This document shows positions 1 through 64,000 of a stretch of 64,000 bases of DNA, piece by piece. The DNA comes from a virus: IMG/VR virus record IMGVR_UViG_3300037507_002457, positions 4,235-68,234 of that record. One strand, 5' to 3'. The translations under genes and the position numbers were made by a program. The notes beneath the pieces were generated by a model. The model searched no databases and was not told where the DNA came from. It saw nothing but the letters and a program-made list of their open reading frames with translations. Numbering within the stretch: position 1 is the first letter of the stretch; each line of letters begins with the position of its first letter.

Positions 1-1420
1 GATTCTGGAATTTGGAGACTTCCCACAAAAGAGCAAATATGTTCGTGTTGAAATGGCAACTGCTCCATGGCCAGTTGACGCAATTCCATATGGATTTGGT
101 CCATATGCCACACCAGTCGGCGGTGATTATGCTCGTTTGGGCAAGATTCCTGCGATGCAATACTGCTCTGCCTCGGCGTACTTGTTACAGCCAGGTAGAT
201 ATGCTTCTGGTGTAGTATTCCAACCAGCACCAGCACAAGCAGACGCGGATCTTGCTGCTCTATATCCAAATGGATCTAGCGTCGGTCCAGAACTAGACAA
301 TAAGCAATACTTCGCTCCAGTACCACAAGGTTCTGCGGTAGGAGCTAATGTTGCGTTTGACCTAGAAACATATTGCGGAGTTTCTCCATTGTATGTTGCT
401 TCTCAAGAAAATACAAATGTTAAGAAGCGTCGTTTTGTTCTAGGATTCCAAGGTGGATTTGATGGTCAATCGCCATCTGTTCCAGTATTAATTGGTAATG
501 ATATATTGCCAACAAATCAACAGGGACTAGATTGCTCTACGTCAACAAGTCGTGGTACATATGCTTATAGACAATCAATTGCTGCTTTAAGCAATGCGGA
601 TGAGTTTGATTTCAACCTCATCACTGTTCCCGGCATTAACTACGAAGACCACGCATATGTAGCAACTTCAATCGTTGATATGTGCGAACGTCGTGGCGAC
701 GCATTCTATATCATGGACATTGCTCCAAATCAAACAGCCGGTGCAACTGCTATTCAAAACGTAGTAGATCTGGCCGGTCAGTTTGATACAAACTATGCTG
801 CAACATATTATCCTTGGGTCAAAGTTACTGAGACCAATAGTAACAAGATCATGAACGTTCCTCCTTCAGTAGTAATGATGGGCGTCTATGCCGCCAACGA
901 TAAAGTTGCCGCTGAGTGGTTTGCCCCAGCAGGTCTAAATCGAGGCGGTATCCCAACGGCTGTGTCTGTAGCAGATAGATTGACACACACTGAACGTGAT
1001 ACTCTATATGAAGGTCACGTAAACCCAATCGCCGCGTTTCCTGGTCAAGGCGTTGTGGCTTGGGGTCAGAAGACACTGCAACGTAATCCAAGTGCATTGG
1101 ATCGCGTAAATGTTCGCCGTCTATTGATCGCGTTGAAGAAGTTCATCGCTTCTTCTTCAAGATTCCTAGTGTTTGAACAGAACGTAGCAACAACTCGTCA
1201 ACGTTTCTTGAACATCGTCAATCCATACTTGGAAAGCGTACAGCAGCGTTCGGGTGTGTATGCCTTCAAGGTTGTTATGGACGACAGCAACAATACACCT
1301 GATCTAGTTGATCGTGGCATATTGTATGGTCAGATCTATATTCAGCCAACACGTACCGCTGAAATGATTGTATTGGACTTCAATGTACTCCCTTCGGGTG
1401 CCGTTTTTCCGAGCGCATAA
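1..1420 (+). CDS. Tail sheath protein (T4 gp18-like), 5'-truncated by the window edge
   Basis: Frame is open from position 2 (ILEFGDFPQKSKYVRVE-MATA...). Typical sheath C-terminal motifs: WFAPAGLNRGGI, VNPIAAFPGQG, WGQKTLQ, LDRVNVRRLLI, FEQN, IYIQPTRTAE. Confidence 0.95.
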   Translation, partial: ILEFGDFPQKSKYVRVEMATAPWPVDAIPYGFGPYATPVGGDYARLGKIPAMQYCSASAYLLQPGRYASGVVFQPAPAQADADLAALYPNGSSVGPELDNKQYFAPVPQGSAVGANVAFDLETYCGVSPLYVASQENTNVKKRRFVLGFQGGFDGQSPSVPVLIGNDILPTNQQGLDCSTSTSRGTYAYRQSIAALSNADEFDFNLITVPGINYEDHAYVATSIVDMCERRGDAFYIMDIAPNQTAGATAIQNVVDLAGQFDTNYAATYYPWVKVTETNSNKIMNVPPSVVMMGVYAANDKVAAEWFAPAGLNRGGIPTAVSVADRLTHTERDTLYEGHVNPIAAFPGQGVVAWGQKTLQRNPSALDRVNVRRLLIALKKFIASSSRFLVFEQNVATTRQRFLNIVNPYLESVQQRSGVYAFKVVMDDSNNTPDLVDRGILYGQIYIQPTRTAEMIVLDFNVLPSGAVFPSA

Positions 1421-1440
1421 ATCATAAAAAATTGATTACA

Positions 1441-1471
1441 AGAAACCCACTTTTTAGTGGGTTTCTTTTTT
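1441..1471 (+). terminator. Rho-independent terminator after the sheath gene
   Basis: AGAAACCCAC-loop-GTGGGTTTCT followed by a T run. Confidence 0.85.
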
Positions 1472-1522
1472 ATATAGCAAGATTTCATCATTTTGCCTAC
1501 CGGTTCATATATTTATATTTAT

Positions 1523-2320
1523 ATGAAAACAAATTATGGAAACCCAATGTCAATAAATAAAATTTGCGAATGGACCGGTAAATCTTTTACTGTTGATTGG
1601 AAGCACAGAAATAAAAGATTCATAGATACAAAAGCAATGTATGCTTGGAGAAAATCGCAAAATCACGAAATTGTAAATTGCTTAAATTGCAATAAACCGT
1701 TTGACAGATATAAAAGAATACTACACCCAAGATCTGGAAAATTGCAGCAATATTGCTCAAATGAATGTAACAGAAGTTCAAAAGAAAAGAGAGAAAAACT
1801 TAAAATTTGGATAAATGACAACAATCCTATGAAAGATCCAATCTCGGTTGAGAAAATATCAAAAACCAAACTAGAAAAATACGGAAATTATAAATACAAC
1901 AACCCAGAAAAAGCTGCAAATACTTGTATGAAAAAATACGGAACCGCGTGCTATTTTGATAGCCCTTCTGCTATATTATCAAACGGAAAACGCATATCAA
2001 AGTTTCAAAAACAAACGTATGATCTTGTTTTATTAAAATATCCAGATGCAGTTCTTGAAAAATATCTAAAAGACGTTCATTGTTCTGTGGACATTTATAT
2101 ACCTTCGATCAAAAAAGTAATTGAGTGCTATGGGGATTATTGGCATTGCAATCCTAAAAAATACAAATCAGATTATTATAATAAATCTTTGCGCATGACA
2201 GCAAAAGAAAAATGGGACAAAGATGCCATTAAAACAAATAAGTTAATGTCGGTCGGTTACGATGTCGAGATAGTTTGGGAAAACTCAAAGAAAAAACTTG
2301 TGCATTCAACAAAACCGTGA
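1523..2320 (+). CDS. Putative homing endonuclease (Cys/Zn and KYG repeats plus Vsr/DUF559-like PD-(D/E)XK domain)
   Basis: Lys-rich. CxxC motifs, KYG repeats, C-terminal VDIY..VIECYGDYWHCNP..GYDVEIVWE. ATG at 1523 follows TATTTATA. Confidence 0.75.
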   Translation: MKTNYGNPMSINKICEWTGKSFTVDWKHRNKRFIDTKAMYAWRKSQNHEIVNCLNCNKPFDRYKRILHPRSGKLQQYCSNECNRSSKEKREKLKIWINDNNPMKDPISVEKISKTKLEKYGNYKYNNPEKAANTCMKKYGTACYFDSPSAILSNGKRISKFQKQTYDLVLLKYPDAVLEKYLKDVHCSVDIYIPSIKKVIECYGDYWHCNPKKYKSDYYNKSLRMTAKEKWDKDAIKTNKLMSVGYDVEIVWENSKKKLVHSTKP

Positions 2321-2332
2321 TATTTATAAAAT

Positions 2333-2896
2333 ATGCATATACTCCTAAAAAATCTATTGAAAGAAGTAGAAGAAAAGTCTCCACTTAAATATCAAATGTA
2401 TGTGGATATGGACGGAGTTCTTGTAAACCTTGATAAAGGATTCAAGGCAGTTTCTGGCGGATTATCTCCTCAAGACTATGAAGCAAAAAATGGCAAAAAC
2501 ACTTTTTGGAAAGTAGTAAATAAAAATCCTAATTTCTGGCTTGACCTAGAACCATTGCCAGACGCTAAAGTTCTTTGGGATTATATAAAAGATAGATTCA
2601 AAGATCCACCCGCTGTTGTACTGAGTGCAGGCATCGGCACAAAAATAAAAGAGCAGAAAACTGCATGGATACGCAAGCATATAGACCCAAGTGTTCAAGT
2701 TATTATTGCTTCGTCCGGCGTATCAAAGCCACAATATATCATTGATAGAGCGGATGTCAGACTTACTCATATACTACTTGATGATACAGACAAGAATATA
2801 ACTGCTTGGGAAAATTCCGGTGAAAATAGAATTGCTATTTTACATAAAGATGCGGCGAGCAGCATAAATAAGATTAAACAGATTGTGTCTGTATGA
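2333..2896 (+). CDS. HAD-family 5'(3')-deoxyribonucleotidase-like phosphatase
   Basis: YVDMDGVLVN motif I, FWLDLEPLPDA, ILLDD motif, typical of phage NT5C-like HADs. Confidence 0.8.
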   Translation: MHILLKNLLKEVEEKSPLKYQMYVDMDGVLVNLDKGFKAVSGGLSPQDYEAKNGKNTFWKVVNKNPNFWLDLEPLPDAKVLWDYIKDRFKDPPAVVLSAGIGTKIKEQKTAWIRKHIDPSVQVIIASSGVSKPQYIIDRADVRLTHILLDDTDKNITAWENSGENRIAILHKDAASSINKIKQIVSV

Positions 2897-3141
2897 ATCA
2901 CGTTTCGCTAAAATCTTTGCTGCTAAAAGAACAATTTCATGTATCCGACATGGTTATGCTTGAAAAGGCGTGCAAGGCTTTTGCAGACGTATTAATAAAA
3001 AACAATATTGTAGCACATCAACATAAAGACCTTACAGCAGCAGATACTCCTATATCTCAGTATTCAGAAGATATAGCAGAAGTTGTTCGCAATGAAGTAA
3101 TCAAATGGATGGATGTAGCAAACAGACGAGGTGGAAGATGA
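2893..3141 (+). CDS. Hypothetical protein
   Basis: ATGA overlaps at both ends. N-terminal SLKSLLLKE leader motif. Confidence 0.7.
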   Translation: MNHVSLKSLLLKEQFHVSDMVMLEKACKAFADVLIKNNIVAHQHKDLTAADTPISQYSEDIAEVVRNEVIKWMDVANRRGGR

Positions 3142-4046
3142 ATTATCCTTTATACAACGACAAACTTGCTCCTATATGGAACATCAATGAAGATGGTGCG
3201 AGACTTGATGACGAAGTAAGAAAATCGCTCATCAAGATCGCGATGGATTTTGTGCAGGACTTAAAAAAGAACCAAGATATAAACATCAAGACAGAAGACA
3301 TACTTCTTATTGGTTCTATTACCAATTATAACTGGACGCCATATTCAGATATTGATCTACATATATCAACTGATTTTTCCAAACTTGATATGAGCAAAGA
3401 AGACGCACAGGCGATGTTTGATGCGATTAAAACTGGTTGGAATAGCAAGCACGACATTGTGATGAAAAACTTTGATGTTGAGTTATATGTTGAAGATATA
3501 GGGGCAGAACAGGTATCTGCATCAAAGTATAGTGTTCTACGAAACGAATGGATAAAAGAACCAAAGAAAGAAAGTCCAAACTTCAACAAGTCACTTATAA
3601 AAAAGAAGTATAAAGAGTACTCAAAGAAGATAGACGACTTGATGGATGCAGACAGCGAAAAGCCGCTAAAAGATTTACTTGACAAGATATACAAGTTTCG
3701 TCAAGCAGGATTAGACAAGGGCGGCGAACTAAGTGAAGAAAATATTGTATTTAAGATACTAAGAGCAAAAGGTAAGTTAGATAAACTAAAAGACACTATA
3801 TCGGCGATTTACGACGATAAGATGAGTGTCGATGAAATCGCCATGAACAATAGTTATTATGAGAAGGATGTTCAAGACGCGGCAGATGATATATATGCGA
3901 TTGCAAAAGCGTTAAAAGTATATCCAGATATTGAACCATATATCAAAAAGATATCATTAAAATACAAGAAGTATTCGGACGATGTGCATATAGACATCGC
4001 AAGGGCATTTTCAAAGCTTAGAAAACAACAAATAAAAACATCTTGA
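3138..4046 (+). CDS. Pol-beta superfamily nucleotidyltransferase
   Basis: LIGSITNYNWTPYSDIDLH (GS..DxD) plus DVELYVED. ATG at 3138 overlaps the upstream stop. Confidence 0.75.
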   Translation: MNYPLYNDKLAPIWNINEDGARLDDEVRKSLIKIAMDFVQDLKKNQDINIKTEDILLIGSITNYNWTPYSDIDLHISTDFSKLDMSKEDAQAMFDAIKTGWNSKHDIVMKNFDVELYVEDIGAEQVSASKYSVLRNEWIKEPKKESPNFNKSLIKKKYKEYSKKIDDLMDADSEKPLKDLLDKIYKFRQAGLDKGGELSEENIVFKILRAKGKLDKLKDTISAIYDDKMSVDEIAMNNSYYEKDVQDAADDIYAIAKALKVYPDIEPYIKKISLKYKKYSDDVHIDIARAFSKLRKQQIKTS

Positions 4047-4070
4047 CATAATATATCGGCGTGATAATAT
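4043..4070 (+). promoter_or_regulatory. Sigma70-like early promoter
   Basis: TTGACA-16 nt-TAATAT, with the ATG 7 nt downstream. Confidence 0.6.
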
Positions 4071-4076
4071 GTCGGT

Positions 4077-4766
4077 ATGCTAAAGAATATCAAGTTTGCC
4101 CGGTTTGGTGGGCTTAGTTCAGTCAATCAAAAGGGATATGATTCGAACTGTGATGGCTATCATTCTCCTCCCGCCAAGCGTGGCTTTTATGCGTTTCTTT
4201 GGCCGTATTATGAGTTCTTTCTTCTCAGCGGTGGATTATGGACAAACTATCCTTGGTCAATAGGCACCAAGTTCATTTACTTAAAAGACGCCAAGGGTAA
4301 TATCATTGACGAAAATCATCCTGATCATGAATACTTTTCCAGCACAGGAAAGTATTGGAGCATTCCCACCAAAGAATGGTATTTTCATCATAAGAAACAT
4401 CCTGAATATGAAGACCCCGAATATGATGCTAAGTTGGAGGCACATTGTATTGATTGGGAAACAAATCACGGAGATAAGCCCAAGTGGGTGTTGGCTCAAA
4501 AGCCTTCGCCCAGAATCTTTGAGTACAAAGGAAATATCTGGCATCATTTGACCTGCTATCTCGGACCTTCTGGTGCACTGAAGCAGAAAGGTGGTTGGAC
4601 TCTTTCGCCATTTGACGAATACGCAAAAGCATTACAAAAAAACATGCACGCTGGTCGCAGGACACAGTGCGAATACAATTCCAACAAAGGACTACCGAAG
4701 TCCAACAAAAATCCTTATGTGGGAATATCCAAAGATCATCTGGAAGTTTTTATTGAGAAGTTGTAG
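4077..4766 (+). CDS. Hypothetical protein
   Basis: 229 aa ORF behind a sigma70-like promoter. No family recognised. Confidence 0.75.
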   Translation: MLKNIKFARFGGLSSVNQKGYDSNCDGYHSPPAKRGFYAFLWPYYEFFLLSGGLWTNYPWSIGTKFIYLKDAKGNIIDENHPDHEYFSSTGKYWSIPTKEWYFHHKKHPEYEDPEYDAKLEAHCIDWETNHGDKPKWVLAQKPSPRIFEYKGNIWHHLTCYLGPSGALKQKGGWTLSPFDEYAKALQKNMHAGRRTQCEYNSNKGLPKSNKNPYVGISKDHLEVFIEKL

Positions 4767-6279
4767 AGCTTCTCCATATCCATTTTGTATGACCGCAATC
4801 CCATATACGGTCAAATCCGTTCAGTTTCATATTTTCCCATTCAGATAAGTTGGGATCAAATGTTTTTAACTTTTTTGCCAGTTTAGATTTTTGGAACATC
4901 TGTCGGTTGAATACTGTACTAAAGTCGGGAGATACATAATGATAACCTTGTGCTGTATTTCCTTCAAAGGTCATTCCTAGCTTAGAATACAAGTCTCCAG
5001 AGAACAATCTGCGGTCAGAGTAGCTTACTACGCTCTTTGGCTTATAATCCAATAGGAATATACTAAACAACTTTGTTGCTCCACCGTGCACACGAGTATT
5101 CAACGCATTGCAGAACCTTGATATTTCCCATTCAACTTTTCGGTCAAATCTACTTCTACAAAACGTCATTATGCTGACCAAGGAGTTTTTATAGTATAAG
5201 CCATATGCGACAGATGATTTGTCCTCACCTTGCATATGACACTTGTTCAAGAACTCATTCTTTTCTTTGGTGTCTACTTTTCGTATTTCGCATTCTCGTC
5301 CGTGGATCTTGGCAACGTGCCCGCCAACATACTGACGTATGATTGACTTTACAATATTCTGCTTATGCTTCCATTCGCTTTCAAGTATATGAATGAGGTG
5401 TATATTTTTCTCGGCACACTTCTCAGTCTTTTCCAGATGATAGTTTTTTGACATTCTGGGATGGCTGGCTCTGTGCCAATACAACCCGTTATATTCTATA
5501 GCGAACGAAAGATCGGGGATGTAAAAATCAAGCTCCTTGCCATCCAACACAACTCTATTATTTCGTAGTATAGTTTTACCCTTTACTTCAGACACCAAGA
5601 ACTCTTGCAAACCAGTTTCTGCGGTTTCTTTCTTTTCAGGATGGCATAGTTCACAGAACACATCTGTTGGCACATATACTGTAGACTCGAATCCATTATT
5701 ACATTTTTTACAATTAAACTTGTATCTATGCGAGAAATGATAGCCCGCATAGTCCTCTTGTTTGCATAACCACTTTACATTTTGCGAATTAAACAGAGTT
5801 TTTAGTTTTTCATAATGGTTCTCTTGTTTGAGTTTACTTCGTTTTTGTATAACATCTCTAGATTTGCCGGGATTGTCCACACCGTACTTTTCAATCCAAG
5901 TTTCCATTATCCGCTGTCTTACAGGACTTTTTGACGACAATACATTTTCTACACCATAGTTTTGTACATTGGTATATTTGGCTTTATCAAGTATAGCTTT
6001 TGATTGCAATGCGTGTTCTACACCATATTTGGTCATCATAGAGTTCTTGAAATTATTTACAACTTCAGAAGTCTTCATAGGATGATCCGTGCCGTACTTT
6101 TTTAGTGAGGTTTCTACCTGCGACGCTCGCATTTTTGCTAACACTTCTGGGTCTTTGTTAGAACAAGATTTACAGCAATACTTCTGCTTGTTTCGTTTCT
6201 GCCATTTCACTCTGAAATCTGTATTGCAAGTTTTACATTTTAGCTCTACAAAGTCTGGGTTTTTCTTGGGTCTGGCCAT
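4750..6279 (-). CDS. Putative homing endonuclease (KYG repeats, Zn ribbon, DUF559-like nuclease, C-terminal GNAT/Mom-like domain)
   Basis: KYGVEH/NYGVEN/KYGVDN repeats, ELDFYIPDLSFAIEYNGLYWH, WEISRFC..GGATKL..SYSDRR..RIWDCG. Oriented opposite to its neighbours. Confidence 0.75.
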   Translation of the reverse strand: MARPKKNPDFVELKCKTCNTDFRVKWQKRNKQKYCCKSCSNKDPEVLAKMRASQVETSLKKYGTDHPMKTSEVVNNFKNSMMTKYGVEHALQSKAILDKAKYTNVQNYGVENVLSSKSPVRQRIMETWIEKYGVDNPGKSRDVIQKRSKLKQENHYEKLKTLFNSQNVKWLCKQEDYAGYHFSHRYKFNCKKCNNGFESTVYVPTDVFCELCHPEKKETAETGLQEFLVSEVKGKTILRNNRVVLDGKELDFYIPDLSFAIEYNGLYWHRASHPRMSKNYHLEKTEKCAEKNIHLIHILESEWKHKQNIVKSIIRQYVGGHVAKIHGRECEIRKVDTKEKNEFLNKCHMQGEDKSSVAYGLYYKNSLVSIMTFCRSRFDRKVEWEISRFCNALNTRVHGGATKLFSIFLLDYKPKSVVSYSDRRLFSGDLYSKLGMTFEGNTAQGYHYVSPDFSTVFNRQMFQKSKLAKKLKTFDPNLSEWENMKLNGFDRIWDCGHTKWIWRSSTTSQ

Positions 6280-6408
6280 AGTATTCTTCGGTTTAAAAGC
6301 AGTTTATGATTATATATATTTAGCGTCAAATAAAAAATACTGTTTATTGTTATTATTTATTATACGTGATAAACACCCTGTATAAACAATTAACAGAAAG
6401 ATAATACT

Positions 6409-6897
6409 ATGGCAGAGCTACTAGATCAAAATCAAATATTCTTTACGGCCTTCGAGCCCAAGGTACAAAACCGTTTCATTATGAACATCGACGGCATTCC
6501 TGCATACCTAATCAAAGCTACAGGTCGTCCAAGCATACAGAACAATTCAATTACTCTAGATCATATCAATTTGAAACGTAAACTCAAAGGAAAGAGTGAA
6601 TGGCAAGATCTTTCTATTACATTATATGATCCAATCGTGCCATCTGGCGCACAGGCTGTGATGGAATGGGTTCGCCTTGCTCACGAATCTGTTACTGGTC
6701 GTAACGGATATGCTGATATGTACAAGAAGGATGTCCAGATTCAAGTTCTTGGTCCTGTTGGCGACATTGTTGAGAAGTGGGACTTGAAAGGTGCATTTCC
6801 TAGCTCGGTAAATTTCCAAAGCATGGACTGGGCAAATGCCGAAGCAATGACAATCGAAGTTACACTGACGATGGATTACTGCATCCTACAGTTCTAA
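6409..6897 (+). CDS. Tail tube protein (T4 gp19-like)
   Basis: FEPKVQNRF, WQDLSITLYDPI, QAVMEW, GPVGDIVEKWDLKGAFP. Lies downstream of the sheath. Confidence 0.9.
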   Translation: MAELLDQNQIFFTAFEPKVQNRFIMNIDGIPAYLIKATGRPSIQNNSITLDHINLKRKLKGKSEWQDLSITLYDPIVPSGAQAVMEWVRLAHESVTGRNGYADMYKKDVQIQVLGPVGDIVEKWDLKGAFPSSVNFQSMDWANAEAMTIEVTLTMDYCILQF

Positions 6898-6921
6898 TAT
6901 TATTATAGTGTTCTTATACAG

Positions 6922-6951
6922 AACCCTCACCATAAAAAGTGGGGGTTTTTT
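6922..6951 (+). terminator. Rho-independent terminator
   Basis: AACCCTCAC-loop-GTGGGGGTT followed by a T run. Confidence 0.8.
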
Positions 6952-7069
6952 ATTTTATCTTGACAAGTTTCTGTCTACCCCCTATAACCCCGGTTATCAC
7001 CTGAGTGAAACACAACTATATCATACTTTTTTATAGTATAGTTTATATTTATATATACCTAAAAAAATA

Positions 7070-7300
7070 ATGACTAAAGCAGAACTAAGAAAAATAATAG
7101 TTGAGGCTGTTAAAAAGGCAAAAGCCAAGAACACTCGCACTGCTGCGTCATATATAACTTCACCAACAGAAACTAATCCAACATTGTATATTAATATAAC
7201 TGTGTCTGGTTCTGATATGGATGAAACGGAAGATATGCGTGAAAAAATACTAAAAACGCTACAACAAGAGTTTAACATAAAACCAACTAAACAGGATTAA
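7070..7300 (+). CDS. Hypothetical protein with MTKAELRKIIVE leader
   Basis: Follows the TATTTATA motif and carries the shared leader peptide. Confidence 0.7.
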   Translation: MTKAELRKIIVEAVKKAKAKNTRTAASYITSPTETNPTLYINITVSGSDMDETEDMREKILKTLQQEFNIKPTKQD

Positions 7301-7304
7301 TATT

Positions 7305-7676
7305 ATGAATAAATCAGAACTTAAAAAAATTATACGTGAAGTAGTTGAAGAAGTCATGAAAGATGATTTTGCTCCACTTGGTGTAGCACAAGAATGGAGA
7401 CTAGATGAAAAAGCTCCACCGGATTTTCCAAAGAAACTTCACGACAAACTGCTGAAACAGTATAAGGACGATGAAGGTAAAGCATATGCTACTATGTGGA
7501 AGATTTTTTATGCCAAGAAAGATGGTAATAAAAAGATAAATGAAATGTGGAAAGTATTTGAAGGTAAAGATCACGATGAAACTGATATGAATAATCCAGA
7601 AGAAAAACGTGAAGTTGAACTGGCCAAGAAAGCAAAAGCTGCTGCCGAAGAAATCTTAAAAATGCACGGAAAATAA
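7305..7676 (+). CDS. Hypothetical protein with MNKSELKKIIREVVEE leader
   Basis: Tightly packed ORF with the shared leader peptide. Confidence 0.8.
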   Translation: MNKSELKKIIREVVEEVMKDDFAPLGVAQEWRLDEKAPPDFPKKLHDKLLKQYKDDEGKAYATMWKIFYAKKDGNKKINEMWKVFEGKDHDETDMNNPEEKREVELAKKAKAAAEEILKMHGK

Positions 7677-8239
7677 TGAATAAGTCTACACTCAAAGAAG
7701 TAATTCAAAATGTGGTTGCTCATAAACTGGCGGAAACCAACGGTGATGCGTCAAAGTATGGATATATTATTTCCGGAAAAGACACCAACGATCCGCACCT
7801 TCAGTTAATAGGTTATGGTAATATGCCAAAAAGTTATTGGCAAAAAAAACTTGACGGATACGCCGACGAGTTGAAGAAGAGAATTAAAGCCGAAGACTGG
7901 AATGCGGCGGTATACTTTATGAAGCAAAGTAGTGTATTCAATCTCGCAGTCAATATGATGAACGAAATATACGAAAAAGATCTTAATGAACTTGATACCA
8001 CACTCGATTCATCTGCTGCTGAAACTGGATTGACTGACGCGGATAAAAAAGAACTAGCGAATCTAAAAGCTCAGAGTGACAAACTAACTGCTAATATTAA
8101 AAAAATAGAAGGCGATGTAGCCAAGCTACAACAAACCATCCAGCCAAAAATGCAAAGAGCGGAGCGCATGAAAGCAAAGCTGCAAAAGCAGCAGTCTGAT
8201 AATATTCGCAAGCAACAGGCAATACAAGACAGAGCTTGA
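7676..8239 (+). CDS. Hypothetical protein, C-terminal coiled coil
   Basis: TAATG overlap, MNKSTLKEVIQ leader, heptad-rich C-terminus. Confidence 0.8.
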   Translation: MNKSTLKEVIQNVVAHKLAETNGDASKYGYIISGKDTNDPHLQLIGYGNMPKSYWQKKLDGYADELKKRIKAEDWNAAVYFMKQSSVFNLAVNMMNEIYEKDLNELDTTLDSSAAETGLTDADKKELANLKAQSDKLTANIKKIEGDVAKLQQTIQPKMQRAERMKAKLQKQQSDNIRKQQAIQDRA

Positions 8240-8245
8240 TGTATT

Positions 8246-10036
8246 ATGGATAACATTGAGAAACAGCTTATTGAACTTGAAGAAAATCTTCACAAATGGT
8301 TCAAGGAGAAATGGGTAAGATTCGGACCAGATGGTAAGATACGTGGTCAATGTGCCAGAGAAAAATCAAGCGAAGGTAAGCCAAAATGTCGTCCACTAAA
8401 GTCTGCACAAGCGATGGGAAAGAAAGGTAGAGCAACTGCTGCACGCAGAAAGAGACGTGAAGACCCAAATCCAGATCGTAGCGGCAAAGCAAAAAATGTA
8501 AAAACCGAGGCTGATAAGATGGATGAACTAAAGTGCTGGAAGGGATACTCACGAGTACGTGGTGTGCCTGCTGGTGCACCAGGTAGTTGTAAAAAGAAAA
8601 CAGAGGAATCTATAACAGAATCTTCCAATTTCTCTATTGAACAACTGGCAACCATTAGCGATCAAGCACTGGATCAAGCATATGGATATGGTCGCAGCAC
8701 GCCGGGTAATACTTTTGGTTGGCAGGCTAATATAATGTCTGCAATATATGCTAAAGAAGTAATTGATATGGGCGTTACTGATATTGAAAAAATTGCGAAT
8801 GCTATTCACAAAGGATGGAATGTTACAGCAAAAAAGTTTGTTGAAAATCCGGATCAATTTGATGATACTGAAAAACTACGCCAGTCTGGTAAACTGGATA
8901 GTAAGATACAACAAAGAAAAAAATTGATGAATATTGACTACAACCAACTAAGCGATGCCGAAAAAGAAAAGGATCGTGTTGTAGCTCGTGCTTTGTTGCA
9001 ATCGTTGAAAAAAGAATTGAGCGAATATATAACACCAGAAACCATACATAAACTTGCAGACGACTTAGGTATTGAGTGGGACAACGAGCCAAGCTTTCTT
9101 GAACTTACAAAAGAGTTGACGGGTAAAGAACACTTGGACGATTTAAATCAATCAGAGTTGATGAAAGTTAAAAACCATTTAGAAAAACAAAATATAGCAG
9201 AAACAGAGGAATTTACTATGGATAATGTAAATGAAAATCATATGTGCCCTATTTGTGGTGGAGAACTTGTGTCAGAACTATTGATGAACGAAAAGAAAGA
9301 TGCTTGTTATTATAAAGTTAAATCGCGCTATAAAGTGTGGCCAAGTGCATATGCTTCTGGTGCATTAGTAAAATGCCGTAAAAAAGGAGTAAAGAACTGG
9401 GGCAACAAATCAGAAGGCGTTGAAGAACTTGATGAAAAATGGAGCAAAAAATACAAGCGTAGCATTGATTGTAGTCATCCAAAAGGATTCAGTCAAAAAG
9501 CACATTGCCAAGGCAGAAAAAAGAACGAGGAAACCCTTATGAAAGAAGAACAACTGAAGAATATAATCAGAGAAATGGTAGAAGAGATGTATAACGAACA
9601 GAACCAGATGCAAGATGAATGTTGGGAATGTTATGAAGCTGCCATGGAAGAAGGTACCAACGAGGCTTATGAAGAATGCTATCGCAAGACCAACTGGGAA
9701 ATGGTTCCAGAAGGTGAAGAGCATACTTGCGAAGGCGATGAGTTTTATGAGATTTATGGAGATATTAACGCCGATGCTAAAGAAAACTTGACAGAAGCAG
9801 AATATCGTGGTCGCAAGGTAAAACTTGGAAAACCAATGAGGGGCGATGTAAAAAAGTTCAAAGTTTTTGTTCGTAATCCAACAACCGGTAAAGTAAAGAA
9901 GGTAAACTTCGGCGATAAAAAGATGCGTATCAAGAAGAGTAATCCAAAGAGAAGGAAAAGTTTTAGAGCACGTCATAATTGCGCTAATCCAGGACCACGT
10001 ACAAAAGCACGTTACTGGAGTTGCAGAAAGTGGTAA
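8246..10036 (+). CDS. Modular protein of short basic Cys/Trp-containing units (includes a RyR-repeat-like unit); putative internal head polyprotein
   Basis: Units include LHKWFKEKWV, CWKGY, IHKGW..YNQLSDAEKEKDR (RyR-like), KKDACYYKVK..WPSAYASG, KWSKKYKRSIDC, RRKSFRARHNC..YWSCRKW, separated by acidic linkers. Confidence 0.8.
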   Translation: MDNIEKQLIELEENLHKWFKEKWVRFGPDGKIRGQCAREKSSEGKPKCRPLKSAQAMGKKGRATAARRKRREDPNPDRSGKAKNVKTEADKMDELKCWKGYSRVRGVPAGAPGSCKKKTEESITESSNFSIEQLATISDQALDQAYGYGRSTPGNTFGWQANIMSAIYAKEVIDMGVTDIEKIANAIHKGWNVTAKKFVENPDQFDDTEKLRQSGKLDSKIQQRKKLMNIDYNQLSDAEKEKDRVVARALLQSLKKELSEYITPETIHKLADDLGIEWDNEPSFLELTKELTGKEHLDDLNQSELMKVKNHLEKQNIAETEEFTMDNVNENHMCPICGGELVSELLMNEKKDACYYKVKSRYKVWPSAYASGALVKCRKKGVKNWGNKSEGVEELDEKWSKKYKRSIDCSHPKGFSQKAHCQGRKKNEETLMKEEQLKNIIREMVEEMYNEQNQMQDECWECYEAAMEEGTNEAYEECYRKTNWEMVPEGEEHTCEGDEFYEIYGDINADAKENLTEAEYRGRKVKLGKPMRGDVKKFKVFVRNPTTGKVKKVNFGDKKMRIKKSNPKRRKSFRARHNCANPGPRTKARYWSCRKW

Positions 10037-10037
10037 T

Positions 10038-10994
10038 ATGGACAATTCACCAAAATATCTTTTTAAGATAGGTCAACTAGAAGCTAGTTTGACCGATCTT
10101 GCGTATGATGATATATTCTTGAAAGAACGTGATCCAAAAAAGAGAGAACAATATATCAAGAACATAATAGATGCATCAACAAAAGCGGCAGAAGATTATG
10201 CCAGAAGAATTAACCTCAAAGAAAACACTATGAAAAAATCAGAACTAAAAGAACTACTAAAAGTAATCGCAGAAGAAGTGATTGCTGTTAAAAAGTCAAA
10301 ACTAGATGAAACAAAAGGATTATCTGGTTTCAAGAAAGCAAAGGAGTCAACAGAGCATACCGAAAACGTAGCCGACTCAAAGTCGTTGACCACGACAGCA
10401 GAACCAAAAGAAAAGAAAGAAGGCAAAAAACTTCCTGTCGTTAAAAAGCCAGCTAACCCACAAAAAGTTGGTAGTCTAAAGGAAGAAATTCTTAAAATGA
10501 TACGCGAAGAGATCGATGAAATGGCTCGTGTAAAAGGCGCGGTTGGTAGTAAATTCAAGGTAGAAGATCCAAATTCTCCAACAGGTTGGGTTGTTAAAGG
10601 ACACAAGACAATACCAGATGGTACACCAACAGAGGCTCCAAAAGGACCATATCAGCCAAAAGGCATGACTGGAATGGGAAGACCAAAAGCATCCGCAGGA
10701 GACGAAGGAGGTGAAGAAGGCGAAGATATTTCTTCAGTATCATCGTCCGTTCCATCAAAAATTTCCGTTACATTCGACGGCGATGATGTGGGAGAAATTG
10801 ATATGAACAAAATAAAAGGACCACTTATGGCACACCTGAAAACTTTGTTGGGCGGAGAATTGTCTCTGTATAAAATAGATCCATCTCTACAAGCAAAGCT
10901 GGATGCATATAGCGATATGTATGTTGATGATAAGCTACCAGCAGGCGCAAAACTAACCCTGCAAGTAGTAGGAGACACCGTAAAAGCAGTATAA
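10038..10994 (+). CDS. Hypothetical protein with internal KKSELKELLK..EE motifs
   Basis: 318 aa ORF in the operon, followed by a terminator. Confidence 0.8.
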   Translation: MDNSPKYLFKIGQLEASLTDLAYDDIFLKERDPKKREQYIKNIIDASTKAAEDYARRINLKENTMKKSELKELLKVIAEEVIAVKKSKLDETKGLSGFKKAKESTEHTENVADSKSLTTTAEPKEKKEGKKLPVVKKPANPQKVGSLKEEILKMIREEIDEMARVKGAVGSKFKVEDPNSPTGWVVKGHKTIPDGTPTEAPKGPYQPKGMTGMGRPKASAGDEGGEEGEDISSVSSSVPSKISVTFDGDDVGEIDMNKIKGPLMAHLKTLLGGELSLYKIDPSLQAKLDAYSDMYVDDKLPAGAKLTLQVVGDTVKAV

Positions 10995-11022
10995 TAAATA
11001 AAAAATATAAATAACCTCAATG

Positions 11023-11053
11023 TTCTGCCGCTTTTTAGCGGCAGAAACTTTTT
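11023..11053 (+). terminator. Rho-independent terminator
   Basis: TTCTGCCGC-loop-GCGGCAGAA then ACTTTTT. Confidence 0.8.
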
Positions 11054-11111
11054 ATATATACAAAAACTAATTTTAGTTCATATATATGAATAAACAAACG
11101 TTATACTACAT

Positions 11112-11948
11112 ATGGATAATAATACAATACCTGTTACAAAGCAAAATACACAACCAGCAGCACCACAAGTAGCTCCACCTGTACAAGCAGAACAGAAGCT
11201 CGATTTTCCAACGGAATATATTGATTTGCCATCGGAGGGTTATTTTTATCCGCTTTCTTCTCCACTTAGTTCTGGTCGTATACAATTGAAGTATATGACT
11301 GCTCGTGAAGAAGATATTCTTACCAATCAAAATCTTATTAAGAAGGGTGTAGTATTGGATGAATTGTTAAAGGCATTGATTGTAACGCCAAACGTAAAAC
11401 TGGATGATATTTTTGTAGGAGACAAAAATGCAATATTTATAGCTGCCCGAAGACTTGCATATGGTGATGAATATCCTGCAAAAATTACATGCCCAAAATG
11501 CGGCGAAGAAAATGAAGTAAAAATAAACTTGGGAGAACTAAAATCCAAGGAATTTGATTTTAGTAAATATACCAAAGGAGAAAATGCGTTTTCTTTTGAG
11601 CTACCCGTATCAAAAAAGACTGTAGTTTATAGACTACTAACGCATAAAGACGAAGGGGATATTGATGCAGAGCTAAAGGGTCTTGCAAAAATATCCAAAG
11701 CAAATACGCCAGAAATGACCACAAGATTAAAGTATAGCATTGTATCCGTTGACGGAAATAGTGACAGAGGAGTGGTCAAAAAATTTGTGGATAATATGTT
11801 AGCTAAGGATAGTATGGCACTAAGAAGATATATTCGTGAAAACACACCGGATATGGATATGACGTTTGACTTTACTTGCAGTGCCTGTGGGCATAATGAA
11901 AGGATGGCAATGCCACTGGGTGTTGACTTCTTTTGGCCTACCACCTGA
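11112..11948 (+). CDS. Baseplate hub assembly / tail assembly chaperone (T4 gp26-like)
   Basis: IDLPSEG..Y, MTAREEDILT, GDKNAIFIAARRLAYG, two CxxC motifs, ends FFWP. Lies just upstream of the tape measure. Confidence 0.75.
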   Translation: MDNNTIPVTKQNTQPAAPQVAPPVQAEQKLDFPTEYIDLPSEGYFYPLSSPLSSGRIQLKYMTAREEDILTNQNLIKKGVVLDELLKALIVTPNVKLDDIFVGDKNAIFIAARRLAYGDEYPAKITCPKCGEENEVKINLGELKSKEFDFSKYTKGENAFSFELPVSKKTVVYRLLTHKDEGDIDAELKGLAKISKANTPEMTTRLKYSIVSVDGNSDRGVVKKFVDNMLAKDSMALRRYIRENTPDMDMTFDFTCSACGHNERMAMPLGVDFFWPTT

Positions 11949-12168
11949 GTATAAGATAAGTTTACACGAAGAGATATTTACGCTGTGCTATTACAGCAAT
12001 GGGGCATTTAGTCACACAGAGGCATATGCAATGCCTATACATTTACGTAGATTTTATATAAGAAAGCTCGTAGATACAAAGAAGCAAGAGGCGGACCAGC
12101 ACGAAAATGCCGCCAAAGGTCCAAAATCGAGTGGTCCAAAAGTCGATAGACCCGGAATACGTAGGTAA
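11932..12168 (+). CDS. Tail chaperone frameshift extension (G-T-like), probably reached by a +1 or -2 shift
   Basis: The +1 frame reads FGLPPEYKISLHEEIF..MPIHLRRFYIRKL from TTC TTT TGG and ends before the tape measure. Confidence 0.65.
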   Translation, partial: FGLPPEYKISLHEEIFTLCYYSNGAFSHTEAYAMPIHLRRFYIRKLVDTKKQEADQHENAAKGPKSSGPKVDRPGIRR

Positions 12169-12213
12169 AAATGGTGGTTATTATATATTTATATAAGATA
12201 ACCTATCATATAA

Positions 12214-15200
12214 ATGGCCGATAATAAGAACGTATCAATGACACAGGAAGAATATGATCGCGCAAAAGCGGCATTGGATGTATATGAAAAAATATCAGAG
12301 GTTGTAGATAAAACTCGCGGTGTTTCAAAAAAAAGAGCAGAAGATTTGCAGAAAGAAATACAAGGTAACGAAACAGTATTAGATTTAACTAAAAAAATTG
12401 AAGAAAAAAAGCAAAAAATTACAAAGCTAGAAACTACGTATAGTGCTATACAAAAAAATGAATATCAGTTGCAAGCATCCAATGAAAGATCTGGTATAAT
12501 CAAGGATCAAGTCAAACTTCAACAAGAGCTACTTACCTGGAAAGAAAGACAATTTCAGCAAGAAATAGCTTCCGGAAAAATTACAGAAAGAACAGCAGCG
12601 GCCAGAAGACGAGAAATACAAACAATTAAAGATACACTCGTCGCAAAGCAGCGAGAAGAAAAAATAGAAGATTATATACAATCTATACTAACGAAGAAAA
12701 TTGCAGGCGGAAAGGCTGTGGCTGAAGATATAGCTCGCCGTCTAAAAACCGAAAAAGATGAACTTAAAACTTTAGAAGATCAACTAAAAATAACAAAAAA
12801 CTTAATTAGAACGACTCAAGAAATTGAGCAGTTTGTCAGCGCGAACGCAGAAGAATATGGCAAAGTAAAAAAATTTTTATCGGATATTTCTAAAGGCGGA
12901 ATGGCCGCTTGGTTGGCAATGTTAAACGCATCGTTGGCGAGATGGAAAGAACTTGATGTAGCTGCGTTTAATTTTAGACAAACTACTGGATTTTTGGTCA
13001 GTCAAACTAAAAATTTAGACAATGCAGTTAGACGAGTAAATGTGCAGATGGCAAATTTGGGCGTGGGATTGAAAGAATTGTATGAAATTGGACAGGCACT
13101 TACTGAAGAATTTCAAGTCATAGGACTTGTAACAGAAGAAGTAATTGCAAATACTGCAAAGGTCGCGGCGAATCTTGGACTTAATGTAAAAGATGCTGCA
13201 AAATTCAAGGGGTTGTTTGAATCTATTTCTCAATCTGTAGGAAGTTCTGGAGACTCGATGATAAAATCTGCTGTGGCTTTGGCTGAAATGGGCGGAGTAG
13301 CACCAAGAGCAGTATTGAATGATATGGCAAACGCATCAGAAGATACTCTTGCATTTCTTGCCAAGAGTCCTATGGCTCTTATACGTGCTACCGTAGAAGC
13401 AAGAAGATTGGGAACTACGGTAAATTCGTTATCAAAATCTGCGAGAGGGTTTCTTAATTATCAAGATTCTATTACGAGCGAGCTTGAAGCTTCTGCATTA
13501 ATTGGAAAATCGTTAAATTTCCAAGAAGCCAGAGCAGCCGCATATGCCAGAGATGTAGTAAAGTCCAGAGAGCTTGCACTTAAGCAGATTGAAAAGGCAG
13601 GAGACTTTACAGGATTAAATGTATATCAACAAGAAGCACTTGCTAAAGCGGCAGGAATGACAACTGCCGAAATAATTAAGCAGCAAAATCAACAAAAACT
13701 TCTCGCGAAATTAGAACAGACAAAACCAGAATTGTATAAAAAGTACATGGAAATGCAGCAAAAAATAAAGGAAAATGAAAAAGCTGCGGCGGCGGATCTG
13801 GAAAAACAAGCAGAAGAAATGGCAAAACAACAATTAATGCAAGGAGAGATTAATAAACTTACCAACGCATTTTCTGGAATTTGGACAGACATATCAGATT
13901 CTCTTCTTGCCATAGCAAATACAATAATGCCACCAATAATAATTGCTGCAAGATTACTCGGAGCAACGTTTAAAATTATTACGGCAATAATTCGTGGATT
14001 TTTATCTCCGTTTGATAAATTTGTAAGTAAATTAAGATCTGGAGAAGAAGGCGGACTGACGTTGGAAAAAATAATGACAAAGATAGGAGAAGGGGTGGAA
14101 AAAATTATTCCTTATGCGGAAAAACTTGGAGAATTGGTTAGCTTGGTAGTAAGAGGATTTATGTTCTTGGGCATAATCTCTGGAAAATTATTCACGGAAT
14201 TAAAAGTATTTAAAGATATAGTTGGATATTTTTCTAATTTTGGTAGATCGGTACTCATGAATATTGGTTATATAAAAAATTTCGTTGATTACATAAAAAA
14301 TTTAGGAAGTGCAGCGTCTATAGGTTTTGCTCGGATATTAAATGGGTTTGATAATATAAAAAGAGCAATTACATTTGTGAAATCTGGGCTTGATGTTGTA
14401 CCTAAACTTTTTGGTGCAGTTGGTGGAATTGGTCAGCACCTAGGACCAGTGACAAAAGTGTTTGGAGTATTTGGAAAAATATTTGGTTCCGTAGGCAGAT
14501 TTGTTGGATTATTCGCAAAAGCTATACCTGGCATAGGACAAGTTATAACTGCAATTCAAATATTGTGGGAGTTGGGAACAAGCTTGTTTAGTATATGGAC
14601 CGACGATAATTTGAGTATTGGTCAAAAAATAATTGCGTCTCTTAAAGCTGTGCCGGGTGCTATATTCGACGTAATAGTTTCTCCGCTTATAGATATTGGA
14701 GCGTGGATATTAAAAATGTTTGGTGTAGATTTAACAGATGGTATGATTGATGGCTTTAAAGCAAGCGCAAAAAAAATATTTACATATCTCATGTTTCCAT
14801 TTATTGGAGTTTATGAATGGATTTCGGAAAAATTTTTGGGAAATTCTCCATCGGAGATAGGACTTGGAATAGTCGATGGAATAAAATCTATAGGAGGAAT
14901 GTTATTAGATGCGTTGATAGAACCATTTTCGAATGGATATAATTGGATTAAAAAGAAACTGATGGGGAAGTCCCCATCGCAAATAGGACTTGGAATAGTT
15001 GACGGTATAAAATCGGTCGGACGTATGGTGTTGGATGCACTTACTTCGCCATTTAAAGCTGTAGTAAATTTTATATCTAGGATATTTGGAGGAGACGGTT
15101 CTCTTGGCGATTCTATCATAAATGGTATAAAGAATATTATGGGCGGAGTATTTGACTTGTTAATCTCACCGTTTAAAAAAGCATCAGAATTTATTACAAA

Positions 15201-15528
15201 TATTCCCGTTATTGGTAAATTGTTTGGCGGAGGAGATGCCACGGCAGCAGTAAATACTGAAGCAACGGTTAATGTTGAAAAGCAAGTTGCGATGGCAGTC
15301 GAAGTTAAAAACCTCGATGAGCTTAAAGAAACAATAAATAAACTTATTGAAGCAATATCAAAACTTGGAGGAACGGCGGGCGGAGCATCTCCGGTGGTTA
15401 ATGTAAACAATAATCAAAACGCGATGATCGAAAAATTAGATGAACTTATTGGTCTACTAAAAGATGGCGCAATCGCGGTTAATATGGACGGAGCGTTAGT
15501 TTCTAGAACATTGGCCAAGACATCTTAA
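12214..15528 (+). CDS. Tape measure protein
   Basis: 1104 aa, helical and coiled-coil, with G/I/F-rich amphipathic repeats in the C-terminal half. Position follows the chaperone. Confidence 0.85.
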   Translation: MADNKNVSMTQEEYDRAKAALDVYEKISEVVDKTRGVSKKRAEDLQKEIQGNETVLDLTKKIEEKKQKITKLETTYSAIQKNEYQLQASNERSGIIKDQVKLQQELLTWKERQFQQEIASGKITERTAAARRREIQTIKDTLVAKQREEKIEDYIQSILTKKIAGGKAVAEDIARRLKTEKDELKTLEDQLKITKNLIRTTQEIEQFVSANAEEYGKVKKFLSDISKGGMAAWLAMLNASLARWKELDVAAFNFRQTTGFLVSQTKNLDNAVRRVNVQMANLGVGLKELYEIGQALTEEFQVIGLVTEEVIANTAKVAANLGLNVKDAAKFKGLFESISQSVGSSGDSMIKSAVALAEMGGVAPRAVLNDMANASEDTLAFLAKSPMALIRATVEARRLGTTVNSLSKSARGFLNYQDSITSELEASALIGKSLNFQEARAAAYARDVVKSRELALKQIEKAGDFTGLNVYQQEALAKAAGMTTAEIIKQQNQQKLLAKLEQTKPELYKKYMEMQQKIKENEKAAAADLEKQAEEMAKQQLMQGEINKLTNAFSGIWTDISDSLLAIANTIMPPIIIAARLLGATFKIITAIIRGFLSPFDKFVSKLRSGEEGGLTLEKIMTKIGEGVEKIIPYAEKLGELVSLVVRGFMFLGIISGKLFTELKVFKDIVGYFSNFGRSVLMNIGYIKNFVDYIKNLGSAASIGFARILNGFDNIKRAITFVKSGLDVVPKLFGAVGGIGQHLGPVTKVFGVFGKIFGSVGRFVGLFAKAIPGIGQVITAIQILWELGTSLFSIWTDDNLSIGQKIIASLKAVPGAIFDVIVSPLIDIGAWILKMFGVDLTDGMIDGFKASAKKIFTYLMFPFIGVYEWISEKFLGNSPSEIGLGIVDGIKSIGGMLLDALIEPFSNGYNWIKKKLMGKSPSQIGLGIVDGIKSVGRMVLDALTSPFKAVVNFISRIFGGDGSLGDSIINGIKNIMGGVFDLLISPFKKASEFITNIPVIGKLFGGGDATAAVNTEATVNVEKQVAMAVEVKNLDELKETINKLIEAISKLGGTAGGASPVVNVNNNQNAMIEKLDELIGLLKDGAIAVNMDGALVSRTLAKTS
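14800..15200 (+). repeat. About 42-aa tandem repeats in the tape measure
   Basis: GNSPSEIGLGIVDGIKSIGGMLLDALIEPF and GKSPSQIGLGIVDGIKSVGRMVLDALTSPF, plus a degenerate third copy. Confidence 0.8.
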
Positions 15529-15540
15529 TATTTATAACTT

Positions 15541-17670
15541 ATGGCAGACAATACATTTTTAGCTCCACTATCACCTATACAGCGAAGTACACCTGCGCAA
15601 AATCTGATAGCATTCCAAAAGAATGAATATAATTTATATAATAAGTTTAGTCCATATTATCAAGCTGGTGGGGATATTGGATCTAACCAGCCTTATATAT
15701 ACACGAAGCTTACTGACTCAAACTTTCAAAAGAATTTAACTAGATACGACACGACAGCATTTCCCGTAGGTTCTACCGCAAGAGATGTCATAAGAATGAC
15801 AAAGTTTTCAACAAGCGGTATTGGTTTATTATACACGGGGAAACAATTATTACTTCAGCAGCAAAACGCATTCAACGAAACAAGAATCTATAATCCATTA
15901 AGTTTATTGAAAGCAACGGCAAGACCCGGTTCGCTTGGGTTAATAGGATATCCACAAAGACATTTGGAAACAAGCGGAGGGTTGCTAAACTTCTTCAAAG
16001 ATTCTCTATTAAGTACGTTTGGGTTTTCTACCAAAGACTCGGAAAAACCGAGACTGGATGGTACTGCTACTGGAGAAAATGGAGTTCCATATTCTGAATA
16101 TGCAAGTAAAAGAGGTGGAGCAAAATATGGGTTGCTAAGATACCCCACTGCGTCAAAAGCTGTTTCAAATTTTAATGAAATTTGGGCATCAAATGCTGGT
16201 CAAAATGATAATGGAGGAGGATTTTTACAAAAGTTGGCAAGCGGACTGGTGGATAAACTTCGCAAACTTATACCAAGTACGAATCCACTTGGGGCATTTG
16301 GAGGAAGTGTCGGAGAAACATGGAAATATAGACCAGAGTATGAAACCGGAAAAGAAGGTATTTATTATTCATTTTTAAACGATAGATCGGGGCTATTAAA
16401 AACCACAGCATATAATCAACCGCAGACCTTTTATAATGATAGATATGCAACAACGGGTACACAAACTGGAGGTACATCTCCTATAGGAAATTTAGGTGCA
16501 TCCGATTATCACAAATACTATCCAGCAAAACAAGATCCTAGAGATACTTCCACACAATATGCACCTAGTGTAAAGATACAAATGGATTCCGTCGGAATAA
16601 CCGATTTTGAAATTGACCGCGCAATCGGGAGACCGGCATATAATAATTTAAAAGATTTGTATTCAAAAATGGTGGTCGCAATGCTACCATACAATCAAAC
16701 TACGGGAGGCGGTCAATTTAGATCTTCTGCGGAAAGATACACAGAAAATCCGATAATAGGAGTCAACAGTAACAATAATTATGAGTCTATTCCAAATGGA
16801 ACAGGTGCACAACCTACCGTAGTTGATAAATCATCTGTAGCAGAAGGTCCGTATTTAAAATATTTGAGAGAACAAGGTGGAATAGTAAATGAAATAAGAA
16901 TAGACAACAGAGGGTTTGCAAAAGCGTCAAAAAAACTTAATGAAACAGGAACGCCGGACGATTACAACTTATTGACTCCAACTGGAGACATAGATGAGTT
17001 ATTTTTGGCCCAAGGATCGAATCAGTCAAGAGACCTTATTTTCTTTTACTTTTACGACTTGATTAATCAAATTTATATTCCATTTAGAGCCACTCTCGGA
17101 AGCATACAAGATAACAATACTGCTGATTGGGATGACATTAAATACATGGGTCGTGCAGACAAGCTTTTTGTATATAAAGGGTTTAGCAGAGACTTAAGTT
17201 TTAATTTTAGAGTATACGCAAATAGTATATACGAGTTGGTCCCTAACTGGGAAAGAGTTAATTATTTAGTAGGATTAACTAGACCAAGTAAATACACAGA
17301 CAGAGCAATAGTTACTAATGAAGAAATCTTACTATCAGAAGATCCAGACACTGCAACCACGGGGAGAGAAAGTGGATTTATATATCCGCCTATGATTGAA
17401 TTCAGAATAGGAGACTTATACGTAGACCAGCCAGCTATATTAAGAAGCGTAGGCGTAACCGTTCCAGACGACGCGCACTGGGAAACACTAAGAGATAACA
17501 AATATACGTATGTATACGGAAAAGAAAAAACCATAACGCAAGATAATGTATATTCTCGACAGCTTCCAACCATGATAGATGTATCGGTACAACTAAGTGT
17601 CATTGAAAGAGAACAATCACAGACAAAAAATTATCACTTTGGTCCTCAAGTAGGATGGAGTACATTGTAA
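15541..17670 (+). CDS. Putative baseplate / tail-tube initiator protein
   Basis: C-terminal IPFRATL..W..IKYMGRADK..YKGFSRDLSFNF..PPMIEFRIGDLY resembles tube-initiator folds. Follows the tape measure. Confidence 0.6.
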   Translation: MADNTFLAPLSPIQRSTPAQNLIAFQKNEYNLYNKFSPYYQAGGDIGSNQPYIYTKLTDSNFQKNLTRYDTTAFPVGSTARDVIRMTKFSTSGIGLLYTGKQLLLQQQNAFNETRIYNPLSLLKATARPGSLGLIGYPQRHLETSGGLLNFFKDSLLSTFGFSTKDSEKPRLDGTATGENGVPYSEYASKRGGAKYGLLRYPTASKAVSNFNEIWASNAGQNDNGGGFLQKLASGLVDKLRKLIPSTNPLGAFGGSVGETWKYRPEYETGKEGIYYSFLNDRSGLLKTTAYNQPQTFYNDRYATTGTQTGGTSPIGNLGASDYHKYYPAKQDPRDTSTQYAPSVKIQMDSVGITDFEIDRAIGRPAYNNLKDLYSKMVVAMLPYNQTTGGGQFRSSAERYTENPIIGVNSNNNYESIPNGTGAQPTVVDKSSVAEGPYLKYLREQGGIVNEIRIDNRGFAKASKKLNETGTPDDYNLLTPTGDIDELFLAQGSNQSRDLIFFYFYDLINQIYIPFRATLGSIQDNNTADWDDIKYMGRADKLFVYKGFSRDLSFNFRVYANSIYELVPNWERVNYLVGLTRPSKYTDRAIVTNEEILLSEDPDTATTGRESGFIYPPMIEFRIGDLYVDQPAILRSVGVTVPDDAHWETLRDNKYTYVYGKEKTITQDNVYSRQLPTMIDVSVQLSVIEREQSQTKNYHFGPQVGWSTL

Positions 17671-17671
17671 T

Positions 17672-17974
17672 ATGAATAGATATATTGAAAATGAAACTAA
17701 TGTTTTTAAACGCTATGATGGTAAGCGCGTATTTAAAACAACTAGATATCCAAAAATACCTGTTGCTGCGAACGACATATATATTGTAGCAAATGAAACA
17801 GATTATCTTGACAACCTTGCACACAGGTTTTATAATGATAGTACTTTGTGGTGGGTACTTGCTCAAGCAAATGGCGTAAAAGCAACACTCAAGGCACCCA
17901 CAGGACAACAAATAAGAATACCACAAAACATAGATAATATTATTCTAAAATTTAGAAGAGAAAACAACACATAA
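17672..17974 (+). CDS. LysM-like baseplate wedge protein (gp53 / P2 gpX-like)
   Basis: DYLDNLAHRFYNDSTLWWVLAQAN..GQQIRIP. Confidence 0.8.
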   Translation: MNRYIENETNVFKRYDGKRVFKTTRYPKIPVAANDIYIVANETDYLDNLAHRFYNDSTLWWVLAQANGVKATLKAPTGQQIRIPQNIDNIILKFRRENNT

Positions 17975-17979
17975 TTGTT

Positions 17980-20286
17980 ATGAGCAACGTAACTGTAGTA
18001 CCGTGGGGATTGCATCCACTATCACCGTGGGTAGTAGATGAGCTTAAACGAAGGGCACGAGAATATGGGCAAAACCCTACCCCGACAGAAGCTAAACCAT
18101 ATAGTGGACCGAGAACTGCATGGGCGAGATTTTTTTCAAATGGGATATCTTCGCTACCAGATGCTAAAGGTAAAGACGGTTTTGTTTTGGGAGGAACATA
18201 CGGGTTTAATGAAAGTTATGGATTTAACGCAGATGGAAAAATTACTATAGGAGTAGACGCAAGGGGAAATCCACATCAAATACCGTTTGATAAATCTTCT
18301 GCTCTTGGACCAAACCAACAATTAAAACAGAGAACGGATTTTCCACACCGTCCACCACCTAGCTTAGAGTCGGTGTCTTGTGAATTCAGCGGAACAAATT
18401 CTAGTTTCCCCAGCTTATGTAGAAAAATAACCATAAATTGGAAATGTTATTCTCTCGCGCAATTGAATTATCTTATTCCATATTTTTTAACTCCGAGAAT
18501 AACTTGTTTAATTGAATGGGGATGGAACAATTATGATACAGTATCATTAGTAGATTTGACCGACCTAGACTGGATAAATCAAATGTTTGTTGACCCAAGT
18601 TATACGCTCGAATATATAAAAAAATCCAACGGAAATTATGACGCTGGGCTGGGGTTTATCGTAGATTACGGGTTTAAGATGAATGATAATGGTGGATATG
18701 ACTGTCATACTACATTAATTAATGCAAATAAACTTATAGAAGGCGAACAAATCGCAAACAAAGATGTTACCATAAAACAGCAACAGGACTATCTTTCGGT
18801 AAAAAGTTTTCATTCTTTTGCAAACGATAACATGAAAAACATAGATTCTAAGGAAGATAAGTATAAACAACTAAGAAAAGAATTGAGGATCGGTGACAAG
18901 ACCTTTGAAGAAGAAAAAAGAGTATTTAGAATACAAGATACTCCGATATCAAAGAATACTCCAAATTTTTGGTTGAGGATGGATTTAGTACAGGACATAA
19001 TTAATGCATTTTTTAAAATTGAAATGCGTGGAACGCAAAATGCAATTATACGTGAACTTGATATATTGGAAACGAGAGTTTGCGCAAATCCGTTATTGAA
19101 ATCGGCCAACACGAATGTATTGGTACCAAATAGGTATGCTCCTAGGTTTGTATTTGAAGAAAATAAAGGTGAAGGCACAGCCAATAATTATAAACCAGAA
19201 GATGAAAAATATAACCTTCTGTTTAAAGATAAAGTAGAAGATATCTTAAAAGAATATTATTTAGACACAACAAAATTTGACAATTTGCAAGAAATAATAA
19301 ATCCAAATGGAGAATCATTTCCGGTGTATCGAGACGAGCAAGTTCTTGATTCTGACGGCAAGGTTGCGCAAAATCTAAAAGCGGGATATTGGGGACTTCT
19401 AAAAGATTTATTTATAAATGAAGAATATTTTAGAGCGCTGGTTAAAAAAAATGATTCCGTATTAAAACTAATAGAAGAACTGTTGCAAGGAATAAACCAG
19501 TCATTATGCCAGATATGTCAACTTAAACTAATACCCGCCGAATATGGAAACAGAAAATATTCCGTTTATGACGAAAATTTGCCAGGTATAGCCGTAAAAA
19601 ATGATGCAAAAAATTTGCCAATAATAACTCTTGGTGCGATAGATTCTGCATTTTTGCGAGCCGCGTCGTTTGATGTAAAGCTTAGTTCGGAAATGATGAA
19701 TCAGTTGGTAATGCAAAGTGCAAACCCGGAACAAGATCCAGATGGATCCACGCAGACAAAAAATGTCGCTGCTACACCTATAGTAAGCAGGTATTCCGCA
19801 GGAGACAGATTATATAGAAAAGGAGAACTACCAACGGTGGTTGTATCGGGAAATACTCCATCTGAAAGTGCCGTTGATGCTCATATCAAAAAACAGGACG
19901 AACTTGTAAAGAAACGTCAAACTCGCAGCAATAAAAACAAAAATGCTTTTTATGTATATTATGCACAAGATAAAAATAACCCAAAGAAAGATCTAGAATA
20001 TTTTATATGTGAAAAAAATTCTACATTTTTGAATTATATCTTGAAACTGCCAAATAAAAAATCTCCATACTTGAATAATGCAATAATGCCAGGAACCACA
20101 CTGACGTTGGAACTATTGGGAATATCGGGTGTAAACTATCTTTCTCAATTTTTGATAGACCATGCACCAGAAGCATATAATTTTGAAAATGCGGTATGGC
20201 AAATATCAGATGTCAAGCAAAATATTGAAGATAAAATGTGGATTACTACACTAGTTGCACAGGTAAGACCACTCACAGTATTATGA
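17980..20286 (+). CDS. Putative baseplate hub protein
   Basis: 768 aa after the LysM gene. RKITINWKCYS..LIEWGW, and C-terminal LTLELLGISG..WQISDVKQNI..W.T. Confidence 0.55.
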   Translation: MSNVTVVPWGLHPLSPWVVDELKRRAREYGQNPTPTEAKPYSGPRTAWARFFSNGISSLPDAKGKDGFVLGGTYGFNESYGFNADGKITIGVDARGNPHQIPFDKSSALGPNQQLKQRTDFPHRPPPSLESVSCEFSGTNSSFPSLCRKITINWKCYSLAQLNYLIPYFLTPRITCLIEWGWNNYDTVSLVDLTDLDWINQMFVDPSYTLEYIKKSNGNYDAGLGFIVDYGFKMNDNGGYDCHTTLINANKLIEGEQIANKDVTIKQQQDYLSVKSFHSFANDNMKNIDSKEDKYKQLRKELRIGDKTFEEEKRVFRIQDTPISKNTPNFWLRMDLVQDIINAFFKIEMRGTQNAIIRELDILETRVCANPLLKSANTNVLVPNRYAPRFVFEENKGEGTANNYKPEDEKYNLLFKDKVEDILKEYYLDTTKFDNLQEIINPNGESFPVYRDEQVLDSDGKVAQNLKAGYWGLLKDLFINEEYFRALVKKNDSVLKLIEELLQGINQSLCQICQLKLIPAEYGNRKYSVYDENLPGIAVKNDAKNLPIITLGAIDSAFLRAASFDVKLSSEMMNQLVMQSANPEQDPDGSTQTKNVAATPIVSRYSAGDRLYRKGELPTVVVSGNTPSESAVDAHIKKQDELVKKRQTRSNKNKNAFYVYYAQDKNNPKKDLEYFICEKNSTFLNYILKLPNKKSPYLNNAIMPGTTLTLELLGISGVNYLSQFLIDHAPEAYNFENAVWQISDVKQNIEDKMWITTLVAQVRPLTVL

Positions 20287-20672
20287 TATACAATCAAACA
20301 TTACCTAGTCAGTACGGCACGTTTCCAGAGATTGGTGAAATAACAAATATTTTAATCACCAAACCAAAACCATCCCCCGAAGATTATAACAAGGGATATA
20401 TTACTCGCGTATTTGTAAAAAAGATAAATGAAAACGTGATTAATGAAATATCTTATGTGGATAAATCTTCTATTAATTTAAATTTGTATAAAACAGTCCA
20501 AGTAAAGTGGAAAATTACTGGACCAAAGAATAACATATATAAAGGCAACATTCTTGACAAAGCTGGCGTAACTGAGCAAAATAGGTTTGAGATAGATAGA
20601 ATAAAAAAAGAAGAAGGTATAGATCTTTCTGGAGTATTGAACAACCCGCTTGAGTATTGGAGAGGTAACTAA
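20283..20672 (+). CDS. Hypothetical virion-associated protein
   Basis: ATGA overlap. PKPSPEDYNKGYITRVFVKK and WKITGP. Last gene of the tail operon. Confidence 0.7.
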   Translation: MIYNQTLPSQYGTFPEIGEITNILITKPKPSPEDYNKGYITRVFVKKINENVINEISYVDKSSINLNLYKTVQVKWKITGPKNNIYKGNILDKAGVTEQNRFEIDRIKKEEGIDLSGVLNNPLEYWRGN

Positions 20673-20678
20673 AATAAG

Positions 20679-20706
20679 TTGACATTGTTCGCAGATATGC
20701 CATATT
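20679..20706 (+). promoter_or_regulatory. Sigma70-like promoter
   Basis: TTGACA-16 nt-CATATT, with a GTG start 7 nt downstream. Confidence 0.55.
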
Positions 20707-20712
20707 GCTCAT

Positions 20713-22080
20713 GTGCATATTGTAGAAACAACCGAAGACTATAACAATCTGTGTTCAATCATAAACTCTGAACACGTTTATATCAGTGCTGTTTGTTTGG
20801 ATAATCAAAAGCATGTGTCCAACAACAACATATCACTATTATTCTTCTACTTTTATGTCAGCGACGACTATTGGTGTTTGCCCATAGATCATAACGAGTG
20901 CATCTGCTTGGATAATATTCTTGAGAGCGTCAAGGTTGTATTGCGTAATGCCAAGTTTCATAACAAGATAGTTTCGGACAAGAAGAATATTGTTCAGTTG
21001 TTTGGCGAGGATTATAACTTCATAGACATAGATGTGTTTAGATTTCTTGAGAATGGCCAACTGCCGTCTGAAATTGAGACGACCAACTCGCACAGTTTCA
21101 TTGATTTTCATTTCAAGAATATGTTTGATCTGAACAAGTGTGTGCCGGTATATAAGCACGCCAAAGTATTCACCAATAATGTTCAGAAGATAAAGAACAT
21201 ATACTTGTCTAATATTCGCGAGAAGGGATTTGTATTCACCAACAATGTTATGACTGACTTGTTTGCCAAGTTAGAGTCAAATGGATTGTGCGTGAATGAA
21301 GATTTTACTGATATTTTCGGCGAGGAACAAAATCGCCATATCAAAAACAATTTTGTATTTTCGCAATACAACCTGCTTACATCAACTGGCAGACCCTCTA
21401 ATAGATTTGGCGGCGTCAATTATGCGGCGTTGAATAAGAATGATGGTAGCAGAAACTGCTTTGTAAGCAGATATGGCGACGATGGTATGCTTGTGATGAT
21501 GGACTATAATGCGTTTCATCCGCGTCTTATTGCTCACTTATCCAACTTCCAAATGGACGCCGCTGAAAATCCATACGCATATCTATCCAAGTATTATTTC
21601 AACAAGTCCAATATAACCGACGAAGATATTGCTGTCGCTAAAGGATTTACATTTACACAGATATATGGCGGCATTGATAAGAAATGGATACATATTCCAT
21701 ATCTAAAGAAGGTGCAGGAATATATTGACCATCGCTGGAAGTTCTTTGAGGAAAATGGATATATAGAAACGCCAAAGTATGGCAGAAAAATCAAACATTG
21801 TCATATTCAAGATCCTACTCCCAATAAACTATTCAACTATATACTACAGGCGTTTGAGACAGAAATGGCAGTAGATGTGCTTGGCGAACTAATGAATTAT
21901 CTAAATGATAAACAAACCAAGCCGGTGCTATATACATACGATAGCATATTGTTTGATGCTCATAAAAGCGATAAGATGCCTGTTATAAAAAGAATAAAGA
22001 GCATAATGGAACGCGACAAGTTTCCGGTAAAAGTATATGCAGGCAAGAATTATGGTGATATGAAACAGATCTCTATATAA
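20713..22080 (+). CDS. Short family-A DNA polymerase (Pol I-like)
   Basis: TSTGRPSN, motif A MDYNAFHPRL, motif B AKGFTFTQIYG, NYILQAFE, motif C YTYDSILFD. Confidence 0.85.
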   Translation: MHIVETTEDYNNLCSIINSEHVYISAVCLDNQKHVSNNNISLLFFYFYVSDDYWCLPIDHNECICLDNILESVKVVLRNAKFHNKIVSDKKNIVQLFGEDYNFIDIDVFRFLENGQLPSEIETTNSHSFIDFHFKNMFDLNKCVPVYKHAKVFTNNVQKIKNIYLSNIREKGFVFTNNVMTDLFAKLESNGLCVNEDFTDIFGEEQNRHIKNNFVFSQYNLLTSTGRPSNRFGGVNYAALNKNDGSRNCFVSRYGDDGMLVMMDYNAFHPRLIAHLSNFQMDAAENPYAYLSKYYFNKSNITDEDIAVAKGFTFTQIYGGIDKKWIHIPYLKKVQEYIDHRWKFFEENGYIETPKYGRKIKHCHIQDPTPNKLFNYILQAFETEMAVDVLGELMNYLNDKQTKPVLYTYDSILFDAHKSDKMPVIKRIKSIMERDKFPVKVYAGKNYGDMKQISI

Positions 22081-22126
22081 TATTTATAATAAGCGTATAT
22101 CTCATATATACGAATATTTATATATC

Positions 22127-23527
22127 ATGGAAAAAAGTAAGATTATAGAGTATGTTCTCAATGAATGGGCGATGCGTTCGCCAGATGGTTTGGCGAGTGG
22201 ACATGACACCCCAGAAAATATTTCTATATTAAATGAAATACTGGCAGAACGAGATGAGATCAATCCACTTGCTTCTAAATATTTTGTAAATAAAGGAGGA
22301 TCGTTAATCGCAAAAAATCATCCGATGTATCAAGACGGAACGAGCATAGAAATGATAAAGTCGGGGCAAGCGGCTAAAAAATGGCATAAAACTTTTGGCG
22401 CAAAGGCAAAATGGGATGTAAATTTTCTCACGCAAGAAAAAGGTTTTAATCAAAACTCCGCAGAAAAAATTATTGATGCATTGGATGAGCTTTCTGCACA
22501 GAATAAAATGGATTTTCTTGAACACTTGGATAATGAAACGCCGGAAAGTGCAGTAAGTTATATAAACGAGAAAATAAAACAATCGGACTTCTTGAACTTT
22601 ATGAAAGCATTGGACGGTGCAAGATCGTCGGCGAAAAAAGTAGATTCTACTGGTTCTGCGGGTCGTGGAGAATATATAATTGTATTGTTGATCAAAGACG
22701 CGAAAAGTGCAGGAACGAAGTCTGGGGATATTTTGCTGGCCGATGGTAGAAAAATAGATGTAAAAGAAGGTTCTGACATTTTTAGAATAACCGTTGCGGC
22801 ATTCGGTAGAGGAGGATTTGATAAAGTTCCCTACATACGAGCACTCACAGAACTCATGGAATATTGTAGAAAAGATGAATATAAGGAAGCATTGATTGAT
22901 CTTTTAAAAGAATCCGGTGCAGAAGACGGTTTAGGCTCGCTAGGAAAGAAAAGAAGCGATTATACTGCAACCGAAGATTTTATAAAAAATCCTTCATTAT
23001 TTAGTTTGGGAGTTTCTGTAATATATGGTTTAGAAACTTTGCGATTATATGTAAGAGGACTTTCAGAAAAAGAATATGGAACGGTTACTGGTACCGAGAA
23101 GGTAGAATTTGATTTAGACGATAGCACAAAAGTTCTTAAATTGAAAGACCTTGATGCAGAGAATGAAAAAAAGATAAAAGAACCAGCACCAGAAGGATCA
23201 ACTGTTCAAATAAAAGTATCTCCAATTGAAAAACAAGCAAGAAAAATGGAAATAATAATTCCACAAATAAAAAGACTTGAGTTTTTCAAATATCATCCCC
23301 AAGTTGATAAAGACATTTACGACCCAGTTAAAGTTGCAAGTGAAATGCTCAAGGCTGTATCCTCATCGGGGGGAAGTTATACTGGCGGAATTATTTTATT
23401 CAAAGAAAATGGCACATTTGAATATGAATCAAATCTAGAAAACTGGTTTGGAGACTGGATGTTTTATGGTTATGCGCAGAGTGGACCAGTTCTTATCAAA
23501 CGAAAAAGTAGCGGAGATGTACAATGA
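22127..23527 (+). CDS. Hypothetical protein, possible PD-(D/E)XK nuclease
   Basis: GRGEY..GDILL..KIDVK resembles a restriction-like core. IIEYVLNEW leader and TATTTATA upstream. Confidence 0.6.
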   Translation: MEKSKIIEYVLNEWAMRSPDGLASGHDTPENISILNEILAERDEINPLASKYFVNKGGSLIAKNHPMYQDGTSIEMIKSGQAAKKWHKTFGAKAKWDVNFLTQEKGFNQNSAEKIIDALDELSAQNKMDFLEHLDNETPESAVSYINEKIKQSDFLNFMKALDGARSSAKKVDSTGSAGRGEYIIVLLIKDAKSAGTKSGDILLADGRKIDVKEGSDIFRITVAAFGRGGFDKVPYIRALTELMEYCRKDEYKEALIDLLKESGAEDGLGSLGKKRSDYTATEDFIKNPSLFSLGVSVIYGLETLRLYVRGLSEKEYGTVTGTEKVEFDLDDSTKVLKLKDLDAENEKKIKEPAPEGSTVQIKVSPIEKQARKMEIIIPQIKRLEFFKYHPQVDKDIYDPVKVASEMLKAVSSSGGSYTGGIILFKENGTFEYESNLENWFGDWMFYGYAQSGPVLIKRKSSGDVQ

Positions 23528-24402
23528 AAAATGAAATTGAAAAATTAATAGAAAACGTAATACTTGACTGCGAATCTGACGATAGAATATCGTCCGGAGT
23601 ATTTGATATACACAACGCCGATCACTTGGCTGTTTTTGTAGAACGCTCTGTGCGATTTGGGTTGACCGAGGAAATAGCAGAAAATCTACTCGACACGGCA
23701 ATGTTTGCAGAAGGAAAATATCCAGACCGCCAAGCTTATAACAAGGAAGGATGGTTGGTTACATTTCCATCTAAAGAATATCGTGACGCTGCAATAAAAA
23801 AAGGAACACACGCTGTATCGGACCCAACCCACGGTAAGGGTGGTATGAATCTTTACTATAAACGCAAGGGAAAACAAAGACGACAGACGGCACAGGCAAC
23901 AACCTCTGTAGATCAACAAGTTAATACCGGTCAGACAGCAAAACAATCCGCGCCAGTTGCGCAACCAACAAATAAAAAAACTGTACAAACAGGAACTCCC
24001 TCGGATGCTCCAAAAGATTCTAAGCCAAAGTCGCAAGCTCCCGAAGAAGATTTGGATGTAGATTCAAGAAGTGACGCGCTATTGAAATATGCCGCAAAAA
24101 AACTTGGACCTACTTATAAAGGAAAGTATTCACAAGAACCAAGTTCGGAAGCACCAGCCGCACCAGCCTCAGCCGCCGCTCCCGCTATAGACGTTCCTGT
24201 GGTAACAACTCCTCCCGAACAATATTCTTCTGTATCAAAGAAATTTGCCGCTAAAAAAGGTTGGAGAGCGGAACCATATGGTGAATATAGAGATGTTGAA
24301 GGAAATACTGTAGCCGTTGTTGGATTGAGCGGTGAAGTTGTGCCGGTTAAGAGTGTTGACAGAGATGAATACAAAATCTTTGCAGAAAAGAACATGACGT
24401 AA
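23524..24402 (+). CDS. Hypothetical protein
   Basis: ATGA overlap and a low-complexity A/P/Q/T central linker. Confidence 0.75.
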   Translation: MKNEIEKLIENVILDCESDDRISSGVFDIHNADHLAVFVERSVRFGLTEEIAENLLDTAMFAEGKYPDRQAYNKEGWLVTFPSKEYRDAAIKKGTHAVSDPTHGKGGMNLYYKRKGKQRRQTAQATTSVDQQVNTGQTAKQSAPVAQPTNKKTVQTGTPSDAPKDSKPKSQAPEEDLDVDSRSDALLKYAAKKLGPTYKGKYSQEPSSEAPAAPASAAAPAIDVPVVTTPPEQYSSVSKKFAAKKGWRAEPYGEYRDVEGNTVAVVGLSGEVVPVKSVDRDEYKIFAEKNMT

Positions 24403-24403
24403 T

Positions 24404-24802
24404 ATGGCAGGCAGCAACGCACAACTTCTTTGCACTTTCGCAAAGTATAATACATATCAAAACGAAATAGATGCGTTGTCTGAGTATTACAACATACTTG
24501 AAAAGAAAGTGTATGTATTACAAAACGTCGCCAATAAGGACGAAATATTTCTGACATATAATGCTGAAAAGAACGGTAGTCAGTTTTATACCAACACCAT
24601 TTCTGTTCATCGTAAAAAAGAACATAATATTATATACAGCATCAATGCTCTGAATGAACTTATCAAAGAGCAGAATAACGGCATAGTATCAAATACATTT
24701 CAGATAAACTGGGAACAATATAAGAACTCATTCATTACTGCCAGAGAAGGCAAAATAAAAGTCACGCCAACACGGTTGATGAAAATTTATCAGATAAGTT
24801 AA
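24404..24802 (+). CDS. Hypothetical protein
   Basis: QLLCTF..TISVHRKKEHN..YSINALN. Lies directly upstream of SSB. Confidence 0.75.
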   Translation: MAGSNAQLLCTFAKYNTYQNEIDALSEYYNILEKKVYVLQNVANKDEIFLTYNAEKNGSQFYTNTISVHRKKEHNIIYSINALNELIKEQNNGIVSNTFQINWEQYKNSFITAREGKIKVTPTRLMKIYQIS

Positions 24803-24987
24803 GCATAAACTTTCTTTAGTTTATAGTTATAGATACTTAACGAATGACTGATTAACGATTGAAAAAATAGCCAACGGCTTCTTATAGATTGACGATTATC
24901 ATTTATTGAGTCATAGTATTCAACATTGACCGAGTTGAGTATTTTCAAATTGGTCAAAACACATTAACAATTAACGAATAAATAATT

Positions 24988-25812
24988 ATGTCATTAGACC
25001 TTAACAAAATTAAGTCGCGTCTTGATTCGCTCAAGAGCACACAAAACAAGACCACCGCCGTGTGGAAGCCAACACCGGGCAAGAACGTAATCCGAATCGT
25101 TCCTTATGCTCACAATCCTGAAAATCCGTTCATTGAACTGCTTTTCCACTATAATATGAACGGTAAGACATATCTGTCTCCTGCTTCATTTGGTCGCCCC
25201 GATCCTATCGTTGAGTTTGCCAACAAGCTCAAGAAGAGCGGAGACAAGGAAGAGTGGAAGACTGGTCGCTCGCTTGAGCCCAAGCTTCGTACATATGTAC
25301 CTGTTCTCGTTCGTGGAGCAGAGCACGAAGGTGTGAAGTTCTGGGGTATGGGCAAGCAGGTGTATCAGGAAATCTTGAGCATTATTGCTGATGCTGACTA
25401 TGGCGATATTACTGATCTGCGTGCAGGTCGTGACATTGTCGTGGAGTTCAAGACTGCCGAAGAAACTGGCAAGAGCTTCCCCGAGACCACAATTCGCGTA
25501 AAGCCAAATCAGACTCCCGCGTTTGACCCTTCTGATGCCGCCATCAAGGAGAAGGTCAAGAACCAGAAGAACGTGACAGAACTGTTTCCGGAACTGTCTT
25601 ACGAAGAACTGGCCGCTGTAATGGATACTTGGTTGAACTCTTCGCAGGAAGCTGCTGAAGATGGCGAGACTGTTTCCGCCACTGCTGCTACTACTGAAGC
25701 AGAACCCGCCGATGTTCCTGCACCAAAAAGTGCTACGACCAAGGCTGCGGTCAAGGCTCCTTCCAGCACTAAGGAAATTGCTGACGAATTCAACAATTTG
25801 TTCAACTCGTAA
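24988..25812 (+). CDS. Single-stranded DNA-binding protein (gp32-like)
   Basis: WKPTPGKNVIRIVP, DPIVEF, YGDITD..GRDI, acidic tail ending DEFNNLFNS. Next to RecA. Confidence 0.8.
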   Translation: MSLDLNKIKSRLDSLKSTQNKTTAVWKPTPGKNVIRIVPYAHNPENPFIELLFHYNMNGKTYLSPASFGRPDPIVEFANKLKKSGDKEEWKTGRSLEPKLRTYVPVLVRGAEHEGVKFWGMGKQVYQEILSIIADADYGDITDLRAGRDIVVEFKTAEETGKSFPETTIRVKPNQTPAFDPSDAAIKEKVKNQKNVTELFPELSYEELAAVMDTWLNSSQEAAEDGETVSATAATTEAEPADVPAPKSATTKAAVKAPSSTKEIADEFNNLFNS

Positions 25813-25847
25813 GTTGAACATAGTAGTAGAATAAATGATGAGAAGAT

Positions 25848-25877
25848 GGTGCGCCAGATGGAGTACTGGCGCACCAT
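25848..25877 (+). other. Strong GC hairpin between SSB and RecA
   Basis: TGGTGCGCCAG-8 nt-CTGGCGCACCA with no U tract. Could be an mRNA stabiliser or weak terminator. Confidence 0.6.
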
Positions 25878-25898
25878 TACTCAAACATACTATCATAT

Positions 25899-27119
25899 AT
25901 GAAAAAGAAAACTATTGAACACGAGATTGAATCATCTCGCGATGAACTGGCAGAAGCATTGGCTGACTCCATCAATAAGAACAGCGACGGCAAAGTTGCT
26001 TTCTTCCTTGATGCAGAAGATGATCCTTCGCAAATTACTGACTGGGTTTCTACCGGAAATAGTCTCGTTGACTTGACTATTGCCAATCGACCAAATGGTG
26101 GATTGCCTGTAGGTAGAATTACTGAACTGACTGGTCTTGAAGCATCTGGTAAGAGCCTTATGGGCGCTCACCTGCTTGCTGAAACTCAAAAGAAGGGCGG
26201 ACTGGCAGTATTCATTGATACAGAAACTTCCGTATCTACGGATTTTCTAACAGCCATTGGTGTAGACGTTCCAAAGATGCTATACATCAATGTTGATACA
26301 GTAGAAGATGTTTTTGATAAGGTTGAAGAAATCATCACTCTTGTTCGCAAGAGCAGCAAGAATCGTCTTGTGACTATTCTGGTTGACTCTGTTGCCGCTG
26401 CTTCTACCAAGAAGGAACTGGCAAGCGATCACGGTGCGGATGGTTATGCCACCGGCAAAGCCATTGCTATCAGCAAGGCGATGAGAAAGATCACAGGACT
26501 TATTGCTAAACAGCGTGTATGCTTGTGCTTTACCAATCAACTTCGTCAAAAGGTAGGATTTGTTGGACTTGGCGATCCTTGGACAACCAGTGGTGGTAAA
26601 GCCATTGCGTTCCACGCTTCGCTTCGCCTACGTCTAAAGCAGTTGAATCAAATCAAAAACGCTGATAAACAGACGGTTGGTATTCGTACCAAGTGCACTG
26701 TTGTCAAAAATCGTATGGGACCACCTATGCGAAGTGCTGAATTTGACATCTACTTTGACCGAGGCATCGACAACTTCAGCAATTGGTTGGAACATCTCAT
26801 TGAATGGGATATTGTAACCAATGCCAAGAAGCCAAAGGTTGCAGGTGAAAAGAAGACAAAGAAGCAGTTGGAAGAAGAAAAAGAAGAAGATAAGAAGGCA
26901 AAGAACCTACAATTCATTATGCCTGTTGAAGGTAAAGAACCCGAGACAGTTGTATTTGAAAAGAAGGACTTGCCCAAGCTGCTCAAGGACAGACCAGAGT
27001 GCAGAGACTATCTTTATAACAAACTCGTTGAGAACTTTGTTATGAAGTATAAGGCTCCTAACTCTGAAATGGCTGATGACGTTGAATACGACGAAGCATC
27101 AGAAGGAGCAGACGACTAA
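25899..27119 (+). CDS. recA: RecA/UvsX recombinase
   Basis: GGLPVGRITELTGLEASGKS (Walker A), FIDTE, ILVDSVAA, FTNQLRQK, TTSGGKAIAFHAS, KNRMGPP. Confidence 0.95.
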   Translation: MKKKTIEHEIESSRDELAEALADSINKNSDGKVAFFLDAEDDPSQITDWVSTGNSLVDLTIANRPNGGLPVGRITELTGLEASGKSLMGAHLLAETQKKGGLAVFIDTETSVSTDFLTAIGVDVPKMLYINVDTVEDVFDKVEEIITLVRKSSKNRLVTILVDSVAAASTKKELASDHGADGYATGKAIAISKAMRKITGLIAKQRVCLCFTNQLRQKVGFVGLGDPWTTSGGKAIAFHASLRLRLKQLNQIKNADKQTVGIRTKCTVVKNRMGPPMRSAEFDIYFDRGIDNFSNWLEHLIEWDIVTNAKKPKVAGEKKTKKQLEEEKEEDKKAKNLQFIMPVEGKEPETVVFEKKDLPKLLKDRPECRDYLYNKLVENFVMKYKAPNSEMADDVEYDEASEGADD

Positions 27120-27158
27120 AATGATCGTGTGGAGTGAAATACCTCCACACGGTTTTTA
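27118..27158 (+). repeat. Hairpin repeat copy 1 (terminator-like)
   Basis: ATCGTGTGGAG-TGAAATAC-CTCCACACGGT then TTTT. Confidence 0.75.
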
Positions 27159-27177
27159 TTATTACGAAAGGAAACAT

Positions 27178-27543
27178 ATGAGCGAAGATGCACACGACAT
27201 AAATAATCAGATAGAAGAAACGGCTATTGAGCCAAAGAATAAATTAAAAAAGACCAAGGCAGAAAAAAAGCCTAAAGCTAAGAAGACAAAGGTTGCAAAA
27301 ACCCCAAAAGTAAAATTGACCCCTTTGACTGAAATGTCCTATGAGGACTTTGAAAAGCTTCTGGCAGAAAAGGGCGAAGAGGGCGTATTTGAGATGTATG
27401 CAGACGAAATCCGAGAACACGGCGATTGGATTTGGCGTGAACAAGATCGCGGAGGACCAATGTATGAACTAGACAGTTGCATCCGAATGGCCGAACAAGA
27501 ACTGTTGGATGGTCTCTGGGGTCCAAGAGAAGAAGATATATAA
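27178..27543 (+). CDS. Hypothetical protein
   Basis: ATG at 27178 preceded by GAAAGGA. Lys-rich then acidic. Confidence 0.7.
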   Translation: MSEDAHDINNQIEETAIEPKNKLKKTKAEKKPKAKKTKVAKTPKVKLTPLTEMSYEDFEKLLAEKGEEGVFEMYADEIREHGDWIWREQDRGGPMYELDSCIRMAEQELLDGLWGPREEDI

Positions 27544-27580
27544 AAATAATCATATGGAGTGAAATACCTCCATATGGTTC
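27543..27580 (+). repeat. Hairpin repeat copy 2
   Basis: ATCATATGGAG-TGAAATAC-CTCCATATGGT. Confidence 0.75.
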
Positions 27581-27633
27581 ACAATAATAGATTTATATGA
27601 TGTTTGACAGTAATACCTAATATTTATTAATAT

Positions 27634-28572
27634 ATGAAAAATCAAACATTTATTCCGAGCGATCAATTAATTACATCATTATATGAGGAGTTCAAACGAG
27701 ACGATACTATTATTAGTATGATGGCATTAAGAAAAAAAAACAATTTCGGTTCTAAGACGGGAAGAAAGGTTCAGTTGGCTATTTACAAAAAGTATGGAGA
27801 AAACAATATAAAGAAAATATGCTTGAGTAGGTGTGGAAAAAGTAGAAGAGCAAAATCTAAAGGAACCTACAAACCATCGCCAGAAACAATACAAAAAAGA
27901 GCTAAAGCAATAAAGCAATCGTATATCAATGATCCAAAACTTATAGAATTGAGAAGAAAAAACGCATACAATACGATAGTGGGAAGGAAACAGACGGACG
28001 AAGAAAAAGAAAAACGTGCCAATTTGTTGCGAGGAAAAAAAAGGAGTCAAGAAACGAAACTTCGCATGTCTTTGGCGAAAAAAGGAATTCCTCTGTCAGA
28101 AAAGCATAGAAATAGTCTAATAGGAATATCCAGAAAGAAAGTAAATAGAAGTTATCCGAGAAGCGAAGAAACAAAAAAGAAGTTATCTATCATAGCAAAA
28201 CAACAATGGAAAGATGGTATTCATACACCGACATATAGGTCAAAAGGTCAAATGGAGATGGAATACATTATTAAAACGATGGGGTATAACGTCGAACCCG
28301 AATTTATAATAAATGGACGACCATACGATACTTATATACCCGCAAAAAATCTGTTGGTGGAATATAATGGAACATATTGGCACAGAGATCCTCGTTTCTA
28401 CAAAATTACGGAAGAAGTAAAGTTAATACACCGGAAAGATGCCGAAAAAATAAACTTGGCAAAATCCCACGGATATGATATAGTAGTTGTTTGGCAACAC
28501 GACTGGGAAAGTTGCGTGGATAAAAAACAATATCTTAAAGATATTTTAAACAAACATGGAAAACAAATATAA
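27634..28572 (+). CDS. Homing endonuclease (NUMOD3 repeats plus DUF559/Vsr-like nuclease)
   Basis: GKKRSQETKLRMSLAKKG and RSEETKKKLS repeats, YDTYIPAKNLLVEYNGTYWH, GYDIVVVWQHD. Confidence 0.8.
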   Translation: MKNQTFIPSDQLITSLYEEFKRDDTIISMMALRKKNNFGSKTGRKVQLAIYKKYGENNIKKICLSRCGKSRRAKSKGTYKPSPETIQKRAKAIKQSYINDPKLIELRRKNAYNTIVGRKQTDEEKEKRANLLRGKKRSQETKLRMSLAKKGIPLSEKHRNSLIGISRKKVNRSYPRSEETKKKLSIIAKQQWKDGIHTPTYRSKGQMEMEYIIKTMGYNVEPEFIINGRPYDTYIPAKNLLVEYNGTYWHRDPRFYKITEEVKLIHRKDAEKINLAKSHGYDIVVVWQHDWESCVDKKQYLKDILNKHGKQI

Positions 28573-29611
28573 ATCAATTTTTGATAAAATAAAAAAAGAA
28601 CACAATACATCGTCGTCCTCGGGATCTAAAAAATTAAACGACGACATATTGGTGGTTGATGGGCTGAACCAGTTTATAAGAACATGGATTGCCGTACCTA
28701 CGTTGAGTGCAAACGGTGACCACGTTGGCGGAGTAACTGGATTTCTTACCAGTCTTGGATATGCTATAAAACTATTACGTCCTACAAGAGTTATTGTAGT
28801 ATTTGACGGTAAAGGCGGAAGCCAACGCCGCCGAGACATATATCCAGAATATAAGAACAATCGTAAAGTATCTGTTCGTGTAAATAGAGCATATGAAGAA
28901 ATGAGCGATCCTAAGACAGAACAGGAAGCGATGATAAATCAAATGGTGAAACTGATTGATTTTCTTCGCAGCCTGCCTGTAAGTGTAATTTCTATTGATT
29001 ATATAGAAGCAGACGACGCTATTGCTTATATTGCCACACAGATGTATTCAACATCCAAGATTACCATAATGAGTGGTGATAAGGATTTTATTCAACTTAT
29101 CAACGATAGAGTATGTATCTGGAGTCCTATCAAAAAGAAGATATATGGCGTGCAGGATGTAATCAATGAATATGGCGTTCATCCTACCAACTTCATTTAC
29201 TATCGTATATTAGAAGGCGATAGTTCTGATAATATTGATGGCGTCAAGGGAGTTGGACTCAAAACTGCTATCAAATGCTTTCCTATGCTTACAGAAAACA
29301 AAGAAACTTCAGTCGAAGAACTATTGCTTCGTGCCAAGGATTGTATAAACGAAAAGAAGATATATTCAAGTATTGTGGAACATTCCAAGATCTTGAATAG
29401 AAACTATATGCTTATGCAACTAAAGAACCCAAGTTTTGCAGGTTCGTTGCAAATGAAAATATCTGATGCTGTAGAGAATGTATATGACTACAACAAGTTT
29501 CATTTTATACAAAAACTTACAGCACACGGTATGCACTCCACTATACCAAACTATCATGTATGGTTGCAGGAAGTATTCTATCCTTTGCACGTTATGGCAA
29601 AAACTGAATAA
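28556..29611 (+). CDS. 5'-3' exonuclease / flap endonuclease (T4 RNase H-like)
   Basis: LVVDGLN, VFDGKGGSQRRR..YPEYK, EADDAI, SGDKDFIQL, GDSSDNIDGVKGVGLKT. Confidence 0.92.
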   Translation: MENKYKSIFDKIKKEHNTSSSSGSKKLNDDILVVDGLNQFIRTWIAVPTLSANGDHVGGVTGFLTSLGYAIKLLRPTRVIVVFDGKGGSQRRRDIYPEYKNNRKVSVRVNRAYEEMSDPKTEQEAMINQMVKLIDFLRSLPVSVISIDYIEADDAIAYIATQMYSTSKITIMSGDKDFIQLINDRVCIWSPIKKKIYGVQDVINEYGVHPTNFIYYRILEGDSSDNIDGVKGVGLKTAIKCFPMLTENKETSVEELLLRAKDCINEKKIYSSIVEHSKILNRNYMLMQLKNPSFAGSLQMKISDAVENVYDYNKFHFIQKLTAHGMHSTIPNYHVWLQEVFYPLHVMAKTE

Positions 29612-29672
29612 TTTTTCTGAATCAAATTGACGAAACTCCAAATGCGTCGTAATATTCTAAACATCATCATTT

Positions 29673-31070
29673 ATGGCTCCAGTAATCATCGACAATCTAC
29701 ACAAATATGGTCTTGAATTTCAAGTCAAGATCATCGCAAGCATCCTTACGGACAAGACGTTTCTTGAACGTGTTGTTGACATCATAGAGATTGATGCCTT
29801 TGAGAACGAGGCACATCGCTGGATTGTAAAGGAAATCATTCAATATCACGCGGAATACAAGGACTTGCCTACTATGCAAGTTTTCAAGGTGCGTGTTGAT
29901 ACTATTGAAAATGCCGACTTCAAGGCAACGGTGACAGATCACCTAAAGAGTGTATATCTCAAGATTAGTGAAAAGGATCTACAGTTTGTGCGTGAGCAGT
30001 TTCTTGAGTTCTGCAAGAACCAGAAACTCAAGAACGCCATTATTGAGTCTGTCGATCATCTCAAGACAGGTGAATATGACAAGATCAAGGGTCTTGTTGA
30101 TAAGGCAATGAAGGCGGGTATGGAACGCAACCTCGGCCATAACTATCACAAGGACGTTGCTACTCGTATGAGTGAAATGTGCCGCAACACCATTCCTACT
30201 GGCTGGGATGTCATTGACTCTCTTATGGACGGCGGTCTTGGACCTGGCGAACTGGGTATTGTTGTTGCCCCTGCTGGCATTGGCAAGAGTTGGCTGCTGT
30301 GCAGCCTTGGTGCCAAGGCAATGAAGCGTGGCAAGAACATCGCACACTTCACGCTTGAACTGAATGAAAACTATGTTGGACTACGATATGATTGCTGCTT
30401 TACACATATTGACTTTCAGGAAATCAAGCATCGCCAAGGCGAAGTTGAAGATGTCATCAAGAAGATTGATGGTAAGTTGTTTGTGAAGTATTTTCCGCTA
30501 AAGACGGTTAGTGCTCAATCGCTCAAGTTTCATATTGAACGCATTCAGGCACTTGAGAATGTCAAAATCAATGAAATGATTGTTGATTATGCCGACATTC
30601 TTCGTCCGCAGGAAAAGGAAAAGAACAGCAACAGTTATAGCGAGGCAGGAAACATCTATGAAGAACTGCGGCAAGTTGCAGGAGAACTACAGATTCCTGT
30701 ATGGACTGCTTCACAAACAAACCGAAGCGGCGGTCAGGAAGACGTTGTTCAGGCACATAATATTGCTGACTCGTATCGTAAGATCATGACTGCCGATTTT
30801 GTGTTCAGCGTAACACGAAACATGCAAGACAAAGCCAACAATACTGCTCGTTGTCACGTAATCAAGAACCGCTTTGGTCCTGATGGCATCACTTTGTATG
30901 CCAAAATGAATACCGGCAACGGCGAGATTGAGATCTATGATTCTAAGTCAAAAGAAGCAATGGCTATTCAGTCCGGTATGGAAGATGACGAGTCTTCTAT
31001 GAAGACGATGTTGAAGAATAAATGGAATAGTTCTCGCCAAAATCAAAATGGCGAAAACGTCAATTTGTGA
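29673..31070 (+). CDS. Replicative DNA helicase (DnaB / gp41-like)
   Basis: GGLGPGELGIVVAPAGIGKS, TLELNE, IVDYAD, WTASQTNR, KNRFGPDG. Confidence 0.92.
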   Translation: MAPVIIDNLHKYGLEFQVKIIASILTDKTFLERVVDIIEIDAFENEAHRWIVKEIIQYHAEYKDLPTMQVFKVRVDTIENADFKATVTDHLKSVYLKISEKDLQFVREQFLEFCKNQKLKNAIIESVDHLKTGEYDKIKGLVDKAMKAGMERNLGHNYHKDVATRMSEMCRNTIPTGWDVIDSLMDGGLGPGELGIVVAPAGIGKSWLLCSLGAKAMKRGKNIAHFTLELNENYVGLRYDCCFTHIDFQEIKHRQGEVEDVIKKIDGKLFVKYFPLKTVSAQSLKFHIERIQALENVKINEMIVDYADILRPQEKEKNSNSYSEAGNIYEELRQVAGELQIPVWTASQTNRSGGQEDVVQAHNIADSYRKIMTADFVFSVTRNMQDKANNTARCHVIKNRFGPDGITLYAKMNTGNGEIEIYDSKSKEAMAIQSGMEDDESSMKTMLKNKWNSSRQNQNGENVNL

Positions 31071-31158
31071 GAAAATTTTGTAAAATTTTTTTGCATAATT
31101 TATTTTTTATAACACGTATTTATTCTCCACACAATAATACCAAGCGGAGGAAATTTTT

Positions 31159-32133
31159 ATGACAATCTTTGACGAACAAATCGCTCGTAAGCCAAATCGC
31201 TATCCCTGGGCACAAGAATATATTGATGCCATGTGGGCTGGACACTGGACTCCAAACGAGTTCACATTCACATCCGACTTACAGCAATACAAAACTGAAC
31301 TAACTCCGCAAGAGCAGGTCATTATCAAGAATGCTTTGAGTGCAATCGGACAGATAGAAATATCTGTAAAGAAATTTTGGACGAAACTTGGTGATACATT
31401 GCCACATCCAGCATTATCTGATCTTGGCATTACTATGGGCAATATTGAAGTTATTCATAACAATGCGTATGAAAAACTATTGGATGTGCTACAAATGCAG
31501 GATGTGTTTGAAGAAAACCTAAAACTTGACATTATTCAAGGTCGAGTAAAGTATCTTCGTAAATATCTTGATAAGGTATATACAGACAATCGTAAGCAGT
31601 ATATATACTCGCTGATCCTTTTCACGCTTTATGTTGAAAACGTGTCTCTATTTAGCCAGTTTTATATTATCAACTGGTTCAATCGTTATAAAGGATTATT
31701 GAAGGATACTGCCCAGCAGGTTGCATACACGGCAAAAGAAGAAACACTACACGGTCTGGCCGGTGGAAAGATTGTAAATACTATTCGCCAAGAACTACCG
31801 GAGTTGTTTGATGCTGAACTTGAAGAAAAAATTATTCACGAAGCTCAAGAATCATATAATGCTGAATGCAAACTTATTGATTGGATGATCGGTGATTATG
31901 CTGATGAAAAGATTAGTGCAGATATTCTAAAGGGATATGTACAGCGTCGTCTAAATGATTCGCTTGAGATGATTGGCTTCAGAAAAATATTTGATGTGCC
32001 GCAAAGCATTATTGAGTTGACTACTTGGATGGATGAGGATGTAATGGGTAATACTATGACTGATTTCTTCCATAAGAGACCGGTCGAATACGCAAAGAAA
32101 ACACAGTCTATACAAGCAGACGACCTATTTTAA
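31159..32133 (+). CDS. nrdB: Ribonucleotide reductase class Ia beta subunit
   Basis: HWTPNEF, EVIHNNAY, VENVSLFSQF, KEETLH, DFFHKRPVEY. Confidence 0.93.
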   Translation: MTIFDEQIARKPNRYPWAQEYIDAMWAGHWTPNEFTFTSDLQQYKTELTPQEQVIIKNALSAIGQIEISVKKFWTKLGDTLPHPALSDLGITMGNIEVIHNNAYEKLLDVLQMQDVFEENLKLDIIQGRVKYLRKYLDKVYTDNRKQYIYSLILFTLYVENVSLFSQFYIINWFNRYKGLLKDTAQQVAYTAKEETLHGLAGGKIVNTIRQELPELFDAELEEKIIHEAQESYNAECKLIDWMIGDYADEKISADILKGYVQRRLNDSLEMIGFRKIFDVPQSIIELTTWMDEDVMGNTMTDFFHKRPVEYAKKTQSIQADDLF

Positions 32134-32138
32134 TATAT

Positions 32139-33788
32139 ATGAGTAAGGACATTTATTGGCTGAACAAGGACAGCATCACATTCCTTGAAAGAGGATATTT
32201 GCCCAAAGGGCAGACCGCAGAAGAAAGAATCCACGAGATTTCCAAGGCTGCGGAAAAGATCCTAAAAAAGAAAGGATTCGCTGAAAAGTTTGAGTCCTAT
32301 ATGCACAAAGGATGGTATTCATTGTCATCTCCTGTTTGGGCAAACTTTGGTAATGGACGCGGACTATCTATTTCTTGTAATGGTTCATATGTGTCTGACA
32401 CTATGAATGCTATTCTTGAAAAGACTGCTGAAGTTGGTATGCTTACAAAGTATGGTGCCGGTACTTCTGGTTATTTTGGTGATCTTCGTAGCAGAGGTAC
32501 GCCTATTAGCGTAGGCGGCACAAGTTCTGGTCCTGTCCATTTTATGGAAATGTTTGATGCGGTTACTCGCGTAGTATCGCAGTCAAATGTACGCCGTGGC
32601 AGTTTTGCGGCATATCTTCCAATTGAACATCCAGATATTATGGAGTTCCTTGGTATTCGTGAAGAAGGGCACGCTATTCAAGACTTGAGCATTGGTGTTT
32701 GCGTTAGCAATAAGTTCATGAAGAAGATGATTGAAGGCGATAAGGACGCTCGTGCTGTTTGGGCGAAAGTGCTCAAAAAGCGGTTTGAGTCTGGCTATCC
32801 TTACATTTTCTTCAGTGATAATGTAAATGATAATGCCCCAGAAGTATATAAGGACAAGAAGATGAAGATTCACGCTTCTAATCTATGTTCTGAAATCTGC
32901 CTGAGTTCTTCTGCTGAAGAAACATTCGTGTGCAATCTATCTTCTATGAATCTACTTCATTATGAGGATTGGAAGAGCACGGACGCTGTAGAAACAATGA
33001 CATACTTCCTTGATGCGGTTATGGAAGATTATATTCAGGCAACTGAAAATATTCCTTTTCTAAAGGCTGCTCATACCTTCGCCAAGAATCAGCGAGCACT
33101 TGGTATTGGTGTGCTTGGATGGCATTCATTCCTACAAAGCAAAATGATTCCGTTTGAGAGCTTGGAAGCCAAACTTCTGAATACTCAAATCCATAAGGTC
33201 ATTCGTGACAAGAGTTATGCTGCCAGTAAGGAAATGGCCAAGGAATATGGTGAGCCACCGCTACTAAAGGGATATGGTCGTCGTAATGTTACTACAATGG
33301 CGATTGCTCCTACTACAAGCAGTTCATTCATCCTTGGTCAAGTTTCGCCAAGTATCGAGCCGCTGAATAGCAATTATTATACAAAGGACTTGGCTAAAGG
33401 TAAGTTCACTTATCGCAACCCATATCTTGAAGCAGTACTTGAAAAGCACGGCAAGAATAATGCAGATACTTGGAAGAGCATTCTTCTCAAGGGTGGCAGT
33501 GTTCAACACCTTGAGTTCCTGTCAGAACACGAAAAGGATGTATTCAAGACGTTTGGTGAGATTAGTCAGAAGGAAGTCATTATTCAGGCTGCTGCACGCC
33601 AAAAGTATATTGATCAAGGTCAATCTCTCAATCTAATGATTCATCCCAAGACTCCAGTCAAAGATGTAAATCAATTGGTTATATTCGCTTGGGAACAGGG
33701 TATAAAGTGCCTTTATTATCAACGAGGCACAAATCCTGCCCAAGAACTGGGTAGAAGCATCCTAGAATGCAAGAGTTGCGAAGCATAA
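32139..33788 (+). CDS. nrdA: Ribonucleotide reductase class Ia alpha subunit (short, no ATP cone)
   Basis: RRGSFAAYL, SNLCSEI, FVCNLSS, AIAPTTSSS, IDQGQSLN, KCLYY, C-terminal CKSCEA. Confidence 0.95.
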   Translation: MSKDIYWLNKDSITFLERGYLPKGQTAEERIHEISKAAEKILKKKGFAEKFESYMHKGWYSLSSPVWANFGNGRGLSISCNGSYVSDTMNAILEKTAEVGMLTKYGAGTSGYFGDLRSRGTPISVGGTSSGPVHFMEMFDAVTRVVSQSNVRRGSFAAYLPIEHPDIMEFLGIREEGHAIQDLSIGVCVSNKFMKKMIEGDKDARAVWAKVLKKRFESGYPYIFFSDNVNDNAPEVYKDKKMKIHASNLCSEICLSSSAEETFVCNLSSMNLLHYEDWKSTDAVETMTYFLDAVMEDYIQATENIPFLKAAHTFAKNQRALGIGVLGWHSFLQSKMIPFESLEAKLLNTQIHKVIRDKSYAASKEMAKEYGEPPLLKGYGRRNVTTMAIAPTTSSSFILGQVSPSIEPLNSNYYTKDLAKGKFTYRNPYLEAVLEKHGKNNADTWKSILLKGGSVQHLEFLSEHEKDVFKTFGEISQKEVIIQAAARQKYIDQGQSLNLMIHPKTPVKDVNQLVIFAWEQGIKCLYYQRGTNPAQELGRSILECKSCEA

Positions 33789-33806
33789 TACTATAAAAAC
33801 ACACAT

Positions 33807-33832
33807 AACCGCCAATAATACGGCGGTTTTTT
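33807..33832 (+). terminator. Rho-independent terminator
   Basis: AACCGCC-loop-GGCGGTT followed by a T run. Confidence 0.8.
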
Positions 33833-33873
33833 GTTATATAATAATATTTATATACTAAACCATATATACATTT

Positions 33874-34581
33874 ATGAATCGTGAACTTCTAAAAAAAGCC
33901 ATCAAAAAGTTAGTATTGCAAGAAATCACCAACAATCAGTTTGGTACACCTATTCAATCAGATAAGAAGGATTTGACTGGCGAAGAAGCACTAACCAAGG
34001 CAATGGGCAAGGACGCCAACGTAATGAAAATCCGTGGCACAGGAAAAACCGCAGGAATGAAAGGCAACCAAGAAGTTCAACTAAGCAAAAACTGCGATCA
34101 TTGCTATGACGTTGTGTCTATTACAAATGAATCTGAAAGAAAGATTGCTCGTGGTATTTCTCTTGAAGCAGCAATGGAACTTGTAAAACAACATGCTGAA
34201 AGTTCAGATAAGACATATGTCCAAAAAGCATATGATAAGAGTCTAAAAGGATTTGGTAAGAAGCCATCCGAAAAAGAAGAAGCCAATGAAGCCGACAAGA
34301 TGGATGATGCCGATGAAGAAACTCAAGTTGAAATAGCAGATGATACTACGGTAAAGGCGGAAGAGAAAGTAGATAAAGAAAATGCTCCTATCAACAAAGA
34401 CGTTGCTCCAGCCCTCGGCGGAAGCATCGTTGACAAGATTGAAAAGATTGTAGATAAGGTATTGAAAGATAAAGCAGACGCCAAATCCGCATATCTAAAA
34501 CACGATAAAAGCACAGAAAGCCCAGACAAGCTATCTGTAAAACTAAAAGACACTCCTGCTCTAAAAGAAAAGAAAGCATAA
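33874..34581 (+). CDS. Hypothetical protein with MNRELLKKAIKKLVLQE leader
   Basis: TATTTATA upstream. Highly charged. Confidence 0.75.
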   Translation: MNRELLKKAIKKLVLQEITNNQFGTPIQSDKKDLTGEEALTKAMGKDANVMKIRGTGKTAGMKGNQEVQLSKNCDHCYDVVSITNESERKIARGISLEAAMELVKQHAESSDKTYVQKAYDKSLKGFGKKPSEKEEANEADKMDDADEETQVEIADDTTVKAEEKVDKENAPINKDVAPALGGSIVDKIEKIVDKVLKDKADAKSAYLKHDKSTESPDKLSVKLKDTPALKEKKA

Positions 34582-34582
34582 T

Positions 34583-35014
34583 ATGAAACAAAAAAGCATA
34601 ATCAACGACACATTTGAAAAGCACAAAAAATTGGTGCTTGAGCATTTGAACGAAAAACGCAGAGTTCCTGCAAGCGTAGATACAACATTTGATACGATGG
34701 TAGACATAGATCCAAAGAAACTAGGAAAAAATTTACCTGAACAAATAGAAGTCAATGTTGAAGTATACGCCGAAGGAGAATATGCCGATGCGAGCTTTGA
34801 CCATGAATTTGGAACACATGATCCGGGAAGTGGATACGAAATAACTAAGGTTATAGTAACTGCAAAAGAAGATACATATGTGTTTGATGCAGAAGGAAAT
34901 CAAACAAGCGAGATATTATTTAATGCTGGAGACACTATAGATCAAAAATCCATAGTATCTAACATAGACGACGAGATTTATGAAAAGCTCGCTGGCGCTG
35001 GAAGCGATTATTGA
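34583..35014 (+). CDS. Hypothetical acidic protein with TFEKHKKLVLE leader
   Basis: Leader matches that of the ORF at 53521. Confidence 0.75.
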   Translation: MKQKSIINDTFEKHKKLVLEHLNEKRRVPASVDTTFDTMVDIDPKKLGKNLPEQIEVNVEVYAEGEYADASFDHEFGTHDPGSGYEITKVIVTAKEDTYVFDAEGNQTSEILFNAGDTIDQKSIVSNIDDEIYEKLAGAGSDY

Positions 35015-35041
35015 TAAGTCTTAATAATCAACAACTTAAAG

Positions 35042-35068
35042 ACCCCACACAAAAATGTGGGGTTTTTT
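35042..35068 (+). terminator. Rho-independent terminator
   Basis: ACCCCACA-loop-TGTGGGGT followed by a T run. Confidence 0.8.
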
Positions 35069-35069
35069 A

Positions 35070-35098
35070 TTGACTTCATATAAAAAGTGTACCATAGT
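35070..35098 (+). promoter_or_regulatory. Sigma70-like promoter
   Basis: TTGACT-17 nt-CATAGT, with the ATG at 35107. Confidence 0.55.
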
Positions 35099-35106
35099 AC
35101 ATACAT

Positions 35107-35406
35107 ATGAATAAGACCAAAAAGAATATGCCCACCGACACCAAGACGTTTATCGACCAGTCTGCTGACATCAAGCCCAGCAAGCTATATATGAAGGATA
35201 TCAAGTGGAAGTATCTTGTTCGCAGTGCTCTGCGTGGCAAGAATATTCTTATTGTTGGTCCAACAGGACATGGGAAAACCTTCGCGGTCCAATGCTTGGT
35301 TGAAGCCCTTTCTGAAACTATTGAAGAAGAGGTTACGGAAGAACGCCTTAACGAACTCAAGGCTACAGAAAATATCACTATTATAAAAACAGAAGAACTA
35401 AAATAA
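35107..35406 (+). CDS. MoxR/CbbQ-like AAA+ ATPase, N-terminal fragment
   Basis: KNILIVGPTGHGKT Walker A, then a stop after an acidic tail. Confidence 0.85.
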   Translation: MNKTKKNMPTDTKTFIDQSADIKPSKLYMKDIKWKYLVRSALRGKNILIVGPTGHGKTFAVQCLVEALSETIEEEVTEERLNELKATENITIIKTEELK

Positions 35407-35445
35407 TGGCGTGGAATATTCTACTGACTTATATTTATATATGTC

Positions 35446-36051
35446 ATGATAATATACAAAACTACTAATATTCTTAATGGAAACTATTACATCGGAAAAG
35501 ACAGCAGAAACAACCCACATTATTACGGGTCTGGACTTGCTCTTAAATCCGCGATAAAAAAATACGGCAAAAATAACTTCGTAAAAGAAACTCTGGAAGT
35601 TGTGGTGGGTAAAGATTTATCAAACCTATTGGAACGAGAGATATACTGGATTGATAAATACAATGCGATAAATGACCAAAACTCATACAATTTACAAAGA
35701 AACAGTGGTTTACGACCAAAGATAGTCACCAAAGAAGAAACACGAAAAAAAATAAGCCGAGCAGTTAAGCGAGCATTTAAAAACGAAGAATATAGAAAAA
35801 AAATAACAGAACACAATCAAGGAGAGTCAAATCCAATGTTCGGAAAATCTCAATCCGAATATCAAAAAAAACGAGCAAGTGAAGCAAATAAAGGAAAAGT
35901 TTATTCAAAAAAGACAAGACAAAAAATTAGTGATGCAAGAAAAGGAAAATCATTCTTGACAAAAGAAGGTAAAAAAAATATTGCAGAAGCAACAAAAAAA
36001 AGATGGGAAATATATCGTCGTGAAAAACAAAACATACAAAGTAACTTATAA
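35446..36051 (+). mobile_element. GIY-YIG homing endonuclease with NUMOD3-like repeats, inserted inside the AAA+ gene
   Basis: MIIYKTTNILNGNYYIGK..YYGSG..EREIYWI..YNL, NPMFGK, YSKKTRQKISDARKGK. Has its own TATTTATA motif at about 35432. Confidence 0.9.
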
Positions 36052-36787
36052 GAAACATCGGCCATTTATGGCCATTAACCTTGGGAGTACGCAAGATGCC
36101 CGAGCTACGCTAATTGGAAATACTCAATTCTCCAAAGAAACTGGGACATTCTTCCAAGAATCTCCATTTGTGAAGGCCATCTCTACACCGAATTCAATTA
36201 TTCTACTCGACGAGTTGAGCAGAGCCCATCCCGACGCTATGAATATTTTAATGCCAGTGCTCGACAATCAAAAGTATTTGCGACTGGACGAATCGGGTGG
36301 AAAAGTTGTGAGAGTTGCTGATGGGGTATGTTTTATCGCAACCACCAACATTGGCAACGAATATACCGCTACCCGCGTGATGGACAAGGCTTTACTTGAT
36401 CGTTTCACCGTCAAGATTGAGGTTGATATTCTTTCGCAGAATACAGAGATGGAACTCATCAAGACCCACTGCCCCGATGCCAATATGAACACCATGCTGG
36501 CGGTTACGGAAATTGCTGCTGCTACCCGCGAGTTTGCTTCTCAGGGCAAGTTGAGTAAGTTCATTTCTACTCGTAGCGTCAAGGAAATGGCCGAACTTAC
36601 CGTCGATGGATTCAACCTCACAGAACTTGCTGATATGGTTATTTATCCCGATTATCCGGATGATGGTGGACTTGATTCCGAACGTACTCTGGTAAAGCAG
36701 GTTGTGCAAAAGTATATCAGCACCGAGACCAACAACAATCTTTATACCGCTACCGCCAATACTCCTGACGGCAGCACCCCCTTCTAA
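36020..36787 (+). CDS. MoxR/CbbQ-like AAA+ ATPase, C-terminal fragment
   Basis: RPFMAINLGSTQDARATLIG, Walker B IILLDELSRA, FIATTNIG, DKALLDRF, ISTR. The GTG start at 36020 is inferred. Confidence 0.8.
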   Translation: MKNKTYKVTYKKHRPFMAINLGSTQDARATLIGNTQFSKETGTFFQESPFVKAISTPNSIILLDELSRAHPDAMNILMPVLDNQKYLRLDESGGKVVRVADGVCFIATTNIGNEYTATRVMDKALLDRFTVKIEVDILSQNTEMELIKTHCPDANMNTMLAVTEIAAATREFASQGKLSKFISTRSVKEMAELTVDGFNLTELADMVIYPDYPDDGGLDSERTLVKQVVQKYISTETNNNLYTATANTPDGSTPF

Positions 36788-36789
36788 TA

Positions 36790-38853
36790 ATGAAAAAGAA
36801 ATACGCAGAGTATTCCAAGTTCTGGCTTGGTGAGGACTTTTCTAAAGAAAAGTTGGATGTAGATACTACATACGGACTTATCAAGTTGTCTGAGTACCGC
36901 CGTGCGGTCAGTAATTTTGTGTATATTCTTACCGGCAAGAACATTCCTGTTCGTTTTGCAGAAAAGAGTACGTCAATGACTGATGGCAAGGTTGTGTATA
37001 TTGGAGGCGAAATCTCCAAGGGTGAGTTTGATCCTACCGTTGGTATTGCTCTACACGAAGCCGCTCACATCGTAAAGTCTGACTTTTCTCTTATCAAGAC
37101 GCTGTGGGGCAAGGTTCCCAATAATCTTGTCAAATCCGCCAACGGTTTGATGAACCACAACGATATTGGCGAACTTTGTAAGTATATTCTCAACGTCGTT
37201 GAAGATAGATACATTGATGCTTGGGCATATCAGATTGCTCCTGGCTATCGTGGTTATTATCACGCCTTGTATGATAGATATTTCAATCTTCCTGAGATTG
37301 GTCAGGCTATTCAGTCTGACAACTATCGTACTCCTACTCTTAGCAATTATAAGTTTCATTTTACAAACCTTGTAAATAAGAACTACGATCCAGATGCTTT
37401 GCCTGGTCTTCGCAAGATTACGGAGATGCTGGATGTTAAGAACATTCTTAGAAATGAACTTTCTACTGCTGTGAGCAGGCGAGATCTTTCTATGGAGATC
37501 GTCGAAGAGATTATCAAGAATGTGATTGATGGTCACAATAACTCCAATTCTTCTCAAAAGAATAGCACCAAGTCAGAAGACGGTGATGATTCTTCTTCTG
37601 ATTTCCTTGGCGGAACCGAGGATTCGGTGGATAGTATTCCAGATTCCGATGATTCGGGGGACGGCGATGACGCTAATGGCGAAGACGACTCGGATGATGC
37701 CGACAATACTGGCGATGGAGACAAAGAGGATACGGATAATGAAAAGTCCGATAAGCCTGCCAAGGCAGAGAAAAAAGTTTTGACCGATAAGAAGATGGCT
37801 GCTATTGAAAAAATTATCAAGAAGCAAGAGTCTTTTATCAACAGAACCGCTGCTGTGTCTCCTTTCAAGAGCAAGGTTATCAGTAAGTTGAATACACTTG
37901 AAAAGAGTGGCGTCAATATCGAAGTCGTTGGCGGAGAAGATGGTATTCCTCCCGTTGAGTGTATCGTTGTTACTAATCTTACAAAGGAACTTATGAACTC
38001 CAACGAGTTTCCGTATACCAACGGCTATACGTCCTTACAAGAAAATATGATGGGGACTCGCGGAGTGCGTAGTGGAATTGCTATTGGTACAATGCTTGGT
38101 CGCCGCCTACAAATCCGAAACGAAGTCAAGACTACAAAGTTTACCCGACAGGATAGTGGTAGAATTGACAAGCGACTGATTGCTTCTATTGGCTATCAGA
38201 ACGAAAACCTGTTCTATCAGACCAGCGTAGATAAGTACAAGAATGTTCATCTACATATTTCTGTTGATGCCTCTAGTTCAATGAGCAGCAAGTGGGAAAA
38301 CACAATCTCTACCCTCGTCGCTATTGCCAAGGCTGCTAGTATGATCAACAACGTCTCTGTATCTATTTCTTTTAGAAGTGGAGTCAGACTAAGCACCAGA
38401 CAAAGTGAACTTCCTTATGTGGTAATCGCATATGATTCCAGAAAAGACAATTTTACCAAGATCACCAGCCTATTCCCGCTTCTTTTTCCTTCGGGTTCTA
38501 CTCCAGAAGGTCTGGCGTTTCAGGCTATTCTGGAGCATATTCCGCAATCTACATATGAATCTGACTCGTACTTTGTGAATATTTCCGACGGTGAGCCTGC
38601 GTTCAATATTGGCAATATTGTTTATGTTGATACAATTGCATCCAACCATACACGCAAGCAAGTTCGCAAGATGATGGAGAAGGGCACAGAAGTAATCAGT
38701 TATTATGTTGAAGCGGATAAATATAATACGGATAATAATGTAAAGAATTTCAAGAGCATGTACGGCAAAGATTCGCATTTCATTGATGTAAAGAATGTTG
38801 TGCAGATTGCTCATACGCTCAACAAGAAGTTTTTGTCTAAAGCAACTGCCTAA
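36790..38853 (+). CDS. vWA-domain protein with N-terminal HExxH metallopeptidase-like domain (CobT-like MoxR partner)
   Basis: TDGK, LHEAAH, NVVEDRYID, acidic D/S linker, GRID, MIDAS VDASSSM, TPEG, NISDGEP. Confidence 0.85.
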   Translation: MKKKYAEYSKFWLGEDFSKEKLDVDTTYGLIKLSEYRRAVSNFVYILTGKNIPVRFAEKSTSMTDGKVVYIGGEISKGEFDPTVGIALHEAAHIVKSDFSLIKTLWGKVPNNLVKSANGLMNHNDIGELCKYILNVVEDRYIDAWAYQIAPGYRGYYHALYDRYFNLPEIGQAIQSDNYRTPTLSNYKFHFTNLVNKNYDPDALPGLRKITEMLDVKNILRNELSTAVSRRDLSMEIVEEIIKNVIDGHNNSNSSQKNSTKSEDGDDSSSDFLGGTEDSVDSIPDSDDSGDGDDANGEDDSDDADNTGDGDKEDTDNEKSDKPAKAEKKVLTDKKMAAIEKIIKKQESFINRTAAVSPFKSKVISKLNTLEKSGVNIEVVGGEDGIPPVECIVVTNLTKELMNSNEFPYTNGYTSLQENMMGTRGVRSGIAIGTMLGRRLQIRNEVKTTKFTRQDSGRIDKRLIASIGYQNENLFYQTSVDKYKNVHLHISVDASSSMSSKWENTISTLVAIAKAASMINNVSVSISFRSGVRLSTRQSELPYVVIAYDSRKDNFTKITSLFPLLFPSGSTPEGLAFQAILEHIPQSTYESDSYFVNISDGEPAFNIGNIVYVDTIASNHTRKQVRKMMEKGTEVISYYVEADKYNTDNNVKNFKSMYGKDSHFIDVKNVVQIAHTLNKKFLSKATA

Positions 38854-38922
38854 TGTTATAATAAAAAGTATTTGACTTTATATATTATGTCTCCATAATA
38901 GGTACATAATTAAGCAATACCT

Positions 38923-41127
38923 ATGATTATCAACGAAGCCGTATCTTCTCCTGTTCTTAGCAATGTTCTTGCTGCGCCCAGCCGCTTCAAGATCAAGGCT
39001 AGTGCCAAGGCGTTCAAGATCCTCTCTGGATTCTATAGCGAGCCTATTCTTGCTATTCCGCGTGAACTTGGTGCTAATGCTTGGGATAGCCACGTAAAGG
39101 CTAGTAATACAAACAAGATGTTTGAGGTTCATGCTCCTAACACGCTGGAGCCTTGGTTTGCTATTCGTGATTATGGCACGGGGCTTAGTGCGGATGATAT
39201 TGACTCTATCTATACTACCTACTTTGAGTCCACCAAGACTGGTGATAATGACAGCGATGGTTGCATGGGACTGGGCAGCAAGACTCCCTTCAACTATACC
39301 GACAACTTCAATGTTGTTTCTTGGCATAAGGGCAAGAAGCATGTATATAACTGCTTTATTGATGAAACTGGCTCGCCCAACATCATGCACATTTCTACTC
39401 AAGACAGCAATGAGCATAGCGGTCTTGAAGTCAAGTTCTCTGTAAAGATTGCCGACATCAATATGTGGCACACCAATATTCAGCGTGCATATAGCGTCTT
39501 TCGCTATCGCCCTGTTATTGTTGGTGCTAATATCCAGTATACTGAGCACCAGTATATTATCCGTAATAACCATTGGGCACTTAGAAAGGTTGATCGCGGT
39601 TATAGTTACGGAAATCCGTGTAATGCTTATATGGGTAACTATTCTTACCCCATCAGTGCAGATGTCATCACCCGAGCCGCTTCTAATAGTAATTTGATTT
39701 CGTCTGCTGTTGCAAGGCGTATGCTCGACACTGGTGCTATTGATTTGTATTTTGATATTGGCGAACTGGAAGTTGCTCCTAACAAGGAACAACTTCAGTA
39801 TGATGACACTAATAGCAAGACCGCTAATGCTATTCTGCACGCACTTCGTCGTATGTTTGTCGAAATGTCTGAGTATGTAAAAAAGAACATGGAAGTCCCC
39901 GTTTCTTTGTGGGATGCTATGTGTGTTTATAACAAGTACAATTCGCACACCAGCGAGCACAAAGTTTTGACCAATATTCTTGGCGACATTCAAGTTTCTT
40001 ATAACGGAAGTTCTGTAAATTCTAGCAACGATAATGCTCGCAGAATTATCAACAATACTTTCAAGAACGACGATGCATCCAAAAATTTTAAGACGTATAG
40101 TGTAAATTATACAAAGTCGGCTATTTGGAAGGTTGTTAGCGATGCGAATACAATCGCATTGTCTGATAGGAAGCTGTATGTGTTTCATACCGCAAAGAAT
40201 GTATTCAACAAGTTAAAGGTCTTGGATTATCTCAACAAGCTTGATGATGCTATCAAGAAGAACTGCACGGTGCTTGCTATTATTGATAACACTGCTGGCA
40301 AGAAGGTATATTCTACTTTGGTCAATTATTTTGGCTGGGACAAGACGCCATATGCAACGTTGATCGATATTGATGCTATGCCGCGTGTTGTTGCTGCTCG
40401 CAAGGCCATTACAACTGCCCGCACCGATGAAGTTCATATTGCCAACATTTCTCGCGCCTCTAAGACAAACAGAGTGAATGTTTCTTGGAGCCGCACCGCA
40501 CATGATTTTGATCTCAACAATACTTACTATTATTTCAATTTTCATTACAATACTCCCAGCATTGTAAATAATGGTGGTGAGCCGCAGGACATTTCTATAC
40601 ACGTTGATGAACTTGTAGATATTCTAATCCATAACAATGTGAATCTGGGAACGCATATCTATGGCATCAATGTAAAGAATAAGCATATGCTTTCTGTTGG
40701 TAAGTGGATCAATATCGTTGATGCCGCCAAGAGTGTTGTGGCCAATGATATTGCTACATACGAGCATAAACTTTACTTGAATGGAGAGATGGAAAACTAT
40801 CAAGTGCTTCAGAATCTACACGCAAAGTTGTCTTCACATCCATCAATCATTCAGAATATTAAGAATGAAAATACTCGTGATATGCTTATGACGTTTGTTC
40901 GTACATACACCAATCTTCATAAGGTGTATAATACATCTCCGACTGCATCATTTCTTCATTTCCTTGGCGTCAAGAAAAAGCAGCACGCTGCTATGCCAAT
41001 GAATCTTGAAGAGTTCAAGACTGTCATCAATGACAAGTACTTCAATATCCTTGATGCTATTCCTGCTTATTCTAATCAAATCGCGACTTTATATAACATC
41101 ATCAACTTTATTGATGAGAAGTCATAA
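38923..41127 (+). CDS. rIIA: RIIA-like protein (GHKL/HATPase N-terminus)
   Basis: RELGANAWDSH, IRDYGTGLS, YFESTK, GCMGLGSKTPFNYTD. Followed by an rIIB-like gene. Confidence 0.85.
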   Translation: MIINEAVSSPVLSNVLAAPSRFKIKASAKAFKILSGFYSEPILAIPRELGANAWDSHVKASNTNKMFEVHAPNTLEPWFAIRDYGTGLSADDIDSIYTTYFESTKTGDNDSDGCMGLGSKTPFNYTDNFNVVSWHKGKKHVYNCFIDETGSPNIMHISTQDSNEHSGLEVKFSVKIADINMWHTNIQRAYSVFRYRPVIVGANIQYTEHQYIIRNNHWALRKVDRGYSYGNPCNAYMGNYSYPISADVITRAASNSNLISSAVARRMLDTGAIDLYFDIGELEVAPNKEQLQYDDTNSKTANAILHALRRMFVEMSEYVKKNMEVPVSLWDAMCVYNKYNSHTSEHKVLTNILGDIQVSYNGSSVNSSNDNARRIINNTFKNDDASKNFKTYSVNYTKSAIWKVVSDANTIALSDRKLYVFHTAKNVFNKLKVLDYLNKLDDAIKKNCTVLAIIDNTAGKKVYSTLVNYFGWDKTPYATLIDIDAMPRVVAARKAITTARTDEVHIANISRASKTNRVNVSWSRTAHDFDLNNTYYYFNFHYNTPSIVNNGGEPQDISIHVDELVDILIHNNVNLGTHIYGINVKNKHMLSVGKWINIVDAAKSVVANDIATYEHKLYLNGEMENYQVLQNLHAKLSSHPSIIQNIKNENTRDMLMTFVRTYTNLHKVYNTSPTASFLHFLGVKKKQHAAMPMNLEEFKTVINDKYFNILDAIPAYSNQIATLYNIINFIDEKS

Positions 41128-41186
41128 TATCTATTGACAAAATAATAAAATCCACATAATATAATATCCGTTAAATAAAAACTATC

Positions 41187-42233
41187 ATGAGTACTACTAC
41201 CAATACTACTATTCCATATGTCATCAAGACAAATGGCTCCGTCACACTCTATCTCAATGGCGAGTGTTTGACTGTGGCTACTGACCATCCCAACTATAAT
41301 AAGATCATTGAGAGTATCAAGGCTGGTGATTTCTCTAATATTGATAATCTTGTCAATATTGCCAAGGCTATAGTTTCTTTTACTTATGGCCAATCCGTCT
41401 CGGTGGTGAATGGCGAGATTTTCTATAATGGCTTTGCTATTCATAATACACTTACCACTCGCATTCTCAAGATGATGACAGATGGTTTCAAGTTTGACCA
41501 TATGGTCAAGTTCCTTGACAACCTGATGCAGAATCCCAGTAAGCGTGCGGTGGATGAAACATACTGGTTCCTTGAGAACTATGGTCTGCCTATCACCGAT
41601 GATGGTTGCTTCCTTGCCTATAAGGCGGTTCGTAGCAACTATACCGATATTTATAGTGGCAAGTTTTTCAATGGCATTGGTGGTGTAGTTTCGATGCCTC
41701 GTAATATGGTGGACGACAACTATGGTATTGATTGTAGCAATGGTCTGCACGTTGGTGCTCTTGACTATGTTGTTCAGTATGGTCATTTCAAGAAGGGCGA
41801 GGCTCCTGCTGCTGGCGGAAATCGCCTGCTCATCGTCAAGGTCAACCCCAAGGATGTGGTCAGCGTGCCCAAGTACGAGGGTCATACCAAGATGCGTGTG
41901 TGTGAATACACCGTCGCGTCCGAAATCAACGACGTAATCAAGGAACTGGATAAGGTTGTTTATACCAGCAAGGCAGAAGAAATCCAGCCCGACAATGATG
42001 ATTATGACTCGGAGGAAGATTACAGCGATTCCAACGACGATTTGTGCGACAATAGTGCGTGCAGTTGCTCTTCTGAGCAGAATGATTGCGACGTTGTTGA
42101 GCAAGAGTATATTGCTGGAACAAAGGACGGAAAGAATGATCGTTCTTCTGGTCTTGACTATGGCACAAATATGCGTTCTGAATCCAGTATGGATTATCAC
42201 AACGGATATTTTGATGGCTATTATATGAGCTAA
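41187..42233 (+). CDS. rIIB: RIIB-like protein
   Basis: FLDNLMQNPS, LPITDDGCFLAYKAV, SMPRNMVDDN..CSNGLHVG, VKVNPKDVVSVP, KMRVCEYTV. Confidence 0.9.
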   Translation: MSTTTNTTIPYVIKTNGSVTLYLNGECLTVATDHPNYNKIIESIKAGDFSNIDNLVNIAKAIVSFTYGQSVSVVNGEIFYNGFAIHNTLTTRILKMMTDGFKFDHMVKFLDNLMQNPSKRAVDETYWFLENYGLPITDDGCFLAYKAVRSNYTDIYSGKFFNGIGGVVSMPRNMVDDNYGIDCSNGLHVGALDYVVQYGHFKKGEAPAAGGNRLLIVKVNPKDVVSVPKYEGHTKMRVCEYTVASEINDVIKELDKVVYTSKAEEIQPDNDDYDSEEDYSDSNDDLCDNSACSCSSEQNDCDVVEQEYIAGTKDGKNDRSSGLDYGTNMRSESSMDYHNGYFDGYYMS

Positions 42234-42295
42234 AATTTGGTAAGGTAAACTAACTAAAAACAAATAACATAATTAACAATTAACATATTAAACTT

Positions 42296-42658
42296 ATGTC
42301 TAATAAAAAGAAGAATACAATAAACATCGAGTGGCCCACAAACCGCCACTTTACTATCGACGACATCCAGAACTTGTATCCGGATGCCGTGAACATCACT
42401 CTTCGTTTCAGAGTGAACAAGGCAGTTGAAAGCAAGCAGATCGTTGCTATCGGCAAAATCAAGCCTGCTATTGGTCGTCCCAAGATGGTGTTTGCTTCGG
42501 CAAATCCTTCTAAGGAAGTCCTCGATGCTGCCAAGGCTGCTGGTGTTATCTTCAACGACGAGCCCAAGGCTGCTATTACTGTTGCCGAGGTCAAGTCTGA
42601 AAAGAAGACCAAGGCTACACCAGCCTCTGTTCCTGCGGTCAATGTTGCCGCTAGTTAA
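42296..42658 (+). CDS. Hypothetical protein (possible winged-helix DNA-binding)
   Basis: FTIDDI..ITLRFRVNKAVE..GRPKMVF. Codon usage resembles the early genes. Confidence 0.7.
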   Translation: MSNKKKNTINIEWPTNRHFTIDDIQNLYPDAVNITLRFRVNKAVESKQIVAIGKIKPAIGRPKMVFASANPSKEVLDAAKAAGVIFNDEPKAAITVAEVKSEKKTKATPASVPAVNVAAS

Positions 42659-42680
42659 TAAATAACAAAGGTTATGCGCG

Positions 42681-42713
42681 AAGCCGCTATGGTGAAAAAC
42701 CATAGCGGCTTTC
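42681..42713 (+). terminator. Rho-independent terminator
   Basis: AAGCCGCTATGG-loop-CCATAGCGGCTT then TC. Confidence 0.8.
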
Positions 42714-42771
42714 TATTTATATGCATAAAAGACTGGTCAAAAGTAATTTTGATCTCTAATATAGGTTATAT

Positions 42772-42984
42772 ATGATCGACGCAATAACAGAAATAATTAA
42801 ATCTTGGCATGGTGCTTGGCAGTTTGTGTTTTTATTTGGAACAGCGTTCTTGTTTATGGTAGTGAATGTATCACTGATAGATCTCGTATCTTCTTTTTTC
42901 AACAATACGCTGCCAATATTATTAAGAGGATATCCACCGGCACATTTATCTGAAGAAAAAGAATCAGAGAAAGACGATGATTAA
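42772..42984 (+). CDS. Small membrane protein
   Basis: One hydrophobic segment (WQFVFLFGTAFLFMVV). Confidence 0.6.
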   Translation: MIDAITEIIKSWHGAWQFVFLFGTAFLFMVVNVSLIDLVSSFFNNTLPILLRGYPPAHLSEEKESEKDDD

Positions 42985-43225
42985 AATCATTATTAATTCC
43001 AACGATACCTGTTTGGCAAAGCATATAGACAAGCCAATAGTATCATTATATCCACGCACAAAGATAAACGTGGTATGTGGAAACTGTAATTTAACATTTG
43101 CTACAAGCGACTATATACCAGATAAAAACAGGTATATATCAAATTGTCCGCACTGCGGTAAATGGAATAGGCTAAATTTATATACTATGGGGGTAAAAGA
43201 ACGGCGTTTTTTGACCACCTCTTGA
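42977..43225 (+). CDS. Small Zn-ribbon protein
   Basis: CGNC..CPHC. Confidence 0.6.
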   Translation: MIKIIINSNDTCLAKHIDKPIVSLYPRTKINVVCGNCNLTFATSDYIPDKNRYISNCPHCGKWNRLNLYTMGVKERRFLTTS

Positions 43226-43243
43226 TAGTTATAATAATACAGA

Positions 43244-44029
43244 ATGAGCCTTTTTATAAAAAGAAATCCACCATCAGATGGAAACCCAGAGGGAATTATA
43301 TATGCCCCTAAAGATGCATTGTTTTTTAAAACTGGTTCTTTTTATAGAATAAATTATTCTGGGTCAAATCACAATGGTGCATGGGAAAATGTATTTTTTA
43401 CAAAAACGGAATATCCTTTTTATCTTAGAGTATTAGCCGATATAGGTTTGTTGAGACAGGCAGATACAGGTTCTTATGTATATGTTAAAACTACATCCAA
43501 CGTCGCAAATACTGGTTGGAAGTTGGTCAGTAAAAAATCAATACTATTTCTGCAACCTACTCCCACACCAAGTGTCACTCGCACAGTGACACCAACGCCT
43601 ACTCAGACCAGAACAAATACACCAACTCCCACCGTAACTGCTACTGTAACTGTTAGTGTAACAACAAGTCCGACACATACTCCAACTCATACACCAACAA
43701 GAACTCCTACGCCGACTATAACTCCAACGTTAACTCCAACTTCAACGTCAAACCCGACGCCAACGCCTACTCCATTTCCAACAGGAACTCCGTCAAATAC
43801 TCCCACAAAGAGTGTCACACCCACACCAGGATCTTCTCTAACGCCAACACTAACGGTCACTCCGACAATTACCGGCACACCTACTACAACGCCAACAAAT
43901 ACTACGACACCAACGATTACTGTTACTGCAACAACAACTCCAACAAAAACGCCCACGGCAACATCTACGGCGACACCAACAAACACGCCAACAACGACTC
44001 CAACGGAAAGTCCCCCATATAGTATTTAA
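43244..44029 (+). CDS. Protein with a mucin-like Pro/Thr repeat tail
   Basis: About 105 aa N-terminal domain followed by about 155 aa of (T/S)PT repeats. Confidence 0.85.
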
Positions 44030-44030
44030 T

Positions 44031-45779
44031 ATGTTTAAATGGTTACATAATGTTATAAAAAAAAGATACGAGGTATCAATCGTAATTCCTACCTACAAAA
44101 ATACAAAATTTTTGGAGGAATGTATTGATTCCATAATTATTTCGGCGAAGAGGTGCGATTCTTTCGAAATATTACTAGGTATAGACAATTGCAATGAGAC
44201 GTTAGTGTTTTTGAACAGCCATAAAATTTTTAAAAATAGTTGTATTAAAATATTTTATTTTTCAAAAAATGTTGGTCCATATATAATAAGAAATACTTTA
44301 CTTAAAAAGGCAAAATATAAAAATATTTTATTTTTTGATTCGGACGACGTAATGATGCCAGATTCGATAAAAAAAATAAACGAAGCATTGTTGCAGAATG
44401 ATATTGTAAAATATAAATTTTATAATTTTGACCACGGAAAAAATTTTTCTGGTGATAAAAATTTGAGTAAATCGTCAATATATTCCCACGGATGTTTTGG
44501 TATAAAAAAACAACTATTGATTGATATGAATGGATTTCGTCCGTGGACATGCGCGGCAGATGCAGAATTCTCGGAACGATGTGCGGCTCAATCTATTCCG
44601 GTCCATAAAATAGAAGATCCATTATTTTATAGAAGATATCACGAAAACAATTTGTCTAAACAGTTGCGACCAAATTCAATATCTTCCACAAAAGATAAAT
44701 ATTCTAATATGATATATGACTTACGTGCACACGACGTATGGCCAAATCCAGAATATTTATTCACTGAAAATTATAGCACTATTCAATTGTTCGGCGAATT
44801 GAATTATGTAATCTCGAAAAAAAATGAAAAACCCATCGATACTTTCACGATATATGGGTTAGGAAATGATGGAAAATTAAAAATGAACGAATCGCACGTA
44901 CACAATGATATGGCAGTAATGTGCTGCTATTATAATTGGTGCGGGTTTGAGCATCCAAAAAATAATTTTTACAGATTTCTGGGAAGAATGAAATATGACG
45001 GCGTTCCTTTATATGGAATAGAACTGTCACTTACGGATAAATTTGAAACTACGGATATGGATGGATTTATACAGATCAAGGTAAATAGAAATAATATTTG
45101 TTTTCAAAAAGAAGCTGCATTAAATTTATTGGAAAAATATATACCAGAACATTTTACAAAGATTGCGTGGATAGACACCGACCTTATTTTTACAAATAAA
45201 AAATGGTATATAGATACTTCCAACGCACTAACAAAGTATAAGTTGGTACAAATGTATCAAACTGGAAACCTGACAAACAGATATGGTGGTATTATAAAAA
45301 ATACATTGGGAAACATCCACGCGGGTGGTCCGACTAAGACAAACGAGGGTCATCCCGGTGGTGCATGGGCAGCAAATAGAGAATTTTGGAAACACGGGGG
45401 ATTATATCCGTATTGTGCCGTTGGAGGAGGAGACACATTATTTTTATATTCGTTGTTTGAAAACTGTATAAATGATAGGCCCGTGTTTAAAAACTTAAGT
45501 GGTAAGTCCCACACAGAATATACAGCCTGGAAAGAAAAGATATATGCTTATGTGAACGAATCGGTAACCTGTATAAAGGGTGGATTCATTCACGAATGGC
45601 ACGGAGAGAAAGAAGGAAGAAATTATAAGTTTAGACATAAAATATTAAAAAAATTAGATATTGCAAATTGCATAAAATTAAATAGTATTGGTTTATTGCA
45701 GATTGACAATGTAGAAGAATCGGTATACAAGGATATATTCGAATATTTCTTAAATAGAAATGAAGATGGAATTTTATGA
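44031..45779 (+). CDS. Two-domain glycosyltransferase (GT2 plus second GT-A domain)
   Basis: VSIVIPTY, LFFDSDD, YYRR-like FYRRYH. Second domain has FQKEAALN, AWIDTDLIF, GGGD, HEWHG. Confidence 0.85.
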   Translation: MFKWLHNVIKKRYEVSIVIPTYKNTKFLEECIDSIIISAKRCDSFEILLGIDNCNETLVFLNSHKIFKNSCIKIFYFSKNVGPYIIRNTLLKKAKYKNILFFDSDDVMMPDSIKKINEALLQNDIVKYKFYNFDHGKNFSGDKNLSKSSIYSHGCFGIKKQLLIDMNGFRPWTCAADAEFSERCAAQSIPVHKIEDPLFYRRYHENNLSKQLRPNSISSTKDKYSNMIYDLRAHDVWPNPEYLFTENYSTIQLFGELNYVISKKNEKPIDTFTIYGLGNDGKLKMNESHVHNDMAVMCCYYNWCGFEHPKNNFYRFLGRMKYDGVPLYGIELSLTDKFETTDMDGFIQIKVNRNNICFQKEAALNLLEKYIPEHFTKIAWIDTDLIFTNKKWYIDTSNALTKYKLVQMYQTGNLTNRYGGIIKNTLGNIHAGGPTKTNEGHPGGAWAANREFWKHGGLYPYCAVGGGDTLFLYSLFENCINDRPVFKNLSGKSHTEYTAWKEKIYAYVNESVTCIKGGFIHEWHGEKEGRNYKFRHKILKKLDIANCIKLNSIGLLQIDNVEESVYKDIFEYFLNRNEDGIL

Positions 45780-46468
45780 AAAACATTGAACTAATAGTAG
45801 GGTTTGGAGAAATAGGAAAGTCTATGTATAATATACTTAAAGAAAAGTATGAAGTATATTCCGTCGATTATAACCAATCCATAGATGTAAAAGATGTGAA
45901 TGTAATGCATATCTGCTTCCCATACAGCAAAGAGTTTGTGCGTGAAGTTAAAAAATATAAGAAGTTGTATAAGCCAACGTATACTGTTATTCATAGCACG
46001 GTTCCGATGAAAACCGCTAAGAAATGTAAAGCATACTATTCTCCGGTACGTGGCATACATCCACACTTGGAACAGAGTTTAAAAACGTTTGTCAAATATT
46101 TGGCTCCAAGATGCGAATATTTGGTAAAGTACTTCAACGAAGTCGGTGTCGCCGTTGAAGAACACGACAGCCAAGAATCACTTGAAGTCATGAAGTTGTA
46201 TTGTACGACTTTATACGGGCTTAATATAATCGCGGAAAAGGAGATATACAACTTCTGTAAGAAGCATAATCTTGATTTTGACATGGTGTATATAAAATCA
46301 AATCGGACATACAATATAGGATATGAAAAGTTAGGATTTCCGCAATATGCACGATATAATCTGAAGCACGAGGATGGAAAGATTGGTGGTCATTGTGTTA
46401 TACCAAATTGCGATTTGCTGAAAACGGATATTGCCAAGTTCATAGTCAAGCAGAACAATAAACTATGA
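45776..46468 (+). CDS. Truncated UDP-glucose/GDP-mannose dehydrogenase-family protein
   Basis: IVGFGEIG Rossmann motif, IHSTVP, SPVRG, EVMKL, IGGHCVIPN with the catalytic Cys. No C-terminal domain. Confidence 0.75.
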   Translation: MKNIELIVGFGEIGKSMYNILKEKYEVYSVDYNQSIDVKDVNVMHICFPYSKEFVREVKKYKKLYKPTYTVIHSTVPMKTAKKCKAYYSPVRGIHPHLEQSLKTFVKYLAPRCEYLVKYFNEVGVAVEEHDSQESLEVMKLYCTTLYGLNIIAEKEIYNFCKKHNLDFDMVYIKSNRTYNIGYEKLGFPQYARYNLKHEDGKIGGHCVIPNCDLLKTDIAKFIVKQNNKL

Positions 46469-47079
46469 AACATATAATCCTCAGTCGATGTAACTTTGTA
46501 GACGATGGATTATTCAGGAAATATTTTGAAGTAATGAAAAATACGTTCATACCTTCGGTAAAAAAACAAATTTGCAAAAACTTTAAATTGTTTTTTAATA
46601 CCAACAATGAAAAGTATCCACATCATCAAGAACTAATACATCAAGAGTTTAAAGAAAGTGGAATAGATGTAGATACAACGTTAAGCGATTTTGGAAACTA
46701 TGTAATCGGCAACGGCTATAACATTCAGACCCGTCACGATTGCGACGATTATATGGATCCCAAATATATTCAAAAAATACAAGAAATTTATAATGAGAAT
46801 ATAGAAAAATATGATGAGTTTCTGATTCACGCCCAGCCAACAAAACTCGATTTTAATACTGGAGAGGAATATACTACAAAAACGTATCCAGATAACTGTA
46901 CATCTATGTTTCTCACGTTATGCCAGAGAACACCAAACAAACATATATTACACACATATCACGGTCAGTTTCCTAAATTTGTGTCAAAAGTGATTTCAAT
47001 AGAGACTGGATACGTAAAACTAGTAATACACGACAACAATAAATCATCAAAAATATCCGGTATAGATAAAAAAATATGA
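46465..47079 (+). CDS. Putative glycosyltransferase (GT-A, rhamnosyltransferase-like)
   Basis: HIILSRCNF, FIPSVKKQ, QTRHDCDD, LVIHDNN. Confidence 0.65.
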   Translation: MKHIILSRCNFVDDGLFRKYFEVMKNTFIPSVKKQICKNFKLFFNTNNEKYPHHQELIHQEFKESGIDVDTTLSDFGNYVIGNGYNIQTRHDCDDYMDPKYIQKIQEIYNENIEKYDEFLIHAQPTKLDFNTGEEYTTKTYPDNCTSMFLTLCQRTPNKHILHTYHGQFPKFVSKVISIETGYVKLVIHDNNKSSKISGIDKKI

Positions 47080-48320
47080 AACACGCAATTGTAACTAGAT
47101 GTAACTTCGCAGATGACAAGCTGTTTATGCGGTATTTTATACCCATGAGAAAATTTTTTATACCGTCAATATGCGCTCAGTCTAATAAAGATTTTACATT
47201 ATATATTACGACGAATCAACAAATACCAAAGCACGCGGAAATGATTAAAAAAGAATTTATTAAAAACAATTCTAAAGTTAATGTCGTTTGCAACCAAAGT
47301 AGCTATAAACAAATTATACTCGCAGAAGGATATAACATACAAACTAGACACGACTGTGACGATTATATGGAAAATAATTATGTTCAATCGATACACGAAA
47401 GTTATTTAAAACATATTGAAAAGTACAAAAAATTTTTATTATTCGCGCAACCTACAAAAGTAGATATGCATACGGGTGAAGAATATATGGGCAGAATATA
47501 TACCGACAGGTCTCCTTCCATGTTTTTATCGTTGTGCCAAGAAACTCCAGAAATATGGTTAATGACTGAACAGCACGATAAATTTTATTCTATTGTTAAA
47601 AAATCATTCGAGCTTCCAAAAAATTTGGTAAAACTTATTGTTCACGGATACAATGCAGCAACTACGATACAAAAAAATAACACCAAGATTGGAAGAAATT
47701 TGATGGTATTGGCAGAAAAATACAATACAGATAAAAAAGTTCCAAATAGTATTTTGCCAAAAAATGGTATCAAGGGACATGGATATGTAGAACATTATCA
47801 AAAAATATTAAAAAATAGAAACATACAAGATATGCTTGAGATTGGTGTTAGTTTTGGAAGTTCTTTGAAGATGTGGGACGATTATTTTGACAAAAAGTGT
47901 AATATTACCGGAATAGATATTAATGAGAATAGATTTAAAAAGAGTGAGTTGGAAAGTGACACGATAAAAATAAAAATTGGTGATCAATCAGATCCTTCTT
48001 TTCTAAGAAGTTTACGAGATAAAAAGTACGATTTTATATTAGATGACGGTAGTCATGTTCACGAACATCATATAATTTCTTTCAATGAATTATTTTGTAC
48101 GCTGAATGCTGGAGGAGTATATGCCATAGAAGATCTGCACGTTGCATTAAATACTATAAAAGTATTTAAGGCTATACAAGCACGATCTATGGAGTTTAAC
48201 AATAAAATTAATCCTGATGTGATATCTATGGTTGACAAAATAGAGTTTTATTCTAATGATAAGCTGTGTATAATATACAAAAAACACGACATAGAACCAC
48301 GACGTATCGGAGTACAATAA
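47076..48320 (+). CDS. Glycosyltransferase fused to a class I SAM methyltransferase
   Basis: N-terminal half is paralogous to the previous ORF (QTRHDCDD). C-terminal half has KYNTDK..HGYVEHY, MLEIGV..GSSL, GDQSD, DDGSH, GGVYAIED. Confidence 0.8.
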   Translation: MKHAIVTRCNFADDKLFMRYFIPMRKFFIPSICAQSNKDFTLYITTNQQIPKHAEMIKKEFIKNNSKVNVVCNQSSYKQIILAEGYNIQTRHDCDDYMENNYVQSIHESYLKHIEKYKKFLLFAQPTKVDMHTGEEYMGRIYTDRSPSMFLSLCQETPEIWLMTEQHDKFYSIVKKSFELPKNLVKLIVHGYNAATTIQKNNTKIGRNLMVLAEKYNTDKKVPNSILPKNGIKGHGYVEHYQKILKNRNIQDMLEIGVSFGSSLKMWDDYFDKKCNITGIDINENRFKKSELESDTIKIKIGDQSDPSFLRSLRDKKYDFILDDGSHVHEHHIISFNELFCTLNAGGVYAIEDLHVALNTIKVFKAIQARSMEFNNKINPDVISMVDKIEFYSNDKLCIIYKKHDIEPRRIGVQ

Positions 48321-48370
48321 TTGCGTGAAAATTTGTGGTATACTGTAGATCGTACTATTCGTATTAAACC

Positions 48371-48398
48371 TTGACAATTGTATCTATTCTGTTAGAGT
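48371..48398 (+). promoter_or_regulatory. Sigma70-like promoter of the polB operon
   Basis: TTGACA-16 nt-TAGAGT, with the ATG 8 nt downstream. Confidence 0.6.
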
Positions 48399-48405
48399 TT
48401 TTGGT

Positions 48406-50922
48406 ATGTATCAAGCCATATTCTATGATCGCAAGGCCAACTTTGTGCACGTTTGGGATGACCAAAATGGTTATGCCAGAGTGAAGTATGTGCCATATGC
48501 GTATAAAAAGAAGAAGGGCGGAAAATATAAGTCCATTTATGGTCAAGAACTTGAGCGAGTTGAGAAGTTCAATCCGCGAGATTCTTCGTTGCTTGAGTCG
48601 GATGTTCCTGTTGAAACTCGTTTTCTGATAGATGTTTATGGAAGCAGCGATGATGTATCATCCAACCATCGTCTTGCGGTGCTTGACATTGAAGTGGATT
48701 CTACTGGCGGATATCCCAACGTGGAAAATCCTGTGCAGAAGATTACTGCTATTGCGTTGTGCGATGTAGCAAATAACAAATACTATTGCTTTGTTCTTGA
48801 TGAAGATGGTGTTGTAAAAGATGGCGTAATGCACGGTGCAGAAGTAACTGCGTATCTGCACGAACAAGATTTGCTCAAGGCGTTCTTGACCAAGTGGAGA
48901 GAAGTCAATCCTACTATTGCTACTGGATGGAACATTGACGGCTTTGACTTTCCTTATCTTCACGCTCGACTGCTCAAAGTGTTTGATGAAGAAACTGCTG
49001 GGCAGTTGTCTCCCATCGGAGTTTGCTATTTCAACAAGTTCAAGAACAAGATGACCATCGCTGGCGTGAATACGCTGGACTATATCTTGCTGTATAAGAA
49101 ATATAGCCAGAAGAACTTGCCCAACTATCGTCTTGATACTGTCGCCAAGGAAGAACTGGGTGTTGGTAAGGTTGATTATGATGGTTCTCTGGACAACTTG
49201 AAGAAGACCGACATCAACAAGTTTATTGAGTATAACTTGCACGACATTGTGCTTGTTCGCAAGATGAATGACAAGTTGCAGTTCATTGACCTTGCTCAGA
49301 GCATCTGCCACGTTTGTCACACGGGTTATGAAGAATTCAGCATTTCCAGCAAGATTCTTGAAGGTGCGTTGCTTACATATCTTCGCCGCAAGAAACTTGT
49401 TGCTCCAAACAAGCCACAACAAAAAGATGACGAAGACTCTGTTGGAGACGACGAGGATGATAGTGAAGAAGGATTTGTTGGTGCGTATGTAAAAGATCCT
49501 GTACCTGGTCGATATGATTGGGTATGTTCTGCCGACATCAACTCGCTGTATCCCAGCGTGATCATGAGCATCAACATCTCTCCAGAGACCAAGATGGCAG
49601 TAATCAATAACTGGAGTGCGGAGAAGTTTGCCAAGCAGACAGAAGATGTTGTTGATTTTGCCGACGACAAATATACATACAAGCAACTCAACACGTTCTT
49701 TGCGGAAAACAACCTGTCTGTAAGTGCCAACGGGGTGGTATATGATCAGAAAAAGATTGGTTGTATTCCAGATATTCTAAAGAAGTGGTTTGCTGAACGT
49801 GTAGAATACAAGAACAAGATGAAAGAAGCGTCTGATAGTGGAGACAAGGCGGCTACTGCATTCTGGAAGCGTCGTCAGCAAGTGCAGAAGATTTTGCTTA
49901 ACTCGTTGTATGGTGTTCTTGGTCTTCCCATTTTCAGATTCTATGATCTTGATAATGCCGCCGCTGTTACACTTACTGGACAGGAAATCATCAAGACCAG
50001 TGCCAAGTTTGTAAATGCCCGCTTCAACAAACGCTGCGATACAAAAGACAAGGACTATGTAATCTATATTGATACTGACTCGCTGTATCTTGACATCAAC
50101 TCTCTTGCCAAGCACGAGAAGATAATAGACATCAAGCCATATGCCATCAATACTATCAATGAGGTTGCTGACGGCTTGAATGACTTTTACAAGGTGATGA
50201 TGGTAAAGATGTTCAATAGCACAGACAATCGCATCAAGATTGCTCCCGACGTTGTTGCTCAAGCCGCATTCTGGATAGTCAAGAAGCGTTATGCAATGCT
50301 CAAGGTGTATAATATGGAACTGGGTAAGGACACCAACGACATTGAAATCAAGGGTCTGGACGTTGTGCGTTCAAGTTACCCCAAGAAGTTCAGAGATTTT
50401 ATGAGTTCGGTGCTGGAAGACATATTGCGTGGTACAGACAAGAAGCAACTGGATAAGAAGATTCTGGACTTCAAGTCGTCTATGAAGTCGTTCAACCTTG
50501 AAGACATTGCCAAGAATACTTCTGTTCGGTTCATCGCCAATACCGACGCCAAGACAGATTTCAATCCCAAGGATAGAGAACTATTTCATTTCGTTGATGG
50601 TTCTACTGCTCAGTGTAAGGCTGCTCTCGCATATAACGATATGCTAAAGAGATATAATCTTACAGAAACAGAACCCATTATGAGCGGCGGAAAAATCAAA
50701 TGGGCATATGTAAAAAGTAATCCATTTGGCTTGGATGGACTTGCGTTCAAGGATGATGGTAAAGACCCCAAGATTGTTATGGACTTTATCAATCAGTATA
50801 TTGACCGTAACCGTATCTGGGATGCTGAGTTAGAAAAGAAACTCAAGCACTTTTATGAAGCACTAAACTGGACATTATACAGCGAAGATGAAGAAGCAAT
50901 CAGTGAGTTCTTTGCTTTTTGA
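48406..50922 (+). CDS. Family-B DNA polymerase (gp43-like)
   Basis: Exo I LDIEVD, Exo II GWNIDGFD, YNLHD; DINSLYPS, KILLNSLYG, YIDTDS, KKRY, KGLD. Confidence 0.97.
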   Translation: MYQAIFYDRKANFVHVWDDQNGYARVKYVPYAYKKKKGGKYKSIYGQELERVEKFNPRDSSLLESDVPVETRFLIDVYGSSDDVSSNHRLAVLDIEVDSTGGYPNVENPVQKITAIALCDVANNKYYCFVLDEDGVVKDGVMHGAEVTAYLHEQDLLKAFLTKWREVNPTIATGWNIDGFDFPYLHARLLKVFDEETAGQLSPIGVCYFNKFKNKMTIAGVNTLDYILLYKKYSQKNLPNYRLDTVAKEELGVGKVDYDGSLDNLKKTDINKFIEYNLHDIVLVRKMNDKLQFIDLAQSICHVCHTGYEEFSISSKILEGALLTYLRRKKLVAPNKPQQKDDEDSVGDDEDDSEEGFVGAYVKDPVPGRYDWVCSADINSLYPSVIMSINISPETKMAVINNWSAEKFAKQTEDVVDFADDKYTYKQLNTFFAENNLSVSANGVVYDQKKIGCIPDILKKWFAERVEYKNKMKEASDSGDKAATAFWKRRQQVQKILLNSLYGVLGLPIFRFYDLDNAAAVTLTGQEIIKTSAKFVNARFNKRCDTKDKDYVIYIDTDSLYLDINSLAKHEKIIDIKPYAINTINEVADGLNDFYKVMMVKMFNSTDNRIKIAPDVVAQAAFWIVKKRYAMLKVYNMELGKDTNDIEIKGLDVVRSSYPKKFRDFMSSVLEDILRGTDKKQLDKKILDFKSSMKSFNLEDIAKNTSVRFIANTDAKTDFNPKDRELFHFVDGSTAQCKAALAYNDMLKRYNLTETEPIMSGGKIKWAYVKSNPFGLDGLAFKDDGKDPKIVMDFINQYIDRNRIWDAELEKKLKHFYEALNWTLYSEDEEAISEFFAF

Positions 50923-50967
50923 CATTGACAAACCATACATTTTATACATCATATAAACACTACTACT

Positions 50968-51696
50968 ATGAATAAATCAGAACTAAACAAGTTCATTGAC
51001 CTTTACAATCTAAACGGGACGATTGAGTCCGTGAAGATTGTATCTGACGGAAGTGCCATCAAGACGAACTTCGTATCCGAGGATCGTACTCTTGCCGGTA
51101 TTGTTTCCTTTTCCAACATCAAGATTGATAACGGCGAGTATGGCATTCACGATACTGCTCAAGTCAAGAAGATGATTGGCGTGCTGGACGAAACTATTGA
51201 AATCGCCGTGAATAAGATTGATGACCGACCCATCAGTTGGTCTGTGTCTGATGGCTCCACTGACTCCACGGTATTGCTGGCGGACCTGTCTATTATTCCA
51301 TCCGCCCCCAAGGTCAAGGAAATCAAGTCATATGATGTTGAGATTCCTATGGATGATATTTTCATTGAGAAGTATATCAAGGCCAAGAATGCTCTGCCGG
51401 AAGTTGAGACATTTACTCTTCTTATGAACAAGAAGGACAAGATGGAACTGGTGATCGGATATAGCAACATCAATACCAGCCGCATCAAGTTGGATGTGTC
51501 GCCGATTGCTGGCAAGGACAAGTTGGACAAGCCCATCAGTTTTAATGCCAACTATTTCAAGGAGATCATCAGCAAGAGTCGTGGTCTTGGCGGAGTCATC
51601 TTCAAGGTCGCTGCTGCTGGCATTTCCAACATATCATTCAAGAACAAGGACTTTGAAGCGTCCTATTTCCTCATCAAGAAGGAGATTGACAACTAA
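50968..51696 (+). CDS. Sliding clamp (gp45-like)
   Basis: 242 aa between polB and the clamp loader, with a beta-rich two-domain pattern. Confidence 0.7.
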   Translation: MNKSELNKFIDLYNLNGTIESVKIVSDGSAIKTNFVSEDRTLAGIVSFSNIKIDNGEYGIHDTAQVKKMIGVLDETIEIAVNKIDDRPISWSVSDGSTDSTVLLADLSIIPSAPKVKEIKSYDVEIPMDDIFIEKYIKAKNALPEVETFTLLMNKKDKMELVIGYSNINTSRIKLDVSPIAGKDKLDKPISFNANYFKEIISKSRGLGGVIFKVAAAGISNISFKNKDFEASYFLIKKEIDN

Positions 51697-51697
51697 A

Positions 51698-52651
51698 ATG
51701 AACTTTCTTGAAGAGACCGAAAATACAAACACCAACATCGAGCATTCACTTTGGTGCGAAAAGTATCGCCCAATAAGTTTGGCTGATTATGTTGGCAACG
51801 ACGTTCTGAAGGAAAAGGTAAAGCAATATATCAACGAAAATGACATACCACATCTACTCTTATATGGTGGCGCTGGAACTGGCAAAACTACTCTTGCGAA
51901 ACTTATCACGAAGAGCATCAAGTGTGATGTACTCTACATCAATGCTTCGGATGATAACGGTATTGATACGATTCGTGTAAAGATCAAGAACTTTGCTTCT
52001 ACCATTGGCTTCAATGGCTTGAAGGTCATTATTCTTGACGAGGCCGACTATTTGACCGCCGCTGGTCAGGCAGGTCTGCGTAATACGATGGAGACATATA
52101 GTATGAACACTCGCTTCATACTTACTTGTAACTATCACGAACGCATCACCGAACCTATTCAATCTCGTTGTCAATCTTATGCTATTCATCCTCCGACCAA
52201 GAAGGATGTTGCTGCCAACCTTGTGAAGATTCTACAAAAGGAAAATATCAAGTTTGATAAGGAGAGTGTTGTATTGCTCGTCAATAGTCATTATCCAGAC
52301 ATTCGTGCCATCATCAATACCGCACAGCGTGGAGTAATCAATGCTGAACTCAAACTTGCCAAAGAAGATGTATTACAGGGTGATATCAAGTCCAAACTGA
52401 TTGATATGCTCAAGAATACAAACAAGAAACAGGCATTCACAGACATTCGCCAACTTGTGGCAGATAACAGTCTAAAGAACTTCAGCGACCTTTATACAGA
52501 GATGTATGAAAAGATTGATGTATATGCCGGTAATGCTCAAGGCGAAGTTATTCTTGCTCTCGCAGAAGGTCAATATCAAGAAGCATCTGTGGCAGATAGA
52601 GAAATATGCTTTATGGCAACTATTTATAAGGTACTAACAATCACCAAATAA
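51698..52651 (+). CDS. Clamp loader ATPase (gp44 / RFC small subunit)
   Basis: LWCEKYRP, PHLLLYGGAGTGKTT, INASD, ILDEAD, FILTCNY, IQSRC. True ATG at 51698. Confidence 0.93.
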   Translation: MNFLEETENTNTNIEHSLWCEKYRPISLADYVGNDVLKEKVKQYINENDIPHLLLYGGAGTGKTTLAKLITKSIKCDVLYINASDDNGIDTIRVKIKNFASTIGFNGLKVIILDEADYLTAAGQAGLRNTMETYSMNTRFILTCNYHERITEPIQSRCQSYAIHPPTKKDVAANLVKILQKENIKFDKESVVLLVNSHYPDIRAIINTAQRGVINAELKLAKEDVLQGDIKSKLIDMLKNTNKKQAFTDIRQLVADNSLKNFSDLYTEMYEKIDVYAGNAQGEVILALAEGQYQEASVADREICFMATIYKVLTITK

Positions 52652-52652
52652 T

Positions 52653-52826
52653 ATGAAGTTAGCCGACAATCCTAAACTTGAAGCAAGGATCCAGTCACGC
52701 ATCAAAGTGTGGAAAAATACACCACAGGGCGAAGACTTGCATGAATCTTTGGGATTGTCGCTTGAAGAATATGCTTTGTTCGTTATAAAGAACGAAGTGC
52801 CAGACAACTATCAACTACCAGAATAA
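52653..52826 (+). CDS. Small hypothetical protein (57 aa, not in the ORF track)
   Basis: MKLADNPKLEARIQSRIKVWKN..LHESLGLSLEEY fills the gap exactly, with TAATATG junctions at both ends. Confidence 0.65.
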   Translation: MKLADNPKLEARIQSRIKVWKNTPQGEDLHESLGLSLEEYALFVIKNEVPDNYQLPE

Positions 52827-52827
52827 T

Positions 52828-53229
52828 ATGTATACCGCTGTTGTATTAGACGAAAAGTCGCATCTAAAGTTAGTCAAATGGGCAGATGACAATATCAAAG
52901 TAAATGGCGTTAGATTGCCTATTCTTGCGCGTGATAATGGCTGGGAAATGATTTGCCATCATATGACCATAGGTATGGGTAATGCTCCTGAGTTTATAAA
53001 ACAATATCTTGGCACCAAGCAAAAACTTGATATTACTCATTATGGTATCAGCGACAAGGCTATTGCGGTAAGAGTAGTTGGTTTTTATAGCAAGAATACT
53101 ATACCGCATATCACGGTGGCAGTAAATAGACGAATTGGTGGCAAGCCTGTAGATAGCAACAAAATAACAAACTGGATACCAGTTGATGGATTGATTACAC
53201 TAAGTGGCGAAGTAAAAGAAGTATCATGA
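52828..53229 (+). CDS. 2H phosphoesterase (cyclic phosphodiesterase-like)
   Basis: Two HxT motifs: CHHMTI and PHITVAV. Confidence 0.8.
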   Translation: MYTAVVLDEKSHLKLVKWADDNIKVNGVRLPILARDNGWEMICHHMTIGMGNAPEFIKQYLGTKQKLDITHYGISDKAIAVRVVGFYSKNTIPHITVAVNRRIGGKPVDSNKITNWIPVDGLITLSGEVKEVS

Positions 53230-53444
53230 AAATAACAGACGCTGTATTTTTTACAGACAATAAGGTTGTTAGATTAGAAGCAGGCGAAAAAAAGTATTAT
53301 CTCACTGACAATGGTAAGATATATGACATGCATCCTGTAAATGTGATGGCAGAAGAAATCAAAGGCGATGAAATGAAGAAAATCAAAGCACTTGCCAAGC
53401 AGGGTGGATATAAAAACGATACTGAAGTAAAGAAGTGGCTGTAA
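53226..53444 (+). CDS. Hypothetical protein
   Basis: ATGA overlap, followed by a terminator. Confidence 0.65.
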   Translation: MKITDAVFFTDNKVVRLEAGEKKYYLTDNGKIYDMHPVNVMAEEIKGDEMKKIKALAKQGGYKNDTEVKKWL

Positions 53445-53447
53445 TAT

Positions 53448-53483
53448 AAAAACCCACCAAAAACGGTGGGTTTTTGTTTTTTT
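53448..53483 (+). terminator. Rho-independent terminator
   Basis: AAAACCCACC-loop-GGTGGGTTTT followed by a T run. Confidence 0.85.
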
Positions 53484-53520
53484 ATATATATTTATACACA
53501 TAACCTTATTATAAACCAGT

Positions 53521-54513
53521 ATGAATATATTTGAATCTACTTTCGAAAAGCATAAAAAGTTGGTATTGGAAGCGACCGAACAGCAGTCCGACTCAAAAAG
53601 TGATACTCAACAAGATTCTAAAAATTTGGATCAAAAATTTAAAGCGGAATTTTGGAATGACTTTAAAGAAATATCGGTATCTCAGTTTGTTCAAAAATAC
53701 AATACCTTGGTCGCTGACCCAAAGGTACATGCGTTTATTACTTCTGGAACAAAAGAAAAAGACAATGACGATGTAGAAAATTTTACGGTGAAGAGAGCAT
53801 CGGGTGTGGTTGGTAAATTAATACCGTCCCAAACTGAAATAGGATTTGGAAATAGTTTAGATGATATTATTGGAACCGGTAAATTTGGAACTACCGCCGA
53901 TCTTAATCAAATACTTACTGGCCAAAATGTACTGCTTTCTACAAAGAATGGAGAAGTACCACTAATAACTTATGCGGGAAAATATATAATAGACGGCCAC
54001 CATAGATGGAGTAAAATTTGCTGCGCAAATCCAAACGCAACTGTGGTATGTTTGGATTTTAATAATAAAGCAATCGGAGACAATCCAGAAATGGCATTGA
54101 AGGCGTTTCATCTAGCAATCGCAGCCGAATTGAAAGGAATGCCAACGGAGAAGCCGGTGGGACAAAATTTGATGAAAAGTTCCGAAGAAGCTGTTCGTGA
54201 ATATGTAAATAGCAATTTAAAGCCAGAATTTCTTGAAGTATATAATCGATATAAAGATCAAATTTACAGGGGAGTTGATAAATTGCAGAACGACAATGTC
54301 GCGCAATATTTAGCGAGAAATGCAAAGGCAACAATTATAGAGCGAAATCCGGCAACGGATACTCCAAGAATAAATATGCCACAGGTCGATCAAGCACGTT
54401 CTACTCAAAAATCTTTAGAAACGGGAATAGTAAATTTTTCTCCAGATAAGGTAACAGAAACCTCTCTGTTTGAATCTACTTTCAATAAGTTCAAAAACTT
54501 GTATACCAAATAA
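53521..54513 (+). CDS. ParB/Srx-like domain protein
   Basis: LIPSQTEI, YIIDGHHRW. TATTTATA upstream and an FESTFEKHKKLVLE leader. Confidence 0.7.
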   Translation: MNIFESTFEKHKKLVLEATEQQSDSKSDTQQDSKNLDQKFKAEFWNDFKEISVSQFVQKYNTLVADPKVHAFITSGTKEKDNDDVENFTVKRASGVVGKLIPSQTEIGFGNSLDDIIGTGKFGTTADLNQILTGQNVLLSTKNGEVPLITYAGKYIIDGHHRWSKICCANPNATVVCLDFNNKAIGDNPEMALKAFHLAIAAELKGMPTEKPVGQNLMKSSEEAVREYVNSNLKPEFLEVYNRYKDQIYRGVDKLQNDNVAQYLARNAKATIIERNPATDTPRINMPQVDQARSTQKSLETGIVNFSPDKVTETSLFESTFNKFKNLYTK

Positions 54514-54540
54514 CTTCTTTTATATTAAAACATAAACAAG

Positions 54541-54567
54541 AAGCCCGCCTATTTGGCGGGCTTTTTT
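54541..54567. terminator. Terminator between convergent genes
   Basis: AAGCCCGCC-TATTT-GGCGGGCTT followed by a T run. Confidence 0.8.
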
Positions 54568-54570
54568 GTA

Positions 54571-55017
54571 TCATCTTATTTCAAACACTGTCAAATTTGG
54601 TCCATCCGGTTCACCAAAAGTAAAGTTGCTGCCAGCAATTGATGTAACTTTTAGAGAATATGTATATGTACCGGCAGGCGGATTGTCAATGCACGTAATT
54701 CCATATGGCACGTTTTCGTTGCTATCAGAACTTTCTGCTTGAACTTTCTTTCCAATTGCGGTGCTGCCTCTGTATAGTTGAAATACACACCATCCTCCGC
54801 CTGTTGCTGGGTTTGCGTCTCCAGTACACGATACAAAAACAGGATTTCCCGTGGTAGTTATTGAAACATTAACAACGGACGCAGGAGTAGTTGAACTACT
54901 TGCTATTGTTACACTTCCTGTATCTGATTGTACATAGTTTGAAGTAAATCCATACCGAGTAGGTAAAGATCCTGTAATCAGTTGATTGTTTGGTCCTGGT
55001 ACGATTGGTAGGCTCAT
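54571..55017 (-). CDS. Hypothetical beta-rich protein (tail-fibre C-terminal-like)
   Basis: SITTTGNPVFV, IDNPPAGTYTYSLKV. S/T/G-rich. Confidence 0.65.
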   Translation of the reverse strand: MSLPIVPGPNNQLITGSLPTRYGFTSNYVQSDTGSVTIASSSTTPASVVNVSITTTGNPVFVSCTGDANPATGGGWCVFQLYRGSTAIGKKVQAESSDSNENVPYGITCIDNPPAGTYTYSLKVTSIAGSNFTFGEPDGPNLTVFEIR

Positions 55018-55023
55018 ATGATG

Positions 55024-56601
55024 TTATGTTTTATAGTTTAAAATCCAATCAAGAACTTTCTTGAGTGTTTCTGCTCTGTTTGCTCCATCGATTGATTGTA
55101 TCGGCTTCTTTTTGGATATTTTCAGATTGTATATATCCGCCTTATTGTCGCTTACCATACCAACTTTGATTTTGGTATAATCAATCGTAGAGCCCTTGTC
55201 TTTCTTTGCTTTGGCGATTTTTGGTGGCAGAAAATATACCTTTTCATATCTTTCTGCGTTTTCTATTGTATCAACAACCTGTTGTGGATTGGTGAACTTG
55301 AATCTTGGTCCAGATGAAAGTATCTTGATCGTGTTCATCACCGAGTTGATGTTTGGATCTATTGCCATAACTGTGCTGGCAGCATCTCTGGCATATTCCA
55401 TAACATCTTCAAACTTAGCGAACTTGGCAGCAGGTTCATCATATCTTTCACGTATATTTACCCAAGCAAGTGCCTGTAGTTGATATGATGTAAGACCAAT
55501 CTTTTGTGCTTCTTCGTGTAGTATCTTTACCAGGTTCTGACGTATATAATCATCGCCAAACAGCTTCATTACTATTTTGTTTACGATGGCATTTTTCTTT
55601 TTTTCCAATGATTTCTTTTTCTTGGCAAGCATTTCTTCTTCCGGCGAAAGCTTTGGCTTTTTTGGTTTCTTTGGCTTTGCTTCATCGACCTTTTCTTCTT
55701 CATCTTCATCGTCTGGGATATGAGCAATCCAATCTGTGATGTCATTTTCAACCATGTTCTTCAATGGTTCATCAAAGAATACACGTATCATCCAGCGGTC
55801 AATGGTCGCAGGGTCAATCTTGCCTGCCCATTTTTTGCCAGGAAATATAAGATTGATAAGAAATGAATTGATTTTTGTTCCGCTAATGGTAAATGTGCCC
55901 GATTCAAGGTCGTTGTATAGTTCTTCTTTTGATACATTTCCATTATGCTGTAGATAATACTTTACATATGTATTGAAGTTTGGAATCTTGGCGTTTGACA
56001 CGGTAACTTCACTAAAGATGTCATCTTGACCTTTCTTTGGCCCCTTTTCAATCTTCTTGCCAGTATAGTCTTTCTTTGGAAGAAGTAGATTGGCATATGC
56101 ACTGTTTGGATATTTTGCCAGAAATGCCAGATCCTTGTCTTTTAGGTTACTCTTTACATTGGCGGCAATATCTGAAAGTGCCTGCTTACCTTCTTCACTA
56201 CCAAAATCTTTTTTTACTGCGGTGTATAGTTTAGCGGCCTCAAGAATGTTTTGGTCAAGTGCGGTGTTGGCAGAACAATAGCCGCACGCCGCCAAGAACA
56301 AACAACCATCACTTTCTCCCATACTTTCAAACACAAGCTTATTGAAGTTATCATACCAGTAGGCATATGTATCAAGCTTGGTTTTCATTTCACCAGGAGC
56401 CTGCAAGTATTGGTCAACTTCACGCTTTAGATTATTCATGGTAATCTTTATAGGAATACTTACTTCTACTTTCTTATTATCAACAATAAAGTCTATCTTT
56501 ACTGGGAATGTATCCTGTGTTCTGAACGAAGGACTTACAAGCTGGTCATAAAATCCTTTGCCGCTAAGTGCTTCTTGTAATAGAGAAAGTAGTGAAATCA
56601 T
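55024..56601 (-). CDS. Hypothetical protein, possible HhH-type DNA-modifying/glycosylase-like fold
   Basis: WYD..SANT..N, TKINSFLINL, ATIDRWMIR, LQALAW. MISLLSLLQE leader, with TATTTAT upstream on the minus strand. Confidence 0.6.
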   Translation of the reverse strand: MISLLSLLQEALSGKGFYDQLVSPSFRTQDTFPVKIDFIVDNKKVEVSIPIKITMNNLKREVDQYLQAPGEMKTKLDTYAYWYDNFNKLVFESMGESDGCLFLAACGYCSANTALDQNILEAAKLYTAVKKDFGSEEGKQALSDIAANVKSNLKDKDLAFLAKYPNSAYANLLLPKKDYTGKKIEKGPKKGQDDIFSEVTVSNAKIPNFNTYVKYYLQHNGNVSKEELYNDLESGTFTISGTKINSFLINLIFPGKKWAGKIDPATIDRWMIRVFFDEPLKNMVENDITDWIAHIPDDEDEEEKVDEAKPKKPKKPKLSPEEEMLAKKKKSLEKKKNAIVNKIVMKLFGDDYIRQNLVKILHEEAQKIGLTSYQLQALAWVNIRERYDEPAAKFAKFEDVMEYARDAASTVMAIDPNINSVMNTIKILSSGPRFKFTNPQQVVDTIENAERYEKVYFLPPKIAKAKKDKGSTIDYTKIKVGMVSDNKADIYNLKISKKKPIQSIDGANRAETLKKVLDWILNYKT

Positions 56602-56682
56602 ATATGCTTGATTATAATAAATATATATCAAGGGCTAAAAACATATTGACAAAAGGTTATTATAGTGTATGGTAATAGCATT

Positions 56683-57705
56683 ATGGACCGAAAACTGGCA
56701 TCTATTCAACTTATCAAGGAACTGAACCCTATAAATGGTGCAGATGCCATTCTTTGTGCCAAAGTTCTTGGCTGGGAATGTGTTGTAAAAAAGAATGAGT
56801 TTCAGCCCAATGACAAGTGTGTATATTTTGAGATTGATAGTGTACTTCCTATCGCAAGTTGGAATGATCATCTTCGTAAGGAAGTAGATAAGAAACTGCG
56901 TGTAAAAACTATTCGTCTTCGTGGCCAACTTTCGCAAGGATTGGCATTGCCGCTTTCTATTCTGCCCCAAGGTGAATATGAAGTTGGTCAGGATGTTACA
57001 TCACTTGTTGGTGTTGAAAAATACGAACCTGTTGTGCCTGCTCATTTGAGCGGAATGGTCAAAGGGAACTTTCCATCTTTCTTACATAAGACAGATGAAG
57101 TTCGTCTGCAATCTGAGCCAAATGTGCTTGTTGAAGCAAGCAATAAAGGATTGGTGCTTATTGGCACACTAAAGATGGACGGCACAAGTTTTACAGCATA
57201 TCGGCGTGATGATGAGTTTGGTGTATGCTCTCGTAATCTCAACCTAAAAGAAACAGAAGACAATGCTCATTGGAAGATGGCTCGCAAGCTCAAACTTGAA
57301 GAGATTCTTCGTGGCGAAGATCGTAATCTATGTATTCAAGGTGAAATGGTTGGACCGGGTATTCAAGCAAATCGTCTTGGGCTCAAAGAGATTGAATTAT
57401 ATCTTTTCAATCTATACGACATTGATAGTGGCAAATACCTGAACAGAGAAGATTTGATTAGTTTTGGCAAGAAACATAACATCAAGATTGTAGATACTGT
57501 GCATATTATTCAACTTGGTAATGACATTGTGCCCAAGAGTGTTGATTATTTTTTGAGCATTGCCAATGAACTGAACTATAACAACGGTACTCCCGCTGAA
57601 GGTATTGTTTGGCGTCCAGCAGTTGAGACACACAGCGATGTGCTAAAAGGCCGCTTGAGTTTCAAGACAATATCAAACCGCTTCTTGGAGAAATACAAAG
57701 AATGA
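56683..57705 (+). CDS. RNA ligase (Rnl2-type, DRB0094-like)
   Basis: RKLASIQ, CVYFEIDS, LRGQLSQGL, motif I KMDGTS, VCSRN, QGEMVGPGIQ, EGIV, SFKTISN. Confidence 0.9.
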   Translation: MDRKLASIQLIKELNPINGADAILCAKVLGWECVVKKNEFQPNDKCVYFEIDSVLPIASWNDHLRKEVDKKLRVKTIRLRGQLSQGLALPLSILPQGEYEVGQDVTSLVGVEKYEPVVPAHLSGMVKGNFPSFLHKTDEVRLQSEPNVLVEASNKGLVLIGTLKMDGTSFTAYRRDDEFGVCSRNLNLKETEDNAHWKMARKLKLEEILRGEDRNLCIQGEMVGPGIQANRLGLKEIELYLFNLYDIDSGKYLNREDLISFGKKHNIKIVDTVHIIQLGNDIVPKSVDYFLSIANELNYNNGTPAEGIVWRPAVETHSDVLKGRLSFKTISNRFLEKYKE

Positions 57706-57914
57706 AAAACGCATACGCAGAACATCATTTCGCTGAAAATGAACGACTTGTTCATATTCCTACGGGAAAAATGGCAACATATACGGGCACAAAACAAGTA
57801 AAAGACACACAGTTTGATTTTATCAAGTTTGATGACGGCCAAACTTTCTTTTATTATCCGTATGAGATAACTGAAAGGTTTAGGCGGTTATACAATAATG
57901 AAAAAAGTACTTGA
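57702..57914 (+). CDS. Hypothetical protein
   Basis: ATGA overlap with the ligase stop. Confidence 0.6.
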   Translation: MKNAYAEHHFAENERLVHIPTGKMATYTGTKQVKDTQFDFIKFDDGQTFFYYPYEITERFRRLYNNEKST

Positions 57915-57958
57915 CTTTTACTTTATATAACTGTATATATTATTAGTAAACTACACAT

Positions 57959-58553
57959 ATGAAAAATACACTAATGTCCGTGGTTCTGTTATTGTCTGCT
58001 ACACAAACGTTTGCCCAGTCTGATTTATTTGGGCGAAATGCTGATACCGGTGCGATTGTTGGAGGAATTGTTGGTGCCGTAGTTGGTCATCATAATGGGA
58101 ATGCGTGGAAGGGCGCAGCAATTGGCGCTGGTGTGGGATTAGTGGCTGGAGCTATTGCGGACAACCATACATATCATACTTCTGGAAACCATCAACCAGT
58201 TTATCAGGAAACATATTCTTCATATGACGATTATTATGATCGTGATTTTTATCCTTCGTATGGACAGGTAGTTGTGCGCCAGCCTCCTTCCCGCATTATC
58301 GTGATGAGTCCTCCCCCGCCCCCCTCCCCGAGTCATTGTAATTCACCGCCCAACTCCGGTTTATACATATCCTAATCACAGATATACAGAGATTCGCAGT
58401 TCTCCTCCCTGCGTTGTACAAAACAACTACCATCGTCCTCCCAGTCATAACTTCAACAATCGTCCACCGGCAAATAACTATCGTCCTCCCGTGAACAATC
58501 ACCCCCGTGATAATCGCCGCGACGACCGCCGAGATCACGACCGTAGACGCTAA
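57959..58553 (+). pseudogene. Secreted glycine-zipper protein, frameshifted in a poly-C tract
   Basis: Signal peptide (MKNTLMSVVLLLSATQTFA) and GAIVGGIVGAVVG..GAAIGAGVGLVAG zipper. The natural Pro/Arg/His-rich tail continues in the +1 frame to TAA at 58553. Confidence 0.7.
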
Positions 58554-58606
58554 AAATAGTTATTGACTTTTGAGTATTTCCATACCATATTACTATTTAT
58601 TAACAA

Positions 58607-58678
58607 ATGAATAGCCGACCAAACAGTTCAAACTACCAGATCGCCCAATGGGGTGACTATGGTGTTGGTGTGGCTTAA
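58607..58678 (+). CDS. Putative 23-aa leader peptide
   Basis: MNSRPNSSNYQIAQWGDYGVGVA, lying between a promoter-like region and a terminator. Confidence 0.5.
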   Translation: MNSRPNSSNYQIAQWGDYGVGVA

Positions 58679-58706
58679 AAGGAGAAAATAACTTTCAACT
58701 TAAACA

Positions 58707-58738
58707 GCCCCACCAGTAAAAAGGTGGGGTTTTTATTT
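58707..58738 (+). terminator. Terminator / attenuator hairpin
   Basis: CCCCACC-AGTAAAAA-GGTGGGG-TTTTTATTT. Confidence 0.85.
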
Positions 58739-58759
58739 GGAGAAAAATGAAAATAGTGT

Positions 58760-58806
58760 TTGACAAAGTATAAAAAGTGTGTAGAGTGTTAGTCGTTCTT
58801 TAGAAA
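58760..58806 (+). promoter_or_regulatory. Sigma70-like promoter with a boxA-like element
   Basis: TTGACA-16 nt-TAGAGT, then CGTTCTTTAGAAA. Confidence 0.6.
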
Positions 58807-58814
58807 AATCAATT

Positions 58815-59102
58815 TTGTTAGGGATAGAGGTAAAAGCGCACCTTTAAGCGTTAAAATAGCCACCGGACTCATAATAGAGAGGACCGTTTTGTGGGAAGCA
58901 AATCAACAAGTTTAGGATAGGATAGTGACAGAGATAACTTGTTGTGAGCACGAAGTGAATATATTGTTCTTATAAATGAAAGAATATATCAATAAGATGG
59001 GTAATCAACCCCGTTGAGATATATTCTTTTAGTGTTCCGAGTTTTTACAAACCTCCACGCGGTTCGGAATGGGAAATACGTAGTATTACGTATTTGCTAA
59101 TT
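58815..59102 (+). ncRNA. Candidate structured ncRNA A
   Basis: ORF-free, with helices CAACAAGTT/AACTTGTTG, AAAGAATATATC/GATATATTCTTT, TTCCGA/TCGGAA, AAATACGTA/TACGTATTT. Confidence 0.5.
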
Positions 59103-59160
59103 GTAAATAATTTTATATAGTTTTTTGACATATATATTATATCTATAGATATACAAATAT

Positions 59161-59481
59161 ATGGCAGATGATAAAGACCTGATAAGAGAGTTTTTGACTG
59201 GCGGATGGCTTGTAGCACTGGTAGGTGCGGCAGGAATGGTCGCAAGATTACTTACAGACGACAGTAAAATGCCGTGGGTAGAACAACTCAAAAAGATATT
59301 TGCTGCATCTATATGCTCTATAATAGCGTGGTTTATGTTGGAACAAACTGACATATCCAGCCTAACCAAAGCAATAATATATGGTGTTGTTGGTGTAATA
59401 TCACCTGAGTTATTACAAGGATTGGCAAGATTAGCAAAGCAAGTATCCAAAAACCCAGCAAAGTTTATCAATAAAAAATGA
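59161..59481 (+). CDS. Holin-like membrane protein
   Basis: 106 aa with three hydrophobic segments and a basic C-terminus. Confidence 0.6.
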   Translation: MADDKDLIREFLTGGWLVALVGAAGMVARLLTDDSKMPWVEQLKKIFAASICSIIAWFMLEQTDISSLTKAIIYGVVGVISPELLQGLARLAKQVSKNPAKFINKK

Positions 59482-60140
59482 AATCAAAACACGCCATTAT
59501 TGTAATGCTTTTTATTGTGTCCATTTTTGTATCAAAGGGGCTATACACAAGTTCAATGCTGCGTTCAAAGATTGATCATTCGTATAAAGAATTTGAGGTT
59601 GTAACAAATACACTTAGTCCGTTGTTTGACTCATATGGTCTTACGCTTGTAGATAGTCAAGTCAAAGTATCGCACGATCTTATAACACTAGATCAGTTTA
59701 GAAACACGCTAACAAAAACGCTACAACAGCAACAAACTTTACTTACGTCATACAAGAAAAATGTAGAAGGAAAAGAAACAATAGACGACAAAGAGTTGTT
59801 TATACGCACACAGCGAGTAACAGAATATATCAAAAAGATACAAGTATTGAGTGTGCGTGGAGATGTAAAAGAAATACACGCTCAACTGTATAATGGAGAG
59901 TTATATCGTCTAATAGATCCCGTAACGGAAATCATAAACAAGATACTGGATAACAAGTTTGATGCTGCGGAAAATTCAAGAAAAATTGCGTTGGATGAAT
60001 TAGTAGCATATGAAAAAGTAGTATATTTCACTGCGGCCTTGACAATTATACTGGGTGTGGCATTATTTAGGTGTAAGGGGGACTGTGTGGCAAAGAAAAA
60101 GCCGCGTAGATCAACCAAACGTATAAAAAACAGATACTAA
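59478..60140 (+). CDS. Two-TM membrane protein with a periplasmic helical bundle
   Basis: N- and C-terminal TM segments flank a helical region. ATGA-type overlap with the holin-like gene. Confidence 0.65.
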   Translation: MKSKHAIIVMLFIVSIFVSKGLYTSSMLRSKIDHSYKEFEVVTNTLSPLFDSYGLTLVDSQVKVSHDLITLDQFRNTLTKTLQQQQTLLTSYKKNVEGKETIDDKELFIRTQRVTEYIKKIQVLSVRGDVKEIHAQLYNGELYRLIDPVTEIINKILDNKFDAAENSRKIALDELVAYEKVVYFTAALTIILGVALFRCKGDCVAKKKPRRSTKRIKNRY

Positions 60141-60147
60141 AATTTTT

Positions 60148-60223
60148 GCGGTAGTAGCTCAGTTGGTAGAGCGCAATCCTTCCAAGCTTGATGTCGCAGG
60201 TTCGAGCCCTGTCTACCGCACCA
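60148..60223 (+). tRNA. tRNA-Gly(TCC)
   Basis: GCGGTAG/CTACCGC acceptor, loop CTTCCAA, GGTTCGAG, encoded CCA. Confidence 0.9.
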
Positions 60224-60230
60224 AATTTAT

Positions 60231-60308
60231 GTATGTGTGTGCCCGAAATAGATAGGGCGGTCTCTGCAAAAGACATTTATGCTGGTGCAATTCCAGTCAC
60301 ATACTCCA
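60231..60308 (+). tRNA. tRNA-Cys(GCA)
   Basis: GTATGTG/CACATAC acceptor, U73, loop CTGCAAA, CCA. Confidence 0.8.
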
Positions 60309-60310
60309 AT

Positions 60311-60445
60311 ATGAAAAATAAAATCAAATTGCCAACGCTAGAAGGTAGATTAAAAAACAAGATAAGAACCAGAAAAGAAGCAGTCAAACAACTTCAAGAT
60401 GCTGGAATGGAATTGACCCCATTGGCCAAAAAGTATCTTAAATAA
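60311..60445 (+). CDS. Small basic hypothetical protein (44 aa)
   Basis: MKNKIKLPTLEGRLK.., lying between tRNAs. Confidence 0.5.
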   Translation: MKNKIKLPTLEGRLKNKIRTRKEAVKQLQDAGMELTPLAKKYLK

Positions 60446-60452
60446 AATTTAC

Positions 60453-60534
60453 AGAGAGTAAAGGGTACAGCCATTGGAATATCGCAATGGGTTCATGTAG
60501 CGTAATAAGCACTCTTGACCAAACACTCTCTACA
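60453..60534 (+). ncRNA. Candidate small structured RNA B
   Basis: AGAGAGT/ACTCTCT closing stem, AAGGGT/ACTCTT, CCATTG/CAATGG. tRNA-sized but not a cloverleaf. Confidence 0.45.
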
Positions 60535-60540
60535 ATTTAT

Positions 60541-60616
60541 TGTCCCATAGCTCAGTTGGCAGAGCAAGAAATTGTTAATTTCAAGGTCGCACGTTCGAAC
60601 CGTGCTGGGACAGCCA
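60541..60616 (+). tRNA. tRNA-Asn(GTT)
   Basis: TGTCCCA/TGGGACA, loop TTGTTAA, GTTCGAAC, G73-CCA. Confidence 0.9.
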
Positions 60617-60623
60617 TTTTTAT

Positions 60624-60701
60624 GGGGATTGTGATGTAATTAGATTAGCATAACAGATTGTGAATCTGTGTGAGACGGAGCATAACCGTCCATTCCCACC
60701 A
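60624..60701 (+). tRNA. tRNA-His(GTG)
   Basis: ACAGA-TTGTGAA-TCTGT, possible encoded G-1, atypical T loop, CCA. Confidence 0.8.
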
Positions 60702-60707
60702 TTTTAT

Positions 60708-60782
60708 GGATCATAAGCATAAGAAGTGATGCTCTAGGCTCTTAACCTTGAGAACACGGGGCAGTACCGTGATGATCCACCA
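60708..60782 (+). tRNA. tRNA-Lys(CTT)
   Basis: GGATCAT/ATGATCC, loop CTCTTAA, CCA. Confidence 0.85.
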
Positions 60783-60788
60783 TTTAAT

Positions 60789-60862
60789 ACGGACGTGGTA
60801 TATTAGTAGTGCCTCGGTCTCCAAAACCGATGACGAGAGTGCGATTCTCTCCGTCCGTGCCA
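60789..60862 (+). tRNA. tRNA-Trp(CCA)
   Basis: ACGGACG/CGTCCGT, TCGGT-CTCCAAA-ACCGA, G73-CCA. Confidence 0.85.
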
Positions 60863-60870
60863 TATTTATT

Positions 60871-61100
60871 TTACCAGTAAGACGCAGAGTCTTAGCGGTC
60901 GTAGCATACACATCAGCAATCTTGTGGGTCGTTTCTGCAAGACCGAGTGACAGGTACGACGCCCGATAAGCCGGACATTATTCGCTAAACGTGAGCCAAG
61001 GCAAAAGAAGCGGGTAATGTTCCAAGAACAGAGTGCACGATATGTTCGGGCCATAACGGAGAAAAATAGTGTATGGTGGGTGAGAGCCCCACACTGGTAA
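60871..61100 (+). ncRNA. Candidate ~230-nt ncRNA C with tRNA-like ends
   Basis: TTACCAGT/ACTGGTAA closing stem preceded by a T-arm-like hairpin GTGGG-TGAGAG-CCCAC, plus several internal helices. Confidence 0.65.
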
Positions 61101-61108
61101 TTCATTTA

Positions 61109-61186
61109 TGGGGTGGGAGCTTATGAAGCACAAGCGATAGATTGTCAATCTATAGATAGTCGGTGCAAATCCGATGCACCCCGCCA
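61109..61186 (+). tRNA. tRNA-Asp(GTC)
   Basis: GGGGTG/CACCCC, ATAGA-TTGTCAA-TCTAT, G73-CCA. Confidence 0.85.
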
Positions 61187-61196
61187 AAATTTTAAT

Positions 61197-61283
61197 GGTG
61201 TCGTCGCATAGTGGCAATTGCAGGAGACTGTAAATTTCCCGACCTAACGGTCTACATTGGTTCGAGTCCAATCGGCACCACCA
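61197..61283 (+). tRNA. tRNA-Tyr(GTA)
   Basis: Loop CTGTAAA, long variable arm, GGTTCGAGTCC, CCA. Confidence 0.9.
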
Positions 61284-61366
61284 ACTTCATATGAAGAAGC
61301 CACCAGCCTGATCCGCTGTCCTACCAACCGTGGCGATCTCCTATGGTAGTGAAGGGACCAATTTAT

Positions 61367-61441
61367 GGGAGTATAGTGTAATGTATAACACGCAACGCTA
61401 CGGACGTTGTAATCTAGGTTAAATTCCTAGTACTCCTACCA
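61367..61441 (+). tRNA. tRNA-Arg(ACG)
   Basis: GGGAGTA/TACTCCT, CAACG-CTACGGA-CGTTG, CCA. Confidence 0.88.
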
Positions 61442-61445
61442 ATTT

Positions 61446-61521
61446 GGCCCCATAGAATAATGGTTGAGTTCGCCGCTCTTTCAAAGCGGAGAGGTGGGAT
61501 CGTGACCCACTGGGGCTACCA
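61446..61521 (+). tRNA. tRNA-Glu(TTC)
   Basis: GGCCCCA/TGGGGCT, CCGCT-CTTTCAA-AGCGG, CCA. Confidence 0.88.
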
Positions 61522-61530
61522 GTTTATTAT

Positions 61531-61604
61531 TGTTCCTTGGTGTAATGGTAGCACAAGCGACTTTGACTCGCTTTGTCATGGTTCGAATCCATGAGGAACA
61601 GCCA
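61531..61604 (+). tRNA. tRNA-Gln(TTG)
   Basis: TGTTCCT/AGGAACA, AGCGA-CTTTGAC-TCGCT, GGTTCGAATCC, CCA. Confidence 0.92.
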
Positions 61605-61618
61605 CTATATATATTCAT

Positions 61619-61801
61619 ATGATAATAATACGCAGAGCAGTAGATAAACATAGAGCATACACGGTTATATTCCTAAAAGGTGAACCGCCTAAATGGATAC
61701 CAACCAGTGATTATGAGCATCAACGTATACTTGAAATATACAAGCAAGATAAGCGATATGAAGGTATACTCAATGATTTTACTGATCTTGATCTAAACTA
61801 G
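61619..61801 (+). CDS. Small hypothetical protein
   Basis: 60 aa ORF after tRNA-Gln. Confidence 0.55.
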   Translation: MIIIRRAVDKHRAYTVIFLKGEPPKWIPTSDYEHQRILEIYKQDKRYEGILNDFTDLDLN

Positions 61802-62551
61802 TCCAACGAATCTCAATAGTGATTCGTAAAATGAATTTGGTATAGGATGATTTTTATATACATTCAATGTCGCATTCGACCAGTGTATTGCCAATAAATC
61901 CTTCGGAAATTCGAAAGGTCCAAAAAATGGGCCAGTTTTTTTACATCCAAGGTCCAAATAATGTTTTTGATGCAAAAAACATTCTCGACATTTCTTTGTG
62001 GTTATATTTGTTCTGTTTACCAGTATGTCCATACACAAATTCATAGAACAATCCCAATGTAGATATGGCATTGTTAAATAATTTATTTTCATGGATAATT
62101 CTTTGTATGCTTCAATCGCAAATGAAGAACCTTTTGGACATTTCATCAAGAAAGTGCTTAATGTTTTTCTTGCATCCAAAATATCAACAAATAGATATTC
62201 TGGGTTATAATTAATTGGTGCCAAATAAGCTACATCCAATTGGGAATATATTCCACCTTCCATAGCAAGAAGCTTACATTGAAACTGATCAGACCAATGA
62301 CTTAATGAACCTATACCCCCGTTTGGAATATATGGTAAATATTCTCCTTGAAATGAGAAAATTGAACTTTTGGGCATTATATCCGCCGCGTCTCGTAAGA
62401 TTGTTTTGTCTGGTACATTTTTTATTTTGTCATAACACCAAAGATGTACTTCGTGACCGTGTAGCTGCAATAATTTTATTGTGAGTTGTTCCATTAAGCT
62501 TAAACTGTCACCAACCCACACCGTGTGTACTATAACATTTTCTTTATTCAT
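61793..62551 (-). CDS. Glycosyltransferase (GT32 / DXD-like)
   Basis: HTVWVG..LSLMEQL..GHEVHLWCY, DAADI, SDQF..LL..GGIYSQLDV, IHWSN. Confidence 0.75.
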   Translation of the reverse strand: MNKENVIVHTVWVGDSLSLMEQLTIKLLQLHGHEVHLWCYDKIKNVPDKTILRDAADIMPKSSIFSFQGEYLPYIPNGGIGSLSHWSDQFQCKLLAMEGGIYSQLDVAYLAPINYNPEYLFVDILDARKTLSTFLMKCPKGSSFAIEAYKELSMKINYLTMPYLHWDCSMNLCMDILVNRTNITTKKCRECFLHQKHYLDLGCKKTGPFFGPFEFPKDLLAIHWSNATLNVYKNHPIPNSFYESLLRFVGLV

Positions 62552-62584
62552 ATTTCATATATATGAATTATAAATAGTTTTTAT

Positions 62585-62659
62585 GGTAGAGTAGCTCAAA
62601 GGAAGAGCAGTCTGTTGATAACGGACAGGTTGTGGTGTCAGGATCCACCTCTACCACCA
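62585..62659 (+). tRNA. tRNA-Ile(GAT)
   Basis: GGTAGAG/CTCTACC, loop TTGATAA, irregular T arm, CCA. Confidence 0.78.
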
Positions 62660-62660
62660 T

Positions 62661-63092
62661 TTAACTTGGGTCATATCCAAACTCGTGAATACTATTAGCG
62701 TCTGTATATAGATGCTTTGCTGGCACAACTTTGGTTATTATTTTATAATCTCCACCAAGTGTTCTTTCGCCGTGAGTAACTGCATATTGCTTATTGATAG
62801 TCACCCAATCACTCGCATTTATATCTCCTTGTATATTTGAAGGAACTGCACGATATATCTTTACTTTAGCGTCTGGTTTATCTTTGGTATTATGCATTAT
62901 GCTAATAGACAACTGGTCACTATAATCTGTTGCTCTATCGCCATAATATGCTACTGCTTTATTTGAGTATATGTCATCTGGATATATCTGCGTAAGGTCG
63001 TGTAAAGGAGAGCCGTTTGATTTACTTGGAGCTTTATGCGTTCCTTTATAATCATTTTCTAATATTTTTTTAGCTAGTAGATATAGTTTCAC
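62661..63092 (-). CDS. Hypothetical protein, possible ADP-ribosyltransferase-like fold
   Basis: VKIYRAVP..DWVT..YAVTHG..EFGY resembles an R..S/T..E ART core (inference). LLAKKILE leader and TATTTATA upstream on the minus strand. Confidence 0.6.
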   Translation of the reverse strand: MKLYLLAKKILENDYKGTHKAPSKSNGSPLHDLTQIYPDDIYSNKAVAYYGDRATDYSDQLSISIMHNTKDKPDAKVKIYRAVPSNIQGDINASDWVTINKQYAVTHGERTLGGDYKIITKVVPAKHLYTDANSIHEFGYDPS

Positions 63093-63125
63093 AATTATAA
63101 ATATATATAAAATGATAGAATGTTG

Positions 63126-63171
63126 TTGACTTTCTATTAAACTAGTACATAGTTATTCTCGTTCTTTCAAA
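63126..63171 (+). promoter_or_regulatory. Sigma70-like promoter with a boxA-like element
   Basis: TTGACT..CATAGT, then CGTTCTTTCAAA just before tRNA-Ala. Confidence 0.6.
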
Positions 63172-63175
63172 TAAT

Positions 63176-63251
63176 GGGCTCATATCTCAGTTGGTAGAGA
63201 AGCTGCTTTGCAAGCAGAAGGTCGCAGGTTCGAACCCTGTTGGGTCCACCA
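63176..63251 (+). tRNA. tRNA-Ala(TGC)
   Basis: GGGCTCA/TGGGTCC with G3:U70, loop TTTGCAA, GGTTCGAACCC, CCA. Confidence 0.92.
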
Positions 63252-63256
63252 TTTTT

Positions 63257-63570
63257 GTGGCGGAAAAAGTCTTATCAAATGGGACTAACGCATTATCTAT
63301 ACGAAGAGTATAGGTAAGTTTCTGCTCCGAGTAGTAAGTAAGGTACTATGCTGAAGCCTAGGTTGGCCAACCGAAGCTACCAGAGGTATGGTTTGTATGT
63401 AGAATAACATATGACATTGCGAACCATTATGATGCGACGGTATCATCTGACTGAATAACTGAAATATCGGAGTTGGAATGGAGGTAATCATTATTCCTCC
63501 CAATATTTTCACACATAACTAGGGCAGTCCCTTCGTGGCGTCGCATACGATACTAACGACAAGTCTTTTT
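63257..63570 (+). ncRNA. Candidate ~300-nt structured ncRNA D
   Basis: No credible ORF. Helices GGGACT/AGTCCC, CTCCGA/TCGGAG, TGGTTTGTATGT/ACATTGCGAACCA, GGAGG/CCTCC. Confidence 0.5.
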
Positions 63571-63653
63571 TATATACTTGACAAAATAGATTTTTACTTC
63601 AATATGTGCGGTGAAATGAGATGCAATAACGCAAATCATTTCATACACACACA

Positions 63654-63884
63654 ATGAATAAGTCGAATACACAAAAGACAGGTAAAAGCGGTTATGAAAT
63701 CCGTTGGGAAGTGCTTAACAAGGCACTTGAAATGGCTGATGGTCGTTATCACTTCTCTCAAGAAGCGCTGCGATACGAGGCTGAAAAAACCAACAAGGGA
63801 GCATTACCGATTGCACCAGACAATCGCGTAGAGGAAGCAATGCAAATTGCTGAAAAACTCTATCGATTTGTAGAGAGTAAGTAA
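63654..63884 (+). CDS. Hypothetical protein
   Basis: KSGYEIRWEVLNKALEM..EAMQIAEKLYRFVE, with TTGACA upstream at 63578. Confidence 0.7.
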   Translation: MNKSNTQKTGKSGYEIRWEVLNKALEMADGRYHFSQEALRYEAEKTNKGALPIAPDNRVEEAMQIAEKLYRFVESK

Positions 63885-63938
63885 TAGTTATATCGTGGTG
63901 TAATAGATATAACTAGTGTATTTGATTACACCACTTAT

Positions 63939-64000
63939 ACAGGTGTAGCGTAATCTGGTTATCGCGTTCCGTTTGGGGCGGAAAGATTGTGAGTTCAAAT
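63939..64000 (+). tRNA. tRNA-Pro(TGG), truncated by the window end
   Basis: TTCCG-TTTGGGG-CGGAA anticodon arm and GAGTTCAAAT T arm start. Confidence 0.85.

Follow-up and report, generated by a model that had tools for sequence, protein, structure and literature searches.

Several proteins of this phage that are otherwise unrelated begin with a short helix closing on a glutamate, which raises the question of whether these helices are real, portable elements and, if so, what they are for. The window, the whole stretch of DNA analysed here, belongs to a distant T4-like myovirus of environmental origin and covers 64 kb out of a 68-kb fragment. A sequence-only reading had quoted a series of N-termini and internal copies as one family of leaders; all of them are present in the sequence where it placed them, and they resolve not into a single family but into at least three different tags (class A of 16 residues, class B of 10–11 and class D of about 17) and four unsupported cases (Table 1). 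Unrelated late proteins with a common short Glu-ended helix occur in this phage and in its relatives, and classes A, B and D are real tags, specific to the N-terminus and conserved as protein on unrelated bodies.

Three classes of Glu-ended tag

Class A is a strict 16-residue unit, M-K-K-S-E-L-K-x-L-I-R-E-V-V-x-E, with six copies in five adjacent genes (7070-10994); three of the six are internal, in contrast to the tags of the T4 internal proteins (IPs). A position matrix was derived from these six copies, so their own scores of 28–38 bits are circular. Apart from the source copies, 33874 and the clamp, no N-terminus scored above the top 1% of internal windows. The leaders of 7070, 7305 and 7676 had 97, 145 and 75 partners with non-homologous bodies, against shuffle maxima of 21, 40 and 9 (shuffle means 2.1 and 7.8 for the first two). 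Homologues of the 7305 protein retain the leader, and its predicted structure places a helix at residues 3-20 followed by a low-confidence linker (mean pLDDT 59.6). Among the internal copies, the one at 9539..9586 is also internal in relatives, and the Met of copy 1 in 10038-10994 is the gene start in several relatives. The leader of 33874 is a weaker case: its score was attained by 0.05% of 18,458 internal windows and its 36 partners fall below the shuffle maximum of 48, while the leader is retained in the orthologue from relative G001.

Table 1. Tags, candidate late-promoter motifs and bordering genes in the window
Feature	Position	Strand	Remarks
Further intergenic TATTTATA copies	1510, 1516, 2321, 12186, 15529, 22081, 22115, 33845, 35432, 42714, 52621, 53489	+	
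Further intergenic TATTTATA copies	62569, 63096	-	
Class B leader MHILLKNLLKE	2333..2365	+	Precedes HAD/5'-nucleotidase-like domain, gene 2333-2896
Class B-like leader MNHVSLKSLLLKE	2893..2931	+	82-aa protein; one residue beyond the class B pattern, outside its strict form
Tail tube gene (gp19-like)	6409..6897	+	Left border of class A array
Candidate late-promoter motif TATTTATA	7046..7053	+	Heads 7070-10994 operon
Class A leader, N-terminal, MTKAELRKIIVEAVKK	7070..7117	+	76-aa protein 7070-7300; I-V-E ends at residue 12; 28.2 bits
Class A leader, N-terminal, MNKSELKKIIREVVEE	7305..7352	+	123-aa protein 7305-7676; 37.9 bits
Class A leader variant MNKSTLKEVIQNVVAHKLAE	7676..7735	+	187-aa protein 7676-8239; L-A-E ends at residue 20; 31.5 bits
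Internal class A copy MKEEQLKNIIREMVEE	9539..9586	+	Residues 432-447 of 596-aa protein 8246-10036; 36.2 bits
Internal class A copy 1, MKKSELKELLKVIAEE	10230..10277	+	Residues 65-80 of 318-aa protein 10038-10994; 29.5 bits
Internal class A copy 2, LKEEILKMIREEIDEM	10476..10523	+	Residues 147-162 of protein 10038-10994; 31.1 bits
Baseplate hub gene (T4_baseplate)	11112..11948	+	Right border of class A array
Helix-like N-terminus MEKSKIIEYVLNE	22127..22165	+	466-aa protein; fits the helix descriptor
Leader-like MKNEIEKLIE	23524..23553	+	292-aa protein; absent from the sequence-only list
Class A-like leader MNRELLKKAIKKLVLQE, weaker case	33874..33924	+	235-aa protein; 9.1 bits
Class D motif ...DTFEKHKKLVLE	34583..34642	+	Residues 9-20 of 143-aa protein
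Class D leader MNIFESTFEKHKKLVLE	53521..53571	+	330-aa ParB/Srx-like protein 53521-54513
Second class D copy, C-terminal, ...VTE-TSLFESTFNKFKNLYTK	54448..54510	+	Same protein 53521-54513
MISLLSLLQE, unsupported as leader	56572..56601	-	Internal ATG of ORF 55024-56631
N-terminus MKLYLLAKKILE, GTG start, weak	63057..63092	-	143-aa protein; cargo phrog_2579

Across 128 related loci (1,626,052 six-frame residues), the class A matrix gave 325 matches at 12 bits or more, compared with 46 when the sequences were reversed. Of 203 distinct contexts in relatives, 111 lie behind a Met, and in 87 this is the first Met of the ORF. A logo of 84 distinct contexts, chosen by positions 1-9 alone, shows E11 in 61%, V/I/L13 in 87% and E15 in 64%, and its information falls from 2.42 to 1.10 bits after the closing Glu; conservation thus ends at a Glu with I, V or L at P3, where Val stands in 45% of contexts and the T4 motif has L/I. 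In any case, [LIV]-x-E is to be expected often in an amphipathic helix with much K, E, L and I. Leu6 is encoded by CTA, CTT, CTC and CTG, and only 38 of 81 identical residues have their codon in common, so selection acts on the protein level. In an IMG/VR pattern scan, the exact 10-residue class A pattern occurred in at least 119 viral contig stretches; by our own estimate, the chance expectation is far below one.

Class B (M-I-K-L-K-D-L-L-x-E; genes 2333 and 2893) was searched for as [ILV]xL[KR][DNS][LI][LI]xE, giving 46 N-terminal, two internal and one reversed-sequence match in 617,546 residues, spread over seven body families; the class B-D patterns were written with examples already in view. 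Class D (F-E-S-T-F-E-K-H-K-K-L-V-L-E) rests on an identical 11-mer common to genes 34583 and 53521, and the motif also stands on a third body family in relatives and on a NucS-annotated protein. In the 53521 family it stands at each end of the protein, and the C-terminal copy is preceded by a conserved x-T-E. In the structural model, the N-terminal helix (residues 3-22, pLDDT about 51-57) is joined by a linker (21-32, below 50) to a core above 90, and the C-terminal helix spans 310-329 (about 49-53); both terminal helices are modelled as low-confidence appendages on a confident core.

The remaining quoted cases, 22127, 56601-, 63092- and the clamp, could not be told apart from chance by the matrix, partner and pattern tests. 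The N-terminus of 22127 had no partners, and no other family was found with it. Likewise without partners or an upstream late motif, 56601- is an ATG inside a longer ORF that starts with TTG; 63092- fits the N-terminus of a head-module protein only if a one-residue gap is allowed. The clamp (50968) scored 2.8 bits on the class A matrix, a value attained by 0.34% of internal windows; it has only the first half in common with class A, no closing Glu and a sigma70-like upstream region. The unlisted leader of 23524 had 40 partners with non-homologous bodies, against at most four in 20 shuffles.

Candidate late motif and genomic placement

The motif TATTTATA occurs 20 times in the window against 7.2 expected, a count reached in none of 100 shuffles. 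Class A leaders in relatives are preceded by the ATATTTATA motif, and the ATATTTATA/TATTTATA motif also stands upstream of portal, core and scaffold operons. We used a sequence-blind descriptor (helical moment at least 0.55, [LIVM]xE ending at residues 9-20, no P or G) whose thresholds were set post hoc, with the data already seen. It picked out 7 of 62 N-termini in the window against 54 of 3,158 internal windows (binomial p 9e-5). These positives went with the late motif, making up 7/35 genes in operons behind TATTTATA and 0/27 elsewhere (Fisher p 0.014). The result was replicated in a complete 297-kb relative, where the same descriptor found 17/383 N-termini against 203/14,203 internal windows (p 5e-5), divided as 12/83 in late-motif operons and 5/300 outside them (p 1.3e-5).

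Between the tube and hub genes, 26 loci hold a variable array of two to six class A genes, which is absent in Microcystis phage Mel-JY01, where the hub gene directly follows the tube gene. The largest array lies in the tail module and not the head module, which counts against capsid targeting. The class A tag is also found inside the portal-protease operon and in at least four other places in one complete genome, and in G001 three small genes whose tags are almost identical stand in tandem.

No protease, capsid or scaffold gene was found on the window's own contig (CheckV completeness 30%), so the protease of this phage is inferred from relatives. A Peptidase_S77 (T4 gp21-type) prohead protease is present in two of five records with homologues of the 7305 protein. 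Close relatives L068 and L054 have the order terminase, portal, leader genes, protease, scaffold, major capsid protein. Among the 20 longest records with the exact class A pattern, 11 have the protease, including all six estimated to be at least 46% complete and both at 90% or above; shared ancestry of T4-like phages may be the sole cause of this co-occurrence. The 80 protease-centred loci contain 73 class A genes, 60 of them no more than 2 kb upstream of the protease, in the position of T4 genes 67 and 68; class A genes account for 38% and 17% of plus-strand genes in the two bins below 2 kb and for 0-6% elsewhere. The head modules of Flavobacterium phage immuto and Mel-JY01 contain such genes, and the major capsid proteins of L068, Mel-JY01 and immuto have in common ...Q-[LI]-[IV]-x-E, then A, before the conserved mature part. 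Of 12 head-module proteins scanned against PHROG, eight had no family; matches came from the protease and the capsid protein, from a protein whose function is unknown and, marginally, from one more.

Cargo and possible function of the tags

The tag is conserved and the cargo hypervariable: we counted 29 body families in 173 leader-bearing ORFs (1,893 ORFs surveyed) and 42 in 72 complete ORFs (80 of the at least 119 IMG/VR stretches analysed), mostly singletons. The tags are add-ons to complete enzyme domains, which include RNase_T exonuclease and NUDIX in G001 and GP88 and amidoligase in other relatives. One family caught by the class A matrix, the large terminase, is not a head-internal protein. 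Of the enzymes named by the sequence-only reading, HAD/5'-nucleotidase holds for 2333 (phrog_2643, 1.5e-20, residues 20-184, the match starting at residue 20). The ParB-like assignment of 53521 survives as a weak ParB/Srx-like match (Foldseek E 4e-3), 'ART-like' and 'nuclease-like' cargo are Atlas leads only, below 0.8, and no glycosylase-like cargo was found. The modular, Cys/Lys-rich 8246-10036 protein has modules matching 390 phage records over no more than 42% of the query, and in some relatives these modules lie directly behind a class A tag.

By analogy with T4, the helices most likely serve to bring proteins into the head and are removed afterwards. We give a probability of roughly 0.55 to the reading that they form a system of prohead-core targeting propeptides like the T4 capsid-targeting sequence (CTS). 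Genes behind ATATTTATA-type promoters would be expressed late, and the helix would provide affinity for the assembling prohead core. A gp21-type prohead protease would then cleave after the tag-closing Glu ([I/V/L]-x-E), releasing cargo inside the head and breaking up core proteins, with internal and C-terminal copies as possible extra processing or targeting points. Cargo would then stay in the virion and be injected. The T4 parallel fits the protease in relatives, Glu-ended conservation, clustering beside the protease, variable cargo and the motif common to leader genes and portal, core and scaffold operons; the phage's own contig has no head gene. Our literature search found no paper with virion proteomics, N-terminal sequencing or expression data for this clade.

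Alternatively, the leader proteins could be prohead core or scaffold parts, comparable to T4 gp67, gp68 and gp22, which are degraded and expelled; there would be no delivery, and the idea of an enzyme payload would be wrong. We regard this as unlikely, though still a serious candidate. The small genes do sit at the gp67/gp68 position, a small protein with a leader followed by ...EEMTGTGAVAGY... is conserved as far as immuto and Mel-JY01, and the fragmentation of T4 core proteins (PMC9026906) would suit the internal copies. The many, mostly singleton cargo families with complete enzyme domains are unlike scaffold, however, and the tube-to-hub array is dispensable, because Mel-JY01 lacks it. Less probable again is a common interaction or oligomerisation module of late proteins, neither cleaved nor meant for capsid entry; in one variant the helices might be coiled-coil handles that gather proteins at a common partner, for instance a chaperone, each other or a site of assembly at the membrane. 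The hydrophobic residues at 5, 8/9, 12/13 and 16 line up in a heptad-like stripe, some copies are internal or C-terminal, and in a wider IMG/VR sample the helix often runs past the tag (position 17 is L/I/V in 70%, position 19 is E in 49%). Such a module leaves unexplained why conservation breaks off sharply at a Glu with I/V/L at P3 and why tagged genes crowd beside the protease gene, and linker-separated, low-confidence helices on a folded core favour a detachable tag.

Composition and translation-start bias together with chance, by which A/T-rich codons after the start would enrich N-termini in K, N, I, L and E and so make them look alike, is very improbable as a general account. Starts such as MNK and MKK are common, also in early genes, the clamp (MNKSELNKFI) among them, and bias probably explains the four quoted cases that do not rise above chance. 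For classes A, B and D it is refuted by composition-preserving shuffles and reversed sequences, which the ordered motifs far exceed, and by the retention of Leu6 across all four CTN codons; the recurrence of the exact 10-residue pattern also stands against it. Similarly improbable are tail-directed tags loading proteins into the tail tube or baseplate. The array between tube and hub genes would fit them, but the same tag lies in the portal-protease operon and elsewhere; and the T4 tube gene directly precedes portal, 67, 68 and 21, so a post-tube position is no sign of tail function. We know of no tail-targeting propeptide system.

Relation to known head-processing systems

The closest parallel to the propeptide reading is T4. 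According to PMC9026906, T4 gp21 cleaves behind the sequence L/I-X-E, propeptides 10-19 residues long direct the IPs to the core, virion proteins are shortened by 7-65 residues at the N-terminus, and core proteins are cleaved into several fragments. The two-ended motif of the 53521 family has a counterpart in Alt, which bears a propeptide at each terminus (PMC9026906). Like the tags here, the CTS of IPI, IPII and IPIII is short, N-terminal and Glu-ended after hydrophobic-x; in both systems a conserved tag stands on unrelated, fast-evolving cargo, and a gp21-type protease is encoded by T4 and by the relatives of our phage (PMC9026906, PMC3012670). The T4 CTS has a known targeting function; that of the tags here is putative. 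Class A has 16 residues against 10 in the T4 IP tag and no evident similarity to it. Unlike the T4 CTS, this phage has at least three tag classes, copies inside proteins, whole housekeeping-type enzyme domains as cargo and its largest array after the tail tube gene. To our knowledge, the packaging of such enzymes (HAD, Nudix) has no precedent.

Other T4 head proteins start in a similar style: gp24 MAKINELLRE, gp67 MEGLIE, gp22 MLKEQLIAE and gp21 MNEPQLLIE. That of gp24 resembles class B (M-I-K-L-K-D-L-L-K-E), a likeness judged by eye only, and gp24 reportedly loses its first 10 residues at cleavage. PMC9026906 mentions gp24*, with the cleavage site in a figure. The class A genes also take the gp67/gp68 position, and the proteins there gave no PHROG family in eight of 12 cases.

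No class A tag was seen in the cyanophage protein T4-GC119 ('structural protein' in Synechococcus phages S-E7 and S-P4), which has Cys/Lys-rich modules in common with 8246-10036 and is called a hypothetical protein in the main text of PMC3037559. In phiKZ, 201phi2-1 and SPN3US, gp175/gp245-type proteases process numerous head and ejection proteins, cutting behind the Glu of a very short motif, and propeptide regions of giant phages hold several redundant sites (PMC9026906). Their motif is S/A-X-E where ours is hydrophobic-X-E, their phage lineage differs, and their propeptides are long, with no single repeated portable tag.

Leader classes among the putative late proteins

All N-termini and internal copies that the sequence-only reading had placed in one family of Glu-terminated capsid-packaging leaders were found in the sequence (genes are named by start coordinate, "-" marking the minus strand). 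The single family itself dissolved under a position matrix derived from the six copies of genes 7070-10994, with the Met column left out of the scoring. These class A copies score 28-38 bits, a circular figure under their own matrix, which separates them from all other N-termini: 33874 reached 9.1 bits (attained by 0.05% of 18,458 internal windows), the clamp N-terminus 2.8 bits (0.34%), and the remaining N-termini, including 2333, 2893, 22127, 53521, 56601- and 63092-, were unremarkable. Since the matrix singles out six copies only, the original list is heterogeneous.

We also compared the window's N-termini with 1,763 N-termini from relatives, removing partners with homologous bodies and running 20 shuffles for each. 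Partner numbers above all 20 shuffles were obtained for 7305 (145 partners; shuffle maximum 40), 7070 (97; 21), 7676 (75; 9), 2333 (37; 17), 62661- (19; 10) and 23524 (40; 4), the last being absent from the original list. The 36 partners of 33874 were not above its shuffle maximum of 48. Genes 28556 (26; 5) and 59161 (10; 1) also exceeded their shuffles and were rejected as leaders; their partners, mostly portal, terminase and other N-termini, form no single shared tag. An AKKIL-type "class C" (63092-) was dropped as a shared tag, having one body family and a gapped match to a window protein.

Class A is widespread among related viruses. In 128 related IMG/VR loci (1,626,052 six-frame residues), the matrix gave 325 matches at ≥12 bits, against 46 in reversed sequences; 111 of 203 distinct contexts follow a Met, and 87 begin at the first Met of the ORF. 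The leader opens 173 of 1,893 greedy-called ORFs in 29 body families (BLAST 1e-4), and the presence of the large terminase among these families indicates that the matrix yields some false positives. At least 119 IMG/VR stretches of viral DNA contain the exact pattern M-K-K-S-E-[L/F]-K-x-[L/F]-I. In the 80 stretches analysed, 71 of 78 distinct contexts lay at the first in-frame ATG, the 72 complete ORFs (mostly 70-250 residues) fell into at least 42 body families, and TATTTATA stood within 70 bases upstream in 24 of the 78 contexts. Among isolates, the gene immuto35A_198 of Flavobacterium phage vB_FspM_immuto begins MKKSQIVKAVQEVLEE.

Selection on the class A leader acts at the protein level. 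In the window copies, the invariant Leu is encoded by CTA, CTT, CTC and CTG, and codons coincide at only 38 of 81 identical residues. We located the end of the tag in 84 distinct contexts chosen by motif positions 1-9 only, reading out the later columns and thus avoiding circularity. Glu occupies position 11 in 61%, V/I position 12 in 67%, V/I/L position 13 (P3) in 87% (V 45%, I 36%, L 6%) and Glu position 15 (P1) in 64%; information drops from 2.42 to 1.10 bits after this closing Glu and stays at or below 1.0. Because conservation stops there, the class A unit is taken as 16 residues closing in [I/V/L]-x-E. Some helices in the 80-stretch sample are one turn longer, position 17 being L/I/V in 70% and position 19 Glu in 49%. 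Class B tags have 10-11 residues and class D tags about 17, and domain matches begin downstream of the tag. Three of the six class A copies in the window are internal.

The class A array lies between the tube and hub genes. This interval holds 2-6 genes in 26 loci, the window included, nearly all with a class A start, and its content varies among them; in Microcystis phage Mel-JY01 the hub gene directly follows the tube gene. The array is thus an accessory, changeable insert. A lipoprotein-like gene (MKKL...LLLTGC...) ends it in many relatives (L005, L008, L013, L016, L030, L032 and L036) and is missing in the window. G001, a complete related record of 297 kb, carries class A genes at no fewer than six places, including three tandem genes of 76, 95 and 101 residues whose tags are near-identical and whose bodies are unrelated, an arrangement that resembles the polymorphic internal-protein loci of T-even phages.

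The 7305 protein has 99 homologue clusters, with the leader kept in an alignment of 22. Its model has a mean pLDDT of 59.6, a low confidence, and so suggests only weakly a helix with a linker behind it. A predicted complex of its residues 1-45 with a scaffold-like protein scored 0.00, a value we do not interpret. In the 7305 family (7305-7676), the C-terminal tail HDETDMxNPEEKREVELAKKAKxAAxEILKMHGK is highly conserved, and relatives differ in unrelated domains inserted between the N-terminal part and this tail.

Classes B and D and their cargo

The partners of 2333 (class B) are N-termini of head-module proteins, for example MIRLKDLLKEEEE... and MNVLKLRNLIEG... directly downstream of the protease, and MSIIKLKDLLKE... 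adjoining the capsid gene. The class B pattern [ILV]xL[KR][DNS][LI][LI]xE gave 46 N-terminal, two internal and one reversed-sequence match (617,546 residues), covering seven body families, including the HAD family of 2333. In G001, which played no part in writing the pattern, it heads an RNase_T exonuclease (48.5 bits) and a NUDIX protein (35.7 bits).

Class D has three body families. It is common to 53521, 34583 and a 256-residue FMN_red-like protein (23.5 bits, slightly below the 24-bit cut-off), and is also found on a protein with a NucS Pfam label. Close members of the 141 homologues of 53521 carry the motif at both the N- and C-terminus, longer ones have the second copy between the core and an extra domain, and a conserved x-T-E, mostly K-V-T-E, precedes the C-terminal copy. 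This tag-site-cargo-site-tag layout fits T4 Alt, which is described in PMC9026906 as processed at both ends. Alternatively, the two terminal helices may pack on each other instead. The AlphaFold model of 53521 (mean pLDDT 85.7) has a confident core at about residues 38-305, with low confidence at helices 3-22 and 310-329 and at the linker 21-32.

Of the cargo names proposed from sequence, the HAD family of 2333 was borne out, the ParB/Srx-like label of 53521 is weak, and the nuclease-like and ART-like labels are no more than Atlas leads. The best Foldseek matches of the 53521 core are ParB N-domains (E 4.3e-3, probability 0.91, TM about 0.2), and a DGHHR-type motif, IIDGHHRWS, is invariant in 25 homologues; Pfam gave no ParB domain in this protein. 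Atlas look-alikes of 22127 (restriction-endonuclease-like, 0.78) and 62661- (ART-like, 0.76) fall below the tool's level for more than a lead. Searches of 53521, 62661- and 22127 against PDB sequences gave no meaningful match, and seven cargo proteins gave none above cut-off in Pfam at E up to 5.

The 596-aa protein of 8246-10036 consists of short Cys/Lys/Arg-rich modules (KWVRFGPDG..C, CWKGY.., WPSAYASGALVKCRKKG, ..RHNC..YWSCRKW) that reappear shuffled in 390 isolated phage records, mostly of cyanophages and also of Pelagibacter, Roseobacter and Flavobacterium phages. A cyanophage homologue, T4-GC119, is labelled a structural protein, a label that we could trace to no data; the main text of PMC3037559 terms it hypothetical.

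Genome context, head module and candidate late motif

The window runs from base 4235 to base 68234 of a viral contig of 68,234 bases that is linear (IMG/VR) and about 30% complete (CheckV). PHROG and Pfam scans of 64 ORFs identify a distant T4-like myovirus, with gp32-like, UvsX-like, DnaB-like, ribonucleotide reductase and clamp loader genes besides those tabulated, and the window also encodes rIIA/rIIB, RNA ligase and several homing endonucleases. Genes for capsid, portal, scaffold and protease are all absent from the contig. The nearest isolates are Mel-JY01 (41% identity in PolB), immuto and Rhodothermus phage RM378, to which the major capsid protein of a close relative shows 57%, 56% and 37% identity, respectively. 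A megablast of 25 kb and a tblastn of the 7305 protein gave zero matches among isolated phages.

Features located in the window and the basis of each call
Feature	Position	Basis or remark
Sheath	53-1420	PHROG/Pfam
Tube	6409-6897	PHROG/Pfam
Baseplate hub	11112-11948	PHROG/Pfam
Tape measure	12214-15528	PHROG/Pfam
PolB	48406-50922	PHROG/Pfam
tRNA cluster	60148-61604, 63176-63251	nine genes by ARAGORN
Two further tRNAs	61110; 63939-64000 (window end)	Rfam
Homing-endonuclease-like genes (three)	1520-2320, 4750-6279 (-), 27634-28572	phrog_3339/559
AAA+ (MoxR/AAA_5-like) gene, apparently split	35107-36787	
99-aa P-loop piece	35107-35406	
GIY-YIG/NUMOD3 homing endonuclease	35446-36051	own TATTTATA at 35432
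268-aa AAA_5 piece	35981-36787	
455-aa ORF, family A DNA polymerase palm (weak)	20713-22080	phrog_17 2e-17

The split AAA+ gene appears to be interrupted by the GIY-YIG/NUMOD3 endonuclease between its two pieces, and Rfam reported no intron there. Two of the three phrog_3339/559 genes interrupt the sheath-to-tube stretch, where some relatives have a 568-aa ORF at the matching place. The 455-aa ORF ends the baseplate block, scores 33.1 bits against Pfam DNA_pol_A (slightly below the 34.3-bit cut-off) and accompanies the family B polymerase of the same phage.

Among five records with 7305 homologues, two carry a Peptidase_S77 gene: G001 and G002, a 96.7-kb record (L047-L052). In G002, the ribonucleotide reductase, portal, capsid protein and many other genes are split into short ORFs; it looks like an indel-rich assembly and was therefore left out of gene-level counts. 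Its protease is 98% identical to that of two related loci, L068 and L054, where the order is large terminase, portal, a 292-residue protein, leader-A genes (MKDAKQLIRELVEEVIEE..., MTRKQLKQLIRETIEEVME...), a 179-residue protein, the protease, a 244-residue acidic protein, a 154-residue class B-like protein, a 456-residue scaffold-like protein and the major capsid protein. The T4 equivalent is 20, 67, 68, 21, 22, 23. The Mel-JY01 head module has a gene annotated as ribosomal protein S21 (RpsU) between protease and scaffold genes (L133 6188-6415).

The 80 protease-centred loci contain 73 leader-A genes, of which 60 fall in the 2 kb upstream of the protease; their share of plus-strand genes is 38% and 17% in the two bins there, against 0-6% elsewhere, and at least one occurs in 37 of the 73 loci having enough upstream sequence. 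Among the 20 longest records with the exact class A pattern, of the matches listed, 11 carry the protease, including all six that are at least 46% complete, and completeness is 15-38% in the nine that lack it. A common ...Q[LI][IV]xE with A after it stands ahead of the conserved part in the capsid proteins of L068, Mel-JY01 and immuto and is a likely maturation site. In a BLAST comparison with the clade capsid protein, the T4 gp23 cleavage site fell outside the alignment, which begins at residue 67 versus 84, so a cut after ...LIDE is inferred from conservation in three relatives.

The motif TATTTATA occurs 20 times in the window, versus 7.2 expected, with intergenic copies upstream of the tape measure, baseplate genes and most leader-containing operons. 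An extended form, ATATTTATA, precedes the portal gene, the leader/protease operon, the scaffold operon and a neck/baseplate gene in four relatives. We interpret the motif as a putative late promoter; it is the reverse complement of the T4 late TATAAATA, for which PMC3037559 gives TATAAAT. The motif lies 3-27 bases from start codons, often ending 3-5 bases before them (2321-2328, 15529-15536, 22115-22122 and 63096-63103; 10650 in L068 and 11463 in L054), a spacing that would point to late mRNAs with no or almost no 5' leader, or to an additional function of the motif in translation initiation.

An association of leaders with this motif was seen at the sequence level. A sequence-blind helix descriptor (moment ≥0.55, [LIVM]xE ending at residues 9-20, no P/G; thresholds set after seeing the data) selected 7 of 35 genes in motif operons and none of 27 others in the window (p 0.014), operons being formed by chaining genes with a simple 60-base rule. 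In G001 the same descriptor, without changes, selected 12 of 83 and 5 of 300, respectively (p 1.3e-5).

Proposed function and comparison with T4

Classes A, B and D are real and portable tags linked to putative late genes, strictly N-terminal with some internal or C-terminal copies, and they seem to belong to phages with a gp21-type protease, for the window phage as judged from its relatives. As the simplest mechanism we propose, with a probability of roughly 0.55, a targeting to the prohead core like that of T4, followed by release through a cut after the closing Glu: the tag would direct a late protein to the core, and the gp21-type protease would cut after the closing Glu, releasing the cargo. 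The small proteins adjoining the protease may be just parts of the core; they occupy the position of T4 genes 67 and 68. Retention of the cargo in the head and its injection are more doubtful than targeting and release, and less likely than not.

A still broader reading, in our view less likely than not, is that environmental T4-like phages use at least three interchangeable capsid tag classes, sometimes at both protein ends, to load dozens of unrelated proteins for co-injection, among them HAD 5'-nucleotidase, Nudix hydrolase, DEDD exonuclease, ParB/Srx-like and NucS-like proteins. If so, the injected proteome of uncultured phages could become predictable from genomes alone, and the 16-residue tag would be a ready-made packaging handle. 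To our knowledge, injection of non-DNA material by phages is established for a few laboratory models only. If the tags are address labels, sequence could suffice to list the packaged and injected proteins of many uncultured T4-like phages of aquatic origin, on the scale of the 119 or more IMG/VR stretches with the exact pattern and the 42 or more cargo families in 80 of them; enzyme payloads would come under the arms-race logic of the T-even internal proteins, and the handle could be tested directly in culturable relatives (immuto, Mel-JY01). If they are not, a very widespread, N-terminal, late-gene-linked helix still needs explaining. Among open-access papers and bioRxiv, we found no paper on such tags beyond the T-even and giant-phage models, and the literature yielded no virion proteomics of this clade.

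The closest known system is that of T4. According to PMC9026906, gp21 cleaves after L/I-X-E, internal-protein propeptides of 10-19 residues direct proteins to the core and are then removed, the N-termini of virion proteins are shortened by 7-65 residues, with 65 for the capsid protein, and T4 relatives bear tags like the capsid targeting sequence (CTS) on varied proteins. The window tags are alike in length, as short N-terminal segments ahead of the predicted mature protein, where T4-type propeptides measure 7-19 residues, and class A likewise ends in hydrophobic-X-Glu, although a Val at P3 differs from the T4 logo. We read T4 genes 67, 68, 21, 22, 23 and 24 for comparison; the N-termini in the T4 record include gp24 MAKINELLRE, gp67 MEGLIE, gp22 MLKEQLIAE and gp21 MNEPQLLIE, and class B is similar by eye to the start of gp24. 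The CTS is described in PMC3012670 as the sole feature common to T-even internal proteins, and classes A, B and D likewise ride on unrelated, fast-changing cargo.

Follow-up and report, generated by a model that had tools for sequence, protein, structure and literature searches.

The 64,000-nt stretch of DNA analysed here (the window) belongs to the record of an uncultured lake-water phage, 68 kb long and about 30% complete. Three open reading frames (ORFs) lie on the + strand within 35107-36787, and they encode the N-terminal fragment of an ATPase, an endonuclease and the C-terminal fragment of the same ATPase (Table 1). The first-pass annotation of this region had placed the Walker A motif in the first ORF, and had described the 39-nt spacer behind it and the overlap at the downstream end of the endonuclease gene; all of these are found where it put them. 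The frame of the C fragment is that of the N fragment +1. The endonuclease ORF has its own ATG and stop codon and lies in a frame different from both ATPase parts, and the C ORF overlaps it by 32 nt. In the ORF listing the C fragment begins at a TTG at 35981. However, the GTG at 36020, which the annotation had taken as the start, is likely the true one, because seven related split alleles have ATG at that position. No Shine-Dalgarno motif is seen ahead of the C start in any allele, nor ahead of the N start. Sensor 1, the Arg finger and the lid domain are presumably carried by the distal C fragment.

A promoter-like site precedes the N fragment and is likely, on its sequence, the start of the ATPase transcription unit. 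Directly 5' of it, at about 35042-35070, is a hairpin followed by a T-run, which is among the terminator-like Rfam alignments of the region. A ribonucleotide reductase gene lies upstream of the locus and an rIIA-like gene (PHROG) downstream.

Table 1. Features of the interrupted ATPase locus, with positions numbered along the window.
Feature	Position	Strand	Remarks
Promoter-like site, TTGACT, 17 nt, CATAGT	35070-35098	+	Consensus scan only, 9/12 matches
N ORF	35107-35406	+	99 aa, Walker A GPTGHGKT, TAA at 35404-35406
N fragment core	35107-35310	+	N-terminal helices, β1, Walker A GPTGHGKT, α1 up to EAL
Upstream tract of lowered identity, short co-converted flank	35236-35310	+	73-75% vs L084 in 60-nt windows
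Acidic tail, 31 codons and TAA stop	35311-35406	+	Not in uninterrupted alleles
Spacer, 39 nt, with octamer TGGAATAT at 35412-35419	35407-35445	+	
Free-standing GIY-YIG/NUMOD3 homing endonuclease gene	35446-36051	+	201 aa, low GC
C-fragment GTG start and basic head, 12 codons	36020-36055	+	Up to 36051 shared with the endonuclease ORF, in another frame
Proximal C fragment, β2 to past Walker B	36056-36341	+	Divergent haplotype, co-conversion tract
Distal C fragment, backbone-type sequence	36342-36787	+	88-98% DNA identity to L084
687-aa partner gene	36790-38853	+	Also 3' of the ATPase in split and uninterrupted loci

The C part of the ATPase matches AAA_5 (E = 7.4e-12, above the Pfam cut-off) and contains a readable Walker B motif, LLDE. 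The N part contains Walker A, and its P-loop Pfam matches are only sub-threshold. The ATPase family falls in PHROG 249, annotated 'porphyrin biosynthesis', i.e. CobS-like, and among solved structures midasin and NorQ stand closest to an uninterrupted homologue. Judged from these matches, the split gene is one that encodes a MoxR/CobS-like AAA+ (AAA_5) ATPase. The 687-aa partner encoded directly downstream has homologous ORFs 3' of the ATPase in related loci (L002, L251 and L280-L285). It carries the sequence DASSSMS, a MIDAS-like (DxSxS-like) motif, which suggests that the protein contains a VWA/MIDAS domain and is CobT-like; the VWA assignment is one read by eye only, since the protein has no Pfam or PHROG match. 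The AAA_5 match, the PHROG assignment and a downstream partner with a MIDAS motif thus liken the locus to the MoxR, CobS, NorQ and midasin systems. The solved and named members encountered are single polypeptides, however, whereas the present ATPase is in two pieces.

Uninterrupted homologues are represented by Mel-JY01, LR756508 and the pair P0005/P0006, the latter at 86% identity. Once 35311-36055 (745 nt) is deleted from the window, an open frame is restored whose length equals that of the Mel-JY01 and LR756508 homologues. When the cut is placed on an AlphaFold model of the uninterrupted P0006, it lies in the loop that leads from the Walker A helix (57-68) to the following strand (74-78). 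The insertion point in the model is therefore the α1-β2 surface loop of the AAA+ domain.

The gap between the two halves is occupied by the endonuclease gene. Its product matches PHROG 314, 'homing endonuclease' (E = 5.4e-30), and NUMOD3 at an E-value of 1.2e-7, which exceeds the Pfam cut-off. The match to the GIY-YIG Pfam family lies below its cut-off (E = 0.004, 17.8 bits vs 22.6), and the IIY...YIG motif can be read in the sequence; no match was obtained among PDB sequences. The gene has a GC content of 0.31 and a GC content at third codon positions (GC3) of 0.24. An identical endonuclease (100%) is present in three other IMG/VR contigs, and related ones occur in alleles L007 and L102 (73-74% identity) and in the L280-L284 clade (38-44%). 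The gene between the two halves of L103 is an unrelated GIY-YIG gene on the minus strand, and in L284 an additional ORF stands between the endonuclease and the C gene. The octamer in the spacer is exact in six of the seven alleles with a same-strand endonuclease, has one mismatch in L283 and is absent from L103.

The insertion shows a presence/absence polymorphism. Both halves of the ATPase were detected in 97 locus rows, of which 85 are uninterrupted, with a gap of 0-6 nt. Split rows number 12, with gaps of 745-929 nt, and correspond to eight distinct contigs, the window's own record included. The nearest uninterrupted allele, L084, was used as the reference for the flanks. Between the window and L084, DNA homology breaks off exactly at 35310 and is picked up again near 36089. 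Upstream of the break, identity is 73-75% over 35236-35310 and 78-98% in windows further upstream. Downstream, it is 50-67% over 36053-36341, a tract with two 3-nt gaps, and 88-98% from 36342 on. The proteins follow the same division. The N core is 94% identical to that of uninterrupted L084. The proximal C protein (90 residues) is 67% identical to L084 and 82-86% identical to the split alleles L007, L102 and L103 (83% for L007), and the distal C protein (137 residues) is 99% identical to L084 and 51-74% identical to the other split alleles (51% for L007).

A co-conversion mosaic, in which the flanks moved together with the element, is supported by this pattern of identities. A mosaic of this kind is what homing with co-conversion is expected to leave, and so the guess made at first pass, that the flanks had travelled with the element, is borne out by the break in homology to L084 and by the divergent proximal C tract. 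In its presence/absence polymorphism and in the divergent flank that travels with the endonuclease gene, the locus resembles the intronless homing described for the Seg and Mob genes of phage T4 (PMC2988022, PMC10448857), the second of these sources describing HEG-bounded exchange. Most Seg/Mob genes lie between genes, whereas the present one interrupts a coding sequence and divides it in two. A contig with loose ends like those of an L102-type allele comes from the lake run that also contains the window's allele.

Each half of the ATPase bears extra residues at the break. In the window the N fragment ends in an acidic tail of 31 aa (pI 4.3, net charge -6.5) and the C fragment begins with a basic head of 12 aa (pI 10.1, net charge +4.6). 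This pair of oppositely charged peptides had already been picked out from the window alone, and it recurs in all eight split alleles examined (the window, L007, L102, L103, L280, L281, L283 and L284), with tails of 30-34 aa at pI 4.1-4.6 and heads of 10-13 aa at pI 9.4-10.5. The split alleles form two deep clades, the N cores being only about 42-44% identical and the endonucleases 34-44%. The length of the tail is exactly 31 aa in all four clade-1 alleles. Across an alignment of 22 N fragments the tail keeps a pattern consistent with strand, helix, turn and strand, down to about 37-45% identity. Its dN/dS is 0.16-0.51 in the nine pairs, out of 12, for which it is computable, values to be read with dS near saturation and a tail of only 30-31 codons, and evolution of the tail under purifying selection is supported.

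In composition the peptides resemble the endonuclease gene. GC3 is 0.23 in the tail and 0.24 in the endonuclease, against 0.56 in the N core and 0.54 in the distal C part, as the first impression of codon style near the junction had indicated; the head has a GC content of 0.22. L103 and L284 have no endonuclease ORF overlapping the head and yet retain it; the head is therefore not a mere shadow of the endonuclease reading frame. L103 keeps both peptides beside an unrelated endonuclease gene on the opposite strand, so that the peptides belong to the split allele and not to one particular endonuclease. The earlier proposal that the mobile element supplies its own module thus stands as far as element-like composition and restriction to split alleles are concerned.

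That restriction was examined by comparison with uninterrupted proteins, as had been suggested at first pass. The uninterrupted relatives in both clades (L084 and L285) have neither tail nor head. A profile of four N parts was searched against 1.84 billion representatives. Of the matches listed, 18 extend to profile position 90 or further, and each of these is a protein of 82-200 aa ending at the tail. The list also has 68 proteins above 250 aa in length (counted by hand), none of which matches past position 73, and none of 75 longer proteins, taken at 90% clustering, covers more than 76% of the N part. Among cultured phages, blastn with 34000-38000 gave no match. The ten records found there by tblastn with the C part all align from query residue 26 or later, that is without the head, and the two found with the N part both stop at residue 60, that is without the tail. 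Every one of the eight split alleles thus carries the peptides, and no uninterrupted protein was found with them in these searches. L182 and L251, considered as alleles covering the tail, were rejected, both being uninterrupted. For the deep N fragments with long N-terminal extensions (P0126-P0134), scans of IMG/VR gave only uninterrupted relatives. Within the window no paralogue of the tail was detected, the best other match (E = 0.26) being at chance level.

One singleton departs from this picture. P0012, a protein of 320 aa on a 1263-nt contig, joins L103-type flanks directly (EEVIEEE followed by RRPF) and is without the last 24 residues of the tail, the endonuclease and the head. It is read as a rare rejoining deletion because it is nested among split alleles. 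The protein shows that an open frame can do without the head and most of the tail. No further rejoined allele of this kind was found.

The distribution of the peptides bears on the idea that tail, turn and head make up an insertion domain long present in an uninterrupted ATPase subfamily, and that endonucleases landed later in its hairpin turn. In its favour, the site between tail and head is taken by one endonuclease gene in L103 and by an unrelated one in the other alleles. The idea is nevertheless improbable: neither search recovered an uninterrupted protein with the tail, L084 and L285 lack both peptides on either side of the deep division, and tail and head show the low GC3 of the endonuclease and not that of the host gene.

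A group I or group II intron that carries the endonuclease ORF, and whose splicing would yield a single mRNA, was sought directly. An Rfam search of 34800-36500 at E-values up to 10 returned no intron family, only terminator-like matches near 35000. The RNA folds predicted for the 135 nt 5' of the endonuclease (35311-35445; z = -0.67) and for 35380-35480 (z = -0.29) are no better than those of shuffled sequences. The base at the end of the 5' flank (35310) is T and that at 36052 is G, which match the splice-site requirement of group I introns, and P0012 resembles a precisely joined form. The joint in P0012, however, comes after A and not U. The supposed 5' part of such an intron would be sequence under protein-level selection and its 3' end is A-rich coding sequence, and in L103 the endonuclease gene is antisense. 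RNA evidence came from a single run (X20) with 14% of the sampled words, in which two 151-nt contigs fall on the region. Neither contains a splice joint, and one crosses the endonuclease/C junction unspliced; this counts weakly against splicing, as that contig could be DNA or precursor RNA. Taken together, these observations make an intron very hard to credit.

It is likewise highly improbable that tail and head are the remnants of a degenerate split intein, or that the split gene is a decaying pseudogene. No Hint or intein domain is matched in Pfam at the locus, and the junction residues differ among alleles (S/T/K/E and H/S/T/R), neither a nucleophile nor HN being conserved. The 43 aa of tail and head together are far below the size needed for a Hint fold. 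An intein origin is not without precedent as an idea, having been raised by Crona et al. for the split gene of phage Aeh1 (PMC3045599), and split inteins with endonuclease genes between their halves are described (PMC2677866). Decay is countered by the retention of Walker A and of 100 invariant columns across 13 C fragments, and by frames that are open in split alleles of both clades. The view taken at first pass, of an ATPase gene split by an endonuclease ORF with neither intron nor intein, is thus upheld, and a free-standing endonuclease gene outside any intron or intein is the arrangement that the sequence supports.

The gene order nrdA-a / mobE / nrdA-b of Aeromonas phage Aeh1, reportedly described by Friedrich in 2007, is the closest known counterpart and had been named as a precedent in the first-pass annotation. 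There, as here, a free-standing endonuclease gene, lower in GC and overlapping the downstream fragment, interrupts a gene of essential type; the fragments of Aeh1 are translated separately (PMC3045599), and separate translation would apply here. According to Crona et al. (2011; PMC3045599), NrdA-a and NrdA-b bear oppositely charged unique tails that arose with the insertion and are essential for activity. These tails are unnecessary for association of the halves and serve the dimerisation of heterodimers (PMC3045599). The same authors proposed that tails may be a general means to neutralise fragmentation by mobile endonucleases, predicted further cases, and pointed out that such tails are hard to find by similarity (PMC3045599). 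The docking-tail idea is hence not new, having been published, and tested, for Aeh1 NrdA/mobE (PMC3045599).

The two systems differ in several respects. MobE is an HNH endonuclease whereas the present one is GIY-YIG, and the interrupted protein is a ribonucleotide reductase there and an AAA+ ATPase here. The charges are reversed, the Aeh1 tails having pI 10.4 (N) and 3.8 (C) (PMC3045599) and the present ones being acidic on the N part and basic on the C part. Aeh1, as described, is a single phage, whereas the tails found here are conserved in 22 N fragments and across both deep clades, and outlast an exchange of the endonuclease. Their function was tested in Aeh1 (PMC3045599), and is here predicted from a model. 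A further likeness is to gene 39/mobA/gene 60 of phage T4, where a mobile endonuclease cassette splits a phage enzyme and adds sequence, with tail-like extensions on both products (PMC3045599). The T4 cassette includes a 50-nt ribosomal bypass element (10.1101/2022.08.31.505936); none is seen here, and the present gap exceeds 600 nt and has separate start and stop codons. The full text of the literature searched, supplementary files excluded, gave no description of a split MoxR/CobS ATPase.

Modelling of the complex, a check also suggested at first pass, was carried out with the C and N fragments, each entered as an alignment built for this analysis, alongside three controls. The two halves score 0.75 and the best of the three controls 0.00; a score of 0.75 is reached by 58 of 80 solved complexes and by two of 110 mismatched pairs. 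At least 95% of contacts are common to the runs, and the partner pLDDT is at least 81. The predicted interface includes residues 3-16 of the C fragment and residues 68-78, 81, 84 and 89-98 of the N fragment, so that both head and tail lie within it. The most confident contacts are those of β1 of the N fragment (46-50) with residues 104-108 and 129-133 of the C fragment, which make up the ordinary AAA+ sheet. A pass was to be expected, since the halves belong to a fold with many solved single-chain examples, and these structures may be the source of the AAA+ sheet contacts in the model. A model of the isolated N fragment contains a tail helix (78-86) only. Of the β-α-β-β fold that had been proposed for the joined peptides, the helix is therefore seen in the model, and the strands are absent from it. 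The complex model supports reassembly of the two halves and is consistent with pairing of tail and head.

It is necessary to consider here whether the peptides have any docking role at all. The tail might simply be the run from the break to the first stop codon and the head the run from the first usable start, both by-products of the insertion, with the halves assembling by the AAA+ core alone through entry of β1 into the sheet of the C fragment. The core sheet does provide the most confident predicted contacts, the tails of Aeh1 are reported to be dispensable for formation of the a/b heterodimer (PMC3045599), and P0012 has an open frame without most of either peptide. A by-product would not be expected, however, to keep an identical length in four clade-1 alleles, its strand-helix-strand pattern in 22 diverged N fragments, its charge pattern in eight of eight alleles or a dN/dS below 1 in the tail. 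Nor would the head be expected to survive where the endonuclease overlap is gone (L103 and L284), or both peptides to fall within the predicted interface. An origin as mere by-products is thus considered unlikely, and docking of the two halves by tail and head is plausible. The evolutionary part of the interpretation, namely peptides linked to the element and a mosaic gene, is strongly supported.

The explanation favoured for the locus as a whole, and judged fairly probable, is as follows. A free-standing GIY-YIG/NUMOD3 endonuclease gene interrupts the coding sequence of the ATPase at the surface loop that links the Walker A helix to β2, and no splicing would restore it. Translation of the N fragment would continue for 31 codons into the inserted DNA, and the C fragment would have a start codon of its own, located within the 3' end of the endonuclease ORF, and would thereby gain 12 codons; the two fragments would be translated independently. 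During co-infection the endonuclease presumably cuts uninterrupted alleles, and repair would copy a cassette in which tail, endonuclease gene and head are flanked by upstream exon (about 75 nt) and downstream exon (about 290 nt). Copying of this cassette would produce the mosaic ATPase genes. In this reading selection maintains both the acidic tail (strand, helix, strand) and the basic head (strand). By pairing along the edge of the AAA+ sheet they may assist the two polypeptides in rebuilding one ATPase domain, which would make the insertion harmless.

A broader claim is advanced more tentatively, as one for which the balance still lies slightly on the side of doubt: that tail and head form a portable split-and-dock mini-domain, borne by the cassette across lineages, outlasting an exchange of the endonuclease and neutralising the cut in the AAA+ protein. 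If true, this would amount to a natural and evolvable protein-complementation tag, and would be general evidence that mobile endonucleases bear an 'antidote' to the gene fragmentation they cause.

The locus provides a clean co-conversion mosaic for the study of intronless homing in uncultured lake phages. It is also a natural example, in a second protein family, of a tail-bearing split gene, and it adds what Aeh1 lacked, a natural series of many diverged alleles, some split and some uninterrupted. Its tails are confined to split alleles, selected, element-like in composition and retained through an exchange of the endonuclease, and the natural peptides of 31 aa and 12 aa are a compact candidate for a split-protein assembly tag.

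The seven split alleles compared in which the endonuclease gene lies on the same strand as the ATPase fragments (the window, L007, L102, L280, L281, L283 and L284) share an octamer, TGGAATAT, ahead of that gene. The octamer is exact in six of the seven, with both clades represented, and L283 carries it with one mismatch. It was not found in L103, the split allele with the other endonuclease. TGGAATAT may serve the cassette as a promoter or in its regulation.

Positions of the features described in and around the split ATPase gene
Feature	Sequence	Position	Strand	Context
Two small ORFs (235 aa and 143 aa)	window	33874-35014		between reductase gene and ATPase gene
Octamer TGGAATAT	window	35412-35419		between N-fragment stop and endonuclease start
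Run of 8 A	window	35994-36001		within endonuclease ORF
436-aa ORF	window	38878-40188	minus	antisense to rIIA-like gene (38923-41127)
76-aa extra ORF	L284	4079-4309		between endonuclease gene and C fragment

The extra ORF of L284 is seen in one clade-2 allele. Some ATPase homologues contain an additional N-terminal region to which nothing in the window's gene corresponds. In the uninterrupted gene of Mel-JY01 (L001, 2544-4226) it amounts to about 250 aa, and several of the split N fragments (P0126-P0134) have 80-110 aa of it.

Two homologues are known as proteins only. P0012 is a singleton, an uninterrupted ATPase in which split-type flanks are directly joined (EEVIEEE then RRPF), and its sequence is possibly that of a rejoining deletion. 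P0279 (362 aa, encoded on a 1412-nt contig) has the ATPase N core as far as the break point of the split alleles (DAL), where an unrelated, seemingly low-complexity stretch rich in Ala, Glu and Gln takes over; either the assembly is chimeric or the endonuclease target has been rearranged.

Among the neighbouring ORFs, the minus-strand ORF is probably spurious. The 235-aa ORF is rich in Lys, Glu and Asp, and a Pfam search gave no match for it or for the 143-aa ORF.

The sole RNA-library contig covering the A-run (depth 2) contains two additional A at this position. These could be erroneous, belong to a strain variant or stem from transcriptional slippage. Two added A would shift the ribosome from the endonuclease frame into that of the C fragment, fusing the endonuclease to the C fragment.

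Follow-up and report, generated by a model that had tools for sequence, protein, structure and literature searches.

A conserved leader-ORF module, putatively a ribosome-dependent transcription attenuator, at the head of a phage ncRNA/tRNA region

The locus and its features

The DNA analysed in this work, hereafter the window, is a stretch of 64,000 nucleotides corresponding to the final 64 kb of a 68-kb IMG/VR virus record with an estimated completeness of 30%, and the sequencing runs containing it are lake-water metagenomes. The DNA polymerase encoded in the window is nearest to that of Microcystis phage Mel-JY01 (41% identity), followed by those of T4-like cyanophages and vibriophages (around 31%), so that the phage is a distant T4-like one. 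The module described here is preceded by an RNA ligase gene, a 70-aa ORF and a gene for a glycine-zipper secreted protein, and it is followed, in this order, by a second promoter (P2), a conserved RNA without an Rfam family, an HDV-like ribozyme candidate, a holin-like gene, a 220-aa ORF and at least 13 tRNA genes, the record stopping inside the tRNA array (Table 1). A comparison of the DNA from 57900 to 59500 with cultured phage records returned no matches. The glycine-zipper gene (57959-58553 region, + strand) stops at 58375, close to a poly-C tract at about 58310-58330; the +1 frame is open there from about 58303 to a TAA at 58551-58553, and its translation is a sensible Pro/Asn/Arg-rich repeat. 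This break reflects either an assembly error in the homopolymer or a site of frameshifting, and if the +1 frame is counted the gene would end 10 nt 5' of the first promoter (P1).

Table 1. Features of the leader module and its neighbourhood, in window coordinates
Feature	Position	Strand	Remarks
RNA ligase	56665-57705		5' of the leader module
Promoter P1	58563-58568 and 58586-58591	+	TTGACT, 17 nt, CATATT; promoter scan 9/12; A-rich stretch ahead
TATTTAT motif	58594-58600	+	6 nt ahead of the ATG; invariant in 22/22 versions
Leader ORF	ATG 58607 to TAA 58676-58678	+	23 codons, MNSRPNSSNYQIAQWGDYGVGVA; no Shine-Dalgarno (SD) sequence
Hairpin inside leader ORF	58634-58664	+	From MFE folds; the window's own version
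Strand A (antiterminator 5' strand)	58665-58675	+	TTGGTGTGGCT; last codons of the leader
Spacer hairpin	58679-58701	+	Inner GAAA/TTTC at 58684-58696; between stop codon and terminator; enclosed by the antiterminator
Strand B	58706-58716	+	AGCCCCACCAG; common to antiterminator (with A) and terminator (with C)
Intrinsic terminator	58706-58738	+	Stem 58706-58731, then T-rich tail; scan: 9 pairs, 6 G-C; arms CCCCACC 58708-58714 and GGTGGGG 58723-58729; T5 58730-58734, then ATTT
Promoter P2	58760-58787	+	TTGACA from 58760, 16 nt, TAGAGT to 58787; scan 10/12
Conserved unnamed ncRNA	58794-59033 (ends approximate)	+	Invariant core TAGCCACCGG...GACCGTTTTGTGGG; would be the first target of read-through
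HDV-like self-cleaving ribozyme candidate	59034-59108	+	Below gathering scores
tRNA-Lys (CUU)	60708-60779		Rfam, missed by ARAGORN; anticodon read by eye
tRNA-Asp (GUC)	61110-61183		Rfam, missed by ARAGORN; anticodon read by eye
tRNA-Ile (GAU)	62585-62656		Rfam, missed by ARAGORN; anticodon read by eye
tRNA-Pro (UGG)	63939-64000		Rfam, missed by ARAGORN; anticodon read by eye; cut by the record end

A preliminary description of this DNA had named a promoter-like site, a TATTTAT motif, a 23-codon ORF, a terminator and a pairing at 10 of 11 positions, and all of them lie where it placed them with one exception: the pairing segment TTGGTGTGGCT does start at 58665, but it ends at 58675 and not at 58676. 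In P1, TTGAC, CAT and the final T of the second hexamer are unchanged across the alignment of 22 distinct versions of the module, and the terminator folds with -17.1 kcal/mol (z -3.24), one of 200 shuffles folding equally well. On the + strand of the window, 15 of the 24 TATTTAT sites are located at most 40 nt 5' of an ATG ORF of at least 30 aa, and ATATTTAT occurs 16 times on this strand and five times on the other. The form (A/T)ATATTTAT(A), found 5-25 nt 5' of many gene starts (+ strand: 1510, 2321, 12186, 15529, 22115, 27621, 33845, 35432 and 53489; - strand: 56623 and 62576), is probably a promoter element of the phage itself. Its designation as a 'late' promoter was dropped, because the genes behind TATTTAT are so mixed (three homing endonucleases, a deoxyribonucleotidase and unknowns) that no timing class can be assigned to it.

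An SD-like 4-mer precedes just 3 of the 52 long ORFs of the window, which is under the 10% background, and the host of this phage evidently initiates translation without SD pairing. Since such 4-mers are that rare, their lack ahead of the leader ORF is no argument against its translation. Two RNA libraries (X19 and X20) consist of assembled contigs only, which cannot reveal RNA ends or translation; these contigs leave 58548-58709 uncovered, and a single 202-nt contig from a relative spans 58729-58928, crossing P2, and could be DNA carry-over.

With regard to the downstream RNAs, a search of the ncRNA against Rfam with E up to 1 gave no family; we take it to recall the stable RNAs inside the tRNA cluster of T4. 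The ribozyme candidate behind it scored 29.1 bits with RF02682 (gathering score 44) and 27.5 bits with drz-agam-1 (gathering score 37), in an alignment covering the ribozyme helices P1, P2, P3/L3 (ACCUCCACGCGGU) and P4 and the GCUAA. Similar sub-threshold ribozyme matches lie at the same place in the relatives L050, L052, L053 and L058, and in L051, L055 and L061 a tRNA or tRNA-like match stands behind the ncRNA instead. As ribozyme-like and tRNA-like matches alternate by lineage, it seems that a ribozyme generates the 3' end of the ncRNA in some lineages, and tRNA processing in others. Published examples of HDV-like ribozymes adjoining tRNAs in phages are the 'theta' ribozymes (PMC10879173). 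Between the ribozyme candidate and the holin-like gene, the relative L004 (6855-7689) has about 830 bases more than the window (59087-59116). A scan of the + strand from 58731 to 61917 detected no terminator-like sites. Directly past the tRNA-Ala gene, 63238-63510 (+) resembles the manA RNA motif at a score below threshold (33.9 bits, gathering score 55.2, E 6e-06).

Conservation of the module, its reading frame and its alternative helices

Relatives of the locus were collected in several ways. The RNA ligase led to 33 loci, a degenerate DNA pattern built from the ORF gave 15 matches (14 true loci and one chance match, L041, in an unrelated high-GC gene), and a pattern of the ncRNA core located 25 viral and 13 metagenome loci. 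In all 25 viral loci, P1, the small ORF, the terminator and P2 stand directly 5' of the ncRNA core, whichever gene lies further 5', and same-strand tRNA arrays follow the module in each of the seven relatives scanned, so that the earlier placement of the module at the head of an ncRNA/tRNA region is supported. An nhmmer profile of the module matched 62 of 96 sources once each and the window once, and the resulting set comprised 22 distinct sequences from 29 IMG/VR contigs plus the window's record (about 30 phage contigs). The nearest relatives (L002, L003, L004 and L028) have flanks 73-97% identical to those of the window and lack the glycine-zipper gene; their promoter and terminator are the same as in the window, and their small ORF has 38 codons. 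The similarity of the window to them breaks at 58667, within the ORF, and its leader falls 15 codons short of the 38-codon form and has no counterpart among the other 21 versions. A search for other copies of this short leader gave nine matches, all in unrelated genes, and the exact terminator string had no match among viral contigs.

P2, which starts the ncRNA/tRNA transcript independently of the proposed switch, is kept in 21 of the 22 versions, 21-29 nt past the T-run; therefore, read-through can only add to downstream transcription, as the preliminary description had cautioned, and the conservation of P2 would limit what a switch in the module can control. The one exception is L058, in which the first hexamer is deleted and whose operon would have to be transcribed by read-through or from farther upstream. 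Just 3' of the terminator of L058/L073, TTGACA has apparently gone by deletion between two AAAAAGTGTTT repeats, and a TAGAGT...AATCAATTTT segment is duplicated.

The preliminary description had named lack of conservation of the small ORF among the findings that would refute it, and the ORF proved to be conserved: its ATG and open frame (23, 37, 38 or 43 codons) are present in all 22 distinct versions, the remaining two frames contain one to five stops each, and the gap runs inside the ORF measure 3, 3 and 45 nt, all multiples of three. When the 207 substitutions of the minimum spanning tree were placed at random, the frame survived in 3 of 20,000 simulations; in a stricter simulation with positions fixed and letters random (window excluded, 185 substitutions) it stayed open in 669 of 20,000 (about 3%). 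The dN/dS ratio in the 38-codon set is about 0.35-0.5 and variable columns per codon position number 11, 15 and 19, which suggests a modest coding signal. The 23-aa peptide of the window had no matches in Pfam or PHROGs. Much of the apparent peptide conservation overlaps RNA helices inside the ORF, among them the central helix of the relatives, a covarying hairpin unlike the window's own internal hairpin at that place, with 84.7% of cells paired and two pairs with double changes (slid controls 29-45%). A structured untranslated RNA would also be compatible with these data, as the peptide conservation coincides with helices. Because the frame is always open, yet dN/dS is modest and the peptide core coincides with helices, we conclude that the selected feature is apparently the frame rather than the peptide, as would fit a leader ORF.

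Strand A can pair with strand B, the 5' arm of the terminator, at 10 of 11 positions (nine Watson-Crick pairs and one G-U, with one U x C mismatch). In the window sequence by itself this pairing is only moderately improbable: a complement of at least 10/11 to the 5' arm occurred within 103 nt upstream in 32 of 5,000 dinucleotide shuffles, the same test in natural 103-nt tiles of the window gave 6 of 1,242, and the A:B duplex energy was at least equalled in 121 of 1,000 shuffles. The pairing is more than chance because it is conserved and covaries in the relatives. The RNAalifold consensus for the 22 sequences is A:B, with or without the 3' arm of the terminator and also on whole transcripts; 92.9% of 210 cells in its ten pairs are paired (slid controls 37-56%), and four of the ten pairs changed on both sides, in 17 cells. 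None of 500 shuffles did as well in paired share, in changed cells or in covariation score, although these shuffle statistics overstate independence, since the variants form about six types from about four independent lineages and not 22. These types are GGGTGTGGCT / AGCCCCACCC, the same A strand with a ...CCTT(CC) B strand, AAGGTGTGGCA / TGCCCCACCTT, the bulged GGGGTGCGGCA / GGCCCACCC and GGGTGGTCCGG / CCGGAACCACCC, and that of the window, TTGGTGTGGCT / AGCCCCACCAG, in which T58666:A58715 replaces the G:C of the relatives and two further G-U/A-U pairs lengthen the helix. Enclosed by A:B, the spacer hairpin has C-G, U-G or U-A as its fourth pair across members of the L055 clade, as read from alignments. 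A comparison of cognate and non-cognate A/B duplex energies was set aside in favour of column-wise pair counts, as it gave no clean diagonal and L036 alone clearly preferred its own partner; the A strands, being rich in purines, also bind the pyrimidine-rich B strands in other registers.

The competing terminator is likewise conserved: each of ten representatives has a hairpin of -13.3 to -20.3 kcal/mol ahead of a run of at least five T, and across versions 84.7% of cells are paired, with little variation. The folding of both alternatives, proposed earlier as a check together with covariation of the antiterminator, gave the expected pair of structures. Nascent RNA ending before the 3' arm is predicted to form A:B with the enclosed spacer hairpin in all seven lineages tested, whereas the full-length MFE structure is the terminator in six of seven (L080 keeps A:B); when everything up to 12 nt past the stop codon was blocked, the terminator alone formed. 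In the window, antiterminator (-16.8 kcal/mol) and terminator (-17.1 kcal/mol) are iso-energetic. Strand A coincides with the last three to four codons in 21 of the 22 versions, and the distance from the stop codon to strand B, counted from the sequences, is 22-33 nt, which leaves B free; by geometry, a ribosome at the end of the ORF would be able to mask strand A in those 21. The exception is the L036 group, in which strand A ends about 24 nt ahead of the stop codon, so that a terminating ribosome would not cover it directly. A helix between the 5' part of the ORF and strand A, comparable to the 1:2 helix of trp, appears in MFE folds of the window and of the L038 group, where A pairs with codons 3-6. 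Such pairings have no common register and are no better than shuffles in seven of eight lineages (L036, 12 of 500); with no supported anti-antiterminator, untranslated RNA would read through, unlike in the classical operons.

Proposed mechanism and competing explanations

Because of these comparative data, that is, a conserved module, an open frame, a covarying A:B helix and two iso-energetic states, we hypothesize, with a probability of about 60%, that this module, placed at the head of the phage ncRNA/tRNA operon, is a transcription attenuator of the ribosome-dependent (leader-ORF) kind. According to this hypothesis, P1 would start a short transcript whose first feature is the nearly leaderless, SD-less ORF. 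If a ribosome were at the end of the ORF when the polymerase makes strands B and C, strand A would be buried, B would pair with C and the transcript would end at about 58735. With no ribosome, a late one or one stalled earlier in the ORF, A would capture B upon its emergence, and the A:B helix, enclosing the small spacer hairpin, would exclude the B:C hairpin, so that the terminator could not form. Read-through would then pass P2 and reach the ncRNA, the holin-like gene and the tRNA array, and slow translation would in this way add to the transcription driven by P2. Translation of the ORF, the direction of the response and its physiological signal are what we infer here. The preliminary description had already proposed ribosome-controlled attenuation; conserved ORF, terminator, covarying A:B and synteny agree with this proposal, and the lack of a run of regulatory codons does not.

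As to the signal, no tandem runs of regulatory codons were found in the leader of the window. Among the leaders of the relatives (n=21, 37-43 codons), ten contain all 20 kinds of amino acid, ten contain 19 and one contains 18. Composition would give all 20 kinds with a chance of about 0.2-0.3%, and among natural 38-aa windows the figure is 0.15%. Selection for such complete leaders is not supported by conditional simulations that keep unchanged residues (P 0.05-0.22 per lineage pair). The leader of the window has 13 kinds in 23 residues, close to a random expectation of 13.25, and it lacks C, E, F, H, K, L and T, though tRNA-His, -Glu and -Lys are encoded in the window. Its enrichment for amino acids matched by phage tRNAs is unconvincing (17 of 22 non-Met residues by count versus a rough proteome estimate of about 65%), the count being based on the 13 tRNAs visible in a record that ends inside the array. 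The trigger suggested in the preliminary description, tRNA depletion or attack by an anticodon nuclease, is thus a hypothesis. Tentatively, and with a good deal less confidence than in the attenuator itself, the family may be thought of as a general sensor of decoding capacity, in which the ancestral leader of 37-38 codons would sample every, or nearly every, amino acid and the leader of the window, with its 13, would have been re-tuned. Shortage or cleavage of almost any host tRNA would then stall the ribosome ahead of strand A; an anticodon-nuclease defence, for instance, would cause a stall and so open transcription into the phage tRNA/stable-RNA operon.

Three other explanations were weighed. 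It is unlikely, in our judgement, that the stretch from P1 to the terminator, about 140-190 nt long, is an independent small gene or a small RNA with a dual function, in which A:B forms after release and refolding and P2 alone drives the operon. The unit does have its own promoter and a strong terminator, with P2 behind it in nearly all versions, and the whole P1 transcript folds with -48.5 kcal/mol (z -4.93), none of 200 shuffles being as stable. The A:B helix retained in the full-length MFE structure of L080 and a peptide core, W..CF..QP..GA.EG, that is alike across clades would also suit such a unit, and released attenuator RNAs with functions in trans are known, as in the case of rnTrpL (PMC6614838). 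Nevertheless, strand B is common to A:B and B:C, and a helix that competes with the terminator and covaries more strongly than it does has the look of an expression platform; in the six other lineages the full-length MFE structure is the terminator and not A:B. Moreover, the window has lost the peptide core and yet retains the frame, A:B and the terminator, and in L058, without the first hexamer of P2, downstream expression would need read-through.

It seems quite improbable that the element is a terminator/antiterminator switch governed by the binding of a protein, a small ligand or a tRNA to a structured 5' domain, with the open frame as a by-product. Such a switch would account for the covarying helices inside the ORF, for the covariation of the spacer hairpin within the L055 clade and for the modest coding signal. 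Strand A can also pair with the 5' end of the transcript in L036, the L038 group and the window, and the resulting stem resembles the P1 helix of a riboswitch. This 5':A stem, however, is no better than shuffles in seven of eight lineages, and the 5' domain of the window is almost wholly unlike that of the relatives, a difference that one would hardly expect of a ligand pocket. A search of 58563-58740 against Rfam with E up to 1 found no families, neither T-box nor other riboswitches. The frame also argues against a by-product, being open in all 22 versions behind an invariant ATG, with indels of 3, 3 and 45 nt, and rarely kept when substitutions are placed at random (3 of 20,000).

Least probable of the three is that the element of the window is a decaying remnant, shortened by recombination and deletion, in which regulation is lost and only the terminator and P2 matter: its uniquely short leader, the similarity break inside the ORF, the lack of the relatives' central helix and peptide core, the 13 kinds of amino acid against 19-20 and the failure to find a second copy would fit decay, but the 45-nt length difference preserves the frame and the same stop codon, the window folds an internal hairpin of its own where the relatives have theirs, its A:B helix has a private compensatory pair (T58666:A58715) and is lengthened by two extra pairs, and antiterminator and terminator are still iso-energetic.

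Significance and comparison with known systems

The tRNA arrays of phages are commonly portrayed as cargo that is co-transcribed constitutively. A full-text literature search did not find leader-peptide control of phage tRNA clusters among the matches listed. If the attenuator reading is true, the phage would gauge decoding capacity and adjust transcription into its tRNA/stable-RNA operon, which is relevant to the question of why phages carry tRNAs and of how they cope with host defences that target tRNAs. The module is small, SD-independent and apparently served by a sigma-70-like promoter, so its logic is directly testable in vitro. For annotation, about 30 lake-phage contigs would share, as a conserved functional element, an ORF of 23-43 codons that gene callers may skip.

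In T-boxes, the decision between terminator and antiterminator is tied to tRNA charging, and the 5' strand of the antiterminator is G-rich (GGGUGG-like). The phage module shares the choice between the two structures and a G-rich antiterminator 5' strand, the link to tRNA charging being hypothetical in its case. Unlike T-boxes, which need no open frame, it maintains one; neither a specifier stem nor a 7-nt bulge was seen in it, and the T-box covariance model had no matches in 56000-64000 with E up to 1.

In leader-peptide attenuators, a ribosome at the end of the leader favours termination. They are known from the enterobacterial trp, his, leu, thr and pheA operons (for pheL, see PMC3082878). 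As in those attenuators, the phage module has a short leader ORF, here presumably translated, and a terminator 5' arm that can alternatively pair with an upstream strand, and the position of the ribosome would decide which hairpin forms. Unlike them, it has no run of codons for a single amino acid and no supported 1:2 helix, its ORF is SD-less and nearly leaderless, its targets would be a phage stable RNA and tRNAs rather than biosynthetic enzymes, and a promoter intervenes after the terminator.

Antibiotic-responsive, ribosome-mediated attenuators have been described for vmlR of Bacillus subtilis (PMC9226507) and for the topAI uORF of E. coli (PMC12121999). They have in common with the phage module a short uORF at which ribosome stalling switches off premature termination, as it would do in the phage. 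The topAI case reportedly acts through Rho. Such attenuators control bacterial resistance or toxin-antitoxin genes, and none of them is known to be located in a phage or ahead of tRNA genes.

In mycobacteria, antitermination into the gene behind the whiB7 uORF is believed to result from stalling in that uORF, and its activators include the depletion of amino-acid biosynthesis enzymes, tRNAs and tRNA synthetases, which makes whiB7 a broad translation-stress sensor whose uORF sequence differs among species (Poulton et al., PMC10274678). The whiB7 uORF is described there as alanine-enriched and controls a bacterial transcription factor, whereas the leaders of the phage relatives mostly contain 19-20 kinds of amino acid, that of the window contains 13, and the targets would be RNA genes. 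Broad translation-stress uORFs such as that of whiB7 would be the closest in spirit to the phage module.
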